This document shows positions 1 through 64,000 of a stretch of 64,000 nucleotides of DNA, piece by piece. Source of the stretch: an uncultured Thermoleophilia bacterium (GTDB lineage: Bacteria; Actinomycetota; Thermoleophilia; UBA2241); contig CAWCSR010000003.1 in assembly GCA_963798285.1 (NCBI GenBank), forward strand, positions 1,657,376-1,721,375, in the 5' to 3' direction. The position numbers and the translations under genes are program-made. A model generated the notes under the pieces. That model did not search any database. It was not told the origin of the DNA and was given only the letters and a program-made list of their open reading frames with translations. How positions within the stretch are numbered: the stretch's first letter is position 1; every line of letters starts with the position of its first letter.

Positions 1-369
1 GAGACCGAGCGAGGCCTCTCGCGGATCCATCTGGTCGAGCGTCTCGGCGGCGCGCTCCGGCGCCGAGCCGTCAGGGTCGTAGACGTCGCCGAGCACGGCC
101 TCGAGCAGAAGCTCGACCACGCCGGGACCTCGCGACGCGAGCGCTACCTGCGCCTCGTCGACCAGCGGGTACGTCTCGGCGGTGAGCGGCAAGTCGAGGA
201 TGGCGAGGAGCGCTTCGCTGGGCGCGGATCCCTTGAACTCGGAGAGGAACTGATCGATGGATTCGCACGCGTAGTCCTGGTCCTCGCGCGTCCGCGCCTC
301 ACCGTAGGCGTCTGTGAGCTGGCGCGCCAAGCCGATCAGTGCTTCGTCGTCGCTGCGGTAACTCCCCAT
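1..369 (-). CDS. hypothetical protein, N-terminal part only (gene runs off window start)
   Basis: ATG at 369-367 (minus) opens a stop-free frame down to nt 1 (MGSYRSDDEALIGLARQLTDAYGEAR...). Composition is protein-like. It is absent from the ORF track because no stop lies in the window. No family recognised. Confidence 0.4.
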   Translation of the reverse strand, partial: MGSYRSDDEALIGLARQLTDAYGEARTREDQDYACESIDQFLSEFKGSAPSEALLAILDLPLTAETYPLVDEAQVALASRGPGVVELLLEAVLGDVYDPDGSAPERAAETLDQMDPREASLGL

Positions 370-418
370 AGTCGCATGGTACGCGGCGCCGGCCCGGCGG
401 GAAACTCCGCCGGCGGCG

Positions 419-868
419 CTACTCCTCGTCGTCGAACAGCGCCTCGTACTCGCCCAGCCCCTGGGCGGCCAGATCCTCTCTGGGCACGAACCGCAGCGCC
501 GCCGAGTTCATGCAGTACCGCTGCCCGGTCGGCTTGGGGCCGTCGGCAAAGACGTGCCCAAGGTGTGAATCGCTCGCCTTGCTGCGGACCTCCGTCCGCG
601 TGCTGAAGAGCTTGTGGTCATCACGGGTGGTGACGGCCTCGTCACTCAAGGGCTTGGTGAAGCTCGGCCAGCCGCTGCCCGAGTCGTATTTGTCGCGGCT
701 GCTGAAGAGCGGCTCGCCGCTCACCACGTCCACGTAGATGCCGTCACGGTGTTCGTCCCAGTATTCGTTGGCGAAAGGCGCCTCGGTGCCCTCACGCTGG
801 GTCACGTCGTACTGCAGTGGAGTCAGTTTCTCGCGAAGCTGCGTATCGTCATGCTTGCTGTCGCTCAC
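419..868 (-). CDS. msrB: peptide-methionine (R)-S-oxide reductase MsrB
   Basis: 149-aa ORF with the MsrB/SelR signatures GSGWPSF and RYCMNS. GTG start with GGAGG 6 nt upstream. Confidence 0.93.
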
Positions 869-886
869 AGGGGACCTCCCCCGGGT

Positions 887-1336
887 TCAGGTCTGGCGAG
901 TCTTCATCCACTGCTCGTGGGTGGGTACGTTCTCGCCGACCACGTACAGGAAGTAGTAAGCGCCCATGTCGCCGAGATAGCGGAACTCACCGCGCAGCGC
1001 GGCGACGGTGGCATCGAAGTCGCCGTGCGAACGGAGCCAGCCGACAAAGCCGCCGGGCTCTTCGTCCAGGGCGAGCATGGCCTGGGCGTTGGTGATCGTC
1101 GCCTCGATCTTGCGGCGGTTGCGGATGATGCCCGTGTCGGCGACGAGGCGCTCGACGTCGTCATCGGTGAAGTCCGCGACCGTGGCTGGATCGAACCCGG
1201 CGAAGGCGCTACGAAAGCCATCCCACTTGGCCGTCACGACTCGCCAGCTCATGCCGCTCTGGAACACGGCGCGGGTGATCACGTCGAGATAGTCGGCGAG
1301 GCCGGTGGGTTCGATCTGCGTGGGTGCCTGCATCAT
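887..1336 (-). CDS. tag: DNA-3-methyladenine glycosylase I
   Basis: Only the C-terminal 149 aa of the 247-aa track ORF look real (MMQAPTQ...VFQSGMSWRVV...IIRNRRKIEATITNA...). The upstream part is Arg/Pro-rich junk, so the start is set at ATGATG 1336. Confidence 0.85.
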   Translation of the reverse strand: MMQAPTQIEPTGLADYLDVITRAVFQSGMSWRVVTAKWDGFRSAFAGFDPATVADFTDDDVERLVADTGIIRNRRKIEATITNAQAMLALDEEPGGFVGWLRSHGDFDATVAALRGEFRYLGDMGAYYFLYVVGENVPTHEQWMKTRQT

Positions 1337-1422
1337 GGACCCCCGAGTGTGGATGGTACTGCCCACTATTCCCGGCAGGACGGCGAGTCCACGCCTCGGG
1401 CGAGGCGACCGCGCCGGAAGGG

Positions 1423-1812
1423 TCAGTGCAGCGCGGTCGCGTCCTGGCCGACCGGCACGAGCTCCGCGTCGATGAAGGCCTGGACGACCGCGCGGACGGT
1501 GGGCCGGTCCTCGCCGGCGAAGACGCGCATGCCGGCCTGCAGGCAGTTGAGCAGCGGCTGGCGCCCGATGCCGGCGACGATGACCACGTCGACGAGATTC
1601 TCCCCCAGAGTCAGCACCTGCGTCAGGCAATGATCGCCCTTCTGGTGCGGCGGGTTGGGAACGGTGAACGTGTTCACGACCGCATCGTCGACGACGTCGA
1701 CGATGGTGAAGCTCGGGCTGCGGCCGAAGTGGCCGGACCGCGCCGCGTCCAGCCCGCCCGGCAGGTCGGACGGGACCGCCAGCCTGAGGATCTGCCGGTC
1801 GTCGCTGTTCAT
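1423..1812 (-). CDS. NifX/NifB-C-terminal-like (dinitrogenase FeMo-cofactor biosynthesis domain) protein
   Basis: Translation MNSDDRQILRLAVPSD...GHFGRSPSFTIVDV...VVIVAGIGRQPLLNCLQAGMRVF matches the NifX/NafY-type fold pattern. Start chosen at the internal ATG 1812. Confidence 0.6.
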   Translation of the reverse strand: MNSDDRQILRLAVPSDLPGGLDAARSGHFGRSPSFTIVDVVDDAVVNTFTVPNPPHQKGDHCLTQVLTLGENLVDVVIVAGIGRQPLLNCLQAGMRVFAGEDRPTVRAVVQAFIDAELVPVGQDATALH

Positions 1813-1950
1813 CGTCTCTCTCTGTTCATCGTCTGTCTTAGCTCCATCTCTCGTGGAGGGCAAGCCTACACCGTGAGCAGGTGCCTTTCTGGGCCGTGCG
1901 GGCTATCCTCAGATCAAGAGACCGATCACGACGACCCCAGGGGGGCGAGA

Positions 1951-2928
1951 ATGCCGCTCGGCGGCTACTGTACCGTCTGTCAGCGCTGGGTCTGGCTCAC
2001 GCCGTATGGCGAGTGCCAGAACGGTCACCCGGCGCTGGCCGTCAAGGACGTCCAGCAACTCAAGGCGCAGACCGAGCCCGACGTGCTCGTGGGCGAAGTC
2101 ATGGACGAGGGCAAGCCGCGCGCGCGGTTCCGGTGGTGGTGGCGCCACTCCGCGTGGATCCTCTGGACCTTCTCGCTCGGCTTCATGAACTGGCTGGGGT
2201 TCGTGTACGTGGGCATCCGCGCCCGCCACACGCCGTGGATCCTGGCCGGCTTCGCCTACCTCCTGCCGCTGATCCTGACGATCCTGGCCATCGGCACGCC
2301 GCTGATCCAGGCGGCGATCGTGTTGCAGCTGCTGGTCGCGGCCGCGTCGGTGGTGCACGCCCTGTACATCCGTCCCTACTACAGGGCGATCATGTTCGGC
2401 GACGCTTCGCCGCGGTCGCTGCCGGCCGCGCCGCAGCCGCCGGCGCTGGCGGCCGGCGCGCGGCCCACGCTGCCCAGGAACATCGACGAGCGCACCGCCG
2501 ACGTGCTGCAGCCGGCGCGCCGCCAGGTGGACGCGATCCTTCGCACCGCCGGGACCATCGGCAAGCCGGCCGTGCGCGACGAGGTGGTCGGCCTCTGCGC
2601 CACCGCCGACCAGATCATCGCCGAGCTCGCCTCCCAGCCGCGCAAGCTCGACGCCGCGCGCGGCTTTCTCACCTACTACCTGGACGCCGCGCAGCGTATC
2701 GTAGACGGCTACGTGAACCTTGCCAGGCGCGGCGGTTCTGCGCCCGAGATCAACCAGACGCTGGCGCGCGCAGAGGCCTCTCTCAAGGTCGTGCAGGAGG
2801 CCTTCGACCGCCAGCTGGCGAACGTGCTCGAGGACCGCGCGATGGACCTCGACAGTGAGATCGAACTGCTGGAGCGCACCGTCCGTAGCGAGACCATGTA
2901 CACCCAGACGAGCGGGGAGCTGCAATGA
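1951..2928 (+). CDS. XpaC-like (5-bromo-4-chloroindolyl phosphate hydrolysis family) membrane protein with N-terminal zinc-ribbon-like motif
   Basis: The real part of the 534-aa track ORF starts at MPLGGYCTVCQRW...C..GH. It then has hydrophobic helices and a C-terminal helical domain (FLTYYLDAAQRIVDGYVNL) typical of XpaC. XpaC is classically encoded next to TelA/YaaN. Confidence 0.6.
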   Translation: MPLGGYCTVCQRWVWLTPYGECQNGHPALAVKDVQQLKAQTEPDVLVGEVMDEGKPRARFRWWWRHSAWILWTFSLGFMNWLGFVYVGIRARHTPWILAGFAYLLPLILTILAIGTPLIQAAIVLQLLVAAASVVHALYIRPYYRAIMFGDASPRSLPAAPQPPALAAGARPTLPRNIDERTADVLQPARRQVDAILRTAGTIGKPAVRDEVVGLCATADQIIAELASQPRKLDAARGFLTYYLDAAQRIVDGYVNLARRGGSAPEINQTLARAEASLKVVQEAFDRQLANVLEDRAMDLDSEIELLERTVRSETMYTQTSGELQ

Positions 2929-3083
2929 GCGGTCTGCCTGCGGGGGCCCGCTCGTGTACGCCGGAAGAGGAGGCGTCATGAGCGGTCTGCCTGCGGGGGC
3001 CCGCTCGTGTACGCCGGAAGAGGAGGCGTCATGAGCGGTCTGCCTGCGGTGGCCCGCTCGTGTACGCCGGAAGAGGAGGCGTC
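2925..3083 (+). repeat. 53-bp tandem repeat x3 at the xpaC-like/telA junction
   Basis: ATGAGCGGTCTGCCTGCGGGGGCCCGCTCGTGTACGCCGGAAGAGGAGGCGTC starts at 2925, 2978 and 3031, with one G>T change in copy 3. Each copy carries GGAAGAGGAGG plus ATGAGCG. The telA start at 3084 begins with the same ATGAGCG. Confidence 0.95.
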
Positions 3084-4290
3084 ATGAGCGACGACATCCA
3101 GAAGCAGGACGAGCCGCAGACGGCGACGCCCGACACACCGGCAGTGCCCGATGTCCCGGCGGTGCGGGAGGCGCCCGCCACCGGCGGCGACCAGCCCGCC
3201 GCCGGACCGCTGTCGCCGACCGACCTGCAGCGAGTCGCCGAGATCAGCAGACAGGTGGACGTGAGCGACGCGCAGAGCGTGCTCGCCTACGGCCTCCCGG
3301 CGCAGAGCCGCATCGCCAACTTCGCCGACTCACTGCTCGGCGACGTGCGCAACAAGGACGCCGGCACCGGCGGCGAGGCCCTGCAGGACCTCCTCAAGAA
3401 GGTGCGGGAGATAGACGTCGACGCGCTGAGCGCCGGGAGCGGCAAGGCCAAGATCCCGATCCTCGGCCGTTTCGCCAACACCTTCGAGCGGTTCTCGACC
3501 CGGTACCAGAAGGTCGCGACCAGCATCGAGAAGATCATCGACTGCCCTCGAGCGCTCGCGCATGGCCCTGCTCAAGGACATGACGGTGCTCGACAAGATG
3601 TACGAGCTCAACCTCGACTACCTCAAGCAGCTGGACGTGTACATCGCCGCCGGCGAGCAGGCGCTCATGGAGCTGCACACGGTCAGGATCCCGGCGCTCG
3701 AGGCGGAGGTCACGGCCAGCAACGACGTCATGGCCGCGCAGAAGCTCGCCGACCTGCAGCAGGCCGCGACCAGGTTCGAGCGCCGCATCCACGACCTCAA
3801 GCTCACGCGCATGATCGCCATCCAGTCGGCGCCGCAGATCCGCCTCATCCAGAGCAACGACCAGAACCTCGTCGAGAAGATCCAGAGCTCGATCCTCACG
3901 ACCATCCCACTGTGGAAGAACCAGATCGTCATCGCCATCAGCCTGTACCGGCAGCAGAAAGCGGTGGAGCTGCAGAAGCAGGTCACCGACACGACCAACG
4001 AGCTGCTGGCCAAGAACGCGCAGCTGCTCCGCGAGGGCTCGGCCAAGGTCGGGCGCGAGGTGGAGCGCGGCGTGGTCGACGTCGAGACCCTGCAGAAGGT
4101 CAACGCCGACCTCATCGCGACGCTCGAAGAGACGATCAGCATCCAGGAGGAGGGCCGCGCCAAGCGGGTGGAGGCCGAGGGCGAGATCGGGCGCCTGCAG
4201 GTCGAGCTCAGGCAGAAGCTGCTGGAGCTCCGCTCACAGGCGCCCCAGATCGGCCCCGTCGACGAGTCGCGGCGGCTGACGGACTACTGA
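3084..4290 (+). pseudogene. telA: TelA/YaaN-family toxic anion resistance protein, frame disrupted near 3543
   Basis: The N-terminal 152 aa (MSDDIQKQ...SIEKIID) lie in the 3060 frame. The remainder (LERSRMALLKDMTVLDKMYELNLDYL... to stop 4290) lies in the +1 frame. Deleting one base at about 3543 restores IEKIIDALERSR. Confidence 0.85.
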
Positions 4291-4351
4291 GCCGAGGAGC
4301 GTCCGATCGGCACTGGCGCGCGGCGGTCGCTGATGGTCCAGACCGGTTCCA

Positions 4352-4828
4352 TCAGTTCAGCCGCCAGATGCCGGCGTTGAGGTAGGCGGCGAAGCTCACC
4401 CAGCCGAGGTACGGCAGCAGCAGCGCGCCGGCTGCCGGGCGCACGCGCCAGAACGCACTGATGGTCGTTAGGATGACCAGCCAGAGGGCGACGATCTCGA
4501 GCAGCGCGACCCCGATGCGGTGCTGCCCGAAGAAGATGAGCGACCAGGCGAAGTTGAGGGCGAGCTGCGCTGCGAAGAGCCCGAGCGCGAGGGCCGACTG
4601 CCGCGTCAGGCCTTCGCGCCACACCAGCCACGCGGCGACGGCCATGAGCAGGTAGAGGAAGGTCCACGCCGGGCCGAAGACCGCCGGAGGCGGCGTGGCC
4701 GGCGGCTTGCGCAGGCTGTCGTAGTACGTGGCGAAGTCGCCGCCCGCCGCGAGCGCGCTCAGCCCGCCCACGGCTTCGGTGCCCAGCACGGCGACGGCCA
4801 AGCCGATGATGTCGCGGCGTCCGATCAT
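4352..4828 (-). CDS. tspO: TspO/MBR family tryptophan-rich sensory protein
   Basis: 158-aa five-helix membrane protein with Trp-rich motifs (FGPAWTFLY, NFAWSLIFF, LLLPYLGWVSFAAYLN). Confidence 0.9.
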   Translation of the reverse strand: MIGRRDIIGLAVAVLGTEAVGGLSALAAGGDFATYYDSLRKPPATPPPAVFGPAWTFLYLLMAVAAWLVWREGLTRQSALALGLFAAQLALNFAWSLIFFGQHRIGVALLEIVALWLVILTTISAFWRVRPAAGALLLPYLGWVSFAAYLNAGIWRLN

Positions 4829-4909
4829 GGGCGGTTCCTACCCCGAGCGCCCCGGGCGCCGGCCGTTGGCCCCGGTCACCGAGCTCGGCTCCTCCGCTGT
4901 GACAAGCGC

Positions 4910-5440
4910 TCAGACACGCTCCAGGAGCGCGCAGTGGCTGAGCCTGATGCGCAGCCGACCTGCAGGGCGGAAGCCGACCGCCTCGGCCGCGGCAAGCGTG
5001 TGCGCAAAGACCGCCCGGACCACGTGGCCCTTGGGCTCGGCGAGCAGGAGCCGCGCTCCGCTCCGCAGCAACTCGTGGGTCTCTCGCAAGAACCGCCACT
5101 GATCGGGCACCTCGTGCACCATCCAGAAGGCGAGCGCGAAGTCGGCCCGTTCGCCGTCGAGCCCGAGCGTGCCGACCTCGCACCGGTGCAAGCGGATACG
5201 CGACGCAAGGCCCTTCCGCTCCGCTCGCGCGCCGACCTTGCCCAGAATGGCCTGCTGAAAGTCGACGGCGATCACGGAGCCCTCATCGCCGACCATCTCG
5301 ACCAGCGGGAGCGTGAAGAAGCCGGGTCCGCAGCCGAGGTCCACCGCCGTATCTCCCGGGCTGACAAGCCCCCCAAAAATGTGCACCGGATCGGTCATGA
5401 GACGCCGGGATCCACCGTCGGCGTCACCGCTGCCCGCCAC
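4910..5440 (-). CDS. class I SAM-dependent methyltransferase
   Basis: Motif I VDLGCGPGFFT, followed by AVDFQ and LLLAEP. Alternative start at 5398 (MTDPV). Confidence 0.8.
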   Translation of the reverse strand: MAGSGDADGGSRRLMTDPVHIFGGLVSPGDTAVDLGCGPGFFTLPLVEMVGDEGSVIAVDFQQAILGKVGARAERKGLASRIRLHRCEVGTLGLDGERADFALAFWMVHEVPDQWRFLRETHELLRSGARLLLAEPKGHVVRAVFAHTLAAAEAVGFRPAGRLRIRLSHCALLERV

Positions 5441-5510
5441 CGGCCCCCCTGCTAGACTCCGGTGAAGAAGCCGAACGCTGGCGGCTCCGCACAGCTATCA
5501 GGAGGATCCC

Positions 5511-5921
5511 ATGGCCGACGTCCACGCCCCGTACAAGGTCGCCCACATCGATGACCTGCCGTTCGAAGAGGGTTCGTCGCCGGGCACGGAATGGAAGCCC
5601 GTCAGGCGCATCTTCAGCATCGGCTCGTTCGGAACCGCCGTCGCACGCGCCACCAAGGCGGGCGACACGCTGACCCACGATCACGACGAACTCACGGCGC
5701 GTCACGAGGAGCTCTTTCTGATCGTCAGCGGCCACGCCACCTACCGGGTCGACGGCGAGGAGATCGACGCCCCGGCCGGGACCTTCCTCTACGTCCCCGA
5801 TCCGGCGACCGTACGTGGCGCCGTGGCGGTGGAGGCCGGAACCACGATGTTCGTCGTCGGGGCCGAGCCCGGGGCGGCGTTCACGCCATCGGACTGGGAC
5901 ACCGTGCCGCTCCCCGAGTGA
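5511..5921 (+). CDS. cupin domain-containing protein
   Basis: 136-aa ORF with a cupin beta-barrel pattern (HDHDELTARHEELFLIVSGHATYRVDGEE...AGTFLYVP). Confidence 0.7.
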   Translation: MADVHAPYKVAHIDDLPFEEGSSPGTEWKPVRRIFSIGSFGTAVARATKAGDTLTHDHDELTARHEELFLIVSGHATYRVDGEEIDAPAGTFLYVPDPATVRGAVAVEAGTTMFVVGAEPGAAFTPSDWDTVPLPE

Positions 5922-5967
5922 AGGGCGCGGGCGGCCGGACCTCGTCCCGCGCTGCGCGAACGGACAG

Positions 5968-6501
5968 TCAGTCCTTGTCGGCCTCGGCCAGCAGGTCCTG
6001 GAGGTCGAGCGGCTCGACCACCATCGCGTAGCTGCCGTCCGGGCCGACCGGCCACTCGTCGCGGGGCCGGTCCCGATACAGCTCGATGCCGTTGCCGTCG
6101 GGATCGTGCAGGTAGATCGCCTCGCTGACGGCGTGGTCCGAGGCGCCGTCGATCGGATACCGGCGCTCGATCAGCGAGCGCAGCGCGCGCGCCAGCGCCG
6201 GGCGCGACGGATAGCGGATGGCCACGTGGTACAGACCGGTCGTGCCGCGCGGCGGCGGCGAACCTCCGCGCGACTCCCACGTGTTGAGGCCGATGTGGTG
6301 GTGGTAGCCGCCGGCCGAGACGAACGCGGCCTGGTCGCCGAGCCGGCCCGTCAACTCGAACCCGAGCACGCCCTGGTAGAAGCCCAGGGCCCGGTCCAGG
6401 TCGGAGACCTTGAGGTGGACGTGGCCGATGTCGGTGCCGGCGTCGAGCGTCGGGGGGTCGAGCTTCTGAGATTCTGGTCTGGTCGCCATGATCTGCTCCA
6501 T
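5968..6501 (-). CDS. VOC/glyoxalase family protein (extradiol dioxygenase-like)
   Basis: IGHVHLKVSDLDRALGFYQGVLGF...YHHHIGLNTW...LYHVAI...EAIYLHDPDGNGIELY. Start at MEQIMATR (6501 or 6489). The upstream part of the track ORF is junk. Confidence 0.85.
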   Translation of the reverse strand: MEQIMATRPESQKLDPPTLDAGTDIGHVHLKVSDLDRALGFYQGVLGFELTGRLGDQAAFVSAGGYHHHIGLNTWESRGGSPPPRGTTGLYHVAIRYPSRPALARALRSLIERRYPIDGASDHAVSEAIYLHDPDGNGIELYRDRPRDEWPVGPDGSYAMVVEPLDLQDLLAEADKD

Positions 6502-6535
6502 GGGTGTCGGAGTGAGTGATGGGGACGCCGGTCGC

Positions 6536-7048
6536 TCAGGCGTCGATATCTTCAGCCGCGAGGATCCTGTCCAGACCGGAGCGGATGTTCGCGGCTTCCC
6601 GCGACCCAAGGTGACGCCACAGATGATCGACCAGTCCCGCGCGTAGCGCAGGAGCGGCCTCTCGCAGGGTCTCGCGGCCCCGCTCGGTGAGCCCGGCGTA
6701 GACCACACGGCGGTCATTCGCGCACGGCGCCCGCTCCACCAATCCCCTGTCCGACAGTCTGTCGATCAGGCGAGTGGCGCCGCTCTTGCTGAGAACCAGG
6801 GAGCGGCTCACGTCCGCCATTCGCAGCCGCTGCTCGGGCGCTTCGGACAGACGCATGAGAAGCGCCACGTCCTCAAGCGCGAGTGCGTGCTCGGGCGCCA
6901 GGTCGGCCGCCACGGACGCGCGCACGCACTCCGTGACGCGGATCAGCGAGGCCCACAGCTCGAGCGCCTCGCGCTCGGCTCCTTCTCCGGCGCCCTCCCT
7001 GCACTCTTCCGGCGCCTGCACCTCCTTCACCTTCTCCGCGCGTTTCAT
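6536..7048 (-). CDS. MarR family transcriptional regulator
   Basis: Winged-helix core LMRLSEAPEQRLRMADVSRSLVLSKSGATRLIDRLSDRGLVER...DRRVVYAGLTERG. Confidence 0.88.
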   Translation of the reverse strand: MKRAEKVKEVQAPEECREGAGEGAEREALELWASLIRVTECVRASVAADLAPEHALALEDVALLMRLSEAPEQRLRMADVSRSLVLSKSGATRLIDRLSDRGLVERAPCANDRRVVYAGLTERGRETLREAAPALRAGLVDHLWRHLGSREAANIRSGLDRILAAEDIDA

Positions 7049-7068
7049 CTCGGCTCCGTCCGGTCAAG

Positions 7069-7088
7069 ATAATTGTACTTGCAATTAT
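7069..7088. promoter_or_regulatory. candidate MarR operator (inverted repeat ATAATTG-N6-CAATTAT)
   Basis: A perfect 7-bp inverted repeat in an AT-rich island between divergent MarR (6536-7048) and the DUF5996 gene (7138). Confidence 0.5.
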
Positions 7089-7137
7089 TGTGCGCACTAC
7101 TATTTCGATTGAAACCACTTCGTGAGAGGCGAGCGCG

Positions 7138-8067
7138 ATGACCAACAACGACAGATGGCCGGAGCTTCGGTACGAGGACTACAACGACACCCGCCAGACA
7201 CTGCACATGTACACGCAGGTGATCGGCAAGATCCGCCTGGCGCTGACACCGCCGCTGGCTCAGTGGGCGCACGCCCCGCTGCGGCTCTCGGCCGATGGCC
7301 TCACGACCACACCGCTCTGGGTCGGCAACGGCGCCGTGACGGTCGACATGGACCTGGTCCGTCACGAGACGCGCTTTGACCGGAGCGACGGGCGCCGCGA
7401 GCTCGTGAGGCACGGCACGTCAGTCGCCGACTACTACCGCGGCGTGCGGGCCGCTCTCAACACCCTCGGCGTCCCGGTCGCGATCAACCCCGTGCCCCAG
7501 GAGGTCTCCGAGCCCATTCCCTTCGACCAGGACACGACGCACCACATCTACAAGCCGGAGCAGGCCAACCTCATCTGGCAGACGTGGATCCGTGTGGCCT
7601 CCGTCTTCGACCGGTACGCGAGCGGCTACTGGGGCAAGCAGGCCACTCCCGGCTACTTCTGGGGCGGCGGCGACTTCGGCATGACGCGCTTTTCGGGACG
7701 GCAGGCGCAAACGCCGCTGGGGGTGCCCAGGATCATGGCCGGTAGTCTCGACGCCGAGTCCCTCACCCACACCTTCATGCTCGGGAACGACCAGGCGCCG
7801 GCACCGGCCTTCATGGCCATGGCCTTCCCGCAGCCGCCCGGCATCGAGGCCGCGGGCGTGGAGCCGGCCGAAGCCGCCTGGATGCAGGCGCCCGGCATGC
7901 CCGGCGTCTTCGCGCTCGGCTACGACGCGGTCCGGACATCCCCGGACCCGCGGGCGACGCTGCTTTCGTTCCTGCGCAGCACCTACGAGGCCTTCGCGGA
8001 GACCGGCCGCTGGGACCGCGAATCGCTCGAGAAGCGGCCGCCGAACCTCACCGCCAGAGCGGCCTGA
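7138..8067 (+). CDS. DUF5996 family protein
   Basis: 309-aa ORF. LHMYTQVIGKIRLAL and FWGGGDFGMTRFSGRQA match my memory of the conserved DUF5996 blocks. Not verified by search. Confidence 0.6.
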   Translation: MTNNDRWPELRYEDYNDTRQTLHMYTQVIGKIRLALTPPLAQWAHAPLRLSADGLTTTPLWVGNGAVTVDMDLVRHETRFDRSDGRRELVRHGTSVADYYRGVRAALNTLGVPVAINPVPQEVSEPIPFDQDTTHHIYKPEQANLIWQTWIRVASVFDRYASGYWGKQATPGYFWGGGDFGMTRFSGRQAQTPLGVPRIMAGSLDAESLTHTFMLGNDQAPAPAFMAMAFPQPPGIEAAGVEPAEAAWMQAPGMPGVFALGYDAVRTSPDPRATLLSFLRSTYEAFAETGRWDRESLEKRPPNLTARAA

Positions 8068-8101
8068 GCAACAGAAACCAGTCACACCAAGGAGCGCCAT
8101 C

Positions 8102-8743
8102 ATGAACATCGCGATCATCGGAGCCGGGAACGTGGGCAAGGCGCTCACGGGGTCGGCCGTCAGGACGGGGCACAGTGTCACCGTGAGCTCGGCGAACGGC
8201 GAGTCGGCGCGCGCGCTGGCACAGGCAACGGGCGCACGGGCCGCCGCATCGGGCCGTGAAGCCGCAGAGGGAGCAGAACTCGTGATCCTGGCCGTGCCGT
8301 ATACGGCGATGCCCGACGTGCTCGGCGAGATCGGCCCCGTCCTCGACGGCAAGGTCGTCGTCGACGCCACCAACCCGCTCAAGGCCGACTATTCGGGCCT
8401 GGCGACCGAAGGCACCTCGGGCGCCGAAGAGATCCAGGCCACGGTGCCGGGCGCTCGCGTCGTGAAGGCGTTCAACACCGCACTGGCGGCTCAGCAGGCC
8501 GACCCCAAGGTAGCCGGCGGGCTGCGCGCCGACGGCTATGTCGCCGGAGACGACGAGGAGGCCAAGGCGACCGTGCTCGGCCTGGTCGAAGCCATCGGCT
8601 TCAACCCCGTGGATGCGGGCGGCCTGGCGATGGCTCGCTACCTCGAGGGCATGGCCTGGCTGAACATCTCCCTGCAGATGAAGCACGGCTGGAGCTGGCA
8701 GTCCAGCTGGAAGCTCGTCGGGCCGGACGGCGACGCCGCCTGA
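8102..8743 (+). CDS. NADPH-dependent F420 reductase-like NAD(P)-binding oxidoreductase
   Basis: N-terminal Rossmann motif MNIAIIGAGNVGKAL. Also VVVDATNPL, VVKAFNT, YVAGDDEEAK and GFNPVDAGGL, as in the NpdG/F420-oxidoreductase family. Confidence 0.8.
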   Translation: MNIAIIGAGNVGKALTGSAVRTGHSVTVSSANGESARALAQATGARAAASGREAAEGAELVILAVPYTAMPDVLGEIGPVLDGKVVVDATNPLKADYSGLATEGTSGAEEIQATVPGARVVKAFNTALAAQQADPKVAGGLRADGYVAGDDEEAKATVLGLVEAIGFNPVDAGGLAMARYLEGMAWLNISLQMKHGWSWQSSWKLVGPDGDAA

Positions 8744-8784
8744 CACGAGACAGACCCGACAGACCTCGACGCCGAGCGAGCGAA

Positions 8785-8819
8785 GAGGGCGGGGATGCCG
8801 GAAGCGCAGCCCCGCCCTC
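8785..8819 (-). terminator. GC-rich hairpin downstream of MFS gene (likely intrinsic terminator)
   Basis: GAGGGCGGGG-N15-CCCCGCCCTC, a perfect 10-bp stem. It lies 20 nt after the minus-strand stop at 8840, between convergent genes. Confidence 0.5.
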
Positions 8820-8839
8820 TCATCGGTTCCGGGCCGGCC

Positions 8840-10438
8840 TCAGCCCGCCTCTCCGGCCGCCTCCAGCTCGCCGGCCGCCTCGCGCGCCTCGGCCTCGGCA
8901 GCCGCCGCGTGCCGCCGGTCCACGTGATGCGGCGCGGTGTAGCGCACGGTCAGGTATGCGATGGGCGCGCCGCACAGCAGCAGGATCCCGCTCACCCACA
9001 TGGCCACGTGCACGCCGTTGGTGAACGACTGGCCGATGGCCTGCCCGAGCGCCGCCATGTCCACGCCGGGGATGGAGCGGTTTGACACCGCTTCGCGGCC
9101 CTGCCCGGCCACCGCCAGGATCTTCGCGGCGACGGCCGGCGGCAGCTTGAACGCCGTCAGAGACGTCCGCAGATCGTTGGTGAACACGTGCGTCACGACG
9201 TTGCCGAGCACGGCGATGCCGAAGACGCTGCCGACCTGGCGCATCGTGTTCGAGGTCGCGGAGGCCATCCCGGCGCGTGCCGGCGGCACCGTGCCCATGA
9301 TGGCCGACGTCATCGGGCTCATGATCAGACCGATGCCGAGGCCCATCAGCAGCAGCCAGTACCAGAAGGCAGAGTAGGACGTATCCGCCTGGACGCCGGT
9401 CAGGAACAGCAGGCCGGCGCCGGCCATCACGAGCCCCAGCGTGATCGGCAGGCGTGAACCGATCCGGCCGACGATCCGGCCGGAGATGATGGCCGCGGCC
9501 ATCACGCCAAGCGTCGACGGCAGCTGCAGGGCGCCGGCCTCCGTGGGCGAGTAGCCCTGCACGTTCTGCATGAACAGAGAGAGAAAGAAGACCACGGAGA
9601 AGAACCCGAAGCTGACGATGATGCCGACGAGGTTGGCGCCGCTGAACGTCCAGTTGCGAAAGAACTTGAGCTGCAGCAGCGGCGTCTTGCCACGGACCTC
9701 GATGACGAGGAACAGGGTCAGCGAGACGCCGGCGGCGATGAAGCTGGCCAGGATGCGCGCGGACGTCCACCCGTACGTATTGGCTTCGATGAAGGCGTAG
9801 GTCAGCGCCGCCAGCCCGACGATCGCGGTGATCTGACCGGCCAGGTCGAGGCCGCGGCCGGCGCGGTCCGACGACTCCGGCACGAACCGCACCGCCAGGG
9901 CGATGGCGACCAGGCCGATGGGCACGTTGATCCAGAAGATGCTCTGCCAGCCGAAGTTGTCGACCAGCCACCCGCCCACGAGCGGCCCGATGGCAAGCGA
10001 GAGACCCGACACGCCGGCCCAGATGCCGATGGCGCGAGCCCGCTCCCGAGCGTCCGGGAAGGTGTTGGTGAGGATCGACAGGGTGCTGGGCATCATCATC
10101 GCTCCGCCCACGCCCTGGAGCAGGCGTGCGCCGATCAGCACGGACGTGGAGGGCGCGAGGGCGCAGGCGACGGACCCACCGGTGAAGAGGGCGACGCCGA
10201 TGACGAACGCCCTGCGGCGCCCGTACATGTCTCCCAGGGTCCCGCCGGTGAGCAGCAGGCTGGCCAGGGCCAGCACGAACGCGTCGACGATCCACTGGAG
10301 CTCGCTCATGCTCGCGTGCAGCTCGCGCTGGATCGTCGGCAACGCAAGGTTCACGACGGTGCTGTCCAGCATCACCATGAACAGGGCGAAGCACATGGTC
10401 CCCAGGGTGATGCGTTTGATCCGTGTCAGGTCGGTCAT
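8840..10438 (-). CDS. MFS transporter, DHA2 (EmrB/QacA-like, 14-TMS) family
   Basis: 532-aa polytopic ORF with MFMVMLDSTVVNLALPTIQREL, GDMYGRRR and an LLQGVGGA motif. Confidence 0.9.
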   Translation of the reverse strand: MTDLTRIKRITLGTMCFALFMVMLDSTVVNLALPTIQRELHASMSELQWIVDAFVLALASLLLTGGTLGDMYGRRRAFVIGVALFTGGSVACALAPSTSVLIGARLLQGVGGAMMMPSTLSILTNTFPDARERARAIGIWAGVSGLSLAIGPLVGGWLVDNFGWQSIFWINVPIGLVAIALAVRFVPESSDRAGRGLDLAGQITAIVGLAALTYAFIEANTYGWTSARILASFIAAGVSLTLFLVIEVRGKTPLLQLKFFRNWTFSGANLVGIIVSFGFFSVVFFLSLFMQNVQGYSPTEAGALQLPSTLGVMAAAIISGRIVGRIGSRLPITLGLVMAGAGLLFLTGVQADTSYSAFWYWLLLMGLGIGLIMSPMTSAIMGTVPPARAGMASATSNTMRQVGSVFGIAVLGNVVTHVFTNDLRTSLTAFKLPPAVAAKILAVAGQGREAVSNRSIPGVDMAALGQAIGQSFTNGVHVAMWVSGILLLCGAPIAYLTVRYTAPHHVDRRHAAAAEAEAREAAGELEAAGEAG

Positions 10439-10467
10439 GGTTCCTCCAGGTGTGAAGCGCGGACCGG

Positions 10468-11190
10468 TCAGCCCTCCGCGGGCCAGTCCGTCTTGAGTCC
10501 GTTGACGAAGATGGTGAGCAACTCGCGCTGGCGCGCGCGGACCTTGTCCGCCAGCGCCGGGCGCTGCTGGCGCTCGAAGTGCGCGAGGCCCTGGGCCAGC
10601 GCCCAGGCGCCGTAGGCCATGATGTCGGCATCGTCTGCAGCCCCGGTGAACACGCCCGCGTCGATGCCCTCGCGGAACACGCCGACGACCGTGCCCTCCA
10701 GCGCCAGATGGTCGGTGGTGAGCGGGTGCGGGTGGGCCGTCGCCTCGTGCATCTCGATCACGGCCACATCCTCAGGGTTCTCGCGGGCGAAGGCGATGTA
10801 CGCCAGGCCGAGCTCGACGGCGCGGCGGTCGGGCGGGAGATCCGCCGGCGCCGCGGCGAACGCGTCGACGAGCGCGGCCATGGCGGAGTCGGCAAGCGCC
10901 TTGACGACGTCGTCCTTGTTGTCGAAGTACTTGTAGAGCGCGGCGGGACTGAAGTCGGCGCGCCGCGCGATCTCGCGCAGCGAGAGATCCGCGGCGCCGC
11001 GCTCGAGTAGCACCTCGCGCGCCGCCGCGAGGATGTCGTCCCGCGTCTCGGAGTGGCGCCGCTCCCGCCGCCGCTCGCGCGACTGGTGCCGCTCGGCGCG
11101 CCGTTCCGAGTGCCGCTCGTGGTGGTCGCGCGTCACGTCAGCGCGCCCTTCGGTCGCTCGATCACCACAGCCATTGAGATCCACCTCCAT
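10468..11190 (-). CDS. TetR/AcrR family transcriptional regulator
   Basis: HTH ILAAAREVLLERGAADLSLREIARRADFSPAALYKYFDNKDD. Start chosen at MEVDL (11190). It lies directly upstream of the MFS gene. Confidence 0.85.
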   Translation of the reverse strand: MEVDLNGCGDRATEGRADVTRDHHERHSERRAERHQSRERRRERRHSETRDDILAAAREVLLERGAADLSLREIARRADFSPAALYKYFDNKDDVVKALADSAMAALVDAFAAAPADLPPDRRAVELGLAYIAFARENPEDVAVIEMHEATAHPHPLTTDHLALEGTVVGVFREGIDAGVFTGAADDADIMAYGAWALAQGLAHFERQQRPALADKVRARQRELLTIFVNGLKTDWPAEG

Positions 11191-11312
11191 GCAGTGCAAA
11201 CGGCTATCACTCGAGTAAACAGCGTTCACTGTAACCGCGAATGCGGCGGCCGTCAAGGGAAATGAGACGAGGTACGAGGAGCCCCTCAGGGGAGCCGGCG
11301 CGAGCAAAGAGA

Positions 11313-11346
11313 GAGGGCGGAGCGGCCCTGCGGCCACTCCGCCCTC
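11313..11346 (-). terminator. intrinsic terminator-like hairpin after MFS gene
   Basis: GAGGGCGGAG-N14-CTCCGCCCTC, a perfect 10-bp stem. On the minus strand it is followed by TCTCTTTGCT. It lies 40 nt after the stop at 11387. Confidence 0.55.
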
Positions 11347-11386
11347 GTCGGTTTCCGGCCCCGGCTCAAACAGCCGAGCGCCGGCC

Positions 11387-13075
11387 TCAGCCGTCGGTCG
11401 CCGTGGCCGGCTTCAGCGCGGCCGGGTCGCAGGTGCCGAGCACCTCGTCGCACGACGGCTTCTGGTCGTGCCGGGCCGAGCGCAGCCGGAACCGCCCCGG
11501 CGTCCAGGTCGTCACGACGGCGACGAAGAAGCCGCTCAGAGCGACGATGCCGGCGATCATGAGCCCGGTCGAGAAGCCGACCGTGAGACCGTGATAGAGG
11601 ATCGCCGTCGGGACGTTCGCGACTCCCGAGCCGGCGGCGGACGAGGCGCCGCCGGTGGCCGCGCCGGCCGCTCCCGCGCCGGTCGCCGCTGCTGCCGCCA
11701 TGCCCGTGCGCACGGTGTGCGCGACCGATGTCCAGGCGATCGTCCCGATGGCGGCCAAGCCGATCGAGCCACCCACCTGCTGGCCGATGTTCAGCAGGCT
11801 GGAGGCGGCGCCGGCCTCGTCGTGGCGCACATGCGACACGATCATCAGGGTGATCGGCACGAACATGAGGCCCATGCCGATGCTCAACAGCATCATCGGC
11901 CCCAGCAGATTCACCCAATAGCTGCCGGTCGGCGTCAGCCGCGACAGCAGCAGGAACCCCGCTCCGGCGAACAGCGGCCCTGCCATGAGCAGGGGCCGCA
12001 CACCGACCTTGGTGACCAGCACGCGTGCGACCAGGACGTTGATCCCGATCAGCACGATCGGGAACGGCACCCAGGACAGGCCGGCCTTCACAGCGCTGTA
12101 GCCCCAGACGGTCTGGATGTAGATGGTCAGGAAGAAGAACACGGCGAACAACGCGGTGCCGAGCAACAGCATCATGATGTAGGCGCCGGAGCGGCGGCGG
12201 GACCGCAGCAGGTTGAGGTCGAGCTCTGGCTCCTTGACGTAGCGCTCGATGAAGACGAAGCCGACGAGCAGGGCGGCAGCTCCGACGAGACAGGCGACCG
12301 TCAGCGGCTCGCCCCAGTGGGAAACGCCGTCTTGCCCGGCCGCCGCGTGCGTGAGCCCGTAGACCAGCAGCGCCAGGCCGGCAGTGCTGGTGACGACACC
12401 CGGGATGTCGAGGCGGCGCTGCAGCCGGCCGCCGCCGATCAGCGCGATGGGGGCCAGCGCGGCCACCGTCAGGCCGATGGGCGCGTTGACGAAGAAGACC
12501 CAGCGCCACGACACGTACGAGGTCAAGATCCCGCCGAGCAGCAGGCCGATGGCGCCGCCGGCGCCGGCCATGCCGGCCCAGACGCCGAGCGCCCGGTTGC
12601 GCGGCGGGCCCATGGGGAACGTCGTGGCGATCAGAGCGAGAGCCGTAGGAGCTGCGAGCGCGGCCCCCGCGCCTTGCACGGCGCGGGCGGTCAGCAGCCA
12701 CCACTCCGAGGTAGCGAAGCCGCCGGTCAGTGAGGCGAGAGAGAAGAGCAGGATGCCGGTCATGAACACGCGCCGGCGGCCATAGATGTCGCCCAGCCGC
12801 CCGCCGAGCAGCAGCAGGCTGCCGAAGGCTAGCGAGTAGGCGGTGACGATCCACTCGAGCCCGGTTCCGCTGAAGCCGAGGGCACGCTGGATGTGCGGCA
12901 GCGCGACGTTCACGATCGTGGCGTCGAGGACGATCATGAGCTGGGCGGCGGCGATCACGACGAGCGCCAGGCCCAGCCGCCGAGGAACGTGGGTCGCGCG
13001 ATCCATAGTCGCCGCGTCGGACTCCGCGTCCTGCGTTGCCATGGCGTCGGGCGGCGAGGAGAGTTCTTCGGTCAT
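11387..13075 (-). CDS. MFS transporter, DHA2 family
   Basis: 562-aa polytopic ORF with LMIVLDATIVNVALPHIQRAL and GDIYGRRR. Paralogue of 8840-10438. Confidence 0.9.
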   Translation of the reverse strand: MTEELSSPPDAMATQDAESDAATMDRATHVPRRLGLALVVIAAAQLMIVLDATIVNVALPHIQRALGFSGTGLEWIVTAYSLAFGSLLLLGGRLGDIYGRRRVFMTGILLFSLASLTGGFATSEWWLLTARAVQGAGAALAAPTALALIATTFPMGPPRNRALGVWAGMAGAGGAIGLLLGGILTSYVSWRWVFFVNAPIGLTVAALAPIALIGGGRLQRRLDIPGVVTSTAGLALLVYGLTHAAAGQDGVSHWGEPLTVACLVGAAALLVGFVFIERYVKEPELDLNLLRSRRRSGAYIMMLLLGTALFAVFFFLTIYIQTVWGYSAVKAGLSWVPFPIVLIGINVLVARVLVTKVGVRPLLMAGPLFAGAGFLLLSRLTPTGSYWVNLLGPMMLLSIGMGLMFVPITLMIVSHVRHDEAGAASSLLNIGQQVGGSIGLAAIGTIAWTSVAHTVRTGMAAAAATGAGAAGAATGGASSAAGSGVANVPTAILYHGLTVGFSTGLMIAGIVALSGFFVAVVTTWTPGRFRLRSARHDQKPSCDEVLGTCDPAALKPATATDG

Positions 13076-13188
13076 GGGATGACTCCCGGGGGAGGAGGGG
13101 GTAAAGGGGACAGTTTTAGTCCAACTACCTCAGCCAAGAATCGGTAAACATGCCCGGCGAGATGTGCTCGGACGGGCTGACGGACGGA

Positions 13189-13991
13189 TCAGGCGGCTCG
13201 GCGAAGCTGACCGGCCGCCAGATGCCGCTGGGCGAGGCGCACGGCGGCGGCGCCCTCGCCGACGGCCGCCGCCACCCGCTTGACGGAGTCCGCACGCACA
13301 TCCCCGGCCGCGAACACGCCTGGCAAGCTCGTCTCGAGGGGCAACGGCAGCCTCTCCAGCCGCCACGGCTCCGGCAGCCGGGCGCCGACGATGCCGGGCC
13401 CGGTGAGCAGGAACCCGTTCTCGTCGCGCACGATCTCCGGCGGCAGCCAGCTGGTGTGCGGGTCCGCGCCGATCATGACGAACAGCGCATCGGCCGGCAC
13501 CACTTCTCGTTCTCCGCCGTCCAGCCTCTCCAGCGTCAGCTGTCGCAGGCGAGTGTCGCCGTCTCCGTTGACGATCATGGTGCGGGGACGCATGGAGAAT
13601 CTGTCCTGGTTCTGCAGGAAGGAGACGAGGTAGCGCGACATCGTTTCCGAGAGTCCGTCGCCGCGCATGACCAGGGTCACGTGCCGGGCGTACTTGGCGA
13701 GGTGGATCGCCGCCCCCACGAGACAAGCATGACGCGCTTGGCGACGGGGTCGATCGCACGCGCCTCCCCGAGGAAGTCGGGACCGGCCATCTCCGGCATG
13801 ACCTGGTCGGCCAGGATGAGGGCGACGGGCTGGCCCGCGGCCTTGAGGCGGCGGAGCTCGTCGAGCGCCGCCGCCGCCGACTGCCGCACCAGCACGCGGT
13901 AGTCCCTGCCGTACCGCTTGCGCAGCTCCTCCTCGGTGATGGTCAGGCTGACCAGGTCGTCGACGACGAGGATGACAGGCTGGTAGTTCAC
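13189..13991 (-). pseudogene. remnant of fused response-regulator receiver/thioredoxin-disulfide-reductase-like protein (large internal deletion plus frame change)
   Basis: REC-like N-terminus (VNYQPVILVVDD...ILADQVMPEMAGPDFL...AKRVMLVSWG) abuts near 13715 the C-terminal third of a TrxB-like flavoprotein in another frame. That part reads AAIHLAKYARHVTLVMRG...GVFAAGDVRADSVKRVAAAVGEGA. The FAD-binding N-terminal half is missing. Confidence 0.75.
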
Positions 13992-14031
13992 GGCTTTCCG
14001 GGGCAGGCTGGTAGTTCACGGCTTTCCGGGG
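13976..14031 (-). repeat. 28-bp tandem duplication covering the REC gene start
   Basis: CAGGCTGGTAGTTCACGGCTTTCCGGGG occurs twice back to back. This duplicates the GTG start and first four codons, so two track ORFs begin MNYQP. Confidence 0.9.
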
Positions 14032-14177
14032 CGGCTGGCCATACTGTCTCGTTGCCCGGCCCCGGACATCCCACGCCCACGAGCGTCAGAAGGGGCGGCC
14101 GTCCGAGTCATCCTGTGGGGTGGGGCGGCATCCAGCCGGCCGGCCGTCATCATCCGGCGGCCGAGCCGCACGCGCCG

Positions 14178-15332
14178 TCACCCTGCCGGCCGGTTGCCCA
14201 GCGTCACCGTTATGTCTTGCGGCGCGCCGTTGCGCACCACGGTCAGCGTGACCTTGTCTCCCGGATTCTTCTGAGCGATGGCGGCGGCCAGCTGCTCCAT
14301 GCTGGTCAGCGGCTGCCCGTCAAGCTTGGTGATGACGTCCCCGCCGGTCGTGAAGGGAGCGCCGGCGATCACCTTGGTGCCCGTGCCTCCCTTGATGCCG
14401 GCGGCTGCGGCGGCGGTGCCGGGCTGGACCTTGACCACCAGCACGCCCTGCTGCGCCGGCAGGTTGAGCGCCTTGGCCAGCGGCGGCGTGATCGTCTGTC
14501 CTTCGACGCCGAGGAACGCGTGCTTGACGGTCCCGGTCGTCTTGATCTGCTGCATCACCGACTTTGCCGAGTCGATGGGGATGGCGAAGCCGAGGCCGCT
14601 GAAGCTGCCCGAAGGGCTCGCGATCTGTTCGTTGATGCCGATCACGTTGCCGTTCTGGTCAAGCAGCGGGCCTCCGGAGTTGCCTTGGTTGATGGCGGCG
14701 TCCGTCTGGATGCCGTTGGGGATCACGGCCCCGTTGGGCGCCTGCAGATCGCGGCCGATGCCGGAGACGATCCCCTGGGTGAGCGAGAAGTCGAAGCCGA
14801 GCGGGTTGCCGATGGCGACGACCCACTGGCCGATGACGATCTTGTTGGAATCGCCGAGCGGCAGGGGCGTGAGCGTCTGACCGGCGGGATCGATGTGGAG
14901 GACGGCGACGTCACTCGTCGGATCGACTCCGACGATGGTCGCCTTCACTTGTTTGCCCGCCTGGTCCTTGCCCTCGTTGAACGACACCGTCACCGACTTG
15001 GCCTTGACGCCGTTCTCCATGACGACGTGCGCGTTGGTGAGGATGGTGCCGCCGGTGGTCACGACGAAGCCACTGCCGAGGGCCTGCCCCCCGCCCAATT
15101 GGCCGAGCCCGCTCCCCTGCGCCGGGAAGGTGGACTGGACGAGGACCACCCCGCTGTAGCTCTTCTGGTAGATGGCGGCCGGGTCGAAGCCGCCGGTGCT
15201 GGCGAGCGCCGTGCCGCCCGAGCCGGCGGAGCCGCCGCCCGAGCCGGCGATCACGTCGTAGGCGAGCAGGCCGATCACGACCAGCGCCACGATGCCGGCG
15301 CTCGCGATCAGGTACTTGACTGCGCGGGACAT
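14178..15332 (-). CDS. S1C (HtrA/DegP-like) serine protease with PDZ domain
   Basis: N-terminal TM anchor, triad motifs TNAHVV, DVAVL and GNSGGPLL, and a C-terminal PDZ (GVLVVKVQPGTAAAAAGIKGG...GDVITKLDG). Start at MSRAVKYL. Confidence 0.9.
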   Translation of the reverse strand: MSRAVKYLIASAGIVALVVIGLLAYDVIAGSGGGSAGSGGTALASTGGFDPAAIYQKSYSGVVLVQSTFPAQGSGLGQLGGGQALGSGFVVTTGGTILTNAHVVMENGVKAKSVTVSFNEGKDQAGKQVKATIVGVDPTSDVAVLHIDPAGQTLTPLPLGDSNKIVIGQWVVAIGNPLGFDFSLTQGIVSGIGRDLQAPNGAVIPNGIQTDAAINQGNSGGPLLDQNGNVIGINEQIASPSGSFSGLGFAIPIDSAKSVMQQIKTTGTVKHAFLGVEGQTITPPLAKALNLPAQQGVLVVKVQPGTAAAAAGIKGGTGTKVIAGAPFTTGGDVITKLDGQPLTSMEQLAAAIAQKNPGDKVTLTVVRNGAPQDITVTLGNRPAG

Positions 15333-15556
15333 GGTCCTTACCTCCGCTTGCTTGTGCCGTCGTGAGCGGCGCGCCGTTGCGGGCACCGCTCGCTCCCTCT
15401 AGTTCGGCTCCCTTGCGGCAGGCGGACCCCGGTCGCGCAGCACGGACGGCCTGCAACGACCGCCGGGCATGCTCCGACCGGGCGGATGCCTCACGAGTGC
15501 TGCAGTACTGGCATTCCCCACACAGGGCGAGTCAGGCGCGCGAGCCGTCGACGAGG

Positions 15557-16498
15557 CTAGACGTGCGAGCGCTCGACGAGCCGCCTGACCTCGGCGAGTT
15601 CGTCGGCGGTGAGCGCCCACGCGCCGGTCGCGGCGGCGTTGGCGCGTACCTGCTCGGGGGAGGTCGCGCCGGCGATGACGGAGGCCACCGGCGCGTGCGC
15701 GGCCAGATACGAGAGCGCCAGCTCGAGCACCGTGTGGCCGTGCGCCTCGGCGTAGGCGGCCAAGCGCTCGACGGCGTCGAGCGTGGCGCGCCCGAGGAGG
15801 ACCTCGGCGGCGCGGCCGTCCCCGCCGAGGCGCGAGCCCTGTGGCGTCGAGCGCCCGCGCCGGTAGACGCCGCTCAGCAGGCCCGAGGCGAGCGGGAAGA
15901 AAGGCACGAACGCCATGCCGAGGCGCTCGACCGCCTCGAGCACGCCCGAAGTCTCGGGCTCCCTCTCGACCAGGCTGTACTCGTTCTCGACGACGGTGAA
16001 GCCGCGCAACCCCCGCCCGGCCGCGGCACCGGCAGCCTCGTCGAGCTGCGCGACCGTGAAGTTGGAGCAGCCGATCTCGCGTACCAGGCCGCGCTCGAGC
16101 AGCCCATTCAGCACCTCGAGCGTGTCGCCGATCGGCGTCCGCCGGTCGGGCTTGTGGTAGTAAAAGAGATCCAGCCGATCGGTGCCGAGACGCCGCAGGG
16201 TCGCCTCAAGCGCCTGCGGCACCCAGTCCGCCTGCGTGTTCGAGCCGTGCGGGGCCCCGTGATAGCCGAACTTGGAGGCGATCGTCACCTCGCCGCGGCG
16301 AGCGCCGAGCGCGCGGCCGAGGTACTCCTCCGAGCGCCCCTCGCCGTAGATGTCGGCGGTGTCGAAGTGCGTGACGCCGGCGTCCAGTGCGGCGGCCACC
16401 ACCCGTTGGGTCGCCGCCACGTCCAGCCGCCGGCCGAAGTTGTTGGTCCCCAAGCCGGCAACCGAGACCTCGAGCTCTCCTATCTTTCGCAACTCCAT
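15557..16498 (-). CDS. aldo/keto reductase
   Basis: MELRKIGELEVSVAGLGTNNFG...FDTADIYGEGRSEE...LDLFYYHKPD...IGCSNF. Start at MELRK. Confidence 0.9.
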   Translation of the reverse strand: MELRKIGELEVSVAGLGTNNFGRRLDVAATQRVVAAALDAGVTHFDTADIYGEGRSEEYLGRALGARRGEVTIASKFGYHGAPHGSNTQADWVPQALEATLRRLGTDRLDLFYYHKPDRRTPIGDTLEVLNGLLERGLVREIGCSNFTVAQLDEAAGAAAGRGLRGFTVVENEYSLVEREPETSGVLEAVERLGMAFVPFFPLASGLLSGVYRRGRSTPQGSRLGGDGRAAEVLLGRATLDAVERLAAYAEAHGHTVLELALSYLAAHAPVASVIAGATSPEQVRANAAATGAWALTADELAEVRRLVERSHV

Positions 16499-16573
16499 GA
16501 GCAGACTGTTCCCGCCCGGGCGCGGGACATGCCCGCGAGTGGCGAGCAACTCTCCCCTACCCTGAGGAAAGCG

Positions 16574-17146
16574 TCAGTCGCGCGCCGGCACCCGTGCCAG
16601 CTCGTGCGCCATGCGGTGATACCGCTCGGTCATGGCCGCCGCACCCGGGGCCCTGGCAAGGCGCGCGAAGTCTTTGGCCAGGAGCTCCTGCTCCTGCACG
16701 CTGAGCAGTTCGTCGGTCAGCCCGAAGAGGATGGTGTCCTCCTTGCCGATGTGCAAGGGAAGCAGGAACGCGTAGAGCCTGAGGTTGTCGACGATGACGA
16801 CGCGCGCCGCCGCGGCGCGCTCATCGTCCAGGCCGTTTACGTCGCGCAACGCCCCGTCGACGGCGCGGATGCACGCGCGTGCCGCCTTGTGCTCGCTGAG
16901 CAGCACGCTGATCGTGCCGCCCGCAGCCGGGCTGCGCTCCTCGAGCAGCGGAAAGAGGAGATTCTCCTCCTTGGTGTGGTGGTCGCCGTCGGTGAAGTTG
17001 CGCGTGAAGTCGACCATCTGGGCGACACGCACGGTGTCGACCGTCCCGGTCCGTTCGATGCGGTCCGCCTCCGCGTCCATGGCGCCGGCGACCAGTAGTA
17101 CGTACTCGTGCTCGTCGGCTAGCTGGCGAGTGGGACTCTCGAGCAT
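16574..17146 (-). CDS. hemerythrin domain-containing protein
   Basis: LADEHEY...DHHTKEENLLFPLL...LSEHKAA...HIGKEDTILF are the His/Glu ligand pattern of hemerythrin-like cation-binding domains. Confidence 0.8.
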   Translation of the reverse strand: MLESPTRQLADEHEYVLLVAGAMDAEADRIERTGTVDTVRVAQMVDFTRNFTDGDHHTKEENLLFPLLEERSPAAGGTISVLLSEHKAARACIRAVDGALRDVNGLDDERAAAARVVIVDNLRLYAFLLPLHIGKEDTILFGLTDELLSVQEQELLAKDFARLARAPGAAAMTERYHRMAHELARVPARD

Positions 17147-17347
17147 TGGGTCTCCTTCCCGTATCCTCTTCCGCATTCCCCACCGAGACCCGGTCAAACG
17201 AGAACGTCGTGGAGATCATCCTCCGTACGCAGAAGAGCGGAGCGGGCGGCCCCTCCGTGCTGGCTGCCTCCCGCCCCGCCGGCGCGACCGGCGGCCGCGT
17301 CATGAGCATCCGTGTCCTGATCTGTCATCACAGAAATCGTCCAAGCA

Positions 17348-17605
17348 TCATCCTCCCTGCCCGCCGCCGTCCTGTCCTTCCGACTGTCCCGAGTTCATCA
17401 GCGGCCCGGACTGCGCTGGCTGATTGCCGCCTGTCTGGCTCTGCGATCCGGCGTTCGGACCGGCGGCGGCCGGCGCCGCCGCGACCGGCGTGCTGCTCTG
17501 CGCCGAGGCCGAGTGGGAGTTGGCCACCACGGCGCCGACACCCGCCGCCCCGATGCCCAGCACGACAGCCCCGGTGGCGACCCATGTGATGATCCTGCGC
17601 TTCAT
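17348..17605 (-). CDS. small secreted low-complexity protein
   Basis: 85-aa ORF with a signal-peptide-like N-terminus (MKRRIITWVATGAVVLGIGAAGVGA) followed by an A/G/Q/S-rich tail. Confidence 0.45.
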   Translation of the reverse strand: MKRRIITWVATGAVVLGIGAAGVGAVVANSHSASAQSSTPVAAAPAAAGPNAGSQSQTGGNQPAQSGPLMNSGQSEGQDGGGQGG

Positions 17606-17740
17606 CGTCCGACTCCTCGTGTGCGGAGTTCTGTCCCTGCCGGCCCGGCTTGATCGAGCCGGCGTGTACCGGTTATCACCCCGGGGGATGAACGGACGAT
17701 GAACGCCGCGCAGGAGGCGCCGCGCGCTGGGGCGACCAGC

Positions 17741-19378
17741 TCAGGTGCGGCCGGCGACTCGCAGCATGGCCGCGAGACTGCGCTCCACGTCTTCCTCGGT
17801 CGTCGACCAGCCGGAGACGCTGATGCGCATTGCCGTGCGGCCCTGCCAGACGGTGACGCCGGCCCAGCAGGTGCCGTCCTCCTGGATGGCGGCGATGACC
17901 CGGCGCGTCCTGTCCTCATCGCCGAACGACACCAGGACCTGGTTCAGTACCACGTCGTTGAGGACCTCGAAGCCGGCGGCGGCCAATCCTTGCGCAAAGG
18001 CCGCCGCGTAGCGGCAGTCGCGCTCGACGAGGTCCGCGAGCCCGGACCGCCCGAGCGCGCGCAGCGCCGCCCAGACCTCGGCCCCCCGCGCGCGGCGCGA
18101 GAGCTCGGGCGCGTGAGCGGCGGGCTCGCGCATCATGCTGTCGGGGAGGTACGCGGCCGTGACGCCCATCGCCGCGCGCAGCGGCTCGGGATCACGCACG
18201 AAGGCGAGGCCGCTGTCGTAGGGCACGTTGAGCCACTTGTGCGCGTCCGTCGCCCACGAGTCGGCGGTCCCGATGCCGCGCACGAGGTGTGCGCGGTCGG
18301 GGGCGACCGCCGCCCACAGGCCGAAGGCGCCGTCAACGTGGACCCAGGCCCCGGCTTCGTGGGCCTGGGCGGCCAGCTCCTCGACCGGATCGAACGCGCC
18401 GGTGTTGACGTTGCCCGCCTGCACGCAGAGGATCGTCGGCCCCGAGATTTGCGGAAGCGCGTCCGCGCGCATGCGCCCCTGCCCGTCCACCGCGACGCGA
18501 TGCACCCTCTGCCTGCCGAGGCCGAGGAGGCCGAGACCCTTGAGCAGAGACGGATGCACCTCGTCGCCGACGATCACGGTCACGGGCGGCGCACCGAAGA
18601 GACCCTGCGCGTCGACGTCCCAGCCGACCTTGGCGAGGACGGCGTGACGCGCCGCCGCGAGCGCCGTCAGGTTGGCCATGGTAGCGCCGGTGACAAAACC
18701 GGCGACCGTCGTCTCGGGCAAGCCGAAGAGTTCGATCAGCCACCGCTGCGCCACCTGCTCGAGCACGGCCGCCACCGGCGACGCGCTGTAGGCGCCGGCG
18801 TTCTGGTCCCAAGCCGTCGCGAGCCAAGCCGCGGCGACCGTCACCGGCTGCGAGCCACCGATCACGAAGCCGAAGAACCGGGGGCCGGCGGATGCGGTCG
18901 TCGCCGGCGAGCCCGCCTCGTCCAGGAGCGCGATGACGCGCTGCGGGTCGTCCGGGTGCTCCGGCAGCGACTCGTCGAACCGCTCCAGCGCCGCAAGAGC
19001 CTCCGGCTCCGGCGCCACGTTCCGCTCGGGCAACGCGCTGAGATAGCGGATCGCGCGCTCGGCGGTCAGATGCAGCAGGTCGTCCATGGGTACCGCATTC
19101 CCGCGGGTGGCCTTCTGGCGACCGTTGCCGCGAGAGGTCGCGATCCGCTTGAGGGCGCCCGCCTCGCACCCCCGCACGCAGGCGAGGCAGCCGGTGCATG
19201 CCTCCGCCGCCGCGATCTTGGCGTGGCGATGCGGGCCGACCTTGATCATGCCCAGTACATCGTTCGGGCAGGTCTCCACGCACCGGCCGCATGCCTGACA
19301 GGCGTGGCGGTCGAGCGTCACGTACTTGGTCGCGGCGGCGCGCCGGTGCCCACGAGCCGCGAATACGGACCGCGCCAT
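17741..19378 (-). CDS. 2x[4Fe-4S] ferredoxin domain fused to PLP-dependent group II decarboxylase-like enzyme
   Basis: N-terminus carries CQACGRCVETCP and CTGCLACVRGC. The rest is decarboxylase-like (GFVTGATMANLTALAAAR, HVDGAFG, DAHKWLNVPYDSG with the PLP lysine). Confidence 0.8.
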   Translation of the reverse strand: MARSVFAARGHRRAAATKYVTLDRHACQACGRCVETCPNDVLGMIKVGPHRHAKIAAAEACTGCLACVRGCEAGALKRIATSRGNGRQKATRGNAVPMDDLLHLTAERAIRYLSALPERNVAPEPEALAALERFDESLPEHPDDPQRVIALLDEAGSPATTASAGPRFFGFVIGGSQPVTVAAAWLATAWDQNAGAYSASPVAAVLEQVAQRWLIELFGLPETTVAGFVTGATMANLTALAAARHAVLAKVGWDVDAQGLFGAPPVTVIVGDEVHPSLLKGLGLLGLGRQRVHRVAVDGQGRMRADALPQISGPTILCVQAGNVNTGAFDPVEELAAQAHEAGAWVHVDGAFGLWAAVAPDRAHLVRGIGTADSWATDAHKWLNVPYDSGLAFVRDPEPLRAAMGVTAAYLPDSMMREPAAHAPELSRRARGAEVWAALRALGRSGLADLVERDCRYAAAFAQGLAAAGFEVLNDVVLNQVLVSFGDEDRTRRVIAAIQEDGTCWAGVTVWQGRTAMRISVSGWSTTEEDVERSLAAMLRVAGRT

Positions 19379-19380
19379 GA

Positions 19381-19770
19381 TCAGCCGTCCGCCAGGGCGT
19401 GGAGCACGGTGAGCACGAGCACACCCCCGACGACGGCGGCGGCGGCCACCGTCTCTCGCGCGGGGAGGGGGCGCGAGGAGCCCGCCCGAGCGCCCGCCGC
19501 GTGCAGATACCTGAGCAGCGCGCGGCGGTTCAGGAGGATGTGCCAGGTGCAGAAGCCCACGAAGACGCAGCTCAGCGAGACGTGCGCTATCGACCAGCCG
19601 ACGGCGTCCGCCGCGTGCGTGCCGCCGGCGGCGTGATCGAGCAGCCCGGTGAGGGGCAGCGCGAGGCCGGAGAGGATCGCGCCGGTCGCGACGAAGGCGC
19701 GCTGGTTCCAGGCACGATCGCTGCCGGCGAGTGAGGTACGGACGTGTCGCTGTCCACGTGCGGCATCCAC
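19381..19770 (-). CDS. DUF4405-like small membrane protein
   Basis: 129-aa ORF with three hydrophobic helices and conserved His (LLDHAAG, IAHVSLS, TWHILLNRR). Its stop is 2 nt from the decarboxylase start. Confidence 0.5.
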   Translation of the reverse strand: MDAARGQRHVRTSLAGSDRAWNQRAFVATGAILSGLALPLTGLLDHAAGGTHAADAVGWSIAHVSLSCVFVGFCTWHILLNRRALLRYLHAAGARAGSSRPLPARETVAAAAVVGGVLVLTVLHALADG

Positions 19771-19794
19771 GAGATGCCTCCTTGGGAGGGTTTG

Positions 19795-20292
19795 TCAGGC
19801 CCGGGGCCCGGCGGCGCCGGGATCGAGTGCGGTCCTGATGGTCCGGAGGACCTCCACGGCGGTCGCGACGGAGGTCTCGTCCAGCCGCGCCTCGAGCGCG
19901 GACTCGCGAGCGTGAAGTTGCGCGTGCAGGGTGACCATGAAGTCGCGGCCGGCGGGCGTGAGCACCACCGGGCGCCGCCGGCCGTCACGCTCGTCCTGTT
20001 CGCGCGTGACCAGGCCGTCCTTGTCGAGCCCGGCCACGAGGCGGGTCACCGCCGCAGGATCGACGCCGAGCTCGCGCGCGAGCGCCGACGTCGTCGTGCG
20101 GCCGCCGGCCAGTGCCAGCTGCCGCAGCAGCTCGAACTGCGCGCCGGAGATGCCTGTCTCCTCCGAGAGCCGCCGCAGCAGCAGCCGGTACGTGAGCAAC
20201 ACCTCGCGCATGAGGTGCAGGTACTGCCCGCCGGGCTGATGCTCGAAAAGCCCTTCGTCGAGGTCGCTCGCGTCAAAGCCAAGACTGCTCAT
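19795..20292 (-). CDS. MarR family transcriptional regulator
   Basis: FELLRQLALAGGRTTTSALARELGVDPAAVTRLVAGLDKDGLVTR...DGRRRPVVLTPAG. Confidence 0.88.
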   Translation of the reverse strand: MSSLGFDASDLDEGLFEHQPGGQYLHLMREVLLTYRLLLRRLSEETGISGAQFELLRQLALAGGRTTTSALARELGVDPAAVTRLVAGLDKDGLVTREQDERDGRRRPVVLTPAGRDFMVTLHAQLHARESALEARLDETSVATAVEVLRTIRTALDPGAAGPRA

Positions 20293-20304
20293 GACGTCTA
20301 TTAA

Positions 20305-20329
20305 TTGACTATGTCATTGACTCTGTCAA
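20305..20329. promoter_or_regulatory. candidate MarR operators (two adjacent TTGAC-N3-GTCA(A) inverted repeats)
   Basis: TTGACTATGTCA then TTGACTCTGTCAA, lying 13 nt upstream of the MarR start in an AT-rich patch. Confidence 0.5.
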
Positions 20330-20375
20330 GTACAGAGCGAAGTCACTCGCTGGCACGAACGGCGCCCAACACCGC

Positions 20376-20415
20376 CGACGCGGCGACGCGGCGACGCAGC
20401 GACGCAGCGACGCGC
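20376..20415. repeat. 8-bp microsatellite (CGACGCNN x5)
   Basis: cgacgcgg cgacgcgg cgacgcag cgacgcag cgacgcgc, in the intergenic region just downstream of the condensation-domain gene. Confidence 0.85.
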
Positions 20416-20421
20416 GCCCGA

Positions 20422-21771
20422 TCATGCCGGCAGGTCGGCGTCCATGAGGTCGAGGAGGCGTTCGACGAGCGCCGCGGTATCGACGTCGGACGGGTAACCG
20501 ACGGTGAGCGTCAACGTCTCCGCGAACGTGCTCACGCCGACCATGAACGCCGGCGGGTGCAGCGCGGGGCTCACGAGAAACGCGTCCGCGACCGGCGTGT
20601 CACCGAAGGACTCAGCGCGCGACTCGCCGCCGTCACGGATGGTGAGGACGCCGAGGTTGGAGAGATACGGGTGCGACCGGCCGCCGCCCAGCGCCATGGC
20701 CTGCGTCGCCTGAGCCACCGCCTCGGAGTACGGCCGGCCGAACACCTGGCCGACGAACAGAGCCGCGCCGACACCGGGAGCTTGAGCCTTGAGTGCCACC
20801 GTCGACCGCGTCACCGCGGCGAGCGCGCTGTCAAAGCTTGCCGCGGACTCTCTCGTGATCACGGGCCACATGGCGCTCGAGAGGTTGCAGATCGCGGCCG
20901 CCGACTTGCCCGGCAGATACCGCCGCATGTCGACGGGGACCTGGACCGGCAGCGGTTCGCGCGCGGCCGGGTCGAGCACCTCGATGAGGGCGCGGTAGTA
21001 AGCGGCGAGGAGCAGGTCGTTGAGCGTCGCGCCGTGTGCGCGGCCAACGGCCTTGAGCGTGCGAAGACGCGCCGGCGCCATGCGGCGGATGCTGAAGGCG
21101 ACGTCGGGCGAAGCCGACGCGGCGGGTGGCCAGCCAAAGGCCGGTGAGCCGCCGCCCCGGAACTCCCCGCCTATGCGCCCGAGCGTCTCGCGGTCGAACG
21201 TCCGGAGCGCCTGCCCCTGGCCGCGGTCCACGGCCGCTCCGGAGACGCCGACCGGCTCCGACTCGCCATCGGACCCCAAGGTCGCGTAGATGTCGGCCAG
21301 CAGGGCGATGTACTGTCTCGTCGCGGTCGCGTCGGCTGCGACGTGGTCCACCTTGATGCACAGCGTGTCCGACGGGCCGCGGAGCAATGCCGCGCGCACC
21401 GGGAGGTCGCGGCGCGGGTCCGTCGGGGCCGTGACGAAGCGCCAGAGCTCCGCCTCCTCGTCGGCGGAGCCGCAGGCGACGACGGGGCACAGGTCCACCG
21501 AGTCGAGATCACTCCGTCGTTCCCAGTAGGGGTGTTCGGGATCCTCCACGAACCGGCAGCCGAGAACGGGCTGCAGCTCGAAGCTGCGCCGCAGGGCGCG
21601 CCGCAGGCGGTCCTCTTTCAGCAGTCCGCGAAGGCGGAGCACAACGTTGAGTTGCTGGTTGGCCACCGTGCGGCCGAGGAAGTTCATGAGGTCCTGCGGC
21701 TCGGCCGGATAGCGTGTGGGCACGTCCTGCCGGCTGGTCTGCGCGCCGTGCGCGCCCGCTGGGTCCGTCAT
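20422..21771 (-). CDS. free-standing condensation (NRPS C-domain-like) acyltransferase
   Basis: 449-aa C-terminal part of the 936-aa track ORF, starting at MTDPAG. It has the HxxxD-type motif in IKVDHVAADATATRQY and an overall C-domain-like layout. Confidence 0.65.
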   Translation of the reverse strand: MTDPAGAHGAQTSRQDVPTRYPAEPQDLMNFLGRTVANQQLNVVLRLRGLLKEDRLRRALRRSFELQPVLGCRFVEDPEHPYWERRSDLDSVDLCPVVACGSADEEAELWRFVTAPTDPRRDLPVRAALLRGPSDTLCIKVDHVAADATATRQYIALLADIYATLGSDGESEPVGVSGAAVDRGQGQALRTFDRETLGRIGGEFRGGGSPAFGWPPAASASPDVAFSIRRMAPARLRTLKAVGRAHGATLNDLLLAAYYRALIEVLDPAAREPLPVQVPVDMRRYLPGKSAAAICNLSSAMWPVITRESAASFDSALAAVTRSTVALKAQAPGVGAALFVGQVFGRPYSEAVAQATQAMALGGGRSHPYLSNLGVLTIRDGGESRAESFGDTPVADAFLVSPALHPPAFMVGVSTFAETLTLTVGYPSDVDTAALVERLLDLMDADLPA

Positions 21772-21914
21772 GATGCTCCCGCCCTTTTCTCGTGTTGCTG
21801 CGTTCCCTCCGACCATGCTCTCGCCCGCTCGGCACGGGGTCAAGGAAGGAGCGGGGCGGGAAGCGTTCACTGCCTCCCGCCCCGCTCGGTCGGATCGATT
21901 CTGTCGGCCCGCCC

Positions 21915-23381
21915 TCAGGCCGCCGCGTCCGGCTCGCAAACGAGCTCGCCGGCGGTCGCGTCCTCGCGCTGCTCGCGCTCCAGCAGTGAGACCGAGTGCG
22001 CCACGACGTCCTCCTTGGGCGGGATCAGCACCGCGGCCACTCCGGCCAGTGCGACGGCCGCCGCCCCGACCCACACGGCGGCGGTCATGCCGTCCACGAA
22101 CGACTGCGGGCTCAGGTAGCCGCCCACGGCGCTGAACACGCTCGCCAGCACGGCGACGCCGAACACGCCGCCGACCTCGCGGATCGTGTTGTTCACGCCG
22201 CTCGCCTTGCCCTCTTCCTTGCGCCGCACGGTGCTCAGCACCAGGTTGGCGACCGGTGCGAAGTACAGGCTCATGCCGACGCCGGCCATCACGAAGGCGG
22301 GCACGAGATCGGCGTAGGCGACGGTCGGCGTGGTGACGATCGCCATCCACGCCAGTCCGGCCGCCATGAGCGCCATGCCGCCGACCAGCAGCGGGCGGGC
22401 GCCGATGCGGTCGCTCAGCATGCCTGCGATCGGCGCGACGATGATCGGCATGGCCGTCCACGGCAGCGTGCGGATGCCGGCCTGCAGGGGCGTGTAGCCC
22501 TGCACGACCTGGAAGAACTGCGCCAGCAGGAAGATCGAGCCGAACATCCCGAAGCTCATCAGCAGCGAGGTGACGTTGGCCGCGGAGAAGGCTCGGTTGC
22601 GGAAGAACCGCAGCGGGACCATCGGCTCCGGCGTGCGCCGCTCCCAGAGGACGAACAGGGCCATGAGGACGATGCCGGCGGCGATGGGACCGGCGACGCC
22701 CAGGCTCGTCCAGCCGTGCGCGTTGCCGCGGACCAGACCCCAGACGATGCCGAACAGGCCGACGCTGGCGAGGCCCAGACCGGGCAGGTCGAGCGCGCGG
22801 TTGGCGCCCTTGGACTCGGTGAGTCGCATGAAGGCGATGGGGAGCAGGGCGATGCCGATCGGGACGTTGAGCCAGAAGATCCACTGCCAGGAGAGGCCGT
22901 CGACGATGGCGCCGCCCACGACCGGGCCGAGCGCGACGGCGAGGCCGCTGACGCCGCCCCAGATGCCGAGCGCCATGCCGCGGCGCGCCGGAGGCACCGC
23001 CGCGGAGAGGATCGTCAGGGTGAGCGGCGTGACGATCGCGCCGCCGACGCCCTGCAGCGCCCGGGAGGCGACCAGCCAGTCGATGCTCGGCGCCATCGCG
23101 GCGGCGGCGGAGCCGAAGGTGAAGATCGCAAGCCCCACCAGGAACATGCGCTTGCGCCCGAACCGGTCGCCCAGTGCGGCGCCGGTCAGGAGCAGGACGG
23201 CGAAGGTCAACGTGTACGCGTTGACCGTCCACTCGAGCCCCTGCAGCGAGGCGCCGAGGTCGTGCTTGATCACCGGCAGGGCGGTGGTCACGACCAGGTT
23301 GTCGAGCGAGACCATGAAGATCGCGACGCTGGTGACCACGAAGGTCCAGAAGGTCGCTGCTCGTGCACTCATTTTCCTCAT
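21915..23381 (-). CDS. MFS transporter, DHA2 family
   Basis: 488-aa polytopic ORF with IFMVSLDNLVVTTALPVIKHDL, GDRFGRKR and ALQGVGGA. Confidence 0.9.
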   Translation of the reverse strand: MRKMSARAATFWTFVVTSVAIFMVSLDNLVVTTALPVIKHDLGASLQGLEWTVNAYTLTFAVLLLTGAALGDRFGRKRMFLVGLAIFTFGSAAAAMAPSIDWLVASRALQGVGGAIVTPLTLTILSAAVPPARRGMALGIWGGVSGLAVALGPVVGGAIVDGLSWQWIFWLNVPIGIALLPIAFMRLTESKGANRALDLPGLGLASVGLFGIVWGLVRGNAHGWTSLGVAGPIAAGIVLMALFVLWERRTPEPMVPLRFFRNRAFSAANVTSLLMSFGMFGSIFLLAQFFQVVQGYTPLQAGIRTLPWTAMPIIVAPIAGMLSDRIGARPLLVGGMALMAAGLAWMAIVTTPTVAYADLVPAFVMAGVGMSLYFAPVANLVLSTVRRKEEGKASGVNNTIREVGGVFGVAVLASVFSAVGGYLSPQSFVDGMTAAVWVGAAAVALAGVAAVLIPPKEDVVAHSVSLLEREQREDATAGELVCEPDAAA

Positions 23382-23473
23382 CTCCTTTGCCTTACTAACT
23401 TAGCAATCACTTACTTACATGGACCCAAAGAAGGGCGGGTCCGGCCAGGAGCCGGGCGCCCGCCCCGCGTCTT

Positions 23474-24097
23474 CTACTTCGTCCGCGCCTCCGCGCCAGT
23501 ACGCTTCGCCTTGCCGACCGCGTCCACGGCCATCGCCGCCAGCGCCGTGCCGGTGACGGGGCACATGATCCGCGCCCAGTCGGCGTGCACCTCGGTGAGG
23601 TCCATCGCGGCCACCACGTTCATGAGCATGCCGTAGGCGAGCCACTCGCGGATCGCCGCCTCCGGAGCCCCGGAGGCCGACTGCACGAAGTTCACCAGGC
23701 GCAGCATCTCGTCGCGCACGACGTCGCGGATCTCCTCGTCGGCGCACGCCGCGTAGGCCTGCATCTGCATGAGCAGGAGGCTGCGGTCGTCAAGCAGCCG
23801 CTGGTACGCGGCGCCCATCTCCATGAGGATCTCGGCGGGGCCGGCTTCTTCGCCCGCCTCGGCTGCCGCCGTGCGGAACACGGCGACGGTGCGCTCAAAG
23901 GTGCGCTGCACGGCAGCGATGAAGAGCGCCTTCTTGGTCCCGAACAGCTGGAAGAGATACGGCTGCGAGACGCCGACCTGCTTCGCGATCGCGCCGACCG
24001 GCGTGCCGTTGAGGCCGCCGATGGCGAATTCACGAGTGGCGGCCTCGATGATCTCGTGCCGCCGTTCTTCCTTGCTGATGCGTGTCGTTGCCTTCAT
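23474..24097 (-). CDS. TetR/AcrR family transcriptional regulator
   Basis: HTH IIEAATREFAIGGLNGTPVGAIAKQVGVSQPYLFQLFGTKK. Confidence 0.88.
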   Translation of the reverse strand: MKATTRISKEERRHEIIEAATREFAIGGLNGTPVGAIAKQVGVSQPYLFQLFGTKKALFIAAVQRTFERTVAVFRTAAAEAGEEAGPAEILMEMGAAYQRLLDDRSLLLMQMQAYAACADEEIRDVVRDEMLRLVNFVQSASGAPEAAIREWLAYGMLMNVVAAMDLTEVHADWARIMCPVTGTALAAMAVDAVGKAKRTGAEARTK

Positions 24098-24116
24098 GGT
24101 GACCAGTGTACCATAA

Positions 24117-24130
24117 GTTAGTGGTCACTA
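24117..24130. promoter_or_regulatory. candidate TetR operator (TTAGTG-GT-CACTAA palindrome)
   Basis: A 14-bp palindrome 20 nt upstream of the TetR start. GTGACCA at about 24099-24105 also pairs with TGGTCAC inside it. Confidence 0.45.
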
Positions 24131-24225
24131 AACATATTGGCTATGTCACCCCGCCTGCGTTGCCACTTGACTCGCGCGCGGGCGAGGAAGGTAGGGCTCG
24201 GTTGCCGGAACCAGAGGGCGTCGGG

Positions 24226-24774
24226 TCAGCTGCGCTGCCCCGGTGATGCAGCCAACCCGAACGGCCGCAGCAGCGAGTCCGTGCCATGCGCCCAGGCGCG
24301 AATCGCCTCCCAATCCCGCTCGTCATGCGCAACCTCGCCATGCAGCGGCGACGCCGGCAACGCGGTGAGCATCTTGTCCCTGAAGCCGAGCCGCGCCGGA
24401 TCGTAGGCGCCGACGAAGACGGCCGTGGAGGCCGGAGTCGGCACCGGCAGCTTGGCGAGCGCGTTGACCAACTGCGCACGCGAGCCGTCCAGGCCGTCGC
24501 CGGCCTTGATGGGGCCGAGGGCGAAGAGTGCGAACGGCGTGTGCTCGAGCGCCGCCTGGTTCTTCTCGAGCAGGGCGCGGACGTCTTTGTGCAGCGCGCC
24601 CATGTAGAGCGGGGTGCCGAGCACGACGGCGTCGTAGCCGTCCAGCGAGTGCACCTCCCTCGCCTGCTTCACATCCGTGTCGATGCCTTGCTCCCCGAGC
24701 GTCGCGGCCACCGTCTCGGCGACCTCGCGCGTGGAGCCGTATCGTGTCCCATATGCCACCAGGATCTGCGTCAT
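24226..24774 (-). CDS. flavodoxin domain-containing protein
   Basis: MTQILVAYGTRYGSTREVAE...DAVVLGTPLYMG is a flavodoxin-like FMN-binding pattern. Confidence 0.8.
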   Translation of the reverse strand: MTQILVAYGTRYGSTREVAETVAATLGEQGIDTDVKQAREVHSLDGYDAVVLGTPLYMGALHKDVRALLEKNQAALEHTPFALFALGPIKAGDGLDGSRAQLVNALAKLPVPTPASTAVFVGAYDPARLGFRDKMLTALPASPLHGEVAHDERDWEAIRAWAHGTDSLLRPFGLAASPGQRS

Positions 24775-24842
24775 CGTCCTCACCTCGTCACTTCTGCTTC
24801 GCCTTCTTCTTGGTCTTCTTCTCGGGCGCGCTCGCGCTGCCC

Positions 24843-25383
24843 TCAGCCCGTGATCAGCCGGCGTATCGCCAGGACGGTCGCCTCCTCAGGATGGCTTTCG
24901 GGGTCGTCGTGGATCTGGCGCACCGCCTCCATGCCGATCGCCTGCACGAACCTGCTCGTCATGGTCGATGTCGGCGATCTGGAACTCCCCCGCCGCGACG
25001 CCCTGCGCGAGCAGGTCGCGGACCATGGGGCCGTACACGCGGTCGTTGACGCGCGTCTGGATCTCCGGCGGCTCGACCAGCTCCGCGCCGGGGTTCTGGG
25101 CGAAGCCCGCACGCGCGTCGCTGAGCGCGACGCGCGTGACCTCGAGTGCGCGACCAAGCGCCGTCGCCTCGGTGAGCAGCGACTCGACCCTCCGGCGCTG
25201 CTCCAACGCGCCCAGCTCCAGCGCGTACTCGAGCAGCGCGTCCTTGCTCGGGAAGTACTCGTAGATGGTCTTCTTGGAGATGCGCAGCGCCTTGGCAACG
25301 TCCTCGACGGCCGTGCGCCGAAAGCCGTAGCGCACGGCCAGACCCATGAAGGTCAGTGCGATCTCGTCCTTGGTCGCCGGCAT
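24843..25383 (-). pseudogene. TetR family regulator, frame disrupted near 24963
   Basis: The HTH and core (FRRTAVEDVAKALRISKKTIYEYFPSKD...EFQIADID) lie in the 25383 frame. The C-terminus (MTSRFVQAIGMEAVRQIHDDPESHPEEATVLAIRRLITG) lies in the frame ending at 24843. Confidence 0.75.
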
Positions 25384-25607
25384 GCGGATGCTCCCTATGA
25401 TACCGGTAAACGATTATGGTTTCTGCGTACATTATGGTCACGCGGCGGCTGACTGTCAAGTGAGTGGCCATATCTGGACGATGGCGCCGCCGGCCGAGGC
25501 AGATCAACAAGAGGAGACCCGGTGAACTGCGTATGGACATCGTCGCCGCGACTTCCTAGGTTGGTGCCTGCACGGCGCCACGGACTGCGACCTGGAGGGG
25601 CGAAGAA

Positions 25608-25799
25608 ATGGCTGACGGCAAGGGCGGTGCGGGAGCGGCAGGCGCCGGGGCGGTCTACGGGCTCGGGCTCATCGGCGCTCTCGTTTACTACATCAGTACG
25701 GCGAACGGGTTCTGGGACGGCGTCTGGGGCGTCATCCAGTCCCTCGTCTGGCCGGCGTTCTTCGTCTACGGGGTGATGGACAAGCTGAACATCCCCTGA
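25608..25799 (+). CDS. small membrane protein
   Basis: 63-aa ORF with two hydrophobic helices (VYGLGLIGALVYYI, SLVWPAFFVYGVM). Divergent from the TetR gene. Confidence 0.5.
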   Translation: MADGKGGAGAAGAGAVYGLGLIGALVYYISTANGFWDGVWGVIQSLVWPAFFVYGVMDKLNIP

Positions 25800-25817
25800 G
25801 GCGGATCTCCGTCGCGA

Positions 25818-26831
25818 TCATCGCGCCGCGGCGCCGGCCGCCTTCGCCTCCGCCGGCTTCGCCTCGGCGCGCGGGCCGCTGGAGACCACGATCACGGCGC
25901 CGGCGAAGCTGACCAGGACCCCGACCACCAGCTGCGGCGTTGGGTGCAGCCCGAGGAGCGCGACGGAGAAGATGATCGCCCAGACCGCGTAGAGCGAGTT
26001 GAGCGGCATCGCCCGGCTGGCGCCCACGAGGTGGTTGGCGGCGTAGTACGTGAGGTACGACGCCGCGCCGGCCGCCGAGGCTCCCAGCACGAGCCAGAAG
26101 CTGGGATGCGAGAGCGCGCCGCCGAGCACCCGTAGGCCGCCGACCAGCGGCAGCACCACGGCGGCGTACACGACGAACGAGGTCGCCATGCGCAGCGTGC
26201 CGGCGACCACCGGCTCGACCGTCTTCATGGCCTGGATGGCGAGCACGCCCTCGATCCCCCAGCCCAGCGTGGCGATGGTCGCCAGGCCGATGCCGAGGTA
26301 GAAGTACGGCGCGTCGCCTGCCGGCGGCGTGTACGTGACGACGATCGCACCCAGCACCGTGACGCCGACGCCGGCCCAGCCCCGGCGCGTCACCGACTCG
26401 CCCAGAAAGATGTGGGAGAGCACGGCGCCCACGGCCGGGTAGGTCGCGCTGATCGCCATGGTGTAGGCGGGGCCGGCGTACCTGATACCGAACAGGTAGG
26501 CGGACATGGCCACGGGGCCGCCGATGATCGCGGCGGCGCAGAGGATGAGGCCGCCGCGGCTGGCGAGGCTGCGCGGGAACTCCTTGAGGCGGCCGGTCAG
26601 CCCATTGAAGCCGAGCATCCAGCCGGTGGCGAGCCCATCGTGCAACGCTGCGACCGCCAGCGGGGCAACCAGCGACGCCGCGCCGAGGAAGGGGGACATC
26701 GCGAGCACGAGGCCGAGGACGACGCCGTCCACACCCCAGAAGAGGCCGGAGAGCACAGCCCATGCAAAGCCGGATCGCGGCAGAGGCTGGTCCTTGGGCT
26801 GCAACATCCTCCTCGGAGTGGCGTCGTTCAC
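25818..26831 (-). CDS. DMT (EamA-like) family transporter
   Basis: 337-aa ORF with about 10 TMS and duplicated EamA-like halves. Confidence 0.75.
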   Translation of the reverse strand: MNDATPRRMLQPKDQPLPRSGFAWAVLSGLFWGVDGVVLGLVLAMSPFLGAASLVAPLAVAALHDGLATGWMLGFNGLTGRLKEFPRSLASRGGLILCAAAIIGGPVAMSAYLFGIRYAGPAYTMAISATYPAVGAVLSHIFLGESVTRRGWAGVGVTVLGAIVVTYTPPAGDAPYFYLGIGLATIATLGWGIEGVLAIQAMKTVEPVVAGTLRMATSFVVYAAVVLPLVGGLRVLGGALSHPSFWLVLGASAAGAASYLTYYAANHLVGASRAMPLNSLYAVWAIIFSVALLGLHPTPQLVVGVLVSFAGAVIVVSSGPRAEAKPAEAKAAGAAAR

Positions 26832-26838
26832 CTGTCAA

Positions 26839-26899
26839 CTCACCCGACCGGGTGAGTATATTCGCTATCAACCCTTTTGCCCACTCACCCGAACGGGTA
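26839..26899. promoter_or_regulatory. candidate TetR operators (CTCACCCG-N2-CGGGTGAG and a degenerate second copy)
   Basis: A perfect 8+8 palindrome at 26839-26856 and CTCACCCGAACGGGTA at 26884-26899, between the divergent DMT and TetR genes. Confidence 0.55.
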
Positions 26900-26945
26900 A
26901 TCTGGATGCGCGTAGACGCGGCGCCAAGAGGAGCGGGGGTTCGAG

Positions 26946-27614
26946 ATGCCGGAAGCGGACGCATTCCAGCTGCAAGAGCAGGCAGGAGCGGAGGCGGGCG
27001 AGGACGCCGGCCTCGGCGTGCACAGCTCCGTCCCGCCCGCGTTGCACCCCACGGCCCGGAAGATCCTGGCCGCGGCCAAGAAGCTCCTGGCGGAGCGCGG
27101 CTACCAGGGCATGACCCTGCAAGCCATCTCGGCCGAGGCGAAGGTCAACAAGGCCGGCGTCTGGTACTACTTCGGCGGCAAGCAGCAGTTGGTGCTCGCC
27201 CTCCTCGAGGACGTGACCGTCGGCGAGTCTCTCCACTTCGGCGCCGTACCGCCGGAGACCGCCACGCTCGCCGAGCGTATCGACCTCATCATCGGGACCC
27301 CCCACCAGATCCGGGAGCGGGTCCGGCGCTTCAAGCCGTTCTACGAGCTCCTGCCCGAGGCCTCACGCGACGCGGAGCTCCACAGCCACCTCAGCGACTA
27401 CTACCAGATGTGGTACGACTGGGCCGCGGAGGTGCTGGCGCCGGTGGTCGACTCTCCCGGCGCCGGCGCCCAGCGCTCGAAGGCGCTCGGCCAGTTCGCC
27501 TCGATCCTCCTCGACGGCATCATCCTGGAGGTGGTCATCGCCGCCCCCGAGTTCGACCTGGAGGCGGCGCTGGACAACGCCCGCCGCTCGCTCCTTCTGG
27601 TGGCCGGCGCCTGA
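26946..27614 (+). CDS. TetR/AcrR family transcriptional regulator
   Basis: HTH ILAAAKKLLAERGYQGMTLQAISAEAKVNKAGVWYYFGGKQ. Confidence 0.88.
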   Translation: MPEADAFQLQEQAGAEAGEDAGLGVHSSVPPALHPTARKILAAAKKLLAERGYQGMTLQAISAEAKVNKAGVWYYFGGKQQLVLALLEDVTVGESLHFGAVPPETATLAERIDLIIGTPHQIRERVRRFKPFYELLPEASRDAELHSHLSDYYQMWYDWAAEVLAPVVDSPGAGAQRSKALGQFASILLDGIILEVVIAAPEFDLEAALDNARRSLLLVAGA

Positions 27615-27648
27615 CCTCAGGCGCCGGCGCGCGTCGAGCACCTGCGCG

Positions 27649-28047
27649 TCAGGCGCCCGGCTCCCGCGCCCAGCCGCGACTCTCGTAGGCCTCTTCGGGG
27701 CTGAGACGCTGGACGAACATCCCGGTCTTCACGTGGAGGGCCGGCGTGGGCTCGAGCGGGTCGACAGCCTCGCCCCTGTCCCGGGCGTACACGTGACTGA
27801 ACTCGACGACGCGGAACGGAGTCCGCGTGCCGCCGAAGCCGAACGCCTGCTTCTTGGTGTCCCCGGTCACGTTTCTCGGCAGGTGGATGATGTCCCCGGC
27901 CCGGGGCAGTGGATCGGCGGCGGAGAGATACTCGATCGGAGCCGTCTTGTGACCGAACGGGGGACGCTTCTGGTCGGGGTCCCACAGCCACACCTCGATG
28001 ATCCCCGGCTTACGCTCGGTGGACCCCGACTTCTTCTTGCCCGGCAT
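27649..28047 (-). CDS. hypothetical protein
   Basis: Protein-like ORF starting at MPGKKKSGSTERKPGIIEVWLWDPD. No family recognised. Confidence 0.45.
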   Translation of the reverse strand: MPGKKKSGSTERKPGIIEVWLWDPDQKRPPFGHKTAPIEYLSAADPLPRAGDIIHLPRNVTGDTKKQAFGFGGTRTPFRVVEFSHVYARDRGEAVDPLEPTPALHVKTGMFVQRLSPEEAYESRGWAREPGA

Positions 28048-28224
28048 CACGGCCTCCTCTGGTGGACCGATGGAATCGAGCATCGGGCGACCATCCATGC
28101 CCCGCTGCCTCCACCGCCTGTTCTTCGCCGCGAGTATAGGGCACGGCAGCGCCCGCGCCTGCTGATCCGGCGCCGGGCGCCGGCTCCGCCGCCCGCGTGG
28201 CCGCGCGGCCCGGGGGCCGGCAGA

Positions 28225-29499
28225 TCAGGCCGCCTCTGCGGCGAGCGAGCCGGCCTCGAACGCATCGATGGACCAGGAGCGCCGGCGAACGGCGGCGACC
28301 ACCGTCACGAGCAGCATGCCGGCGCCGGCGCCGACGAAGAGGACGGCGGGGCCCAGACCGATGATCGCGCCGGAGAGCGCCGTGGAGAGCGGCGTCACGC
28401 CCAGCATCGCCAGCATGACGAGGCTCATCACCCTGCCGAGCATGTCGGCGGGCGTCATGCGCTGCACCAGCGTCATCATGACGACGGCCACGTAGCCGTT
28501 GCCGACCCCGAGGGCCGCGAGCAACACGAAGCCCACCCAGACCGACGAGATGAAGGCGAGTGACCCGATCACGAGTCCGAAACCGGCGAAGAGGACGACG
28601 ACGAGTCTGGAGAAGGTGCGCGACGACGGTCGCGGCGCCGTGCCGGCGACGACCATGCCGCAGAGGTTGCCGAGGCCGTATGCCGAGATGAGCAGTCCGA
28701 AGGCCGCGGCGCCCTGGGTGAAGCGCGTCTGCGCGAGCACCGGAATGCCGACGAGCAGCGGCCCGATGAGCAGCAGGTTCGCGGCCGCGAGGAGCGCCAG
28801 CAGCCAGCGGAAGGCCGGGCGGGACAGCGTGAAGCGCAGCCCGGCCTTGATCGCCTCCAGCGGATGGCTGCCGGCGCCGAGCGCCGGCAGCGAACGCATC
28901 AGCACGAGCGTGAACGCGGAGGCGGCGAACGAGGCTGCGTCCACCGCGAACGCCACACCGACGCCGGCGAGGCTGCCCTCCTGGCCGCCGGCGACCTGCG
29001 ACGCGCCGAAGAGGGCGATGACCACGCCGGCGAGCGCCGGCCCGACGAATTGTGCCAGCTGGTCGGCGCCCATCATCAGCGCGTTGCCGCCCTCGAGCTG
29101 TTCGTTCCTGAGCAGCCGCGGCAGCGACGCCTCCGCGGCCGGCATGAAGAACCCGGAGACGACGCCGAACGAGAACGCCAGCACGTAGACCATCCAGAGC
29201 TGCACGTTGCCGGTGAGGATGGAGGCGGCGAGGGCGGCCGCGATCACGAACCGCAGCGCGTCGGAGACGAGCATGATCAGGCGCGGCGAGTGCCGGTCGG
29301 CGAACGCGCCGCCCACGAGCATGACCGCGGCGCGCGGGACGCCCGCCAGGGCCAGCACCAGCCCAAGCTGAAACGGGTCGTGCGTGAGGGTCAGCACCAG
29401 CCACGGCAGCGCGATGAGGTGGAACTGGTCGCCAAGGTGCGAGATGCCCTGGCCGATCCAGAGCAGGCGGTAATCGCGGGTCTTGAGCGTGCTCAACAT
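28225..29499 (-). CDS. MFS transporter (EntS/MFS_3-like)
   Basis: 424-aa 12-TMS ORF. RDYRLLWIGQGISHLGDQFHLIALPWLVL is typical of this MFS subgroup. Confidence 0.88.
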   Translation of the reverse strand: MLSTLKTRDYRLLWIGQGISHLGDQFHLIALPWLVLTLTHDPFQLGLVLALAGVPRAAVMLVGGAFADRHSPRLIMLVSDALRFVIAAALAASILTGNVQLWMVYVLAFSFGVVSGFFMPAAEASLPRLLRNEQLEGGNALMMGADQLAQFVGPALAGVVIALFGASQVAGGQEGSLAGVGVAFAVDAASFAASAFTLVLMRSLPALGAGSHPLEAIKAGLRFTLSRPAFRWLLALLAAANLLLIGPLLVGIPVLAQTRFTQGAAAFGLLISAYGLGNLCGMVVAGTAPRPSSRTFSRLVVVLFAGFGLVIGSLAFISSVWVGFVLLAALGVGNGYVAVVMMTLVQRMTPADMLGRVMSLVMLAMLGVTPLSTALSGAIIGLGPAVLFVGAGAGMLLVTVVAAVRRRSWSIDAFEAGSLAAEAA

Positions 29500-30179
29500 G
29501 ACTCTCCTTCCCGCAGGTCGCGCGCAGCCTCCAGCAGCCCGCGCGGACCTTCGAGCAGCCCGCGCACGATCGCGGCGAGGCCGAACTCGAACTCCCCGCC
29601 GTGTCCCAGGTAGTGGGCTTCACGGATCATGCGGATGGTGTAGGGGAACTCGGCCGGGTCCAGCGCCTCGAACTCACGCTGCTCGCCGGCTCCCTCGTCG
29701 AACTCGTGGTGGTAGTAGCCCATCGCCCCGCCGAGGATGTACTGAGCGAGTACGTCCACCGCGGCCATCGCCTCGTCCGGCGTGAGGCCGGCGGCGTACA
29801 GGATGCCGAGGATCGGCTCGACGGGACGGAGGACGGCGGCCGTCCGCAGCGAGCGCGTCGCGAGCACGGGAATCGCGCGCGGATGGGCGAAGATCGCATC
29901 GCGGTAAGCGCGCGCCGCCTGCTTGAACTGGTCGGCGGAGCGGAGGGCCGGGTCGATGGCGCTCATGTCGACCCCGGCCATGACGGCCTCGAGCACGAGG
30001 TCGTAGAGGGCCGCCTTGTTCGGCACGTAGTGGTAGGCGGCCATCGGGTTCACGCCGAGCTCCGCGCCGAGGCGGCGCATGGAGAGCGCATCGAGCCCCT
30101 CGGCGTCGATGATGCTCATCGCCGCGGCGACGATGCGCTCTCGCGCGAGCGGCTCGGCATCCTTCTTGCGTGGTGTCAT
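29493..30179 (-). CDS. TetR family transcriptional regulator (TetR-class C-terminal domain)
   Basis: HTH IVAAAMSIIDAEGLDALSMRRLGAELGVNPMAAYHYVPNKAALYD. It overlaps the MFS start by 7 nt. Confidence 0.88.
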   Translation of the reverse strand: MTPRKKDAEPLARERIVAAAMSIIDAEGLDALSMRRLGAELGVNPMAAYHYVPNKAALYDLVLEAVMAGVDMSAIDPALRSADQFKQAARAYRDAIFAHPRAIPVLATRSLRTAAVLRPVEPILGILYAAGLTPDEAMAAVDVLAQYILGGAMGYYHHEFDEGAGEQREFEALDPAEFPYTIRMIREAHYLGHGGEFEFGLAAIVRGLLEGPRGLLEAARDLREGESC

Positions 30180-30186
30180 GGCAAGC

Positions 30187-30251
30187 TCCCCGTTGACGTT
30201 ATGCTACGCTGTAGCACAAGTTACTATACAGCGTAGCATAAGTCAACGGGG
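30187..30251. promoter_or_regulatory. long inverted repeat (about 25-bp arms), candidate TetR operator
   Basis: CCCCGTTGACGTTATGCTACGCTGTA-N13-TACAGCGTAGCATAAGTCAACGGGG, with one indel between the arms. It lies immediately upstream of the TetR start. Confidence 0.6.
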
Positions 30252-30669
30252 AGCTCGGGCGGCCCCTGGATGCGCGCTCTATGCGCTCCGACTACGTCTT
30301 CCAGCGCTCGCCGCCACCCGGCGCTCGCCTCGACCTTCCAGGCGACGGGACCCAAGCCTCCCGGAGTCGCGCCCACGCCGGGCAGGACCGATCCTGCAGT
30401 CGCAGCGCGTACGGGCGACGCGTACGGTTTCTGTGCTGACTTCGGAGGGCCCTTGCCGGCACGGCGGGGCTCCGCAAGAGGGCCGACATCCGCCCTGACA
30501 ACCTGTACGATGGGGCGCGAGAGAGCGCTCCCGAGCACTGACGAACGCGCCGGGACGCACCGCGGGATCGACCGATGCGAAGAGTGGAGCTTCCGACGGC
30601 CATCGCCTACCTCAGTGTCTGCCCGTACACGGTCGCAGCCGCCCGAGACCTCACCGGGCAGCAGCGCGC

Positions 30670-31038
30670 ATGACCCGGTACCGCCTGGACAGGGCGCTGT
30701 GTGCCGTCCTCGAGAGCACCGCCATCCTGGCCTACGGGTACTGGGGCTGGGCCGCCCACGACGGGTGGGCCCGGTGCGCCTGGGCCGCCGGGGCCATGAT
30801 CGTCACGGCCACCGTCTGGGACACCTTCCGCGTGCCTGGTGATGGAGTCAGGCCGGCAGTGCCCGTGCCGGGCGGAGTGCGGCTCGTCATCGAGGCCGGC
30901 TTCTTCACCGGCGTGGCCTCATCGCTCGCGGCCAGTCGACCCGAGATCGGCATCGCCTACGCACTCCTGGTCGCGATCCACTACACGATCACGCACGAGC
31001 GGCTGGTATGGCTCCTGCGCGCCAACGAGGACGGCTGA
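30670..31038 (+). CDS. DUF2568-like (YrdB family) membrane protein
   Basis: 122-aa ORF with four helices and the Trp-rich motif AYGYWGWAAHDGW. Confidence 0.55.
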   Translation: MTRYRLDRALCAVLESTAILAYGYWGWAAHDGWARCAWAAGAMIVTATVWDTFRVPGDGVRPAVPVPGGVRLVIEAGFFTGVASSLAASRPEIGIAYALLVAIHYTITHERLVWLLRANEDG

Positions 31039-31066
31039 GGCGCACCGAGAGTCAGGTGCGACGCAC

Positions 31067-31837
31067 CTATGTGCGCCGCGTGTCTCGCATGTACGCGCGC
31101 GCCGCCAGCAGGCTTAGCACGACCGACCAGACGGCGACGACCGCCCAGCCGAAGGCCGTCCACCCTCCGCCGCCCAGCGCCACGTGGCTTGCCTGCACCA
31201 GCCAGTACGACGGCAGCAGGCGAGCGATCTGGTAGAAGGTGCCGTGGCCGATCGGGAACCACGTGCCGCCGGCGAACGCGAGCACAGCCGTTAGGCCGCC
31301 CATGGCCGGGCCCACCGTGTCGGCGGTCAGCAGGTGGCCGATGAACACGCCGAGCGCCGCGAATGGGATGAGGCCGATCAGGAGCAGCGCCGTCATCTCG
31401 ACCCATTCCACCGCGGTCAGGCGGACGCCCATCGACACCCCGGAGACGTAGAGCAGCGCCATGGTGAGCAGCACCGTGAGGTAGGCGGTCGCCACCTTGG
31501 CCGCAAGATAGGAGCGCGGCGCGAGGGGCGTCGTGCGCAGCAGGCGGTTCCAGCCGTTGTCCCGCTCGGCTGCGATGCGCGTGCCCGTGGAGAGCATGCC
31601 GGACATGGCGCCGAACGCCGTGAGGCTCACCATGTAGTAAAGCGGCGCGGACAGTCCCGTTCCGAGGAAGTCACCGACGGAGCGGTTGGGCCCGGCGATC
31701 AGGAAGTAGAGCACGACCGGGAACCCGAGCGCGAAGATGAGGAACCGCCGGTTGCGCAGGATCCGGAGCAGTTCGAAGCGCAGGTAGCCGCCCCTGCCGG
31801 CGACAGCGCCGGGGCTGACGGGCGCCAGGGTGCTCAT
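31067..31837 (-). CDS. ABC-2 type transporter permease
   Basis: 256-aa six-TMS ORF. Its start overlaps the ATPase stop by 4 nt. Confidence 0.85.
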   Translation of the reverse strand: MSTLAPVSPGAVAGRGGYLRFELLRILRNRRFLIFALGFPVVLYFLIAGPNRSVGDFLGTGLSAPLYYMVSLTAFGAMSGMLSTGTRIAAERDNGWNRLLRTTPLAPRSYLAAKVATAYLTVLLTMALLYVSGVSMGVRLTAVEWVEMTALLLIGLIPFAALGVFIGHLLTADTVGPAMGGLTAVLAFAGGTWFPIGHGTFYQIARLLPSYWLVQASHVALGGGGWTAFGWAVVAVWSVVLSLLAARAYMRDTRRT

Positions 31838-32793
31838 CCCGCGGCCTCCAGCGGTTCGTCGCCGAACGACTCGTCCTCGTCGGCGCCGGTGAGCTGGATG
31901 AAGGCTTCTTCCAGGCCCGCGCCCATGATCTCGATGTCGCGGGCCTCGGGGTGCTGCCGCAGAAGCTCACGGATGGCGGCGTCCGAGTCGCTGCAGACCA
32001 GGATGGCCACGTCGCCGTGCCGCTGCAGGCTCGTGACTCCCGGCAGCTGCGCCAGCGCCGCCTCCGGGACGCCGGGCAGCGTAGTCTTGATCGTCCGCGA
32101 GCCGACCCGCGCCTTGATCTCGGTCGGCGGGCCGTCGGCCACCACGCGGCCGGCCGCCAGCAGCACGACCCTGTCGGCAAACTCGTCGGCCTCTTCGAGG
32201 TAGTGCGTCGCGAAGAGCACCGTCTTGCCGCGCGCCGTGAAGCGCCGCATGGTCGTCCAGAACGCGCGGCGCGCCTCCACGTCCAGCGCGGCGGTCGGCT
32301 CGTCGAGCACGAGCAGGCCCGGGTCGCCGACCAGCGCCATGGCGAACCGGGCGCGCTGCGTCTGGCCACCGGAGAGCTTCTGCGTGCGCTGGTCTGCGAC
32401 GCCGCGCAGGCCGGCCAGCCCCAGTACGTCGTCGACGCCGAGCGGGTGCGGATAGAGCGCGGCCATCATCGTGATGAGCTCCCGCACAGTGAGGTCGCGA
32501 AGCAGGCCGCCGGTCTGGAGCATGGCGCCGACGCCGCCGGCCCTGACTGCGTCCGCCGGCGGCCCTCCCAGCAACGTCACCTCGCCGCTGTCTGGCCGGC
32601 TCAGCCCGAGCAGCATGTCGATCGTCGTCGTCTTGCCCGCTCCGTTCGGCCCGAGCAGCGCGACGGTTTCGCCGGCGGCGATGGAAACGTCCACGCCGCG
32701 CACGGCACGCACGGGCCCGCGCGGCGACGGGAAGCTCTTGACGAGGCCGACGGCGCTCACGCCGCCGGCTGCTGCTGTGATCGCGGTTGTCAC
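31834..32793 (-). CDS. ABC transporter ATP-binding protein
   Basis: Walker A GPNGAGKTT, signature LSGGQTQR and Walker B LLVLDEPTAALD. Confidence 0.93.
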   Translation of the reverse strand: MTTAITAAAGGVSAVGLVKSFPSPRGPVRAVRGVDVSIAAGETVALLGPNGAGKTTTIDMLLGLSRPDSGEVTLLGGPPADAVRAGGVGAMLQTGGLLRDLTVRELITMMAALYPHPLGVDDVLGLAGLRGVADQRTQKLSGGQTQRARFAMALVGDPGLLVLDEPTAALDVEARRAFWTTMRRFTARGKTVLFATHYLEEADEFADRVVLLAAGRVVADGPPTEIKARVGSRTIKTTLPGVPEAALAQLPGVTSLQRHGDVAILVCSDSDAAIRELLRQHPEARDIEIMGAGLEEAFIQLTGADEDESFGDEPLEAAG

Positions 32794-32850
32794 GGAGAAA
32801 CCAAGCCGGTGATAGCTGCTACTGGCTTCTTGTTCCCGGCGCTTGGGCCG

Positions 32851-33225
32851 CTAATCGGACTGCGGTTCCTGGTACAACCCCAGGACGTTGCCGCCGGGAT
32901 CACGGAAGCGCGCCGTGATCTCGGGGGCGTCGCCGCCGATGGGCTGCACGATCTCGCCCCCGTGGGCGACGATCTTCTCGATGGTCTCGGCAACGCTGTC
33001 GACCATGACGTACAGGAGCAGACCGGGCTCGGCCGCAGGCGGTCGCCCGGTCACCCAGGTACCGCTCACCTCGCCGATCGAGTCGTCGAAGGCGAGCTGC
33101 CCGTCGCCACGCCGGCGCGTCTGCCAATCGAACACGCCGGCGTAGAACGCGGCCGAGGCGTCGACGTCCTCGGCGGGAAGCTCCACGTAACAGATCTTGC
33201 CGTTCGCCTGTGTGGGTGACATCAT
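32851..33225 (-). CDS. VOC/glyoxalase family protein
   Basis: MMSPTQANGKICYVELPAEDVDASAAFYAGVFDW...ARFRDPGGNVLGLYQ. Start at 33225. Confidence 0.8.
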   Translation of the reverse strand: MMSPTQANGKICYVELPAEDVDASAAFYAGVFDWQTRRRGDGQLAFDDSIGEVSGTWVTGRPPAAEPGLLLYVMVDSVAETIEKIVAHGGEIVQPIGGDAPEITARFRDPGGNVLGLYQEPQSD

Positions 33226-33299
33226 TGCCTCCTCGCGTTGCCGTCGTCGGCTTAGCCGAGGCCGCGCGTCGCCGCCTGCGCAGCCGCGGCCGATCAGCC

Positions 33300-33947
33300 T
33301 TAGGCGGTGACCATGTCCGTGAGCGCCCGCACCGTCCGCCAGTTCCTCGTGGTGGCGGCGGTGCCGAGCTTGCGCTCGAACCACGCGTTGTTCAGCTTCG
33401 TGCGTCCGTAGCCGTGCGGCAGCTTGAGATAGACGACCGGCGTGGCCAGAGGCGGCGCCCCTACGAACGCCGCCTCCTCACCGTCCTCCGATGGCAGCGT
33501 GAGCTTGCCGAACGCAGCCTTGTACACGGCGCAATGGGCCGAGTCCGAAGCCTCGCCGAAGTCGGCCTCGCCGTGCGGACCGAAGAGGAAGGTCGCATGC
33601 AGGAACCGCTCATCGGGAGCGGCTCCGCGGCTGTCGGGCCCGGGTTCGCCGGCGTCGGCCGCATCGGCGAGAAACGGGTTCGCGGCCGTGACGTCGGCCA
33701 TCGTCTCGCCCGGCAGGACGAGTACGCCCACACGCGGCCCCAGGTCGCGCTCGATGCGCACCTCGATAGCCGTGGCCAGGGCCGCCGCCGGTTCCGCGTC
33801 GTCGACAGCGTCGAACACGGCGTTACCGCTCTGCAGGTACGTGCGCACGTTGGTGAGCCCGAGTCCCTCGAGCAACGCTCGCAGGTCCGTCATCGCCAGT
33901 TTGGTGCCGCCGACATTGACGGCTCTGAGAAATGCGACGTAGCTCAT
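33300..33947 (-). CDS. DUF1697 domain-containing protein
   Basis: MSYVAFLRAVNVGGTKLAMTDLRALLEGLGLTNVRTYLQSGNAVF...TTRNWRTV is the canonical DUF1697 pattern. Confidence 0.85.
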   Translation of the reverse strand: MSYVAFLRAVNVGGTKLAMTDLRALLEGLGLTNVRTYLQSGNAVFDAVDDAEPAAALATAIEVRIERDLGPRVGVLVLPGETMADVTAANPFLADAADAGEPGPDSRGAAPDERFLHATFLFGPHGEADFGEASDSAHCAVYKAAFGKLTLPSEDGEEAAFVGAPPLATPVVYLKLPHGYGRTKLNNAWFERKLGTAATTRNWRTVRALTDMVTA

Positions 33948-33963
33948 ACCGGTGTGGTACCCG

Positions 33964-34379
33964 GGAATGGCCGTATCGACGAGAGCCCGACGTCAGAGAG
34001 CGCCCCCACTGCTGCTGCCCGGGGATGTAGTAGCTCGGGCAGATGAAGCGGAAGATCCCTGTCGGCGTTGTCGGCCTTGTCCGGAGTGCGTCGCGAAGAG
34101 GACCGTCTTGCCGCCCGCCGTGAAGCGCCGCATGGTGGTCCAGAACGTGCGGCGCGCTTCCGCGTCCAGCGAGGCGGTCGGCTCGTGGTGCACGCCGACT
34201 CGTGGGCCTCGCCGGAGTCGGCGTCGCCGCCGAAACCGAGGATGAAGGTGCTGTGCAGGAACTGCTCGTCGGCGCCGGGTCTGCCTCGTCGGCACTCCCG
34301 GCGGCGAGGAACGGGTTGATCGGCGGCTTGATGCCGCGCCGACGTTCACCGCGCGGCGGAGTGCGACGTAGGTGCTCAT
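33964..34379 (-). pseudogene. mosaic of gene fragments (DUF1697-like, ABC ATPase, zinc-ribbon 3' end)
   Basis: Read on the minus strand it has three parts. Part 1 is MSTYVALRRAVNVGA (34379) plus INPFLAAG..DEQFLHSTF-like pieces of a DUF1697 paralogue. Part 2 (34190-34058) is an ABC ATPase Walker-B region (EPTASLDAEARRTFWTTMRRFTAGGKTVLFATH) with about 9 mismatches in about 109 nt versus 32203-32307. Part 3 (34060-33964) copies the last codons and 3' flank of the gene at 36013-36537. Confidence 0.75.
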
Positions 34380-34405
34380 GTGGTGCTGCGTACCCAGAAG
34401 AGCGG

Positions 34406-34442
34406 GAGGGCGGGCGGCGCCTGTGCCGCCGCCGCCGCCCTC
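34406..34442 (-). terminator. GC-rich hairpin after truncated amidohydrolase
   Basis: GAGGGCGG...CCGCCCTC stem (8 bp plus an imperfect extension), followed on the minus strand by CGCTCTTCTGGG. Confidence 0.4.
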
Positions 34443-34493
34443 GCACTCCTCAAGGACCGACTCCAAGCGCTCGGGACCGGACCTACGTCGGAG

Positions 34494-34925
34494 TCAGAAG
34501 TCCTTGTCCTGATAGACCGTGTCGCCGCGGAACATGGTGAGCAGGACCTTGTTGCCGACGCCGATCTTGTCGACCGAGCACTTCACGATATTGCGCTTGA
34601 GCACGACCATGTCGGCCGACTTGCCGACCTTGATGGAGCCTGTCGCCTTCTCCAGCATATTGGCGTAGGCGCCCTCGATCGTGTAGCTGCGGATCATCTG
34701 CTGGACGGTCACCCGCTCGGCCGGCCAAAGGACGTCGGCGACGGGGATGGCCCCGCCCATCTGGGAGGTCGGATACCAGCGCATCACGCCGATCTGCATG
34801 CCCTGCAGGGCATTCGGGTCCGGCGTCACCGGGAAGTCGCTGCCCGACGCGACGTGCACGCCCGCGTCGAACAGACTCTTCATCGGATATTCCATGTCCG
34901 CGCGGGTCTGGCCGAGGAACGGTAC
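34494..34925 (-). pseudogene. amidohydrolase-family C-terminal fragment (5'-truncated)
   Basis: Only about the last 140 aa are homologous (LGQTRADMEYPMKSLFDAGVHVASGSDFPVTPDPNALQGM...GSIKVGKSADMVVL). The upstream part of the track ORF is junk, and a TetR gene occupies the space where the N-terminal ~400 aa would be. Confidence 0.7.
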
Positions 34926-34996
34926 CTGCGCCCGGTCGCGAGAACACGACTCCCCTTCATGAGACCTCCCCTGGTCATGTGAATCCCCCGGCCTAC

Positions 34997-35020
34997 CTTT
35001 ACCGTAGGCTGTACGGAAAG
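34997..35020. promoter_or_regulatory. candidate TetR operator (CTTTACCGTA-N5-TACGGAAAG)
   Basis: An imperfect inverted repeat 20 nt upstream of the TetR start at 35041. Confidence 0.4.
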
Positions 35021-35040
35021 TCTCTGGTACACTCTCGCGG

Positions 35041-35694
35041 ATGTCAAGGCAGGGACGCCCCAGACTGCACACCCATCTGAGCCGCGACAGCATCGCGCGC
35101 GCCGGCCTCAAGATCGTCGACAGCGAAGGCCTCGAGGCGCTGAGCCTGCGCGCAGTGGCCGAGGCGCTCGGCGTCGGGACCATGACGCTCTACGCATACA
35201 CACCCGACCGGCAGGCGCTCGAGCGCGACATCGTCGGGCTGCTGCTGAACGAGGTCGACGTGCGCGAGGTGCCGGGTGAGTCGTGGGACGAGACCGTGCG
35301 CCGCGTCGCCTTTTCCCTACGGGAGATGACGCTGCGGCACCCCAGCGCCTTCCCTCTAGTCGCGGCGGCTCCGGTCTTCGAGTCGCCGGTCCTGGAGTAC
35401 GCCGCGCGCATCAGGAGGATGCACGATCGGCAGCACATCAGCCAGGAGGCGTTCGTCGGCATGTGGAGCGTCGTCGACGCCTTCGTCACCGGGTTCATGG
35501 TGATGCTCGCGCAGGCCGCCGTCCGCGCTCAGGAGGCGGCCTCCTCAGACGAGGCGGCCGCTCCAGGCGCGAGCGGGAACAGAGAGCTCGCGGCGGCGCT
35601 GACGGACGTACTCTCCGAGGCCGCCTTCCGCCGTGACCTCGAGATCGTCCTGGCCGGCCTGCACGCCTCCGGCCTCTCGGGCGACGAAGCCTGA
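35041..35694 (+). CDS. TetR family transcriptional regulator
   Basis: HTH IARAGLKIVDSEGLEALSLRAVAEALGVGTMTLYAYTPDRQAL. Confidence 0.85.
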   Translation: MSRQGRPRLHTHLSRDSIARAGLKIVDSEGLEALSLRAVAEALGVGTMTLYAYTPDRQALERDIVGLLLNEVDVREVPGESWDETVRRVAFSLREMTLRHPSAFPLVAAAPVFESPVLEYAARIRRMHDRQHISQEAFVGMWSVVDAFVTGFMVMLAQAAVRAQEAASSDEAAAPGASGNRELAAALTDVLSEAAFRRDLEIVLAGLHASGLSGDEA

Positions 35695-35769
35695 CGCGAC
35701 CCGGCTCTCCGTCAATCCAGCGGACGACGCCGTCCCCTGCGGCCGCGTCGTCCCGCATGCGGTTTGCGT

Positions 35770-36010
35770 CGGACGGGCGGCCATCTCGCTGGCGGGCAGG
35801 TCCGCAAGCTCGGCGACGACGGCCGCCGTGCTTGCGGCGTCGAGGAAGCGCGCGGGACCGTAGCCGAGGCCCGCGCCCAACTCGCCGCCGCCGAGAACGG
35901 TCACCCGGCGGGCGGCAGCACTTGGATCGGTGTGCCGCACTGCAGCCAGTGCAGGCCGCCAAGCCTTCTCGATGTGCATTTCGGAACGGCCATCATCGAT
36001 ACGCGGCGGA
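35770..36010 (-). pseudogene. DUF1877 (YfbM-like) internal fragment
   Basis: ...SEMHIEKAWRPALAAV...VLGGGELGAGLGYGPARFLDAASTAAVVAELADL resembles the middle of YfbM-family proteins. The N-terminus is cut by the neighbouring gene, and the C-terminal part of the track ORF overlaps the TetR 3' end and looks like junk. Confidence 0.35.
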
Positions 36011-36078
36011 CCTCAGAACGCGCCCCACTGCTGCTGCCCGGGGATGTAGTAGCTCGGGCAGATGAAGCGGAACATGTT
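35983..36078. repeat. dispersed repeat, partner of 33964-34060
   Basis: A 50-bp identical core (CCACTGCTGCTGCCCGGGGATGTAGTAGCTCGGGCAGATGAAGCGGAA) occurs at 34004-34053 and 36023-36072, with diverged flanks alignable for about 40 nt upstream. Confidence 0.85.
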
Positions 36079-36537
36079 GGCGACCCTGTGCGCACGCGCC
36101 AGCTGCTCCTCCGTCTCCGCGTGCTCGGCGGCGAGCTGGCCGCCGAAGGCGTCCGTGAAGACGGCATCGGCAGCGGCGCGGCGATCCTCGTCGGTCTCGA
36201 AGTCGGTCCGGATGGTGCGCAGTTCACCTGGGTCGAGCCAGTAGCCGCCGCACTCGGGGCACTCGTCCACCGTCACGTCGCGCTTGACGCTGAAGAAGTG
36301 CCGCTTGAGCTGGATCTTGTCGGCGCACTGCGGGCAGTGGAGCGGCCCCGGGTCGACGGTGACGCCGGGCCGCCGCACAAAGCCGAGCAGCGTGTCGCCC
36401 GCATCCTTGGGCTCGTCGAAGCGCTGCAGCTCCATCCAGCTGAACCAGATGCCGCCGCAGCCGTCCTTGCAGACGTCGACGCTCACGCCCCCGGCCTCGA
36501 CTGGGCTCAGCGTGTTGTGGCAGGCAGGACAATCCAT
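36013..36537 (-). CDS. TFIIB-type zinc-ribbon (zf-TFIIB) domain protein
   Basis: Two CPxC...C..CGG(I/Y)W(F/L)D modules (MDCPACHNTL...CKDGCGGIWFS; LHCPQCADKI...CPECGGYWLDPGEL) followed by a helical tail. Confidence 0.75.
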   Translation of the reverse strand: MDCPACHNTLSPVEAGGVSVDVCKDGCGGIWFSWMELQRFDEPKDAGDTLLGFVRRPGVTVDPGPLHCPQCADKIQLKRHFFSVKRDVTVDECPECGGYWLDPGELRTIRTDFETDEDRRAAADAVFTDAFGGQLAAEHAETEEQLARAHRVANMFRFICPSYYIPGQQQWGAF

Positions 36538-36716
36538 GAACGACCCCTTTCAACGTCGTGCAGCTTGTCACCGGACTCCATCGGCCCGTAAGCGAGGTTG
36601 CCTGAGCGGCGTGGGTGCGGATGATCGGCCGCCCCGAAGTCGAGTGCGTCAGCGGGCTTCCGGCGAGCATAATCGCGTCCGTTCACCGGGCCAAGGGCGA
36701 GGGATAGGATGTCTCC

Positions 36717-37223
36717 GTGATGCACATCCGCCCGATGACAGAAGCCGACGCCGAAGAGGTCTCGGCGCTCATTCTCCGCAGCTATGACCGCATACTCGTC
36801 CACTACCACTCGCCCGAGATGCTTACGCGCTTCCGCGAGCACGCGACGCCCGAGTCCCTGGTCGAGCAGCTCGGGCGCAAGGAAGTCCTCGTCGTCGAGG
36901 ATGCCGGCCGCATCGTCGCCGTCGGCGGCCTGGGTTGGTTCGACGACCCGCAGGTGCCGCGCGATGACCAGGCGGAGGTCTACGAGGACGCCTCTGACCG
37001 GCGCGTCACCAACCTCTTCGTCGCCGTCGACGTCATAGGCCGCGGCATCGGTCGCCGGCTGCTCGACCACCTCGTCGCGCTGGCGCAGCAGGAGGGCACG
37101 GTGCGGCTCCACGCGGCCAGCAGCCGCAACGCGGTCAACTTCTACGAGCGAGCCGGCTTCGCCCTCGATCCCGACCCGCCGACCGACATCCCGGAGATAA
37201 CCTGGCTGCTCAGGCGTCTGTAA
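36717..37223 (+). CDS. GNAT family N-acetyltransferase
   Basis: Acetyl-CoA motif LFVAVDVIGRGIGRRLLDHLVALAQQEG and C-terminal NAVNFYERAGF. Confidence 0.85.
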   Translation: MMHIRPMTEADAEEVSALILRSYDRILVHYHSPEMLTRFREHATPESLVEQLGRKEVLVVEDAGRIVAVGGLGWFDDPQVPRDDQAEVYEDASDRRVTNLFVAVDVIGRGIGRRLLDHLVALAQQEGTVRLHAASSRNAVNFYERAGFALDPDPPTDIPEITWLLRRL

Positions 37224-37453
37224 CGCCCTCGGCCGGGACGCCGCCCGCCCTGTTTGCATCCCACGAAAGGCATAGTGGTAAGGTGGGTCGCGTGGCTTTT
37301 CCGCTGCTCCGGGGAGGGAGCGCCGCGCTGAGGAGGCGATGAGGCATCCGTGACGAGAGGCCCGTCAGGCCCGGCTGGAACACGCACCCACCCCCCAGTA
37401 CCTTCACGCCGGCTTCGGCGATCGCCCGCGCAATAACGAAGGAGGATGTCCGC

Positions 37454-38878
37454 ATGACCCTGTCCATCGGCGCACCTCGCATCCGCACGCTGCTGCTCGC
37501 CACCGTGGTGCTGGCCCTGCCGCTTCTGGCGGGGGTCGCCGCGCCGGCGGCACGCGCCGCAGCGCTGCCGCTCGTCTGGAGCGGGACGCTGTCGTCCGCG
37601 GGTAGCGCCGGCTTCACCTCGATCGCGACCGGTCCGGACGGCGCCGTGTACGCCGCCGGCTACGCCGAGAAGGACAACGACAGCAACGCGAGTCGCCTGC
37701 TGCTCGTGAAGTACGTCGATGCAGGCGAAACGATGAGCCAAGCGTGGATGGCGACACCGCCGGGCGCAGAGATGACCGCCGCCAAGGTCGCCGTCGATCC
37801 CTCCGGCAACGTGATCGTCGCCGGCACAAAGGGGCCGATGGCGTTTCACGGCCCGGGCAGCGACATCGTCGTCCTCAAATTCTCCCCGGCCGGCGACCTG
37901 CTGTGGAAGGCGACTTACGACGGCGCCCCACAACTCTCGGATTACGTGAAGGACCTTGCACTCGACGCCCACGGCAACGTTGTCGTGGTCGGCGCTTCCG
38001 CCCGCGGCCGTACCGGTCGCGACTATGTCACCGTCAAGTTCTTCGCAGGCGGCTCACGCGCCTGGGCTCGCCTGTATGCCGGACCCAGCGACTTCGACGA
38101 GGCGCGCAGCGTCGCCGTCGACCCCAGAGGCAACGTGTACGTGACCGGTGAGTCGCGCGTCCCCGCTAGCAAACCGGGAGTATCCGGGCCGCTGCGGGTC
38201 GTCACGATCAGCTACAGCAAGACCGGAGCACGCCGCTGGATCATCCTGGGCGGTCGCGGCTCGCAGAGCGGCGGGTCTGCGGTCATGTACTGCGGCGTCC
38301 AGAACGCTGTGGGCGTCGTGGTCGCCGGCTGGCGATACTCGGGGAGCCCGGCGTTCGGGCATGACTTCTTCGCCAAGTACGCCCTCAACGGCCACCTGCT
38401 CTGGTCGCGGACGCTCGGCGCAGGTACCCGCTCTGACGAGTGGCCTTCTGCCGCCGCCCTCGACGGGACCGGCGCCCCCATCGCCGCCGGCAGTCGCAAC
38501 AAGACCGGCGCGATGCAAGGCTGGCTGGCAGGCACCTCCGCGACCGGCCGCGCCATATGGCACAGCTCGTTCACCAGCGCGTTCACGAACCCCAGCTGGG
38601 CTGAGTTCGGCTCGGTGGCCGCGGCAGCCGACGGGCGCGTGCTCGCCGCCGGCGAGACCGCATCCGGCGAGCCGGCGGACATGGACATCCCGACGACGTT
38701 CCTCGTCCGGTACAGCCCCGGCTGGCCGGTGACGGCGCCGCTTGACTACGTCGGCGCCGGGAGCGCGGGCACGGCGGACACCTGCACAGCCGTCGCCATC
38801 GGTTCCGCCGGCATGTACGCCGTCGGTCGCCAGGGCAGTATAGGCGGCGACTCAGTCGCGGTGATCCTCAAGTTCTAG
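37454..38878 (+). CDS. secreted SBBP beta-propeller repeat protein (paralogue 1)
   Basis: Signal peptide MTLSIGAPRIRTLLLATVVLALPLLAGVAAPAARA. Repeated D..GNV.V.G...G..D..V.K motifs (PF06739-like). Confidence 0.8.
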   Translation: MTLSIGAPRIRTLLLATVVLALPLLAGVAAPAARAAALPLVWSGTLSSAGSAGFTSIATGPDGAVYAAGYAEKDNDSNASRLLLVKYVDAGETMSQAWMATPPGAEMTAAKVAVDPSGNVIVAGTKGPMAFHGPGSDIVVLKFSPAGDLLWKATYDGAPQLSDYVKDLALDAHGNVVVVGASARGRTGRDYVTVKFFAGGSRAWARLYAGPSDFDEARSVAVDPRGNVYVTGESRVPASKPGVSGPLRVVTISYSKTGARRWIILGGRGSQSGGSAVMYCGVQNAVGVVVAGWRYSGSPAFGHDFFAKYALNGHLLWSRTLGAGTRSDEWPSAAALDGTGAPIAAGSRNKTGAMQGWLAGTSATGRAIWHSSFTSAFTNPSWAEFGSVAAAADGRVLAAGETASGEPADMDIPTTFLVRYSPGWPVTAPLDYVGAGSAGTADTCTAVAIGSAGMYAVGRQGSIGGDSVAVILKF

Positions 38879-38941
38879 GCGAGCTGACGACCGCATCCGG
38901 CGGGGCGACGAAGATCTGGCCGCGGCGTCACTGACGAAAGA

Positions 38942-38976
38942 GGGGCGGGAGGCCAGGCACCAGAGCCTCCCGCCCC
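38942..38976 (+). terminator. GC-rich hairpin after SBBP paralogue 1
   Basis: GGGGCGGGAGGC-N11-GCCTCCCGCCCC, a perfect 12-bp stem 64 nt after the stop. There is no T-tract. Confidence 0.45.
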
Positions 38977-39030
38977 GCATCTCCGAGCGAATCCATCGAA
39001 GACGCGAGCGGCGCTCCGCCGTCCAATAGG

Positions 39031-39651
39031 ATGGAGCGAACGGGGGAGGCGCTGGTGCGTGATCAAAGCGCGACCGGGACGGAGATCTCGTCGGCTGTCC
39101 TCGCCGCCGCTCGCGCCGGCGACCCGGACGCATTCACCGGCGTGGTGGAGCACTACGATGCACGCCTGCGCGTCCTCGCGTTCCACTTGCTCGGCGACCC
39201 GCACCAGACGGACGACGCCTTGCAGGACGTCTACGTGAAGGCCTTCCGAGCCCTGCCCGACTTCGCCGGCCGGGCGGCGCTCGGCACCTGGCTCAGCCGC
39301 ATCACCTACACGACCTGTATCGACCACCTGCGGCGGCGGGCTCGTCTGGTTCTCGTGCCGGATCTCGAACCCGAACAGCAGCCGCCCGACGGCCCCGATC
39401 CGACAGACGACGTCTCGGACCGCGGCCTCGTGCGTGACACGCTGCGACGACTACCACCGGAGCAGCGGGCGGTCGTCGTGCTCGTCGGGGTACAGGGGCT
39501 CGACTATGAACAGGCGGCGGAGATCCTCGGCGTCCCGAGCGGGACCGTCGCCTCGCGGCTCTCCACCGCCCGCAGGATCCTGAGAAGCGCACTTCGCGGC
39601 GACGATGACTCACTGCTGGCCAACGGCACCACCGAGGAGGTCTCGTCATGA
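39031..39651 (+). CDS. ECF (sigma-70 family) RNA polymerase sigma factor
   Basis: Region 2 (DDALQDVYVKAFRALPDF...WLSRITYTTCIDHLRRR) and region 4 (LPPEQRAVVVLVGVQGLDYEQAAEILGVPSGTVASRLSTARRIL). Confidence 0.9.
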   Translation: MERTGEALVRDQSATGTEISSAVLAAARAGDPDAFTGVVEHYDARLRVLAFHLLGDPHQTDDALQDVYVKAFRALPDFAGRAALGTWLSRITYTTCIDHLRRRARLVLVPDLEPEQQPPDGPDPTDDVSDRGLVRDTLRRLPPEQRAVVVLVGVQGLDYEQAAEILGVPSGTVASRLSTARRILRSALRGDDDSLLANGTTEEVSS

Positions 39652-41183
39652 CCGACGAACGCCGGGCGCCCGACGACCCGCGCGCAGACCGGGAGCTCTG
39701 GGACCTCGTGGCCGCCGTCCCGGTGCCCGCAGCCGGCGCTGACTTCCTGCCGCGACTGCGGGAATGCTTCGAGCAGAACGGGGTGACCACGCTCCCAGCC
39801 GGTGCCCGCAGCCGCCACAGACTGCGGCGGCTGCTCGTCGGCTTCGCGGCCGTGGCCGCGGTGGCCGCGGTCGTCGCCCTGACCGTCCTGCCGGCCATGC
39901 GCGGCACCCCGACGGCGACCGCCGCCGACATGCTGGCGTCCATGAGCGGCGCCTCCGGCGGAGTCCATGTCGTGCGCCTGTCCGTCAAGGAGGGCGTGAT
40001 CGGGCCCGGCGCCTCCCCATCGCCCGTTCAGGGTTCCGGCGTTGCGAACGAAGAACTCATCATCAGCACCGTGGGCGACGTCCGACACACCACTTGGGAA
40101 CGACACAAGGCGATGGCCGGCCGTCCGGCCGTCACGACCTACGACTACTGGACCTACGACGAGCGGCGACACGAGATGATGAGCCTGGGGACGGTCGTGC
40201 CGGATGACGGCAACAGCGTGCTCGCCATCGAGCGTCCGAGCTGGGGCTCGGACATCTGGGAGTCGTGGCCGTACGCGAACATCCAGGCCCTCGCCGGCGC
40301 CGTCCGCGCAAGGCTCGCGGAGGGCGACCCCGACGCTCCGGTCACCGAGACCACCTACCTCGGGCGGCCGGCCTGGCACGCCGACCTGACGGAACGGCTC
40401 CCGGGCAACAGCACCCATCCGCATGGTCTCTTCGCCACGTGGAGCGTCACGGTGGACAAGGCCACCGGGCTGCTGATGAGGAGCGACTACGGTATGAAGT
40501 CCGGCACGGAGCAGCCGGGCGCCGCGACAATGTCATTCTGGGTGACAGGGATCGAGATCGATCCGAAGCTCCCCGAAGGCTGGCAACGCATCTCGCAGTC
40601 CGGCCAAGAGCGGATCGGCATCTACGACCGAGGGACGCGCTTCGGTACGCCCGAGTCGGTCGCCAGGCGCGCATGGCCGACGCTGGTCCTCATTCCCCAG
40701 CGAGTCCCGGCCGGCTACCGGCTGACGGATGTCGCGACCACATACTTCGACGGCATGAAGACGTCGCCCCGGACCAGGAGTCATCTCGTCTACCTGTCGT
40801 ACCGCCACCCGCACAAGTACCACTGGGTGATGACCTCGGTGGATGCGTCCGTGCAGAGGGTTGTCGTGCGCTATCGCCGCGGGTTCTCCACGTTCGTCAT
40901 CGATATCAGACCACTCGGCAGCCGAAACGCGGTGCCCGGCTCTTCCAGTGGGCTCATCGGCGGGGCCGATGTCACGCTCACAGCCGGCTATCTCAAGGGG
41001 AAGCATGCGAGCGTGTCCATCTCTCCCAACCTCGCCTCGGGCCCGGCACTCGCGACACGCAGCGACCGGTCCAAGATCACCATCAGCGGCGGCCTGACGC
41101 GCCAGGAGCTCATCGACGTCGCCAACTCACTCAAGGTCTATGGTGATGTCAACAAGCCGCTGCCTGCCGGCTACGGCGACTGA
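39648..41183 (+). CDS. putative anti-sigma factor / single-pass membrane protein with large extracytoplasmic domain
   Basis: ATGA overlap with the sigma gene. Short cytoplasmic N-terminus, one TM (LLVGFAAVAAVAAVVALTVL), then a ~420-aa external domain ending in a DUF4367-like VPAGYRLTDV block. Confidence 0.65.
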   Translation: MTDERRAPDDPRADRELWDLVAAVPVPAAGADFLPRLRECFEQNGVTTLPAGARSRHRLRRLLVGFAAVAAVAAVVALTVLPAMRGTPTATAADMLASMSGASGGVHVVRLSVKEGVIGPGASPSPVQGSGVANEELIISTVGDVRHTTWERHKAMAGRPAVTTYDYWTYDERRHEMMSLGTVVPDDGNSVLAIERPSWGSDIWESWPYANIQALAGAVRARLAEGDPDAPVTETTYLGRPAWHADLTERLPGNSTHPHGLFATWSVTVDKATGLLMRSDYGMKSGTEQPGAATMSFWVTGIEIDPKLPEGWQRISQSGQERIGIYDRGTRFGTPESVARRAWPTLVLIPQRVPAGYRLTDVATTYFDGMKTSPRTRSHLVYLSYRHPHKYHWVMTSVDASVQRVVVRYRRGFSTFVIDIRPLGSRNAVPGSSSGLIGGADVTLTAGYLKGKHASVSISPNLASGPALATRSDRSKITISGGLTRQELIDVANSLKVYGDVNKPLPAGYGD

Positions 41184-41210
41184 CCGCGCAACGATGAAGG
41201 AGGAGTCTCC

Positions 41211-42635
41211 ATGACCCTGTCCATCGGCGCCATACATGTCCGCACGATGCTCCTTGCAGCGGTGGTCCTCATGCTCCCGCTTGCGGCGGCGGTCGCCGCT
41301 CCGGCCGCACAGGCCGCACCGCTGCCGATGACGTGGTCGGACACCTACGGGACCGCGGCAAACGACGGCTTCAACACCGTGGCCACGGGCTCCGGCGGGA
41401 CTGTCTACGCCGCCGGCTCTGCAGGCGCGATCGCCTCGGGTGCCGGCGGTAAGTTGCTTCTGGCGCAGTACGTCGACACCGGCGCCACGATGAAGCGCGA
41501 ATGGGTGCGCACGTACAGTCGCCGAGGCTTCACCGCAGCTTCGGCAAGCAGGGTAGCCGTGGACCCGTGGGGAGACGTGATCGTCGCCGGCACGCTGGAC
41601 GTGCCGAGCCTCACGGGCAAGGGCAGCGACATCATCGTGCTCAAGTACTCTCCTGCCGGCGACCTCCTGTGGAAGACGGTCTATGACGGGCCTGCGCACC
41701 GGGACGATTACGTCAACGACCTGGCGCTTGACGCTCACGGCAGCGCGCTCGTGGTCGGCGCCTCGGTCGGCAGGGGCACCGGCCGCGACTATGTCACCCT
41801 CAAGTTGCGCGCCGGCGGATCCCGCGCCTGGGTCCGCCGCTACGCCGGACCCGAAGCCTTCGACGAAGCTCGCGGCGTTGCCGTCGACGCCAAGGGCAAC
41901 GTCTACGTCACCGGCTGGTCCAACGATAGATCACGTACGCGTCGCGCGCAGACCATCTGCTACAGCCCTGCCGGGGCGAAGCGATGGGCGGTGCGCGACA
42001 CGAAGGCACACGCCTGGAGCGGCGCTGCAGCGGTCATGTACAGCGACGTGGCCGGCGCACGGGGCGTCGTCATCTCTGGATACCGGGGGGACCGGAAGAC
42101 GGGGGACGAGAGCCTGTGGTTCGCGAAGTACCGCGCCTCCGACGGCAAGGCCGTCTGGCAGCGGTCATCCCCCAACGGCGCGACGGCAGAGCCTGCGGCG
42201 GCGGCCATCGACGCCACCGGCGCGCCGGTGGCGGCCGGGATGAGCAACCACAGCGGAGGCATCGAGGCCTACATCGGGGGCGTCTCGGCGAGCGGCGACC
42301 ACGCCTGGAGCAGCGCCATTGCCAGCGGGTTCACCAACCCCGGCTGGGCTGAGTTCGACGACGTGGCCGTGAGCCCCGCCGGCGCCGTCCTGGCCGGCGG
42401 CTGGGCGCAGGTGGCCGAGCCCCCGAAGGACCTGTACGACTACATCCCGAGCGGGTTCCTCGTCCGCTACAGCCCGGCGTGGCCGATCACGGCACCGCTC
42501 GACTATGTCGGTCCCGGGAGCGCGACGAGCAGGAGTAAGTGCACAGCGGTCGCCATCGGGGCGAAGGGGATGTACGCCGTCGGCGAGAAGACCGCAGCTG
42601 CCGGCGACCTGGACGCGGTGCTGCTGAGGTTCTAG
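41211..42635 (+). CDS. secreted SBBP beta-propeller repeat protein (paralogue 2)
   Basis: Same length (474 aa) as 37454-38878 and colinear with it, identical in roughly half or more of positions by eye. The first five codons and about 25 nt of 5' leader are also conserved. Confidence 0.8.
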   Translation: MTLSIGAIHVRTMLLAAVVLMLPLAAAVAAPAAQAAPLPMTWSDTYGTAANDGFNTVATGSGGTVYAAGSAGAIASGAGGKLLLAQYVDTGATMKREWVRTYSRRGFTAASASRVAVDPWGDVIVAGTLDVPSLTGKGSDIIVLKYSPAGDLLWKTVYDGPAHRDDYVNDLALDAHGSALVVGASVGRGTGRDYVTLKLRAGGSRAWVRRYAGPEAFDEARGVAVDAKGNVYVTGWSNDRSRTRRAQTICYSPAGAKRWAVRDTKAHAWSGAAAVMYSDVAGARGVVISGYRGDRKTGDESLWFAKYRASDGKAVWQRSSPNGATAEPAAAAIDATGAPVAAGMSNHSGGIEAYIGGVSASGDHAWSSAIASGFTNPGWAEFDDVAVSPAGAVLAGGWAQVAEPPKDLYDYIPSGFLVRYSPAWPITAPLDYVGPGSATSRSKCTAVAIGAKGMYAVGEKTAAAGDLDAVLLRF

Positions 42636-42645
42636 AGCGAAGCGA

Positions 42646-42676
42646 AGGCCGCGCGGCCCGCAGCGGGTCGCGGCCT
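42646..42676. terminator. hairpin between convergent genes
   Basis: AGGCCGCG-N15-CGCGGCCT between the stops at 42635 (+) and 42678 (-). Confidence 0.35.
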
Positions 42677-42677
42677 G

Positions 42678-43202
42678 CTAGCGTCCGTAGCCCTCGGCGT
42701 AGCGGACGCAGAGGTCCACGTAGATCTGCTTGAAGCGGCGCCAGTCGGCCTTGTACGCCTCGTCGACCTCACGGTCCAGGAGGCGCGCCGGGACTCCGGC
42801 GGCGATCTTCGCCGCCGGCACCACGGCGCGTTGCCGCACCACGGCTCCTTCGGCGACGACCGCCCACTCGCCGAGCTCGGCCCAGTCGCTCACCACGGCG
42901 TTCATCCCGACCACGGCGTAGTCGCCGAGCAGCTTCACGTTGTGGACGACGCAGCCGTGCCCGAGCGTCACCCAGTCGCCGATCGTGCACGTCTCGCCCG
43001 GTCGGGCGTGGATGACCGCGTTGTCCTCGACCGCGCAGCAGTCGCCCAGGACGATGGTGCCGTAGTCGCCGCGCAGACGGGCGCCCGGACCGATCCAGCA
43101 GCGGGCGCCGATGGTGACGTCGCCGATGACGTCGGCCGAAGGATGGATCCAGCAGCCGTCGCCGAGCCGGGGCGCCTTGCCCTCGAAGCTCTCGACGGTC
43201 AC
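42678..43202 (-). CDS. gamma carbonic anhydrase-like / hexapeptide-repeat (PaaY/CaiE-like) protein
   Basis: Left-handed beta-helix hexapeptide repeats (IHPSADVIGDVTIGARCWIGPGARLRGD...). Confidence 0.85.
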   Translation of the reverse strand: MTVESFEGKAPRLGDGCWIHPSADVIGDVTIGARCWIGPGARLRGDYGTIVLGDCCAVEDNAVIHARPGETCTIGDWVTLGHGCVVHNVKLLGDYAVVGMNAVVSDWAELGEWAVVAEGAVVRQRAVVPAAKIAAGVPARLLDREVDEAYKADWRRFKQIYVDLCVRYAEGYGR

Positions 43203-43203
43203 G

Positions 43204-43536
43204 TCAGGTGAGTCCCTCGGCGAGCTCCGCCTGCTGGGCGAGACCGCCGAGGAGGACGGCGCGCATGGTGTCGAGCGCCGAGATGACGCGGGCGTCGGAG
43301 AGCGTGTAGCGGATGCTGACGCCGTCGCGCTCGCCGTAAACCAGCCGCTGCTCCCGCAGCATCTTGAGGTGCCGCGACACCGTCGGCTGCGGCACCCTGA
43401 GCGCCTCAGTGAGCTCCGTGACCGTCTTCGGCCCCTCGTACAGCTCGTACAGGATGAGGATGCGCTTGGGGTCGGCCAGCGCCTGGCAGATGCTGGCGTG
43501 CAGCTGGTTCACTTCGCGTTCGAGGCGTTCTTCCAT
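43204..43536 (-). CDS. ArsR/SmtB family transcriptional regulator
   Basis: LADPKRILILYELYEGPKTVTELTEALRVPQPTVSRHLKMLREQRLV. Start at MEERLE. Confidence 0.88.
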   Translation of the reverse strand: MEERLEREVNQLHASICQALADPKRILILYELYEGPKTVTELTEALRVPQPTVSRHLKMLREQRLVYGERDGVSIRYTLSDARVISALDTMRAVLLGGLAQQAELAEGLT

Positions 43537-43638
43537 GATTCGATTGTCCGGCTGCGGGCCCCATGCCGTCAATTCGCAGGCACGGATCTCTCGTGCAGCG
43601 CGTCACAAACCCGACTAATCAGACTGCCTCTGTCTCGG

Positions 43639-43668
43639 TTGACTCGTCCATTCGGATAGGCGTATATA
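43639..43668 (+). promoter_or_regulatory. candidate sigma-70-type promoter of ArsR-1 (TTGACT-N18-TATATA), possibly giving a leaderless mRNA
   Basis: A consensus-like -35 and an AT-rich -10 in a GC-rich background. The -10 ends 7 nt before the ATG at 43676. The GTATATAA...ATGCAAAT motif is shared with the ArsR-2 start region. Confidence 0.4.
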
Positions 43669-43675
43669 AGTAAGT

Positions 43676-44092
43676 ATGCAAATTCACAAGCTCGCAAAGT
43701 CGTCCTCGCCGGAGGCCCAGACAGCGGACCTCAAGCCCCTCTTCCGCATGCACGCGGAGCTGTGCAAGGCCCTGGCCAACGAGCATCGTCAAGCCATCCT
43801 TCACGCCATCTGCACCGACGAGAAGTGCGTCGGCGACCTCGCCACCGAGATCGGCATCTCGGTCCACAACGTGTCGCAGCACCTGCGCGTGCTCAAGGAG
43901 CAACGGCTCGTGGCGTCACGCAAGGACGGCCACACGGTCTACTACCACGTGACCAACATGAAGTTCATCGAGGCCTGCACGCTCATGCGGCAGGCGCTGG
44001 TCGAACAGCACGTGGCCCAGGGCGAGTCCCTGCAGGCCGCCGAGCTGCTCGACCCCCAGCGGAGCAGCCCGACGCCCGTCGCGCCGGCGTAA
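43676..44092 (+). CDS. ArsR/SmtB family regulator (cluster 1)
   Basis: LFRMHAELCKALANEHRQAILHAI...VGDLATEIGISVHNVSQHLRVLKEQRLV. Paralogue of 58928-59341. Confidence 0.88.
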   Translation: MQIHKLAKSSSPEAQTADLKPLFRMHAELCKALANEHRQAILHAICTDEKCVGDLATEIGISVHNVSQHLRVLKEQRLVASRKDGHTVYYHVTNMKFIEACTLMRQALVEQHVAQGESLQAAELLDPQRSSPTPVAPA

Positions 44093-44195
44093 GACAAGCA
44101 AGAAGGAGCCAAGGGGAACGATCACACGTGTACCAGCAGGCGGACGACCACGTCGTCGCTTGAGAATGAAAACACAAGCACAAAAGGAGCATGAC

Positions 44196-44448
44196 ATGTC
44201 CGAAGACCTCGCCAACATCCAGGTGGAAAAGATCGTCGACGCGCGCGGCACCTCGTGCCCCGGCCCCATCCTCGCGGCCAAGAAGGGCATCCCCAGCGTC
44301 TCCGTGGGCGGGGTCATGGAAGTCCAGGCGACCGACATCGGGCACGACCAAGGACCTCCCCGCATGGTCCAAGAAGATGGGCCATGAGTACCTCGGCGTG
44401 GTCGAGGAGCCGGGCTACATGCGCCTCTTCGTGAAGAAGATGAAGTGA
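44196..44448 (+). pseudogene. tusA: TusA/SirA-family sulfur carrier (cluster 1), frame disrupted near 44348
   Basis: MSEDLANIQVEKIVDARGTSCPGPILAAKK...EVQATDIGHD lies in frame 0, then KDLPAWSKKMGHEYLGVVEEPGYMRLFVKKMK in frame +1. Removing one C gives a protein colinear with the intact paralogue at 58586-58843. Confidence 0.8.
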
Positions 44449-44889
44449 CCATGACCGAGACCACGGTAACCGAGGACCAGGCGTACTCGCCGCGTATCCT
44501 GGTCTTCAGCACCAACAACATCTCCGACCCGGGCATCGACCTGGCGGGCAGCTCGCACATGCACTACTCGCCGAACGTCATGGTGATCAGCGTGCCGTGC
44601 ACGAGCGGCATCAAGCCCAGCTGGATCCTCTACGCCATGGAGCAGGGCTTCGACGGCGTCTTCATCGCCGCCGACGGCGAGGAGTGCGCGCTACCTCCCG
44701 GATTGCGGCGAGCGCACCGCCGGCATCATGACCGATGCCCAGGATCTGCTGGTCGAGAAGGGCTACGAGCCGCAGCGCGTCCGCATGGCCGCCATCTGCT
44801 CGGTCTGCGCCGAGCCCTTCACCAAATACATGCACGAGTACTCGAGGTCCCTGGCCGATCTGGGACCGTCCCGGAAGGCGACCGCATGA
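44445..44889 (+). pseudogene. MvhD/FlpD-family hydrogenase-type iron-sulfur subunit-like protein (cluster 1), frame disrupted near 44689
   Basis: RILVFSTNNISDPGIDLAGSSHMHYSPNVMVISVPCTSGIKPSWILYAMEQGFDGVFIAADGEEC, then in the +1 frame RYLPDCGERTAG...RVRMAAICSVCAEPFTKYM to TGA 44887-44889. GTGA overlap with tusA and ATGA overlap with the next gene. Confidence 0.75.
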
Positions 44890-47624
44890 ATGCTGCACCG
44901 CTCCAGTACGACGCTCTCGTGGTCGGCAGCGGCATCGGCGGGATGGAGTCAGCTCTCAAGCTCGGCGACATGGGCTACAAGGTCCTCGTCGTCGAGAAGG
45001 ACGCCAGCGTCGGCGGCAAGATGATCCTGCTCAGCAAGGTCTTCCCCACGCTCGACTGCGCCAGCTGCATCTCCACCCCCAAGATGGCTGCCACCATCCA
45101 CCATCCCAATATCGACGTCCTCACCTACTCCCAGGTCGAGGGCATCCGCGACAACGGCGACGGCACGTACCACGCCAAGATCACGCAGAAGCCGAAGTTC
45201 ATCGACGAGGCCGCCTGCACCGGCTGCCGCCAGTGCGAGATGGCCTGCAACGTGGCCGTGCCGGACGAGTTCAACGCCGACATGGTGTCGCGACGCGCGG
45301 CCTACATCGCCTTCCCTCAGGCAGTGCCGAAGAAGGCCGTGATCGACCGCGCCGGCGTCTCGCCGTGCACCTACGAGTGCCCCGCCGGCATCAAGGCGCA
45401 CGGGTACGTCGCGCGCGTGCGCAGCGGCGAGTACGAGGAGGCCTTCGACCTGGTGCTCGAGACGACCCCGCTCGTCGGCTCGCTCGGACGCGCCTGCTAC
45501 GCGCCGTGCGAGGAGCAGTGCACGCGCGGCGAGCTCGAGGGTCCGCTGCCGATCCGCCGCCTGAAGCGATTCATCGCCGACCGGCACTACGGACAGGATG
45601 AGCTGAAGCCGCTGGAGAAGCCCGAGCAGAACGGCAAGAAGGTCGCCGTCGTGGGCTCGGGCCCCGCAGGCCTCACCGCCGCCTGGCAGCTCGCTCGCAA
45701 GGGCTACGGCGTCAAGATCTTCGAGTCGGCCCCGCAGCCGGGCGGCATGCTCCGCCTCGGCATCCCGGCGTACCGGCTGCCGAACGACGTGATCGACGAC
45801 GACATCGCCAACGTGACGGCGATCGGCGTCGAGATCGAGACCGACACGCGCGTCGACGATGTCGCGGCGCTCAAGGACGACGGCTTCGACGCCGTCCTCG
45901 TGGCGACGGGCACGCACAAGGCCGTCCAGTCTGCGCGTGCCCGGCGAGGACCTCGACGGCATCCAGAGCGCCCTCACCTTCCTCGCCGACGTGAAGCTCG
46001 GGCAACCCCGTGGACCTCGCCGACAAGAAGGTCCTCGTCGTCGGCGGCGGCAACGTCGCCATCGACGCGGCGCGCTCCGCGCGCCGCCTCGGCGCCGCGT
46101 CCGTCGACCAGGTCAGCCTCGAGTGCTGCGAGGAGATGCCCGCCCACGACTTCGAGGTCGATGAAGCCAGGGCCGAGGGCATCACGCTGCACGACGGCTG
46201 GGGAATCGACCACTTCGAGGGCGACGGCGTCGTCCAGCGCGCCGAGCTCAAGGTCTGCACCTGCGTCTTCGACGCCGACGGCCGTTTCGCGCCCGAGTAC
46301 GACGAGACCCAGCGCGACACCGTCGACTGCGACGTCGTCATCGTCGCCGCCGGCATGATGGCCGACACGGAGGCGTTCGGCCTCGAGACCAACCCGAACC
46401 GGACGCTCAAGGCCGACGCCGAGACGCTCCAGACCGCCGTGCCGCACGTGTTCGCCGCCGGCGACGTCGTCACCGGCCCGACCATGATCAACAGCGCCGT
46501 CGGCCACGGCCGCCGCGCCGCCTTCATGATCGATCGCTACCTTCAGGGCGCCGTGACTGGACCCCGACGCCTTCGACGAGATGCTGGCGGTCGTCGACAA
46601 GAACGAAGTGCTCCGCGCGGCAGGACGTCTACGACCGGCGCGAGCCGCTCGAGTCCAGCGCCGCCATGAGCGCCTCGCCGACCGACTTCGTGCGAGACGG
46701 AGGCCACGATGACCGAGGACGAAGCGTTCCTCGGCGCCGCCCGCTGCCTCGACTGCGGCGTCTGCTCCGAGTGCCACGCCTGCGTGGACGTCTGCCCGGC
46801 CGACGCGATCAAGCTCGACGATGCGCGGACAGGAGATCGAGGCGGAGGTCGGCAGTGTCGTGCTCGCCACCGGCTTCAAGCTCTTCCCGGCCGACGCCAA
46901 GCCGCAGTACGGCTACGGCCGCTACAAGAACGTGATCACCGGCATGCAGATGGACCGCCTGCTGGCGCCGACCCGGCCGTACAACGCCGTGATCCGCCCC
47001 AGCGACGGCAAGGTGCCGGACAACATCGCCTACATCATGTGCACCGGGTCGCGCGACGAGACCGTCGACAACCCGCTGTGCTCCAAGATCTGCTGCATGT
47101 ACTCGGTCAAGCAGAACCAGCTCATCATGGGCGCCCTGCCGCTCGCCGACGTGACCGTCTACTACATCGACGTGCGCTCGGTCGGCAAGGGCTACGACGA
47201 GTTCTACCAGCAGGCCAAGGACATGGGCGCCAACTTCGTCAAGGGCCGCGTCTCCGGCATCACCGAGACCGACGAGGGCAACCTCGTCCTCCGCTACGAA
47301 GACATCGAGAACGGCGGCACTCTCGCCGAGACCGAGCACGACATGGTCGTGCTCGCGGTCGGCGTGCAGCCGAACCCCGAGGCCGGCCGTCTGTTCGAGG
47401 ACGGCGCCCTGGCGCTCGACGACTACTACTACGTCGGCGAGGCCGACGAAGACCTCGACCCCGGCCGCACCAATCTCCCCGGCGTGTTCGTCGCCGGTTC
47501 GGCCGCCGGGGCCAAGGACATCCCCGACTCGATCCTCCACGCGGGCGCCGCGGTCGCACAGGCCGCCGCTCACCTGGAGCGAGCGAAAGTGAGCGAAGTG
47601 GCGAAAGCAAAGGTGACGTCATGA
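44886..47624 (+). pseudogene. short HdrA/QmoA-like flavoprotein with an inserted GltD/NfnB-like NAD(P)H-oxidoreductase module (cluster 1), six frame changes
   Basis: The N-terminus is HdrA-like (VVGSGIGGMESALKLGD..., FPTLDCASCISTPKM, CTGCRQCEMAC). Next comes a GltD-like block (CPAGIKAHGYV...GRACYAPCEEQC...VAVVGSGPAGLTAAWQLARKGY...VLVVGGGNVAIDAARSA...VFAAGDVVTGPTMINSAVGHG). Then RCLDCGVCSECHACVDVCP, then the HdrA C-terminal half (VVLATGF...YIMCTGSRD...CSKICCMYS...VFVAGSAAGAKDIPDSI). Continuity needs frame changes near 45930, 46006-46009, 46556, 46619, 46693 and 46823, with no stops in the corrected path. Confidence 0.75.
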
Positions 47625-49408
47625 GTAGCCCTCGCAGCGAAGCTGCCGAGCGGGGCAACGAGGACGCACCGCCCCGCGGCCGCAAGATCGGCGTGTACGT
47701 CTGCCAGTGCGGCGGCAACATCGGCGACTACGTCGACGTGGACAAGGTCGTCGCCGAGATCAAAGGCGACGACGACGTGGTCGTCGCCAAGTCGGCGATG
47801 TTCACCTGCTCCGACGCGACCCAGCAGGAGATCGTGCAGGACGCCCAGGAGCAGGGCCTCGATGCCCTCGTGGTCGCGTCGTGCTCGCCCAAGCTGCACA
47901 CCCTGACCTTCCGCGATGTGGCAAAGCGCGCCGGCATGAACCCGTTCCAGTACACCCAGGTGAACGTCCGCGAGCAGTGCTCCTGGACGCACACCGACGA
48001 CAAGGTCGGCGCGACCGAGAAGGCCGTGCGCCTGGTGCGCGCCGGCATCAACCGGACCCGCCTCACCGAGCCGCTCGAGCCGATCGTCGTCGAGACGACG
48101 CCGAAGAGCCTCGTGGTCGGCGGCGGCATCGCCGGCCTGCGCGCAGCCCTCGGTCTGGCGGAGATCGGCCTCACCGTCTTCCTCGTGGAGAAGGAGGCCG
48201 AGCTCGGCGGCCGTGTGGCCGGCTACGGCGCCATGTTCCCGCAGGGCCGCAACGGCGCCGACCTGATCGCCACGCTCGAGGAGAAGGTGCGCGCCAACCC
48301 GGCGATCACCGTGTTCACCAACGCGGAGCTGATGAGCCAAGAGCGGCAGCTTCGGCAACAACCAGGTGACCGTCGCCATCCACGGCGACCGCTGGAGACG
48401 ATCCAGCTGGACGTCGGGTCGATCGTCGTCGCCACCGGCTTCGACGACTACGAGCCGGCGGCCGGTGAGTTCGGCTACGGCCTGGACGGTGTCGTGACGC
48501 TGCCCGAGTTCAAGAAGATGGTGGACGAGACGTCCGGCCCGCTGCAGTACCAGGGCAAGCCGGTCAAGACCGTCGCCTACGTCTACTGCGTGGGCAGCCG
48601 CCAGGATGAGGGCGTCGAAGGCGCGCACACCTACTGCTCGCGTTACTGCTGCACATCCGCGGTGCACACCGCACTCGAGGCCCAGAAGCTCGGCGGCGAT
48701 CTGCGCCAGTACCACCTCTACCGGGACATGCGGACCTACGGCAAGTACGAGTTGCTGTGGAACGAGTCGCGCCAGAATGGCTCGCTCTATCTGCGGGTAC
48801 CCGACGACGAGCCGCCGGCGGTGGAGAAGCTCTCCTCCGGCGGCCTCAAGGTCACCACCAAGGACCTGCTCACCGGCGGCGAAGAGATCGCGATCCCCGC
48901 CGACCTCGTCGTACTCGTCACCGGCATGGTGCCGCGCGAGAACTCCGAGCTGGTCAGCGTCCTCAAGCTCCCGGTGGGCAACGACGGCTTCTACAACGAG
49001 ATCCACCCCAAGCTGCGCCCCGTGGAGACGATCGTGGACGGCGTGCTCATCTGCGGCGCCTGCCAGGCGCCAAAGACGTCGTCCGAGGCCGTCGCCAGCG
49101 GCCTGGCCGCCGTCACCCAGAGCGGCGCCATGCTCAAGCGCGGCTTCGCCGAGCTCGACCCCATGGTGGCGATCGTCGACAACGATGCCTGCACCTGGTG
49201 CGGCAAGTGCCAGGAGGCCTGCCCCTACGACGCGATCGAACAGGTCGAGGCCGATGGCAAGCAGGTGGCTCAGGTCATCAGGACGGCCTGCAAGGGTTGT
49301 GGGGGCTGCGTGCCGGTCTGCCCGACCGACGCCATCGACCTGCAGGGCTACACCGACGCTCAGATCAGATCCATGATCGACGGCCTGATGGAGGTGAGCT
49401 GCTCATGA
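47621..49408 (+). CDS. hdrA: full-length HdrA-type heterodisulfide reductase subunit A-like flavo-FeS protein (cluster 1)
   Basis: 595-aa open frame. N-terminal cluster domain KIGVYVCQCGGNIGDYVD...CSPKLHTLTFR...VNVREQCSWTH. FAD motif LVVGGGIAGLRAALGLAE. Also CVGSRQ...YCSRYCC, and a C-terminal 2x[4Fe-4S] (CTWCGKCQEACP, CKGCGGCVPVCP). Residues encoded at about 48343-48393 look locally out of frame. Confidence 0.85.
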   Translation: MSSPRSEAAERGNEDAPPRGRKIGVYVCQCGGNIGDYVDVDKVVAEIKGDDDVVVAKSAMFTCSDATQQEIVQDAQEQGLDALVVASCSPKLHTLTFRDVAKRAGMNPFQYTQVNVREQCSWTHTDDKVGATEKAVRLVRAGINRTRLTEPLEPIVVETTPKSLVVGGGIAGLRAALGLAEIGLTVFLVEKEAELGGRVAGYGAMFPQGRNGADLIATLEEKVRANPAITVFTNAELMSQERQLRQQPGDRRHPRRPLETIQLDVGSIVVATGFDDYEPAAGEFGYGLDGVVTLPEFKKMVDETSGPLQYQGKPVKTVAYVYCVGSRQDEGVEGAHTYCSRYCCTSAVHTALEAQKLGGDLRQYHLYRDMRTYGKYELLWNESRQNGSLYLRVPDDEPPAVEKLSSGGLKVTTKDLLTGGEEIAIPADLVVLVTGMVPRENSELVSVLKLPVGNDGFYNEIHPKLRPVETIVDGVLICGACQAPKTSSEAVASGLAAVTQSGAMLKRGFAELDPMVAIVDNDACTWCGKCQEACPYDAIEQVEADGKQVAQVIRTACKGCGGCVPVCPTDAIDLQGYTDAQIRSMIDGLMEVSCS

Positions 49409-49698
49409 CGCCCGACGACACCGCCACGACCCGTCCGCTGATCAAGGACGCGGTCCCCGGTCAGCGCGACGTCCGCGAGGTGATCCGCGACGAGCAGGTC
49501 ATGCGTCGCCGCGTGCTGGCCGTGCTCGCAGACGGGCCTCTCACGGTGCCCGAGATCGCGGCCGCCCTCGAACGGCCCACCCACGAAGTGATGTTCTGGG
49601 TCATGGGCCTGCGCAAGTACGGCTGGCTGGCCGAGGACAAGGAAGTCAACGACGATGGCTACTTCCGCTATGAAGCGGTGGAGAGGGAGGGCTCATGA
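49405..49698 (+). CDS. small winged-helix (MarR/ArsR-like) protein embedded in Hdr cluster 1
   Basis: 97 aa with ATGA overlaps on both sides. RRRVLAVLADGPLTVPEIAAALERPTHEVMFWVMGLRKYGWLAE..DGYFRY. Paralogue at 54443-54757. Confidence 0.7.
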   Translation: MTPDDTATTRPLIKDAVPGQRDVREVIRDEQVMRRRVLAVLADGPLTVPEIAAALERPTHEVMFWVMGLRKYGWLAEDKEVNDDGYFRYEAVEREGS

Positions 49699-50009
49699 CG
49701 GCTCTCGTGAACCCCGGGCTGGCGACAGAGCTGGCGCGCTCAGGCGAGTTCAACGCCGACGCCTGCATGAACTGCGGGGTGTGCTCCGCCATCTGCCCCA
49801 TGGGCGTCGACGTCGAGGTGCGCAAGCTGTTCCGCTACGTGCTCCTCGGCATGGAAGACCAGGTCAAGGCCGAGACGGAGAACGTCTTCTCGTGCCTGCT
49901 CTGCAAGATGTGTGAGGAGAACTGCCCCGCGGGCGTGCACATCGCCGAGAACGTGCGCACGCTGCGGCACCACATCGTCCGCACCACCTTCGGCCTCGGG
50001 GAGGGATGA
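49695..50009 (+). CDS. hdrC: HdrC-like 2x[4Fe-4S] ferredoxin subunit
   Basis: CMNCGVCSAICPMG and CLLCKMCEENCPAG. 104 aa. Translationally coupled to its neighbours. Confidence 0.8.
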   Translation: MTALVNPGLATELARSGEFNADACMNCGVCSAICPMGVDVEVRKLFRYVLLGMEDQVKAETENVFSCLLCKMCEENCPAGVHIAENVRTLRHHIVRTTFGLGEG

Positions 50010-50983
50010 CCATGCCTCTCCCGACCGGCGACGTGATCGGCATCCTGGGCGACAACCTGCGCCTGCGGAAGTCGGTCCTCCCGCTGCCGAGCAAGGTGGC
50101 GACCAAGTGGACCGAGGGTCTCGGCCTGCCGCGAGGCGGCGAGACCGTGCTCTACACCGGGATGATGTACCAGCTCATCCCGTACATCGAAGGCCTCGTG
50201 AAGGCCGAGATCAAGTTCGGCGACTCCTGGCTCGGCAAGTACACCGGCCTGGGCCGCCGTGTGAACCGCATGATCAACATCTCCGCGTTCATGGCGCGGC
50301 CCTCGGCAGAGGAGCGCGCCGTCTACGACCAGGTGCCGATCAACGTCGTCCACCTGCTGCGCAAGGCCGGCGTCCAGTTCGGCGCCCTCTATCAGGACGA
50401 CCTCTATTCGGGCGCCCTCGCCTACGACCTGGGCCTCGACGAGGTCGTGGTCGAGCACGCGAAGAAGGTCTTCGCGGCGCTCAAGAAGCACGGGGTCAAG
50501 ACCGTGATCACCATCGACCCGCATACCACCACCATGCTGCGCAGCGTCTACCCCAGGATCCTGAGCGGCTACGACATCGAGGTGAAGAGCTACCTCGAGG
50601 TGCTCGCCGAGAAGGGCTTCGGCTCCAACGGTCACAGCGCCAAGGCGCTCTCGGGCGAAGTCGTCGTGCACGACTCCTGCGTCTTCGCCCGCTACGAGGG
50701 CGTCGTCGACGAGCCGCGCGAGCTGCTCGCCGCCACCGGACTCACCATCCGCGACCCCGAGAACTCGGGCCGTCAGACGTGGTGCTGCGGCGGCCCCGTC
50801 GAGTCGCTGTACCCGGCCAAGGCGATCGCCAACGCGGAGAAGCGCGTCGCGCAGCTCCGCGAGGCCGCTCCCGACGCCGTCACCATGTGCCCGATGTGCT
50901 TCGTGAACCTGAGCAATGCAGCCGGCGACACGATGCGCTTCAAGGATATCTCGCAGTACCTGCGCGAGGCCTACGCGTCCTGA
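50006..50983 (+). CDS. hdrB: HdrB-like CCG-domain protein (only the C-terminal CCG domain retains its cysteines)
   Basis: C-terminal DSC...WCCGGP...MCPMC is a complete CCG motif. The N-terminal half aligns to a CCG domain in spacing (VLYTGMMYQL, YSGALAYDLG, VITIDPHTTTML) but contains no Cys. Confidence 0.75.
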   Translation: MTMPLPTGDVIGILGDNLRLRKSVLPLPSKVATKWTEGLGLPRGGETVLYTGMMYQLIPYIEGLVKAEIKFGDSWLGKYTGLGRRVNRMINISAFMARPSAEERAVYDQVPINVVHLLRKAGVQFGALYQDDLYSGALAYDLGLDEVVVEHAKKVFAALKKHGVKTVITIDPHTTTMLRSVYPRILSGYDIEVKSYLEVLAEKGFGSNGHSAKALSGEVVVHDSCVFARYEGVVDEPRELLAATGLTIRDPENSGRQTWCCGGPVESLYPAKAIANAEKRVAQLREAAPDAVTMCPMCFVNLSNAAGDTMRFKDISQYLREAYAS

Positions 50984-51029
50984 CCAGGGCCACCGGAAGA
51001 CACGACCGAACAGCACTGGAGGTGCTGGA

Positions 51030-51516
51030 GTGGACACGACCACCAAGAAGACGATCATCCTGTTCAGTGGCGACTTCGACAAGGTGATGGCGGCGTTCAT
51101 CATCGCCAACGGCGCCGCCGCCATGGGCGACGACGTCACCATCTTCGCCACGTTCTGGGGTCTCAACATCTTCCGCAAGGCGAGAGAAGGTCACGACGGA
51201 CGGCAAGAAGAGCTTCCTGCAGAAGGCCTTCGGCAGCATGATGCCCAGGGGCTCGAAGAAGCTCGGGCTCTCCAAGATGAACTTCGCCGGCGCCGGCGCT
51301 CCTCTCATGCGCAAGGTCATGAAGAACGCGAACGCCATGTCGCTCGAGGAACTGATCGACAGCGCCCGCGAGATGGACGTGAAGTTCGTCGCCTGCACGC
51401 TGTCGATGGACATCCTCGGATTCAAGGAAGAGGAGATGATCGACGGCCTCGAGTACGCCGGCGTCGCCGCCTATCTGGGCGAGGCCGACGAGGCCAACGT
51501 CAACCTGTTTATCTAG
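51030..51516 (+). pseudogene. DsrE/DsrF/DrsH-like (DrsE_2) family protein, frame disrupted near 51183
   Basis: GTG start after GGAGG. VDTTTKKTIILFSGDFDKVMAAFIIANGAAAMGDDVTIFATFWGLNIFRKA, then in the +1 frame EKVTTDGKKSFLQKAFGSMMPRGSKKLGLSKMNFAGAG...KFVACTLSMDILGFKEEE...ANVNLFI. Confidence 0.8.
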
Positions 51517-51603
51517 ACGCCGAACGGCGGCCATGCCCGGAAGAGGGGCAGCCGCCGGGCGCGAGTCCCCACCCGGGACGGGGCATCGCGCACCAGGCGC
51601 CGA

Positions 51604-51648
51604 GCGGCCCGCGACCATCTCCACGACGGTCGCGGGCCGCTTTTCGTT
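51604..51648 (+). terminator. rho-independent terminator ending cluster 1
   Basis: GCGGCCCGCGACC-N11-GGTCGCGGGCCGC, a perfect 13-bp stem followed by TTTTCGTT. Confidence 0.85.
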
Positions 51649-51737
51649 GCCCGGGAGCGAGTCTTTCGGGGGAGGCGACGGCAATCGCCCCGGAGGTCTC
51701 CCCCGGGGCGCGCAGCCGAGCGAAGGCGGCTGGCTTC

Positions 51738-51753
51738 ATGAGCATATGCTCAT
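51738..51753. promoter_or_regulatory. perfect 16-bp AT-rich palindrome ATGAGCATATGCTCAT (operator candidate) within a -35/-10-like context
   Basis: It sits between TGGCTT (51731-36) and TATAAG (51753-58), 92 nt upstream of the PNPOx-family gene. A near copy lies at 61177-61194. Confidence 0.55.
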
Positions 51754-51844
51754 ATAAGATGCGGTGCCGAAGCGGGTGAGTGGCGCCGCGCCGCCCAGCC
51801 GAGATGGACGGACGATCATCGCCGCGAGGCAGAAGGAGGTTCCG

Positions 51845-52252
51845 GTGGGACGACTGACCGAGGACGCAAAGCGAGTGCTCGCCCAGATGAAGGTCGTGCC
51901 GGTGGCGACCGCATCGAAGGCCGGCCTGCCCAACGTGGTGCCGATGACCTTCGTGAAGACGCTCGACGACTCGGCGGTGCTCATCGCCGATAACTTCATG
52001 GACAAGGGCGCGAAGAACCTCGAGGAGAACCCTCACGTCGCCATCTGTGCGTGGGACCTCGAGACCAAACGCGCGTATCAGGTGAAGGGCACCGCGGAAG
52101 TCCATCGCGTGGGATCCGTCTTCGACGAGACCGTCGCCTGGGTCCAGGAGAGCAGACCGGAGATCGCCACCAGAGCTGCGGTGGTCGTGAGCATCACGAA
52201 CGTCTTCGTGTGCTCGGCCGACGACCGGGGCAAGGACGTGGTCCTGCCGTAG
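51845..52252 (+). CDS. pyridoxamine 5'-phosphate oxidase family (FMN-binding split-barrel) protein
   Basis: GTG start 4 nt after AAGGAGG. VGRLTEDAKRVLAQMKVVPVATASKAGLPNVVPMTFVKTLDDSAVLIADNFMDKGAKNLEENPHVAI. Confidence 0.75.
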   Translation: MGRLTEDAKRVLAQMKVVPVATASKAGLPNVVPMTFVKTLDDSAVLIADNFMDKGAKNLEENPHVAICAWDLETKRAYQVKGTAEVHRVGSVFDETVAWVQESRPEIATRAAVVVSITNVFVCSADDRGKDVVLP

Positions 52253-52306
52253 GCGGGTGCGGACGGGCCCGGGCCTTCGGTCTCTCCTGCAGCGCCGCAA
52301 GACACA

Positions 52307-52347
52307 GCGGGCGGCGGCGTCTCCGTGAAGGAAGCGCCGCCGCCCGC
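52307..52347. terminator. strong hairpin between convergent PNPOx gene and cluster 2
   Basis: GCGGGCGGCGGCG-N15-CGCCGCCGCCCGC, a perfect 13-bp stem between the stops at 52252 (+) and 52377 (-). Confidence 0.55.
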
Positions 52348-52376
52348 CTGCACGAGGCATACCGATCGCCGTCGGT

Positions 52377-52751
52377 TCAGTAGTTGAGCACCGCCGACGC
52401 GGTCGTGACTTCCTGGATGACGCGTGCTCCGGCGATCAGCTGCGCGCCGTCGACCAGCAGGTCCTGCCCGAGCTCCCGCTCCTGGACGCACGGTGTGCAG
52501 ACGAGCAGCTTGCCGCCGGCCTCCATGAAGGTCGCGAAGAGATCTTTGAGCGGCGGCAGACCGCCGGCGAAGATGTGGTCGTAAACGCCCTTCTGGGCCA
52601 GCAGGACGCCCGTCCCTTGAAGGATGACGACGGCCTCGCATTCCATCACCTGAGCGGCGGTCGCCATGACGAACGGCAGCGTCGCACGCTCTTTGTCCTC
52701 GGGGCCGTGCGTCGCCATGATGACGACCTTGTCTGCGGCTGCGTCTGCCAT
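52377..52751 (-). CDS. DsrE/DsrF-like family protein (cluster 2, last gene)
   Basis: 124 aa. KVVIMATHGPEDKERATLPFVMATAAQVMECEAVVILQGTGV...KLLVCTPCVQERE is the DsrE-fold pattern with a conserved Cys. Confidence 0.8.
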   Translation of the reverse strand: MADAAADKVVIMATHGPEDKERATLPFVMATAAQVMECEAVVILQGTGVLLAQKGVYDHIFAGGLPPLKDLFATFMEAGGKLLVCTPCVQERELGQDLLVDGAQLIAGARVIQEVTTASAVLNY

Positions 52752-52835
52752 GCGTGTCTCCTTCGTGAATGTCCGGCTAAGTCGCTGGCCTGGCGCAGGC
52801 CGGAGCGAGCGGGGCCTGCAACCGTCGCGGTCGGG

Positions 52836-53249
52836 TCAGAGCACCTGAACGACGTCTGCCTTTTCGCAGCTCGTGATGTACTTGGCGATGCCGACGATGT
52901 CATCGACGACGTCGACGAAGTCGTCGAGCTCGCCGGCGCCCCAGATCTTGCCCGCGGCCTGGCAGCAGTGGATCTTGACGTTGCCCATGGCCTTGAGCTT
53001 GCGGAAGTTCTCAAGGGGGTCGGGAACGGCGTTCTCGGCCATCCCGGCCAGCATCTCTTCCTTCAGTTCGGGGCGGTCGGCATACGTGCCTGCGGCGCCG
53101 CCCACGTCCTTGCGGAACGCGTAAGCGCCTCCGAGCAGCAGGTAGATGTCCACGTCCATCTCGAGAGCCACGGCGCCGCCGGTCAGGGTGCTGGCGACGA
53201 CGAGCTTCTCGAGGCTGCCACTGGCAAGACTGATGATCATGGAACTCAT
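52836..53249 (-). CDS. DsrE-family-like / peroxiredoxin-like small protein (cluster 2)
   Basis: 137 aa from MSSMIISLASGSLEKLVVASTLTGGAVALEMDVDIYLLLGGAYAF...VKIHCCQAAGKIWG. It is the tail of the 535-aa track ORF, the rest of which is junk antisense to the membrane gene. Confidence 0.65.
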   Translation of the reverse strand: MSSMIISLASGSLEKLVVASTLTGGAVALEMDVDIYLLLGGAYAFRKDVGGAAGTYADRPELKEEMLAGMAENAVPDPLENFRKLKAMGNVKIHCCQAAGKIWGAGELDDFVDVVDDIVGIAKYITSCEKADVVQVL

Positions 53250-53269
53250 TGGTGCTTCCCTTCTCTGGA

Positions 53270-54443
53270 CTACTGGCGGGTGACGCGCAGCCGACGGAAC
53301 TCGGTGAACCAGATCGCGAGCGGTCGGTACACGATGTGGGCGAGCTTGGTGAACGGCAGGAGCAGGATCAGTTCCATCGCCAGAGCGATGTGGATCAGGA
53401 AGACGACGCCGACCCAGCCGCTGAGCGTCGCGTAGTCGGCGAGCTCGAGCACGAACCCGGTGACGCCGATCCCCCACAGAAGGGCGAGGAAGAGCCAGTC
53501 GGAGAGCAGGCTGTGCGAGCTGTACTTGTCCTGTTTGCGCAGGCGCTGGACGACCGCGACGGTGACGCCGTAGACGAGGAAAACGCCGGCGACCGTGCCG
53601 AGCAGGCGCGCCGGCGACCAGATCGGCACGTAGGAGCCCGGCACCTTGAAGAGGTAGTCGAGCGCCGTCGCGAGCGCCAGCCCGATCATGCCCATCATGA
53701 TCGCGTAGTGCACGAACCAGCGACGCAGCGGCAGCGGCGCCGGCGGCGCGGGCTTCTCGCTGTCGCAGTCCCGGTAGCGCATCTGGCCGAAGACCTCCGC
53801 GATGGTCGTCCCGAGGGAGCGAAGCGCGGCCGAGAGCGGGAAGGCTTCCGCCCGCGCCTCCGGCAGCCCGAGGCCGCCCGGCGTCGGAGCGCGCGAGATC
53901 GACCAGAGCATGTTCACCACGGTGGCGACGGTGAACGCCACGGCGACGACGCCCACGGCGACGCCCAGCCAGTGGATGGTCTCGTAGGGGATGAACGTGA
54001 GGAGCGCGTCGCTCGTGACGCGGCCCGTCGGCCAGCCGGGCGAGCCGGCCAGCAGGATCGCGAGCAGAGCCGCGAATACGACGGCCAGGAGCGACCAGGT
54101 GAAGGCCGCCGACCCGTAGAGACGGCGGGCGATCGTGGTCGGATCGAAGCCGGCGATGGCGAAGCGCCTCGCCGAGGCCATGAACTCGCCCGGCTCGGCC
54201 TGACGAGGGCACGTGTCCGAGCACTCGCCGCAGTAGTAGCAGAGCCAAAGCTCGCGGCTGGCGACGACGTTGGCCTTCTGCCCGAGCTGCGCGTAGCGGA
54301 TCATGCGCCGTGGGAACGCCACGGAGTCCTTCGAGAGCGGGCACACTGCGGTGCAGTTGCCACAGTTGAAGCACGCGTTGATGTCGAACGCGCCGTAGCG
54401 TCTTCATGTCGCGAAGCACGGTGGTGTCGATGCGCGTGGCCAT
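53270..54443 (-). pseudogene. QmoC-like fusion: HdrC-type 2x[4Fe-4S] domain + NarI/HdrE-type six-helix membrane domain (cluster 2), frame disrupted near 54401
   Basis: MATRIDTTVLRDMK, then after a frame change RYGAFDINACFNCGNCTAVCP...CYYCGECSDTCP, then six hydrophobic helices with conserved His (IHWLGV, VHYAIMMG, LIHIALAM, LAHIVYRP). Confidence 0.75.
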
Positions 54444-54757
54444 CAGGACTCACCCCCGCCGGCGCCGGCGACCAGGCTGTAGGTGCAGTAGTCGCCGTCC
54501 ATCCCGGACTCCACGAGGTCGCCATACTTGCGCATCGCAGCTACGTGCCACAGCACATCCCGGGTGGCCAGGCCGGTGGCCGCGGCCAGCGAAGGGACCG
54601 TCGCCGGTCCCTCGGCCAGCGCGGTGCGCACCTGCTTGCGCGCCGCCTGCCGTAGCTTGTTGCGCTCGACCGCCGCGTCCACGGCCGTGCCACGTTCGGC
54701 ACGCAGCTTCTTGAGCGTCGCCTTGAGGGCGGTGCGCTGTTCCTTCGAAGTGCTCAT
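54443..54757 (-). CDS. small winged-helix protein embedded in Hdr cluster 2
   Basis: 104 aa. ALAEGPATVPSLAAATGLATRDVLWHVAAMRKYGDLVES..DGDYCTY. Colinear with 49405-49698. Overlapping start and stop with both neighbours. Confidence 0.7.
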   Translation of the reverse strand: MSTSKEQRTALKATLKKLRAERGTAVDAAVERNKLRQAARKQVRTALAEGPATVPSLAAATGLATRDVLWHVAAMRKYGDLVESGMDGDYCTYSLVAGAGGGES

Positions 54758-56790
54758 CGCGCCGGCGCCTCCGATCCGGCGACGATCGCGTCGACCATCG
54801 CCTCGTACTGATCAAGGGTCCAGCCGGCCAGATCGATCGCCCTCGTCGGGCACACCGCGACACACGCGCCGCAGCCGGAGCACAGCGCAGGATTCACGAC
54901 CGCCCGCCGGGCGCCGTCGGGGTAGTCGTGCAGCTCGACGGCGCCGGGGTACGGGCACTCGGCGACGCACGCGCCGGCGCCTTCGCAGAGCGTGGCGTCC
55001 ACGTGCGCCACGAAGGGGTCGAGTTCGACGTGGCCGGTCGAGAGCAGCGCCGTGGCCTTGGCGGCCGCGGCGGACGCCGATGCGACCGACTCCGTGATGT
55101 CCTTGGGGCCCTGGCTGGTACCGGCGACGAGCACACCGTTGACGGCGAGTTCCACCGGCCGCAGCTTGGGGTGGACCTCCTGCAAGAAGCGGTCGGCGCC
55201 GACCGGAAGCTTCAGACTCTCGATGAGCGCGGAGACGTCGGCCGGCTGCATGCCCACGGCCAGCACGACGAGGTCGACGGCGGCCTCGACTTCTTCTCCC
55301 CAGGTGAGGCCGTCTCGCGCCCGGACCAGCGCCGCCACGCCGTCGTCCGGCTGTGCCTTGACGACCGTCGGCGGCTCCTGGTCGTTCCAGCGCACGAAGA
55401 CCGTGCCGCCCCTGGAGGCGCGCTCGTAGTACTCCTCGTGCCCGCGGCCGTAGGCGCGGATGTCCTGATAGAAGTCGTACGTCGCCACGTCCGGGCGTTT
55501 CTCCTGCAGCTCGCAGATGGCCTGGAGGGTGGCGGTGCAGCAGACGCGCGAGCAGTACTCGTTGATGCTCCCGTCCGCCTGCGGCTTGTTGATGCCCTCG
55601 GCCTGCCGGCTGCCGACGCAGTGGATGAAGGCGACGCCGGCGACAGGGCTGCCGCCGTACTCGGGCAGCCCCTTCCCCGGATCGACGGCGCTGAGCCAGC
55701 GGATGAAGTCGGGCAGCGTCACCACCTGAGGAATGCGCTCGTAGCCGTACTCGCCCTTGCGCGGAGCGTAGTGGTCGAAGCCCGTCGCCGCGATCACGGC
55801 GCCGGCCTCGATGACGACGGTCGTGGCCGGGGCGTCTTCCGCTTCGGCGGCGGCGGCGGCGCGGTCGACGGCAGATGCATCGCCGTCGGGCGCGGTCGCT
55901 GCCGGCCGCGCGGCGGCAAGCACGTAGCCTTCGAACGGTTCGAACCGCCCGCCCGCGATGCCGCTCGCCCTGGCTGCCTCGTCGATGACGACGCCGGTCA
56001 GCGACTGGCGCACGCTCGCGGTGAAGTTGCCCACGTAGCCGCCGACGCTCTCGACGGTTGCCTCGGTGTAGATGGTCACCCGCTCCTGAGCCAGGACGTC
56101 GTCCACCAGCCGCGTGACGACCTCGGCGACGGACTCCTCGCTGGGAAAGAGACGGTCGAGCAGAGAGGCGTTGCCGCCAAGCGTCGCGGCGCGCTCGATG
56201 AGCGCGACCTCGATGCCGGCGCGCGCGAGGTCGCTCGCGGCGCGCAGACCGGCGACGCCGGCGCCCACCACGACCGCCCGGGACGTCGTGTCCACGCGGA
56301 TCGGCTCCAGAGGCCGCAACTGCGACGCCTTGGCGACGGCGGCGGCCACCAGCGAAGTCGCCTTTTCGGTCGCGGTCGCGGGGTCGTCACTAGCCCAGCT
56401 CACCTGCTCGCGGATGTTGGCCTGCTCGAGCAGGTACGGGTTCAGGCCGCCACGCTCAAGTACCTTCCTGAAGGTCGTCTCGTGCAGCTTCGGCGAGCAG
56501 GCCGCGACGACCACGCTGTCGAGCCGCTCGCCGGTGATGTCCTCGAGGACGGCGTTCTGCCCGGGGTCCGAACACATGAACACGTTGGTCTTGGCCACCA
56601 CGACGCCGGGCAACTTGCCTGCGGCGGCGATGACCTTCTCGACGTCGACGACGTCCGAGATGTTGCCGCCGCAGTGACAGACGTACACGCCGATGCGCGG
56701 CGGTACTTCCTCCACGCAAGCCGCCGCTGTCTGGGGCACTTCATCCACCGGCACGTCCGGCGAGCGCTGTTCCTGATCTCCGGCGCTCAC
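54754..56790 (-). CDS. hdrA: full-length HdrA-type flavo-FeS protein (cluster 2)
   Basis: GTG start 56790 overlaps the upstream stop (GTGA). RIGVYVCHCGGNISDVVD...CSPKLHETTFR...ANIREQVSWAS, VVVGAGVAGLRAASDLA, CVGSRQ...YCSRVCC, and C-terminal CEGAGACVAECP and CSGCGACVAVCP. Confidence 0.85.
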   Translation of the reverse strand: MSAGDQEQRSPDVPVDEVPQTAAACVEEVPPRIGVYVCHCGGNISDVVDVEKVIAAAGKLPGVVVAKTNVFMCSDPGQNAVLEDITGERLDSVVVAACSPKLHETTFRKVLERGGLNPYLLEQANIREQVSWASDDPATATEKATSLVAAAVAKASQLRPLEPIRVDTTSRAVVVGAGVAGLRAASDLARAGIEVALIERAATLGGNASLLDRLFPSEESVAEVVTRLVDDVLAQERVTIYTEATVESVGGYVGNFTASVRQSLTGVVIDEAARASGIAGGRFEPFEGYVLAAARPAATAPDGDASAVDRAAAAAEAEDAPATTVVIEAGAVIAATGFDHYAPRKGEYGYERIPQVVTLPDFIRWLSAVDPGKGLPEYGGSPVAGVAFIHCVGSRQAEGINKPQADGSINEYCSRVCCTATLQAICELQEKRPDVATYDFYQDIRAYGRGHEEYYERASRGGTVFVRWNDQEPPTVVKAQPDDGVAALVRARDGLTWGEEVEAAVDLVVLAVGMQPADVSALIESLKLPVGADRFLQEVHPKLRPVELAVNGVLVAGTSQGPKDITESVASASAAAAKATALLSTGHVELDPFVAHVDATLCEGAGACVAECPYPGAVELHDYPDGARRAVVNPALCSGCGACVAVCPTRAIDLAGWTLDQYEAMVDAIVAGSEAPAR

Positions 56791-58155
56791 GACATCACCT
56801 CCGCGTCGGCGAGCTTCGGGGCCTCTGCGCCCGCGCCGGCTGCGACCGGCGCTTGGCCCGCCGAACCGGTGACGCCGCGCTCGCGCAGGTAGAGCGACGC
56901 CTCGGTCGCCGCGGCGCCCGCCTCGACGATGGTGTCGACGATGTCCATCGGGCCGGTCGCGGTGCCGGCGACGAAGAGACCGTCCAGCGCCGTCCGGCAG
57001 GGCGCGTCCTTGGGCCGCGGCACCTCGGCAAACCCGTCCTCGCCGGTCTCGATCGCGACGAGCTGCGTGAGGTCCTCGGCGGGGCGCATGCCCAGCGAGA
57101 GCACGACGAGATCGTGCTTGCGCTCTTCGACCTGACCGAGCTGGTCGATGCGCTCGACGCGCACGATGACGCCCTGGTCGTCGGCCTCGGTCAGTCTCGC
57201 CACCTTGCCCTTGACGAACTCGATACCCATCGCCTTCGCCGAGCGATAGAACTCCTCGTAGCCCTTGCCGAAGGCGCGGATGTCCATGTAGTAGATGGTG
57301 ATGTCGGCGAACGGGCAGCGACCCGCTCAGCAGCATCGCCTGCTTGATCGCGTACATGCAGCAGACGCGCGAGCAGTACGGCACGCCCAGCGTCTGGTCG
57401 CGCGAGCCCGCGCACTGCACGTAGGCAAGCGACTCGGGGACCTTGCCGTCGGACGGCCGCAGCACGCGGCCGTACGGTCCGTGCGGCGCCAGCAGCCGCT
57501 CCATCTGGGTCGGCGCGAGCACGTTGGCGATCTCGGCGCCGTGATACTCCGCCTTGGCCTCGAGCGGCGTGAGCCGCCAGCCGGTCGTCGCAACGACCGC
57601 CTGGGCGACGACCTCGACGGTCTCCGCCTCCTGGTCGAGCACCACGGCGTCCGTCGGGCAGGCCGTCACGCAGCGACCGCAGAGGATGCAGTCGTCGGGG
57701 TCGATCACGGCCGTCTGGGGGATGGCGTTGGTGAACGGGATGTAGGCGGCACGGCGGGCGCCCATGCCGCCCTCGAACTCGTCGGGCACGTCGACCGGAC
57801 AGGCGTACTCGCACTGGCGGCAGCCGATGCAGTCCTCTTCGATCACGTAGCGAGGCTTGCGGCGCAGCACGGCGCGATAGGCTTCGCCGTCGCGCCGCAC
57901 CTGCTCCACCTCTGTGTACGTGATCGTGGTGATGTTGGGGTGGTGGGCGACGGCGGCCATCTTGGGCGTCGTGATGCAGCTGGAGCAGTCCAGGGTCGGG
58001 AAGACCTTGCTGAGGCCGATCATCGCTCCGCCGATACTCGGGTCGCGCTCGACGATGCCGACCGAGAATCCCTGGTCGGCCAGGTCGAGCGCGGACTGCA
58101 GGCCGGCGATGCCGGCGCCGATGACGAGCACGTCGAACGCGTCGGGGATCTTCAT
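56787..58155 (-). pseudogene. short HdrA/QmoA-like flavoprotein (cluster 2), frame disrupted near 57312
   Basis: VLVIGAGIAGLQSALDLAD, FPTLDCSSCITTPKM, CIGCRQCEYACP, CILCGRCVTACP, YVQCAGSRD...CSRVCCMYAIKQAMLLSGSLP. Then after a one-base shift FADITIYYMDIRAFGKGYEEFY...LFVAGTATGPMDIVDTI to the stop at 56787. Confidence 0.8.
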
Positions 58156-58571
58156 GCCACGACCTCCTCAGACTCACGCGCGAGGAGGGCGTTCATCTCC
58201 GCGATCTCCTTGAGGAACGGCTTCGTGCAGACCGTACAGATGGCGCTCAGCCGCAGCCGGTCGGGCGAGATCCCGCGCTCCTTGAGCCCCATCTTCACGC
58301 GGTCGAGGCGCGCAAGCAGCTTCTCGAACGCGCCCACGTACGGACACTCGTGGCCGCACGACATCACCAGGATGCCGCCCACGCCCTTCTCGAAGCAGCG
58401 ATAGTAGAACTCCTCAGGGAAGAGGACCGGGGAGGGCACGCGCAGGATGTACGTGTTCGCCGGGTAGTGGAGGTGAGCCTGGCCCGTCGCATCGGCTGCC
58501 GGATAGGCGCAGGTCGCCGTGGCCAGGATCAGGATCTTCGACCCGTCCCCCGCAGGGACGCCCTCACTCAC
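58152..58571 (-). CDS. MvhD/FlpD-family iron-sulfur subunit-like protein (cluster 2)
   Basis: 139 aa. KILILATATCAYPAADATGQAHLHYPANTYILRVPSP...GGILVMSCGHECPY...LSAICTVC. Overlaps the hdrA-like start. Confidence 0.75.
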   Translation of the reverse strand: MSEGVPAGDGSKILILATATCAYPAADATGQAHLHYPANTYILRVPSPVLFPEEFYYRCFEKGVGGILVMSCGHECPYVGAFEKLLARLDRVKMGLKERGISPDRLRLSAICTVCTKPFLKEIAEMNALLARESEEVVA

Positions 58572-58585
58572 GATCGCCCCCTGCC

Positions 58586-58843
58586 CTACTTGCCGCGGCG
58601 CACGAAGATGCGGTCGTAGCCTTCTTCTGCCTGGAGCACTCCAAGGTATTCATGGCCGACGCGCTCGGTCCAGACCGGGATGTCGTCACGAGAGCCGGGG
58701 TCGCTCGAACGGATCTCGACGATGCCGCCGACGCTCACCGACCCCATGCTCTTCTTGGCCTCGAGCAGCGGGCCCGGGCAGGCGCTTCCGCGTGCGTCCG
58801 CGACGCAGTCGGGAGTGATGTCCTCGAGTTCGTCGATGTCCAT
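58586..58843 (-). CDS. tusA: TusA/SirA-family sulfur carrier (cluster 2)
   Basis: 85 aa. ADARGSACPGPLLEAKK...EIRSSDPGSRDDIPVWTERVGHEYLG. AAGGAG RBS. Confidence 0.88.
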   Translation of the reverse strand: MDIDELEDITPDCVADARGSACPGPLLEAKKSMGSVSVGGIVEIRSSDPGSRDDIPVWTERVGHEYLGVLQAEEGYDRIFVRRGK

Positions 58844-58927
58844 GACTGCTCCTTTCAGGGGCGGCTCACACGCCGCCCGACGCTGTCGCGGGCCATTCCG
58901 CCCGCAGGGCCACTCAGTTTGTTGGGT

Positions 58928-59341
58928 CTAGCGTGCAGGCGTTCCGGCCGGAGGCCGGAGAGCGTCGAGCAGCTCGGCCGCGAGGAGCGAACGCCCCGCT
59001 GCCTGATGCTGCTCGACGAGTGCTTGTCTGATCAGCGTGCATCCCTCGATGAAGCGGGGGTTGGTGATCGAGTAGTACACGGTCTTGCCGTCCTTGCGCG
59101 GGCGCACGAGCATGCGCTCCCGGAGGATCCGCAGGTGCTGGGAGACCTTGTGGATCGGGATGCCGAGGACGACGGCCAGATCGCTGACGCAGCGCTCCCC
59201 CGAACCCAGCGCGAAGAGTATGGCCAGCCGGTGTTCGTTGGCCAGAGCCTTGCAGAGCTCTGCGTGCATCTCGAACAGGGTCCAGAGCTCGACGGGCATC
59301 GGCGTGATGGCATGCTCAGTCATTTGCATCATTATATACAT
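58928..59341 (-). CDS. ArsR/SmtB family regulator (cluster 2)
   Basis: LFEMHAELCKALANEHRLAILFAL...VSDLAVVLGIPIHKVSQHLRILRERMLV. Alternative leaderless-type start at 59323 (MTEH), 7 nt after a TATAAT box (59336-59331, minus). Confidence 0.88.
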   Translation of the reverse strand: MYIMMQMTEHAITPMPVELWTLFEMHAELCKALANEHRLAILFALGSGERCVSDLAVVLGIPIHKVSQHLRILRERMLVRPRKDGKTVYYSITNPRFIEGCTLIRQALVEQHQAAGRSLLAAELLDALRPPAGTPAR

Positions 59342-59406
59342 ATGTCGATGTGCTTGCGACCGCGCCGGGCGCGGCCGGAGTATCCTCTGGTGCAGCTACG
59401 CAGGAG

Positions 59407-59925
59407 GTGCGCTTGGAACGGCTCACTCTCGAGCCCGTCGGGATCATCCGCAGCGAACATCACGAGCACGCGCAGACGCCTATCCAGCCCGTCTGCGCTG
59501 AAGGCAGCCCCGGCCGGGTCGAGGTCTTCCCTCAGTTCGCCGAGGCGCTCGACGACATCGAGGGGTTCTCGCACCTGCACCTGATCTACTGGCTGCACCG
59601 GGCCGTCGAGGTCGTGAGTTCGGTCGCCGGCCCGTCACCCCTGAAGGTCATCCCCTACCTGGACGACGTGCCCCGGGGCGTCTTCGCCACCCGGACCCCC
59701 GTGCGCCCCAATCCGATCGGTCTCAGCCTCGTGCGCCTGGTTGAGCGACGCGGGAACGTGCTCGTGGTCGAGGATCTCGACGTGCTCGACGGCACGCCGC
59801 TGCTCGACATCAAGCCCTACGTCGAGAAGTTCGACCTGCGCTTCGGCACGCGTGGTGGCTGGACGGAGCAGGTCAGCGAGACGACGTTCCGGCGGCGCGG
59901 CGAGCGCCGGGAAGACGTGACGTAG
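59407..59925 (+). CDS. TrmO/TsaA-family (UPF0066) SAM-dependent methyltransferase-like protein
   Basis: LEPVGIIRSEH...FSHLHLIYWLH...RGVFATRTPVRPNPIGLSLVRLVERRGNVLVVEDLDVLDGTPLLDIKPYV. The track ORF starts at 59350. GTG 59407 or TTG 59413 after AGGAGG is the more likely start. Confidence 0.75.
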   Translation: MRLERLTLEPVGIIRSEHHEHAQTPIQPVCAEGSPGRVEVFPQFAEALDDIEGFSHLHLIYWLHRAVEVVSSVAGPSPLKVIPYLDDVPRGVFATRTPVRPNPIGLSLVRLVERRGNVLVVEDLDVLDGTPLLDIKPYVEKFDLRFGTRGGWTEQVSETTFRRRGERREDVT

Positions 59926-59973
59926 ACAGGCCGGGCGCGGGGGAGAGCGGCCCGGCTCAGACCGAGGCGCGAG

Positions 59974-60627
59974 TCAGGCGCCGGCCCCGTCTGCGTCGTC
60001 CACCTTCGGGAACAGCTTGTCGCAGTAGTAGCCGTCCGCCATGTAGATCGCCGCCAGCGGGTTGTGACCAAGCACCCGGTCCTTGGCCGCAAGCACGGTC
60101 ACCGGCGCCACCGAGTGCTTCATGAACAGGCTGTCGTGACCGACGCAGAGACCCAGCAGCAGATTGAGCTCGGTCCCCGCCTGGTCCAGAGCGCGCGCCT
60201 GCCCGAGCGGGTTGCACATGCTCTCGAACTCCTCCGCGCGGATCTTGTCTTCGTCGCCCAGACCAAGCACTTCCTTGGGCAGGCTGCCGTTCTTGCAGGC
60301 GACCGAGTCGACCGAGAACCCGTTCGCCCTGAGAACGCGGCTGGTAACGGCGGCCTCGGCCTGAAGGCCGATGCAGAACGCGAGGCCCAGCTTCGCGTAG
60401 CCGCAGCGGCGGGCGAAGTCCATGATCTCCTCGATCCGTGTGAGCCGGCAGTAACCGTGCGCCTCAACGAGCCCGGCGTTGCGCGCCAGATGTGCGTCCT
60501 GCCCCTCCCGGTACAGGCCGAGGACCTCGGACTCGAACGGCTCGCGGGATGGGCAGTTGCGAGGGTACGACGCCGTGTCGGGGCTTTCGCAGCACGCCGC
60601 CCGGCCACACTCTGCACACGCGTACAT
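59974..60627 (-). CDS. DUF1847 domain-containing (putative metal-binding) protein
   Basis: MYACAECGRAACC...NCP...GLAFCIGLQAEA...VACKNGSLPKE...MCNPLGQA...LLGLCVGHDSLFMKHS.APVTVLAAKDRVLGHNP. Start at 60627. Confidence 0.8.
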   Translation of the reverse strand: MYACAECGRAACCESPDTASYPRNCPSREPFESEVLGLYREGQDAHLARNAGLVEAHGYCRLTRIEEIMDFARRCGYAKLGLAFCIGLQAEAAVTSRVLRANGFSVDSVACKNGSLPKEVLGLGDEDKIRAEEFESMCNPLGQARALDQAGTELNLLLGLCVGHDSLFMKHSVAPVTVLAAKDRVLGHNPLAAIYMADGYYCDKLFPKVDDADGAGA

Positions 60628-60641
60628 GTAGTGCCTCCGTC

Positions 60642-61004
60642 TCAGGCGAGTTCGGACTCGCCGACGACTTCCGTCTTGATCAAGGAAACGAGCCGCTGAA
60701 GGCCCTCGAAGACGTGCTCGCGGATGTCCCCGGCGACGACCAGCCTCATGATGTCGTCGCCCACCGCCAGCTCGCCCTCGTTGACCCAGCCGCGCACGGC
60801 GAAGATGCCCGGCCACGTGCCGGCCTCCGCGAGCACCTCCTGGAACCTGGTCCGGTCGGCGCTGAGTGACATCCCCGTCACGGGCTCTCCCGCACGTGAG
60901 GTCCCGCGCACTATGCCTTGGTGGGCCAGGATCATGCCGATCGCGGCAGAGCCCGGCTGCGACTTCACGTCGCAGATCCAGTCGTCGATGTCGGGCGCGC
61001 TCAT
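60642..61004 (-). CDS. MoaE-like (molybdopterin synthase large-subunit fold) protein
   Basis: 120 aa. GMILAHQGIVRGTSR...IFAVRGWVNEGELAVGDDIMRLVVAGDIREHVFEGLQRLVSLIK parallels the MoaE G..V.F.G.VR / HR.GEL..GD..V.V / ..A....ID.LK blocks, but without the HR. Confidence 0.45.
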   Translation of the reverse strand: MSAPDIDDWICDVKSQPGSAAIGMILAHQGIVRGTSRAGEPVTGMSLSADRTRFQEVLAEAGTWPGIFAVRGWVNEGELAVGDDIMRLVVAGDIREHVFEGLQRLVSLIKTEVVGESELA

Positions 61005-61176
61005 AGTCTCCCGTCCTTGCCTTCGTGGCGGCCCGGGCGGCCGGCGGCTTCCCACCGGGGCCGGGATATCCGCGTGCAACCGATGGTAGCCCAGGCGAAC
61101 CGGCGAACTCCAGCGCGCGAGAACGGCCGGCGCAACGACACGGTCACCGCCGCCTGCGTTCTTGACTCGTTGCTCT

Positions 61177-61194
61177 ATGCGAGCATACGCTCAT
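61177..61194. promoter_or_regulatory. near-copy of the 51738 palindrome (ATGCGAGCATACGCTCAT) in a divergent promoter region
   Basis: It shares AGCATAYGCTCATA with the 51738 site (14 nt, 1 mismatch). Flanked by TTGCTC (61170-75) and CATAAT (61192-97). It lies between the MoaE-like (-) and MBL-fold (+) genes. Confidence 0.45.
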
Positions 61195-61296
61195 AATGGT
61201 CGGCGCGGCGTTCCCCTGCCGGCTCCATCCCATGGAAGAGAAGCGCCACGGCGCCGCTGCACGGCGAGCCGCCGTGCCGCACACGGAAGGAGGGCC

Positions 61297-62253
61297 GTGA
61301 CACGCGACGATATCCGCATCAGGGTCCTGATCGACAACGCCGAGGGGACGGCGGGACTGCAGGCGCAATGGGGGCTCTCCATCTGGATCGAGACGCCCGC
61401 CGCGCGCGTCCTGCTCGACTGCGGCGGTTCGAGCGCCTTCCTGGAGAACGCCCGGCAGCTTCATGAGCCCATTGAGACTGCCGACGCTTTCGTCCTCAGC
61501 CACGGGCACTTCGATCACGGCGGCGGCGTCCTCGAGCTCGTGGAGGCCGCCCCGTCCGCTCGTCTCGTGCTTCACCCCGGAGCCTTGGTCCCGCGCCGGT
61601 CCCTCCGCAAGAACGGCAAGGTCGAATCGATCGGTCTGCAGGACCGCAACCTTGCCGCGCTGCGCGCGGTCCCGGAGCGCGCGCTCTGGGCCGTGGAGCC
61701 GCTTGAAGTGGCGCCGGGCGTGTGGGCCTCCGGGCCGGTGCCGCGGCGCCACGCGCTCGAGGAGGCGGAGAGTACCTTCTTCCTCGACACCGCCTGCACC
61801 GTCCGCGACCACGTGGTCGACGACCAGGCGGTGTGGATCGAGACGCCGGCCGGACTGGTCATACTCTGTGGCTGCGCGCACAGCGGCCTCATGAACACCG
61901 TGCACTACGTCCGCGAGACCGTCGCCCGTCGCGGCGCGGCCGGCGGGGACGACGCGGTCGTTCCCGTGGCCGGCGACGGGCAGCCGGCAGTACGAGCGGT
62001 TCTCGGCGGCATGCATCTGCTGCGGGCCCGCAAAGACCGTCTGCAGGCGACGGCCGATTACCTCGACGCCCTCGACCTGGAGCTGTGTGCGCCGTGCCAC
62101 TGCACCGGCAAGCGGGCGATGTCGCTCCTCGGCGAGCGACTGCCGGAAACGTATGCAGAGGTCGCGACCGGGCGCGAGTTGCGGCTGGCGTATTCGACCC
62201 GGCGCGCGCGACGGTCGCTCAGTCTCCGGCCGGGAGAGGCACGGAACGAATGA
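61297..62253 (+). CDS. MBL-fold metallo-hydrolase (dihydropterin-aminobenzene-phosphate-synthase-like subgroup)
   Basis: GTG start after GGAAGGAGGG. IRVLIDNAEG...QWGLSIWIET...VLSHGHFDHGGG...DDQAVWIETPAGLVILCGCAHSGLMN...LGGMHL...CHCTG. Confidence 0.8.
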   Translation: MTRDDIRIRVLIDNAEGTAGLQAQWGLSIWIETPAARVLLDCGGSSAFLENARQLHEPIETADAFVLSHGHFDHGGGVLELVEAAPSARLVLHPGALVPRRSLRKNGKVESIGLQDRNLAALRAVPERALWAVEPLEVAPGVWASGPVPRRHALEEAESTFFLDTACTVRDHVVDDQAVWIETPAGLVILCGCAHSGLMNTVHYVRETVARRGAAGGDDAVVPVAGDGQPAVRAVLGGMHLLRARKDRLQATADYLDALDLELCAPCHCTGKRAMSLLGERLPETYAEVATGRELRLAYSTRRARRSLSLRPGEARNE

Positions 62254-62311
62254 ACTGCGTTGCCGCGCAACCGACGAGCGCCGTTTCGCCCCGGGAGGTC
62301 ACCGCGCCACC

Positions 62312-63226
62312 ATGCGCACATCGCTTGACTGCCTAGCCTGCCTCATCCGCCAGACCGTCGAGGCTTCCCGCTTCGCCTCTGCCGACCCCGCCCTGCACGA
62401 GCGTGTGCTGCGGGACGTGCTCCGCATGGCCTCCGAACTCGACCTGCGCCGGACGCCCCCGCAGCTCACCCAGCAGGTGCAGCGCCGCATCCGCCGGCTG
62501 ACCGGCGATGACGACCCCTACCGTGAGCTCAAGCAGCGCGCCAACGAGGTCGCGCTCGCCGCGTTGCCTGCGCTCGCCGCCGCAGTCCGATCCGCCCCCG
62601 ACCCCCTGTCGGCGGCCCTCCGGTCGGCGATCGCCGGAAACACGATCGACGTCGGCGCCAATGGCCCCGACAGCGTCGAGCGGATGGAGCAGGAACTCAG
62701 CGTCGCCTGCGAGCGGCCCTTTCACGGCGACGTCGACGAGTTCCGGCGAGCCGTTGGGTCCGCCGGGAGCATCCTGTTCCTCACGGACAACACCGGGGAG
62801 ATCGTCATCGACCGGTTACTCGCCGAGCACCTGCCGCTGGAGCGGACAACCTTCGCCGTGCGCGGAGCGCCGGTGCTCAACGACGCCACCCGCGCGGACG
62901 CGAGGTTCGCCGGCCTCGACCGCCTCGCCGAAGTCATCGACAACGGCTCAGACGCGCCTGGCACGATCCTCTCGGACTGCTCCCCGGAGTTTCGCCGTCG
63001 CTTCGCTGCGGCCGACCTGATCGTCGCCAAGGGTCAGGGCAACTACGAGACGCTCAGTGAGGAGCCGCACGACATCTTCTTCCTCTTCGCCGTCAAATGC
63101 GACGTCGCCGCGCGGCACGTCGGCCTCCAGCGCGGCACCCAGGTCCTGGTGCGCTCCGCGGCCGGGACCGCGGCGGCCGCGGCGGCAGCGCCGCCGGGCA
63201 CCGTCGCGGCAGGAGCCAGGAGATGA
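62312..63226 (+). CDS. DUF89 / ARMT1-like damage-control phosphatase family protein
   Basis: MRTSLDCLACLIRQ...DDDPYRELKQRANE...IAGNTIDVG...LFLTDNTGEIVIDRLL...VAKGQGNYETL...FFLFAVKC. Confidence 0.8.
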   Translation: MRTSLDCLACLIRQTVEASRFASADPALHERVLRDVLRMASELDLRRTPPQLTQQVQRRIRRLTGDDDPYRELKQRANEVALAALPALAAAVRSAPDPLSAALRSAIAGNTIDVGANGPDSVERMEQELSVACERPFHGDVDEFRRAVGSAGSILFLTDNTGEIVIDRLLAEHLPLERTTFAVRGAPVLNDATRADARFAGLDRLAEVIDNGSDAPGTILSDCSPEFRRRFAAADLIVAKGQGNYETLSEEPHDIFFLFAVKCDVAARHVGLQRGTQVLVRSAAGTAAAAAAAPPGTVAAGARR

Positions 63227-63319
63227 CCGGAACGAGATCTTCGAGACGCCGGGAGGCGTGCATTCAGCCTCGTCCGGCCGTGCGCGTGACCGGCTCAGCA
63301 GCCCAGAGGAGGAGATGAC

Positions 63320-63742
63320 ATGGCAGGCGACGGTGAACCTGGTTTCTCGGCGGTCGCTCGCGACCACGCGAGGTATCCGCGGCATCTCGGCCCCCCGCAA
63401 GGCTGGGACGGACGAGCGCGCATCACCGGACCCTGCGGCGACACCATGGAATTCTGGGTCGCCGTCGAGGACGGCTGCGTGGAACGTGTCTGGTTCGCCA
63501 CCGACGGCTGCGGGTCCTCGCTGGCGTGCGGAAGCATGGCGACGACACTGTGCCGGGGTCGACAGGTCCACAAAGCGATGGAGATCGCGCAGGCAGACAT
63601 CCTCCGGGCGCTTGGTGGCATTCCGGCCGGATCAGAGCACTGCGCGCTGCTGGCCGCCGGCACTCTGCGGGCGGCCTGCGAGAACGCCGGCACAGAGACG
63701 GCGCAAGGACCCGCCAACGTCGTGAGAAGAGGAACACCATGA
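63320..63742 (+). CDS. NifU/IscU N-terminal-domain-like Fe-S scaffold protein
   Basis: GPCGDTMEFWVAVEDG.VERVWFATDGCGSSLACGSMATTL..G......A......ILRALGG....SEHCALLAAGTLRAA carries the three scaffold Cys. Confidence 0.78.
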   Translation: MAGDGEPGFSAVARDHARYPRHLGPPQGWDGRARITGPCGDTMEFWVAVEDGCVERVWFATDGCGSSLACGSMATTLCRGRQVHKAMEIAQADILRALGGIPAGSEHCALLAAGTLRAACENAGTETAQGPANVVRRGTP

Positions 63743-64000
63743 CGAAGATCGGCATCATCATCTGCGACCGCTACCACACGTGCGCCGGAGGCAAGTGCCT
63801 GCGGGCACTGCGTCAACGTGAGGGCGCCTTCGCTCGCTATGGAGACGAGGGCGTCGAACTCGTCGGCTACACCACCTGCGGTGGCTGCCCCGGCGGCAAC
63901 GTGGAGTACGCCCCCGCCGAGATGAAGAAGAACGGCGCCGAGGTGATCCACCTGGCCACCGGCCTGGTGGTCGGCTATCCGCCGTGCCCCAGACTGGACG
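63739..64000 (+). CDS. CGGC domain-containing protein (3'-truncated by window end)
   Basis: ATGA overlap with the nifU-like gene. MTKIGIIICDRYHTCAGGKCLRAL...LVGYTTCGGCPGGNVEY...GAEVIHLATGLVVGYPPCP. Confidence 0.78.
   Translation, partial: MTKIGIIICDRYHTCAGGKCLRALRQREGAFARYGDEGVELVGYTTCGGCPGGNVEYAPAEMKKNGAEVIHLATGLVVGYPPCPRLD

Follow-up and report, generated by a model that had tools for sequence, protein, structure and literature searches.

QmoABC and QmoAB-HdrCB are quinone-interacting membrane-bound oxidoreductases of sulfate reducers and some sulfur oxidisers, and the canonical qmo genes adjoin aprBA. These complexes combine two different HdrA-related flavoproteins and an MvhD-type module with either an HdrC::dihaem subunit (QmoC) or a soluble HdrCB. 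Type II Qmo, whose QmoA and QmoB are closer to typical HdrA than to bacterial QmoAB, occurs in true sulfate reducers and in other organisms; it is found in Vulcanisaeta moutnovskia, in Ammonifex degensii, and in further organisms with or without Dsr/Apr. In Gram-positive sulfate reducers, QmoAB-HdrCB is found in place of QmoC (Neukirchen et al. 2023, PMC10504309).

The HdrABC-MvhD complex of methanogens contains a single homodimeric HdrA that combines Cys197 with four domains (N-terminal, thioredoxin-reductase, inserted-ferredoxin, and C-terminal ferredoxin), and its HdrB has two CCG domains and two non-cubane clusters. Tandem pairs of complementary HdrA proteins have been described from ANME archaea, as has a fused HdrA in HdrABC-MvhD-MetFV of Moorella (Chadwick et al. 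2022, PMC9012536). The authors describe Cys197 of HdrA as a ligand to the N-terminal cluster of the partner protein and state that tandem pairs of this kind imply heterodimers. Two other systems link Hdr-type proteins to sulfur carriers. In sHdr, a heterodisulfide-reductase-like system for sulfur oxidation (PMC4175335, PMC11094781), the Hdr-like complex is genetically tied to TusA, DsrE3-type, and DsrE2B-type proteins; for Metallosphaera, PMC4175335 places a DsrE3A-, DsrE2B-, and TusA-type trio next to Hdr-like genes. In Desulfovibrio, FlxABCD-HdrABC joins an HdrABC-type core to an MvhD-like protein and to a module that oxidises NAD(P)H, and it works on the sulfur carrier DsrC; HdrL is an HdrA with extra NAD(P)H/FAD domains.

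Here we examine a locus from a soil Thermoleophilia genome in which Hdr/Qmo-type proteins are encoded together with TusA and DsrE. This combination recurs and is uncharacterised, and it may represent an unrecognised sulfur redox route in soil bacteria. Because type II Qmo without Apr/Dsr (PMC10504309) and tandem complementary HdrA heterodimers (PMC9012536) have already been noted, any claim of complete novelty needs tempering.

Gene content of the two modules

The window that we analysed is 64 kb long. Positions 43676 to 59341 hold two convergent, paralogous modules, A on the + strand and B on the - strand, and these two positions are the start codons of arsR-A and arsR-B. The content, order, orientation, and paralogy of the modules are all as an earlier note on this DNA had stated, and profile searches of each ORF against Pfam and NCBIfam confirmed all of the domain families. 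The paralogs are 66% identical for ArsR, 49% for TusA, 30% for MvhD, 45-58% for the short HdrA, 41% for the long HdrA, 41% for a small winged-helix protein, and 30% for the HdrC part. From mvhD through hdrB (module A) or the qmoC-like gene (module B), every gene junction is a 4-nt ATGA/GTGA overlap.

Each module encodes a short HdrA followed by a long one. All four of these flavoproteins match the solved HdrA from methanogens, with E values from 1e-100 to 1e-130. The FAD and FeS motifs, whose absence on alignment would have undercut the earlier reading, are present. The short HdrA of module B (hdrA'-B, 56787..58155, - strand, 455 aa, with an extra base at 57316) was identified by profiles and similarity to HdrA. 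It is made up of the thioredoxin-reductase domain, complete with Cys194/Cys197, and the inserted ferredoxin domain, and it lacks the N- and C-terminal domains.

The short HdrA of module A (hdrA'-A, 44886..47624, + strand) has the HdrA thioredoxin-reductase domain with Cys194/Cys197 as well (motif FPTLDCASC). Once six extra bases (45931, 46003, 46557, 46617, 46693, and 46822) are removed, it turns out not to be short: it has 910 amino acids. Residues ~147-654 form a GltD/NfnB-like NAD(P)H module (Fer4_20, 61.8 bits; Pyr_redox_2, 156 bits; NF009410, 447 bits; NF040770, 446 bits), which separates the two cluster motifs of that inserted ferredoxin domain from each other. This insertion gives direct sequence support to the proposal that one of the complexes is coupled to NAD(P)H. 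It differs from FlxABCD-HdrABC and HdrL in that the module lies inside the ferredoxin domain of the short HdrA and there are no Flx subunits.

The long HdrAs had been described as full-length, but neither Cys197 nor the inserted ferredoxin domain is present in them. In hdrA-B (54754..56790, - strand, 678 aa, intact; identified by profiles and similarity to HdrA), Cys194 is absent too, and a low-complexity linker takes the place of the ferredoxin domain. hdrA-A (47621..49408, + strand, 595 aa), which was assigned from Pfam and NCBIfam profiles, carries a compensating +1/-1 indel pair at 48337 and 48391. There is no FlpD match in the long HdrA.

This division of domains is conserved. Seven long orthologs keep the N-terminal CxCGGNI...C...C motif and are missing Cys194/197 and the inserted ferredoxin domain, and seven short orthologs keep FPTLDCxxC and are missing the N-terminal domain. 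Besides the two modules, five further cassettes show the complementary split of N-terminal domain and Cys197. The complementary loss in adjacent proteins marks the long and short HdrA as a predicted obligate heterodimer. The split is identical to that of the tandem HdrAs of PMC9012536, with an N-terminal domain lacking Cys197 in one protein and Cys197 lacking the N-terminal domain in the other. Unlike those systems, the cassettes are in bacteria, include a QmoC-like anchor or a single-CCG HdrB as well as sulfur carriers, and are not connected with methane or C1 metabolism. In methanogens, by contrast, the domains and Cys197 are all in one HdrA.

MvhD is encoded by its own gene in both modules, upstream of the HdrA genes, whereas QmoB has a C-terminal MvhD-like domain. 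mvhD-A (44451..44889, + strand, 145 aa) has an extra base at 44691, and the intact copy from contig L001, a close relative of our sequence, matches FlpD with 100.7 bits; mvhD-B (58152..58571, - strand, 139 aa) is intact and scores 71.7 bits. An apparent MvhD fusion in the window arises solely from a frameshift.

Another difference from QmoABC is a small winged-helix gene that separates hdrA from qmoC or hdrC. The proteins have 97 amino acids in module A (49405..49698, + strand; intact, overlapping both neighbors by 4 nt) and 104 in module B (54443..54757, - strand; intact). The AlphaFold2 model of the module B protein (pLDDT 90.6) has a winged helix that is preceded by a long helix (residues 2-47). 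The family comprises 493 clusters at 90% identity, and a search with its profile finds 374 representatives at 50% identity. The genes for MvhD and the ~100-aa winged-helix protein overlap their neighbors, and their products are probably subunits of the complex. The winged-helix protein could instead be a second regulator; Foldseek finds only generic ArsR/MarR DNA-binding folds.

The remaining redox subunits differ between the modules, with soluble and membrane versions of a Qmo/Hdr-like architecture side by side; here too the domain calls bear out the earlier description. In module A, hdrC-A (49695..50009, + strand, 104 aa, intact) has two [4Fe-4S] sites with 8 Cys (Fer4_17, Fer4_8) and scores 54 bits against TIGR03290, which is under the cutoff. 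It is followed by an HdrB-like CCG protein (50006..50983, + strand, 323-325 aa, intact). Its assignment to the CCG family holds up (42.9 bits, in one stretch), but the two-motif reading does not: it has the C-terminal CCG motif only (C223, CC258-259, C293xxC296) and no other Cys. It therefore differs from methanogen HdrB, which was not among its matches to solved structures at E ≤ 0.01. DsrK provides a precedent for a single CCG site with a sulfur substrate that is bound to a protein, and the match of the NCBIfam DsrK model at this locus is weak. The soluble version differs from QmoAB-HdrCB both in this single-CCG HdrB and in the NAD(P)H module of its short HdrA.

In module B, the QmoC-like protein (53270..54443, - strand, 390 aa, extra base at 54399) is an HdrC-like 2x[4Fe-4S] part fused to a dihaem membrane domain, as in QmoABC. 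It has 6 predicted transmembrane helices and matches Nitrate_red_gam with 28.4 bits. Its 8 Cys and 4 transmembrane His (His157, His245, His351, and His369) are invariant among orthologs that are 57-91% identical. These features support the proposed coupling of module B to quinone. The match to the qmoC model NF038018 covers the full model length with ~211 bits and falls short of the cutoff of 300. We recognised no CCG site or other known thiol/disulfide-active site in module B, so it has no identified catalytic centre for redox chemistry on TusA or DsrE.

Both modules encode sulfur carriers. tusA-A (44196..44448, + strand, 83 aa; TusA 67.1 bits when reconstructed) has a frameshift near 44340 and is unbroken, at 95% identity, in the sister MAG L003; tusA-B (58586..58843, - strand, 85 aa; 62.3 bits) is intact. 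Their motifs are DARGTSCPGP and DARGSACPGP, respectively. Module A ends with a DsrE2B-like DrsE_2 protein (51030..51516, + strand, 161 aa, 208.9 bits, extra base at 51181), which among solved structures is closest to 3pnx and 2qs7 (DsrE2B) and whose single Cys is conserved. Two DsrE-family proteins had been reported in module B. One of them is the DsrE3-like protein (52377..52751, - strand, 124 aa, intact; DsrE 65.2 bits), with 3mc3 (DsrE3A) as its best solved relative and an invariant LVCTPC motif. The other (52836..53249, - strand, 137 aa, intact) is a marginal DsrE/DrsE_2-like protein, with 23.3 bits for DsrE (cutoff 22.7) and 23.2 bits for DrsE_2 (cutoff 25). It can be aligned with DrsE_2 proteins, including their conserved Cys column.

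Recurrence and regulators

The membrane version recurs as a cassette with the order (ArsR)-TusA-MvhD-HdrA'-HdrA-small winged-helix protein-QmoC-like-DsrE-DrsE_2. It is found in the same order in MAGs of Thermoleophilia, Acidobacteriota, and NC10, and on three unclassified metagenome contigs, where the QmoC-like protein is only ~50% identical. The genes that flank related cassettes are unrelated to one another. TusA and DsrE accompany the redox genes in every related locus that we examined, DrsE_2 does so in most, and the Cys motifs of the cassette carriers are invariant. This strengthens the link to sulfur carriers that the earlier note had drawn. The gene set and order are not those of sHdr (hdrC1B1A-hyp-hdrC2B2). 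Unlike sHdr, the locus has one HdrB-like gene (in module A), two HdrA-type subunits with MvhD in each module, a quinone anchor in one module and an NAD(P)H module in the other, and no lipoate-binding protein. FlxABCD-HdrABC differs in its carrier, as the cassette has TusA and DsrE and no DsrC.

We found no matches to apr, sat, dsr, hydrogenase, or lipoate-binding-protein genes within the 64-kb window, as had been claimed from the ORFs. Outside the locus, this profile search covered 40 further ORFs and the gene calls of contig L001 for 59.4-64 kb. In eight annotated neighborhoods of related cassettes, there was no apr (including aprBA), sat, or dsr within 10 kb. Neither the window nor the flanks of the related cassettes contain an electron-donating hydrogenase or formate dehydrogenase, in contrast to methanogen HdrABC-MvhD. 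The Fe-S assembly genes NifU and SufBD are near the cassette in close relatives.

An ArsR/SmtB-family regulator heads each module: arsR-A (43676..44092, + strand, 138 aa, HTH_5 46.7 bits) and arsR-B (58928..59341, - strand, 137 aa, HTH_5 39.6 bits), both intact. The best solved relative of ArsR-B is SqrR (E 2e-12), but the conserved Cys41/Cys107 pair of the persulfide-sensing SqrR/BigR repressors is not there. ArsR-B has Phe at the position of SqrR Cys41; ArsR-A has His in that column, as judged by its alignment to ArsR-B and not directly to SqrR. The Cys of ArsR-A are at positions 30, 46, 51, and 101, and the three Cys that are common to both ArsRs lie away from the positions of the SqrR pair. 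The BigR model scores 45 bits, and its cutoff is 155.

Both arsR genes have a promoter- or operator-like AT-rich box at their start, and this box is conserved across phyla. At arsR-A (43639..43682, + strand), it consists of TTGAC, a spacer of 18-19 nt, GTATATAAG, and then TATGCAAA; at arsR-B (59323..59343, - strand), the sequence pattern is ATATGTATATAATGATGCAAA. Within the window, the pattern matches only at the two arsR starts, with 0.02 matches expected by chance. The same box is 5' of arsR in the related loci L005 and L008, and the box upstream of arsR in L006 is a related one, AT-rich and containing an inverted repeat. The arsR transcript probably has no leader.

Proposed function and alternatives

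We see about an even chance that the modules encode flavin-based electron-transfer complexes that act on carrier-bound sulfane sulfur, with module A coupled to NAD(P)H and equipped with a CCG site, and module B coupled to quinone. Each module would be a self-contained operon with an ArsR-family regulator, which we infer to be sulfur-responsive, an electron-transfer complex, and its own sulfur carriers. The complex would be a multi-subunit flavin/iron-sulfur assembly around the obligate HdrA heterodimer, to which the short HdrA would contribute Cys197 and the inserted ferredoxin domain. In module A, where the NAD(P)H module is fused into the ferredoxin arm of the short HdrA, electrons would exit through the HdrC-type di-cluster protein to the single CCG site (a non-cubane cluster) of the soluble HdrB-like protein. 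In module B, the exit would run through the HdrC-type di-cluster part to the dihaem QmoC-type membrane domain, in exchange with the quinone pool. The chemistry would be two-electron redox on sulfane sulfur, as a persulfide, a polysulfide, or a thiosulfonate, that is bound to the TusA, DsrE3-like, and DsrE2B-like carriers of the cassette. By analogy with FlxABCD-HdrABC acting on DsrC, module A would most likely be an NAD(P)H-linked, possibly bifurcating, reductase of carrier persulfides or disulfides. Module B would link menaquinone to this carrier pool, and its free ferredoxin or MvhD arm would serve ferredoxin or some other partner. The sequences show the parts with their conserved cofactor ligands, the heterodimer signature, the coupling of the genes into operons, and the recurrence of the cassette; we infer the substrate, the direction of flow, and bifurcation. 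The nearest precedents for such complexes are type II Qmo, the tandem HdrA heterodimers, and the dsrE3A-dsrE2B-tusA genes that accompany sHdr.

A more specific version of this proposal is rather unlikely, in our view. It would make the cassette a hitherto unrecognised and self-contained energy module that is based on sulfur and belongs to soil bacteria with no apr/dsr in its vicinity. Carrier-bound sulfide/persulfide (~-270 mV) would supply electrons to the asymmetric HdrA heterodimer, which would bifurcate them uphill to ferredoxin/NAD(P)+ and downhill to menaquinone via the QmoC-like anchor. Equally possibly, the heterodimer would run in reverse, combining electrons from quinol and ferredoxin to respire sulfane sulfur. 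TusA and the DsrE3-like and DsrE2B-like proteins would be obligatory carriers of the substrate, with the winged-helix protein as a new structural subunit.

The modules might instead be general bifurcating or confurcating hubs without a sulfur substrate, such as NAD(P)H:ferredoxin:quinone oxidoreductases, with TusA and DsrE serving the maturation of cofactors or Fe-S clusters or the regulation of the complex. HdrA modules serve many non-sulfur partners (PMC9012536), and both the lack of a thiol-active site in module B and the nearby NifU and SufBD are consistent with this idea. But module A keeps a CCG site, which is a hallmark of thiol/disulfide chemistry; carriers with invariant Cys are kept across phyla while the flanks vary; and the same carrier trio lies beside sulfur-oxidising Hdr-like systems. 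We consider such hubs unlikely. It is less likely still that the modules are type II QmoABC and QmoAB-HdrCB, which, as canonical Qmo does, would connect the quinone pool (or a soluble donor) with an APS reductase whose genes lie elsewhere in the genome. Their role would then be in dissimilatory sulfate reduction or in the oxidation of sulfite, with TusA and DsrE as accessories. The Qmo-like subunits, the full-length match of the membrane subunit to the qmoC model, and the replacement of QmoC by HdrCB reported in PMC10504309 would fit. The closeness of the proteins to methanogen HdrA (E down to 1e-130) and the lack of apr/dsr nearby would also fit type II Qmo as described in that paper. However, the membrane subunit scores below the curated cutoff of the qmoC model, MvhD is not fused to QmoB, and no apr, sat, or dsr lies in the window or within 10 kb in the eight related neighborhoods. 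PMC10504309 names no TusA, DsrE, MvhD, or winged-helix partners for type II Qmo. Where canonical qmo has aprBA, these modules have TusA, DsrE, DrsE_2, and ArsR, and the cassette always comes with its own TusA, DsrE, and regulator, which points to a self-sufficient unit.

Finally, both modules could be decaying pseudogene arrays, with genuine frameshifts, as the earlier note had allowed. There are 13 frame disruptions in 16 kb, and the extra bases lie outside of homopolymer runs. Yet contig L001, which is 99.46% identical, lacks 12 of the 13 (all but the one in tusA-A), and every gene in it is intact. These 12 are single-base indels relative to L001, and 11 of them are single extra bases; the modules contain no nonsense mutations or larger deletions, and GC3 periodicity runs on through each frameshift. 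Genes beyond the locus are also split (TelA, Pyr_redox_2, Amidohydro_3, and Adenine_glyco), and L003, from the same long-read project, has comparable splits at different positions. The intact genes of L001 and the split genes in other parts of the window make it almost certain that all 13 frameshifts are errors of the assembly, and decay of the modules is very improbable.

Between the modules, outside of the core cassette, is a gene for a PNPOx-like flavoprotein of 135 amino acids (51845..52252, + strand; PNPOx_N, 70 bits). It is found at this place only in close relatives within the Thermoleophilia.

Gene content and reading frames

The locus at 43676-59341 consists of two convergent, paralogous gene arrays, which we call module A (+ strand, soluble version) and module B (- strand, membrane version). 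We assigned the genes from Pfam and NCBIfam profile scores, and these bore out the gene order in the earlier note. Module A encodes ArsR-A (138 aa), TusA-A (83 aa), MvhD/FlpD-A (145 aa), a short HdrA-type flavoprotein with an inserted NAD(P)H module (HdrA', 910 aa), a long HdrA-type flavoprotein (HdrA, 595 aa), winged-helix protein A (97 aa), HdrC-A (104 aa), an HdrB-like protein with the non-cubane cluster (CCG) domain (323-325 aa), and a DrsE_2 protein (161 aa), in that order. Module B encodes ArsR-B (137 aa), TusA-B (85 aa), MvhD-B (139 aa), HdrA' (455 aa), HdrA (678 aa), winged-helix protein B (104 aa), a QmoC-like fusion of HdrC to a membrane domain (390 aa), and then two proteins that had both been placed in the DsrE family. 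The second of these (124 aa) is indeed a DsrE protein, but the first (137 aa) is a marginal DsrE/DrsE_2-like match.

Counterparts in modules A and B are from 66% (ArsR) to as little as 30% (MvhD, HdrC part) identical. Within a module, short and long HdrA share only about 28% of their residues. Therefore, the split into short and long types predates the duplication that gave modules A and B. Starting at mvhD and continuing to hdrB (module A) or the qmoC-like gene (module B), neighboring genes overlap by 4 nt (ATGA/GTGA) at every junction, including both ends of the winged-helix gene. A consensus promoter/terminator scan found a terminator-like hairpin downstream of module A (51627-51639). The gene for a PNPOx-like flavoprotein (51845-52252, + strand) follows module A and lies between the modules. 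It is in this position in all close Thermoleophilia relatives and is missing from distant cassettes.

The window is about 69% G+C. When the ORFs of the locus are read directly, many are interrupted or seemingly fused, and third-position G+C indicates several frame changes inside evident single genes. The earlier note had considered that these frameshifts might mean that both clusters are dead. The frameshifts are present in the window sequence, but all of the genes of both arrays are intact in a closely related contig (ENA ERZ25039489 contig_91382, 373.7 kb), which is 99.46% identical to positions 44434-64000. Over 19.5 kb, this contig differs from the window by 93 mismatches and 12 single-base indels, and 11 of the 12 indels are an extra base in the window. 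Its gene lengths are matched in three more contigs that carry related genes (L002, L004, and the contig that encodes P0077). The thirteenth frameshift is near 44340 in tusA-A, just beyond the end of the intact contig, and this gene is contiguous in L003, which is an uncultured Thermoleophilia MAG. The closest genomes are MAGs of this kind (the MFD series), which were probably assembled from long-read soil metagenomes, and L003 has similar splits at other positions.

Splits also affect genes at a distance from the locus: those for TelA, a Pyr_redox_2 protein, an Amidohydro_3 protein (amidohydrolase), and a methyladenine glycosylase. This points to indel errors throughout the window. Because the related contig is intact and genes elsewhere in the window are split, we dropped genuine pseudogenes as the main reading; in our judgment, the frameshifts are of technical origin or, at most, specific to this strain. 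Our analysis of the locus used the intact copies, with positions transferred to window coordinates. The extra bases in the window are mostly G or C, and none of the 12 indels is in a homopolymer run. The mismatches are concentrated at 44-47 kb and 57-58 kb, which is within both short-HdrA genes. The remote genes lie at 3033-4287, 13213-14015, 33970-34955, and 890-1842; they are split between frames or have a partial Pfam match.

HdrA subunits and exit modules

In methanogens and sulfate reducers, flavin-based electron bifurcation is carried out chiefly, as far as is known, by flavoprotein complexes of the Hdr/Qmo type. All four flavoproteins of the locus are strongly similar to the solved methanogen HdrA (E = 1e-100 to 1e-130). 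As expected if the HdrA-like reading of these ORFs is right, GxGxxG and CxGSR...CxxxCC, the motifs for FAD and FeS clusters, are kept in all four. The long subunits carry the N-terminal CxCGGNI...C...C motif. In them, the HdrA motif FPTxDC194xxC197 has become FPSEESVAEV (module B) or FPQGRNGADL (module A), and the inserted ferredoxin domain is absent or has a low-complexity linker in its place. The short subunits have FPTLDCxxC and the inserted ferredoxin domain, and both terminal domains are absent. We found this complementary pattern in 7 long and 7 short sequences; among their source cassettes, identity of the QmoC-like protein falls to about 50%. As described by Chadwick et al. (PMC9012536), Cys197 of the partner subunit serves the N-terminal cluster in the HdrA dimer, and tandem hdrA genes with exactly such complementary loss imply a heterodimer. 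Because the loss in our modules matches that case, we expect one asymmetric HdrA'/HdrA pair per module, with each arm in single copy.

The earlier note had proposed that one complex is coupled to NAD(P)H and the other to the quinone pool. For the first, residues ~147-654 of the short HdrA of module A form a GltD/NfnB-like unit (Fer4_20, then a full Pyr_redox_2 domain), which interrupts the inserted ferredoxin domain between its two cluster motifs. To judge from this arrangement, a predicted NAD(P)H site is wired to the arm that leads to ferredoxin in methanogen Hdr. In logic, module A resembles both FlxABCD-HdrABC and HdrL, and it would offer a defined, soluble target for biochemical tests of HdrA heterodimer function. 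The evidence for quinone coupling is the QmoC-like protein of module B. It has 8 Cys, for two [4Fe-4S] clusters, and 6 predicted helices, and four histidines (His157, His245, His351, and His369) are invariant among orthologs of 57-91% identity. It aligns end to end with NCBIfam's qmoC model, at 211 bits, which is below the cutoff of 300.

The exit of module A is the HdrC-like di-cluster protein together with the CCG protein. All Cys of the latter are in its C-terminal half, where the C-x34-CC-x33-CxxC motif is complete. DsrK, whose substrate is a protein (DsrC), is another case of a single CCG site. The CCG protein is a weak match to the DsrK model and distant kin of HdrB; its single sequence match in the PDB is 9ojn, an "iron-sulfur-binding reductase." We found no recognised thiol-active center in module B. 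We considered the additional Cys of MvhD as a thiol-active site and dropped it, as the Cys positions are unlike in the A-type and B-type proteins.

Sulfur carriers, regulators and the winged-helix protein

TusA and DsrE proteins are known couriers of sulfane sulfur in the cytoplasm. In the locus, TusA retains the DARGxxCPGP motif, the LVCTPC motif of the 124-aa DsrE is invariant, and the DrsE_2 proteins have one invariant Cys in common. By sequence, DsrE is closest to 3mc3 (SSO1125) and the DrsE_2 protein to 3pnx and 2qs7. Tanabe et al. (PMC11094781) list 3mc3 as DsrE3A and 2qs7 as DsrE2B, and therefore the carrier trio of the cassette is the same as in the dsrE3A-dsrE2B-tusA cluster. According to the account of Metallosphaera cuprina in PMC4175335, this cluster adjoins Hdr-like genes, and DsrE3A and TusA are carriers of thiosulfonate. 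In two more distant cassette-bearing contigs, the genes upstream of the cassette include thiol or redox stress functions: an extra ArsR, a thioredoxin-like protein, a YgaP-like transmembrane protein, and OsmC in L008 (1-5000), and a hybrid-cluster protein in L009 (1-5400).

ArsR-A and ArsR-B are ordinary members of the ArsR/SmtB family; among solved structures, the persulfide sensor SqrR comes closest to them (E = 2e-12). The column of SqrR's Cys41 is not Cys in either protein, and we dropped SqrR/BigR-type sensing for this reason. Three other Cys are common to both paralogs, and our assignment is limited to an ArsR-family protein with these three. A conserved AT-rich box marks both arsR starts (TTGAC, a spacer, GTATATAAG, and TATGCAAA, in this order), and the pattern has no other match in the window. 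The box is also found 5' of arsR in cassettes from Acidobacteria, and a related form is found in NC10. It looks like a promoter and operator with a leaderless transcript. The consensus promoter/terminator scan did not pick up this box.

In the confident AlphaFold2 model of the small winged-helix protein (pLDDT 90.6), a helix of 46 residues precedes the winged-helix fold. Foldseek against the PDB returned only generic DNA-binding folds (ArsR, MarR, and Z-alpha; E >= 1e-3). These fit a regulator and a subunit alike, and we dropped the fold as a guide to function. A structural or adaptor role is no less likely than a regulatory one, because the gene has a fixed site between hdrA and hdrC or qmoC, its start and stop codons overlap those of its neighbors, and there is a separate ArsR. 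One protein, P0389 (901 aa), matches the winged-helix profile in 8 separate stretches and appears to be a multi-repeat version.

Distribution and possible function of the cassette

At 90% identity, relatives of the winged-helix proteins form 73 clusters in the B family and 493 in the A family. A combined A and B profile found 374 representatives at 50% identity (207 with E <= 1e-10), nearly all of about 100 aa. For the QmoC-like protein, the number of relatives at E <= 1e-10 is 1932. In a scan of one genome per species, the winged-helix marker was present in three Thermoleophilia MAGs, one Acidobacteria MAG, and one NC10 MAG, and all five have the gene order of module B. Three unclassified contigs, whose QmoC-like proteins are 49-56% identical to ours, have the order (ArsR)-TusA-FlpD-HdrA'-HdrA-small protein-QmoC-like-DsrE-(ArsR)-DrsE_2 with unrelated flanks; in one of these (L010), no DrsE_2 gene was called. 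Homologs of the QmoC-like protein as distant as these are also found in MAGs of Acidobacteriota and Planctomycetota, and a tblastn search of a plasmid collection with this protein gave no match. Modules A and B are side by side only in Thermoleophilia relatives.

What is demonstrated is the set of parts with their ligands, the signature of a heterodimer, the coupling of translation, and the fact that the cassette recurs. Because three Cys-bearing carriers constantly accompany the complexes and module A has a CCG site, we infer that they act on sulfur: the evidence points to redox chemistry on carrier-bound sulfane sulfur, which would be NAD(P)H-linked in module A and quinone-linked in module B. 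The Qmo-like architecture with TusA/DsrE carriers, which the earlier note had described, is confirmed; the gene content suggests the substrate that it proposed, and the complexes may bifurcate electrons.

The chief alternatives are a type II Qmo that serves an APS reductase encoded elsewhere, a sulfur-independent bifurcating hub, and dead genes. The end-to-end alignment with QmoC is consistent with the first, and a remark in PMC10504309 places "Type II Qmo" proteins both in organisms that have Apr/Dsr and in others that do not, and calls their role unclear. As the earlier note had claimed, apr, sat, dsr, hydrogenase, and lipoate-binding protein have no match in the window; the module-B-type gene order recurs, and apr, sat, and dsr are absent within 10 kb in all 8 annotated neighborhoods. 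A sulfur-independent hub would fit the lack of a recognised thiol-active center in module B, and the constant carriers and the CCG site argue for sulfur chemistry instead. Dead genes would fit the interrupted frames of the window, and we rejected them as the main reading given the intact contig.

A full-text search of the literature library found no published description of a TusA/DsrE-Hdr/Qmo cassette. Papers on sulfur disproportionation, Desulfurella, Acidobacteria of peatland, and sulfur oxidisers among the proteobacteria had no bearing on it. The published overlap that we found is only the type II Qmo remark (PMC10504309) and the passage on complementary tandem HdrA pairs of ANME (PMC9012536). 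Because both were already published, we rate the cassette as of solid specialist interest and not as categorically new. It is compact, it has its own regulator, it always joins Hdr/Qmo to TusA/DsrE, and it comes in quinone-linked and NAD(P)H-linked versions. If it does process carrier-bound sulfur, it would be an unrecognised route of sulfur redox or of reactive-sulfur detoxification in soil and peat microbiomes, and this route would be invisible to the Apr, Dsr, and Sox marker genes.

The other genes in the window are unrelated in function; among their products are TelA, MFS and ABC transporters, TetR regulators, HtrA, an aldo-keto reductase, and beta-propeller proteins. A third ArsR-family gene (43207-43542, - strand; HTH_5, 64.5 bits) diverges from arsR-A, and the gene after it encodes a hexapeptide-repeat transferase (42681-43259, - strand). 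Three successive large ORFs of about 480-510 aa lie at 37394-42632 (+ strand); one lacks a Pfam match and the other two have SBBP beta-propeller repeats. In the ORF at 17744-19393 (- strand), a 2x[4Fe-4S] ferredoxin domain at the N terminus is fused to a PLP-dependent decarboxylase domain; this ORF adjoins an ORF with a weak Condensation domain (20428-21795) and an MFS transporter gene.
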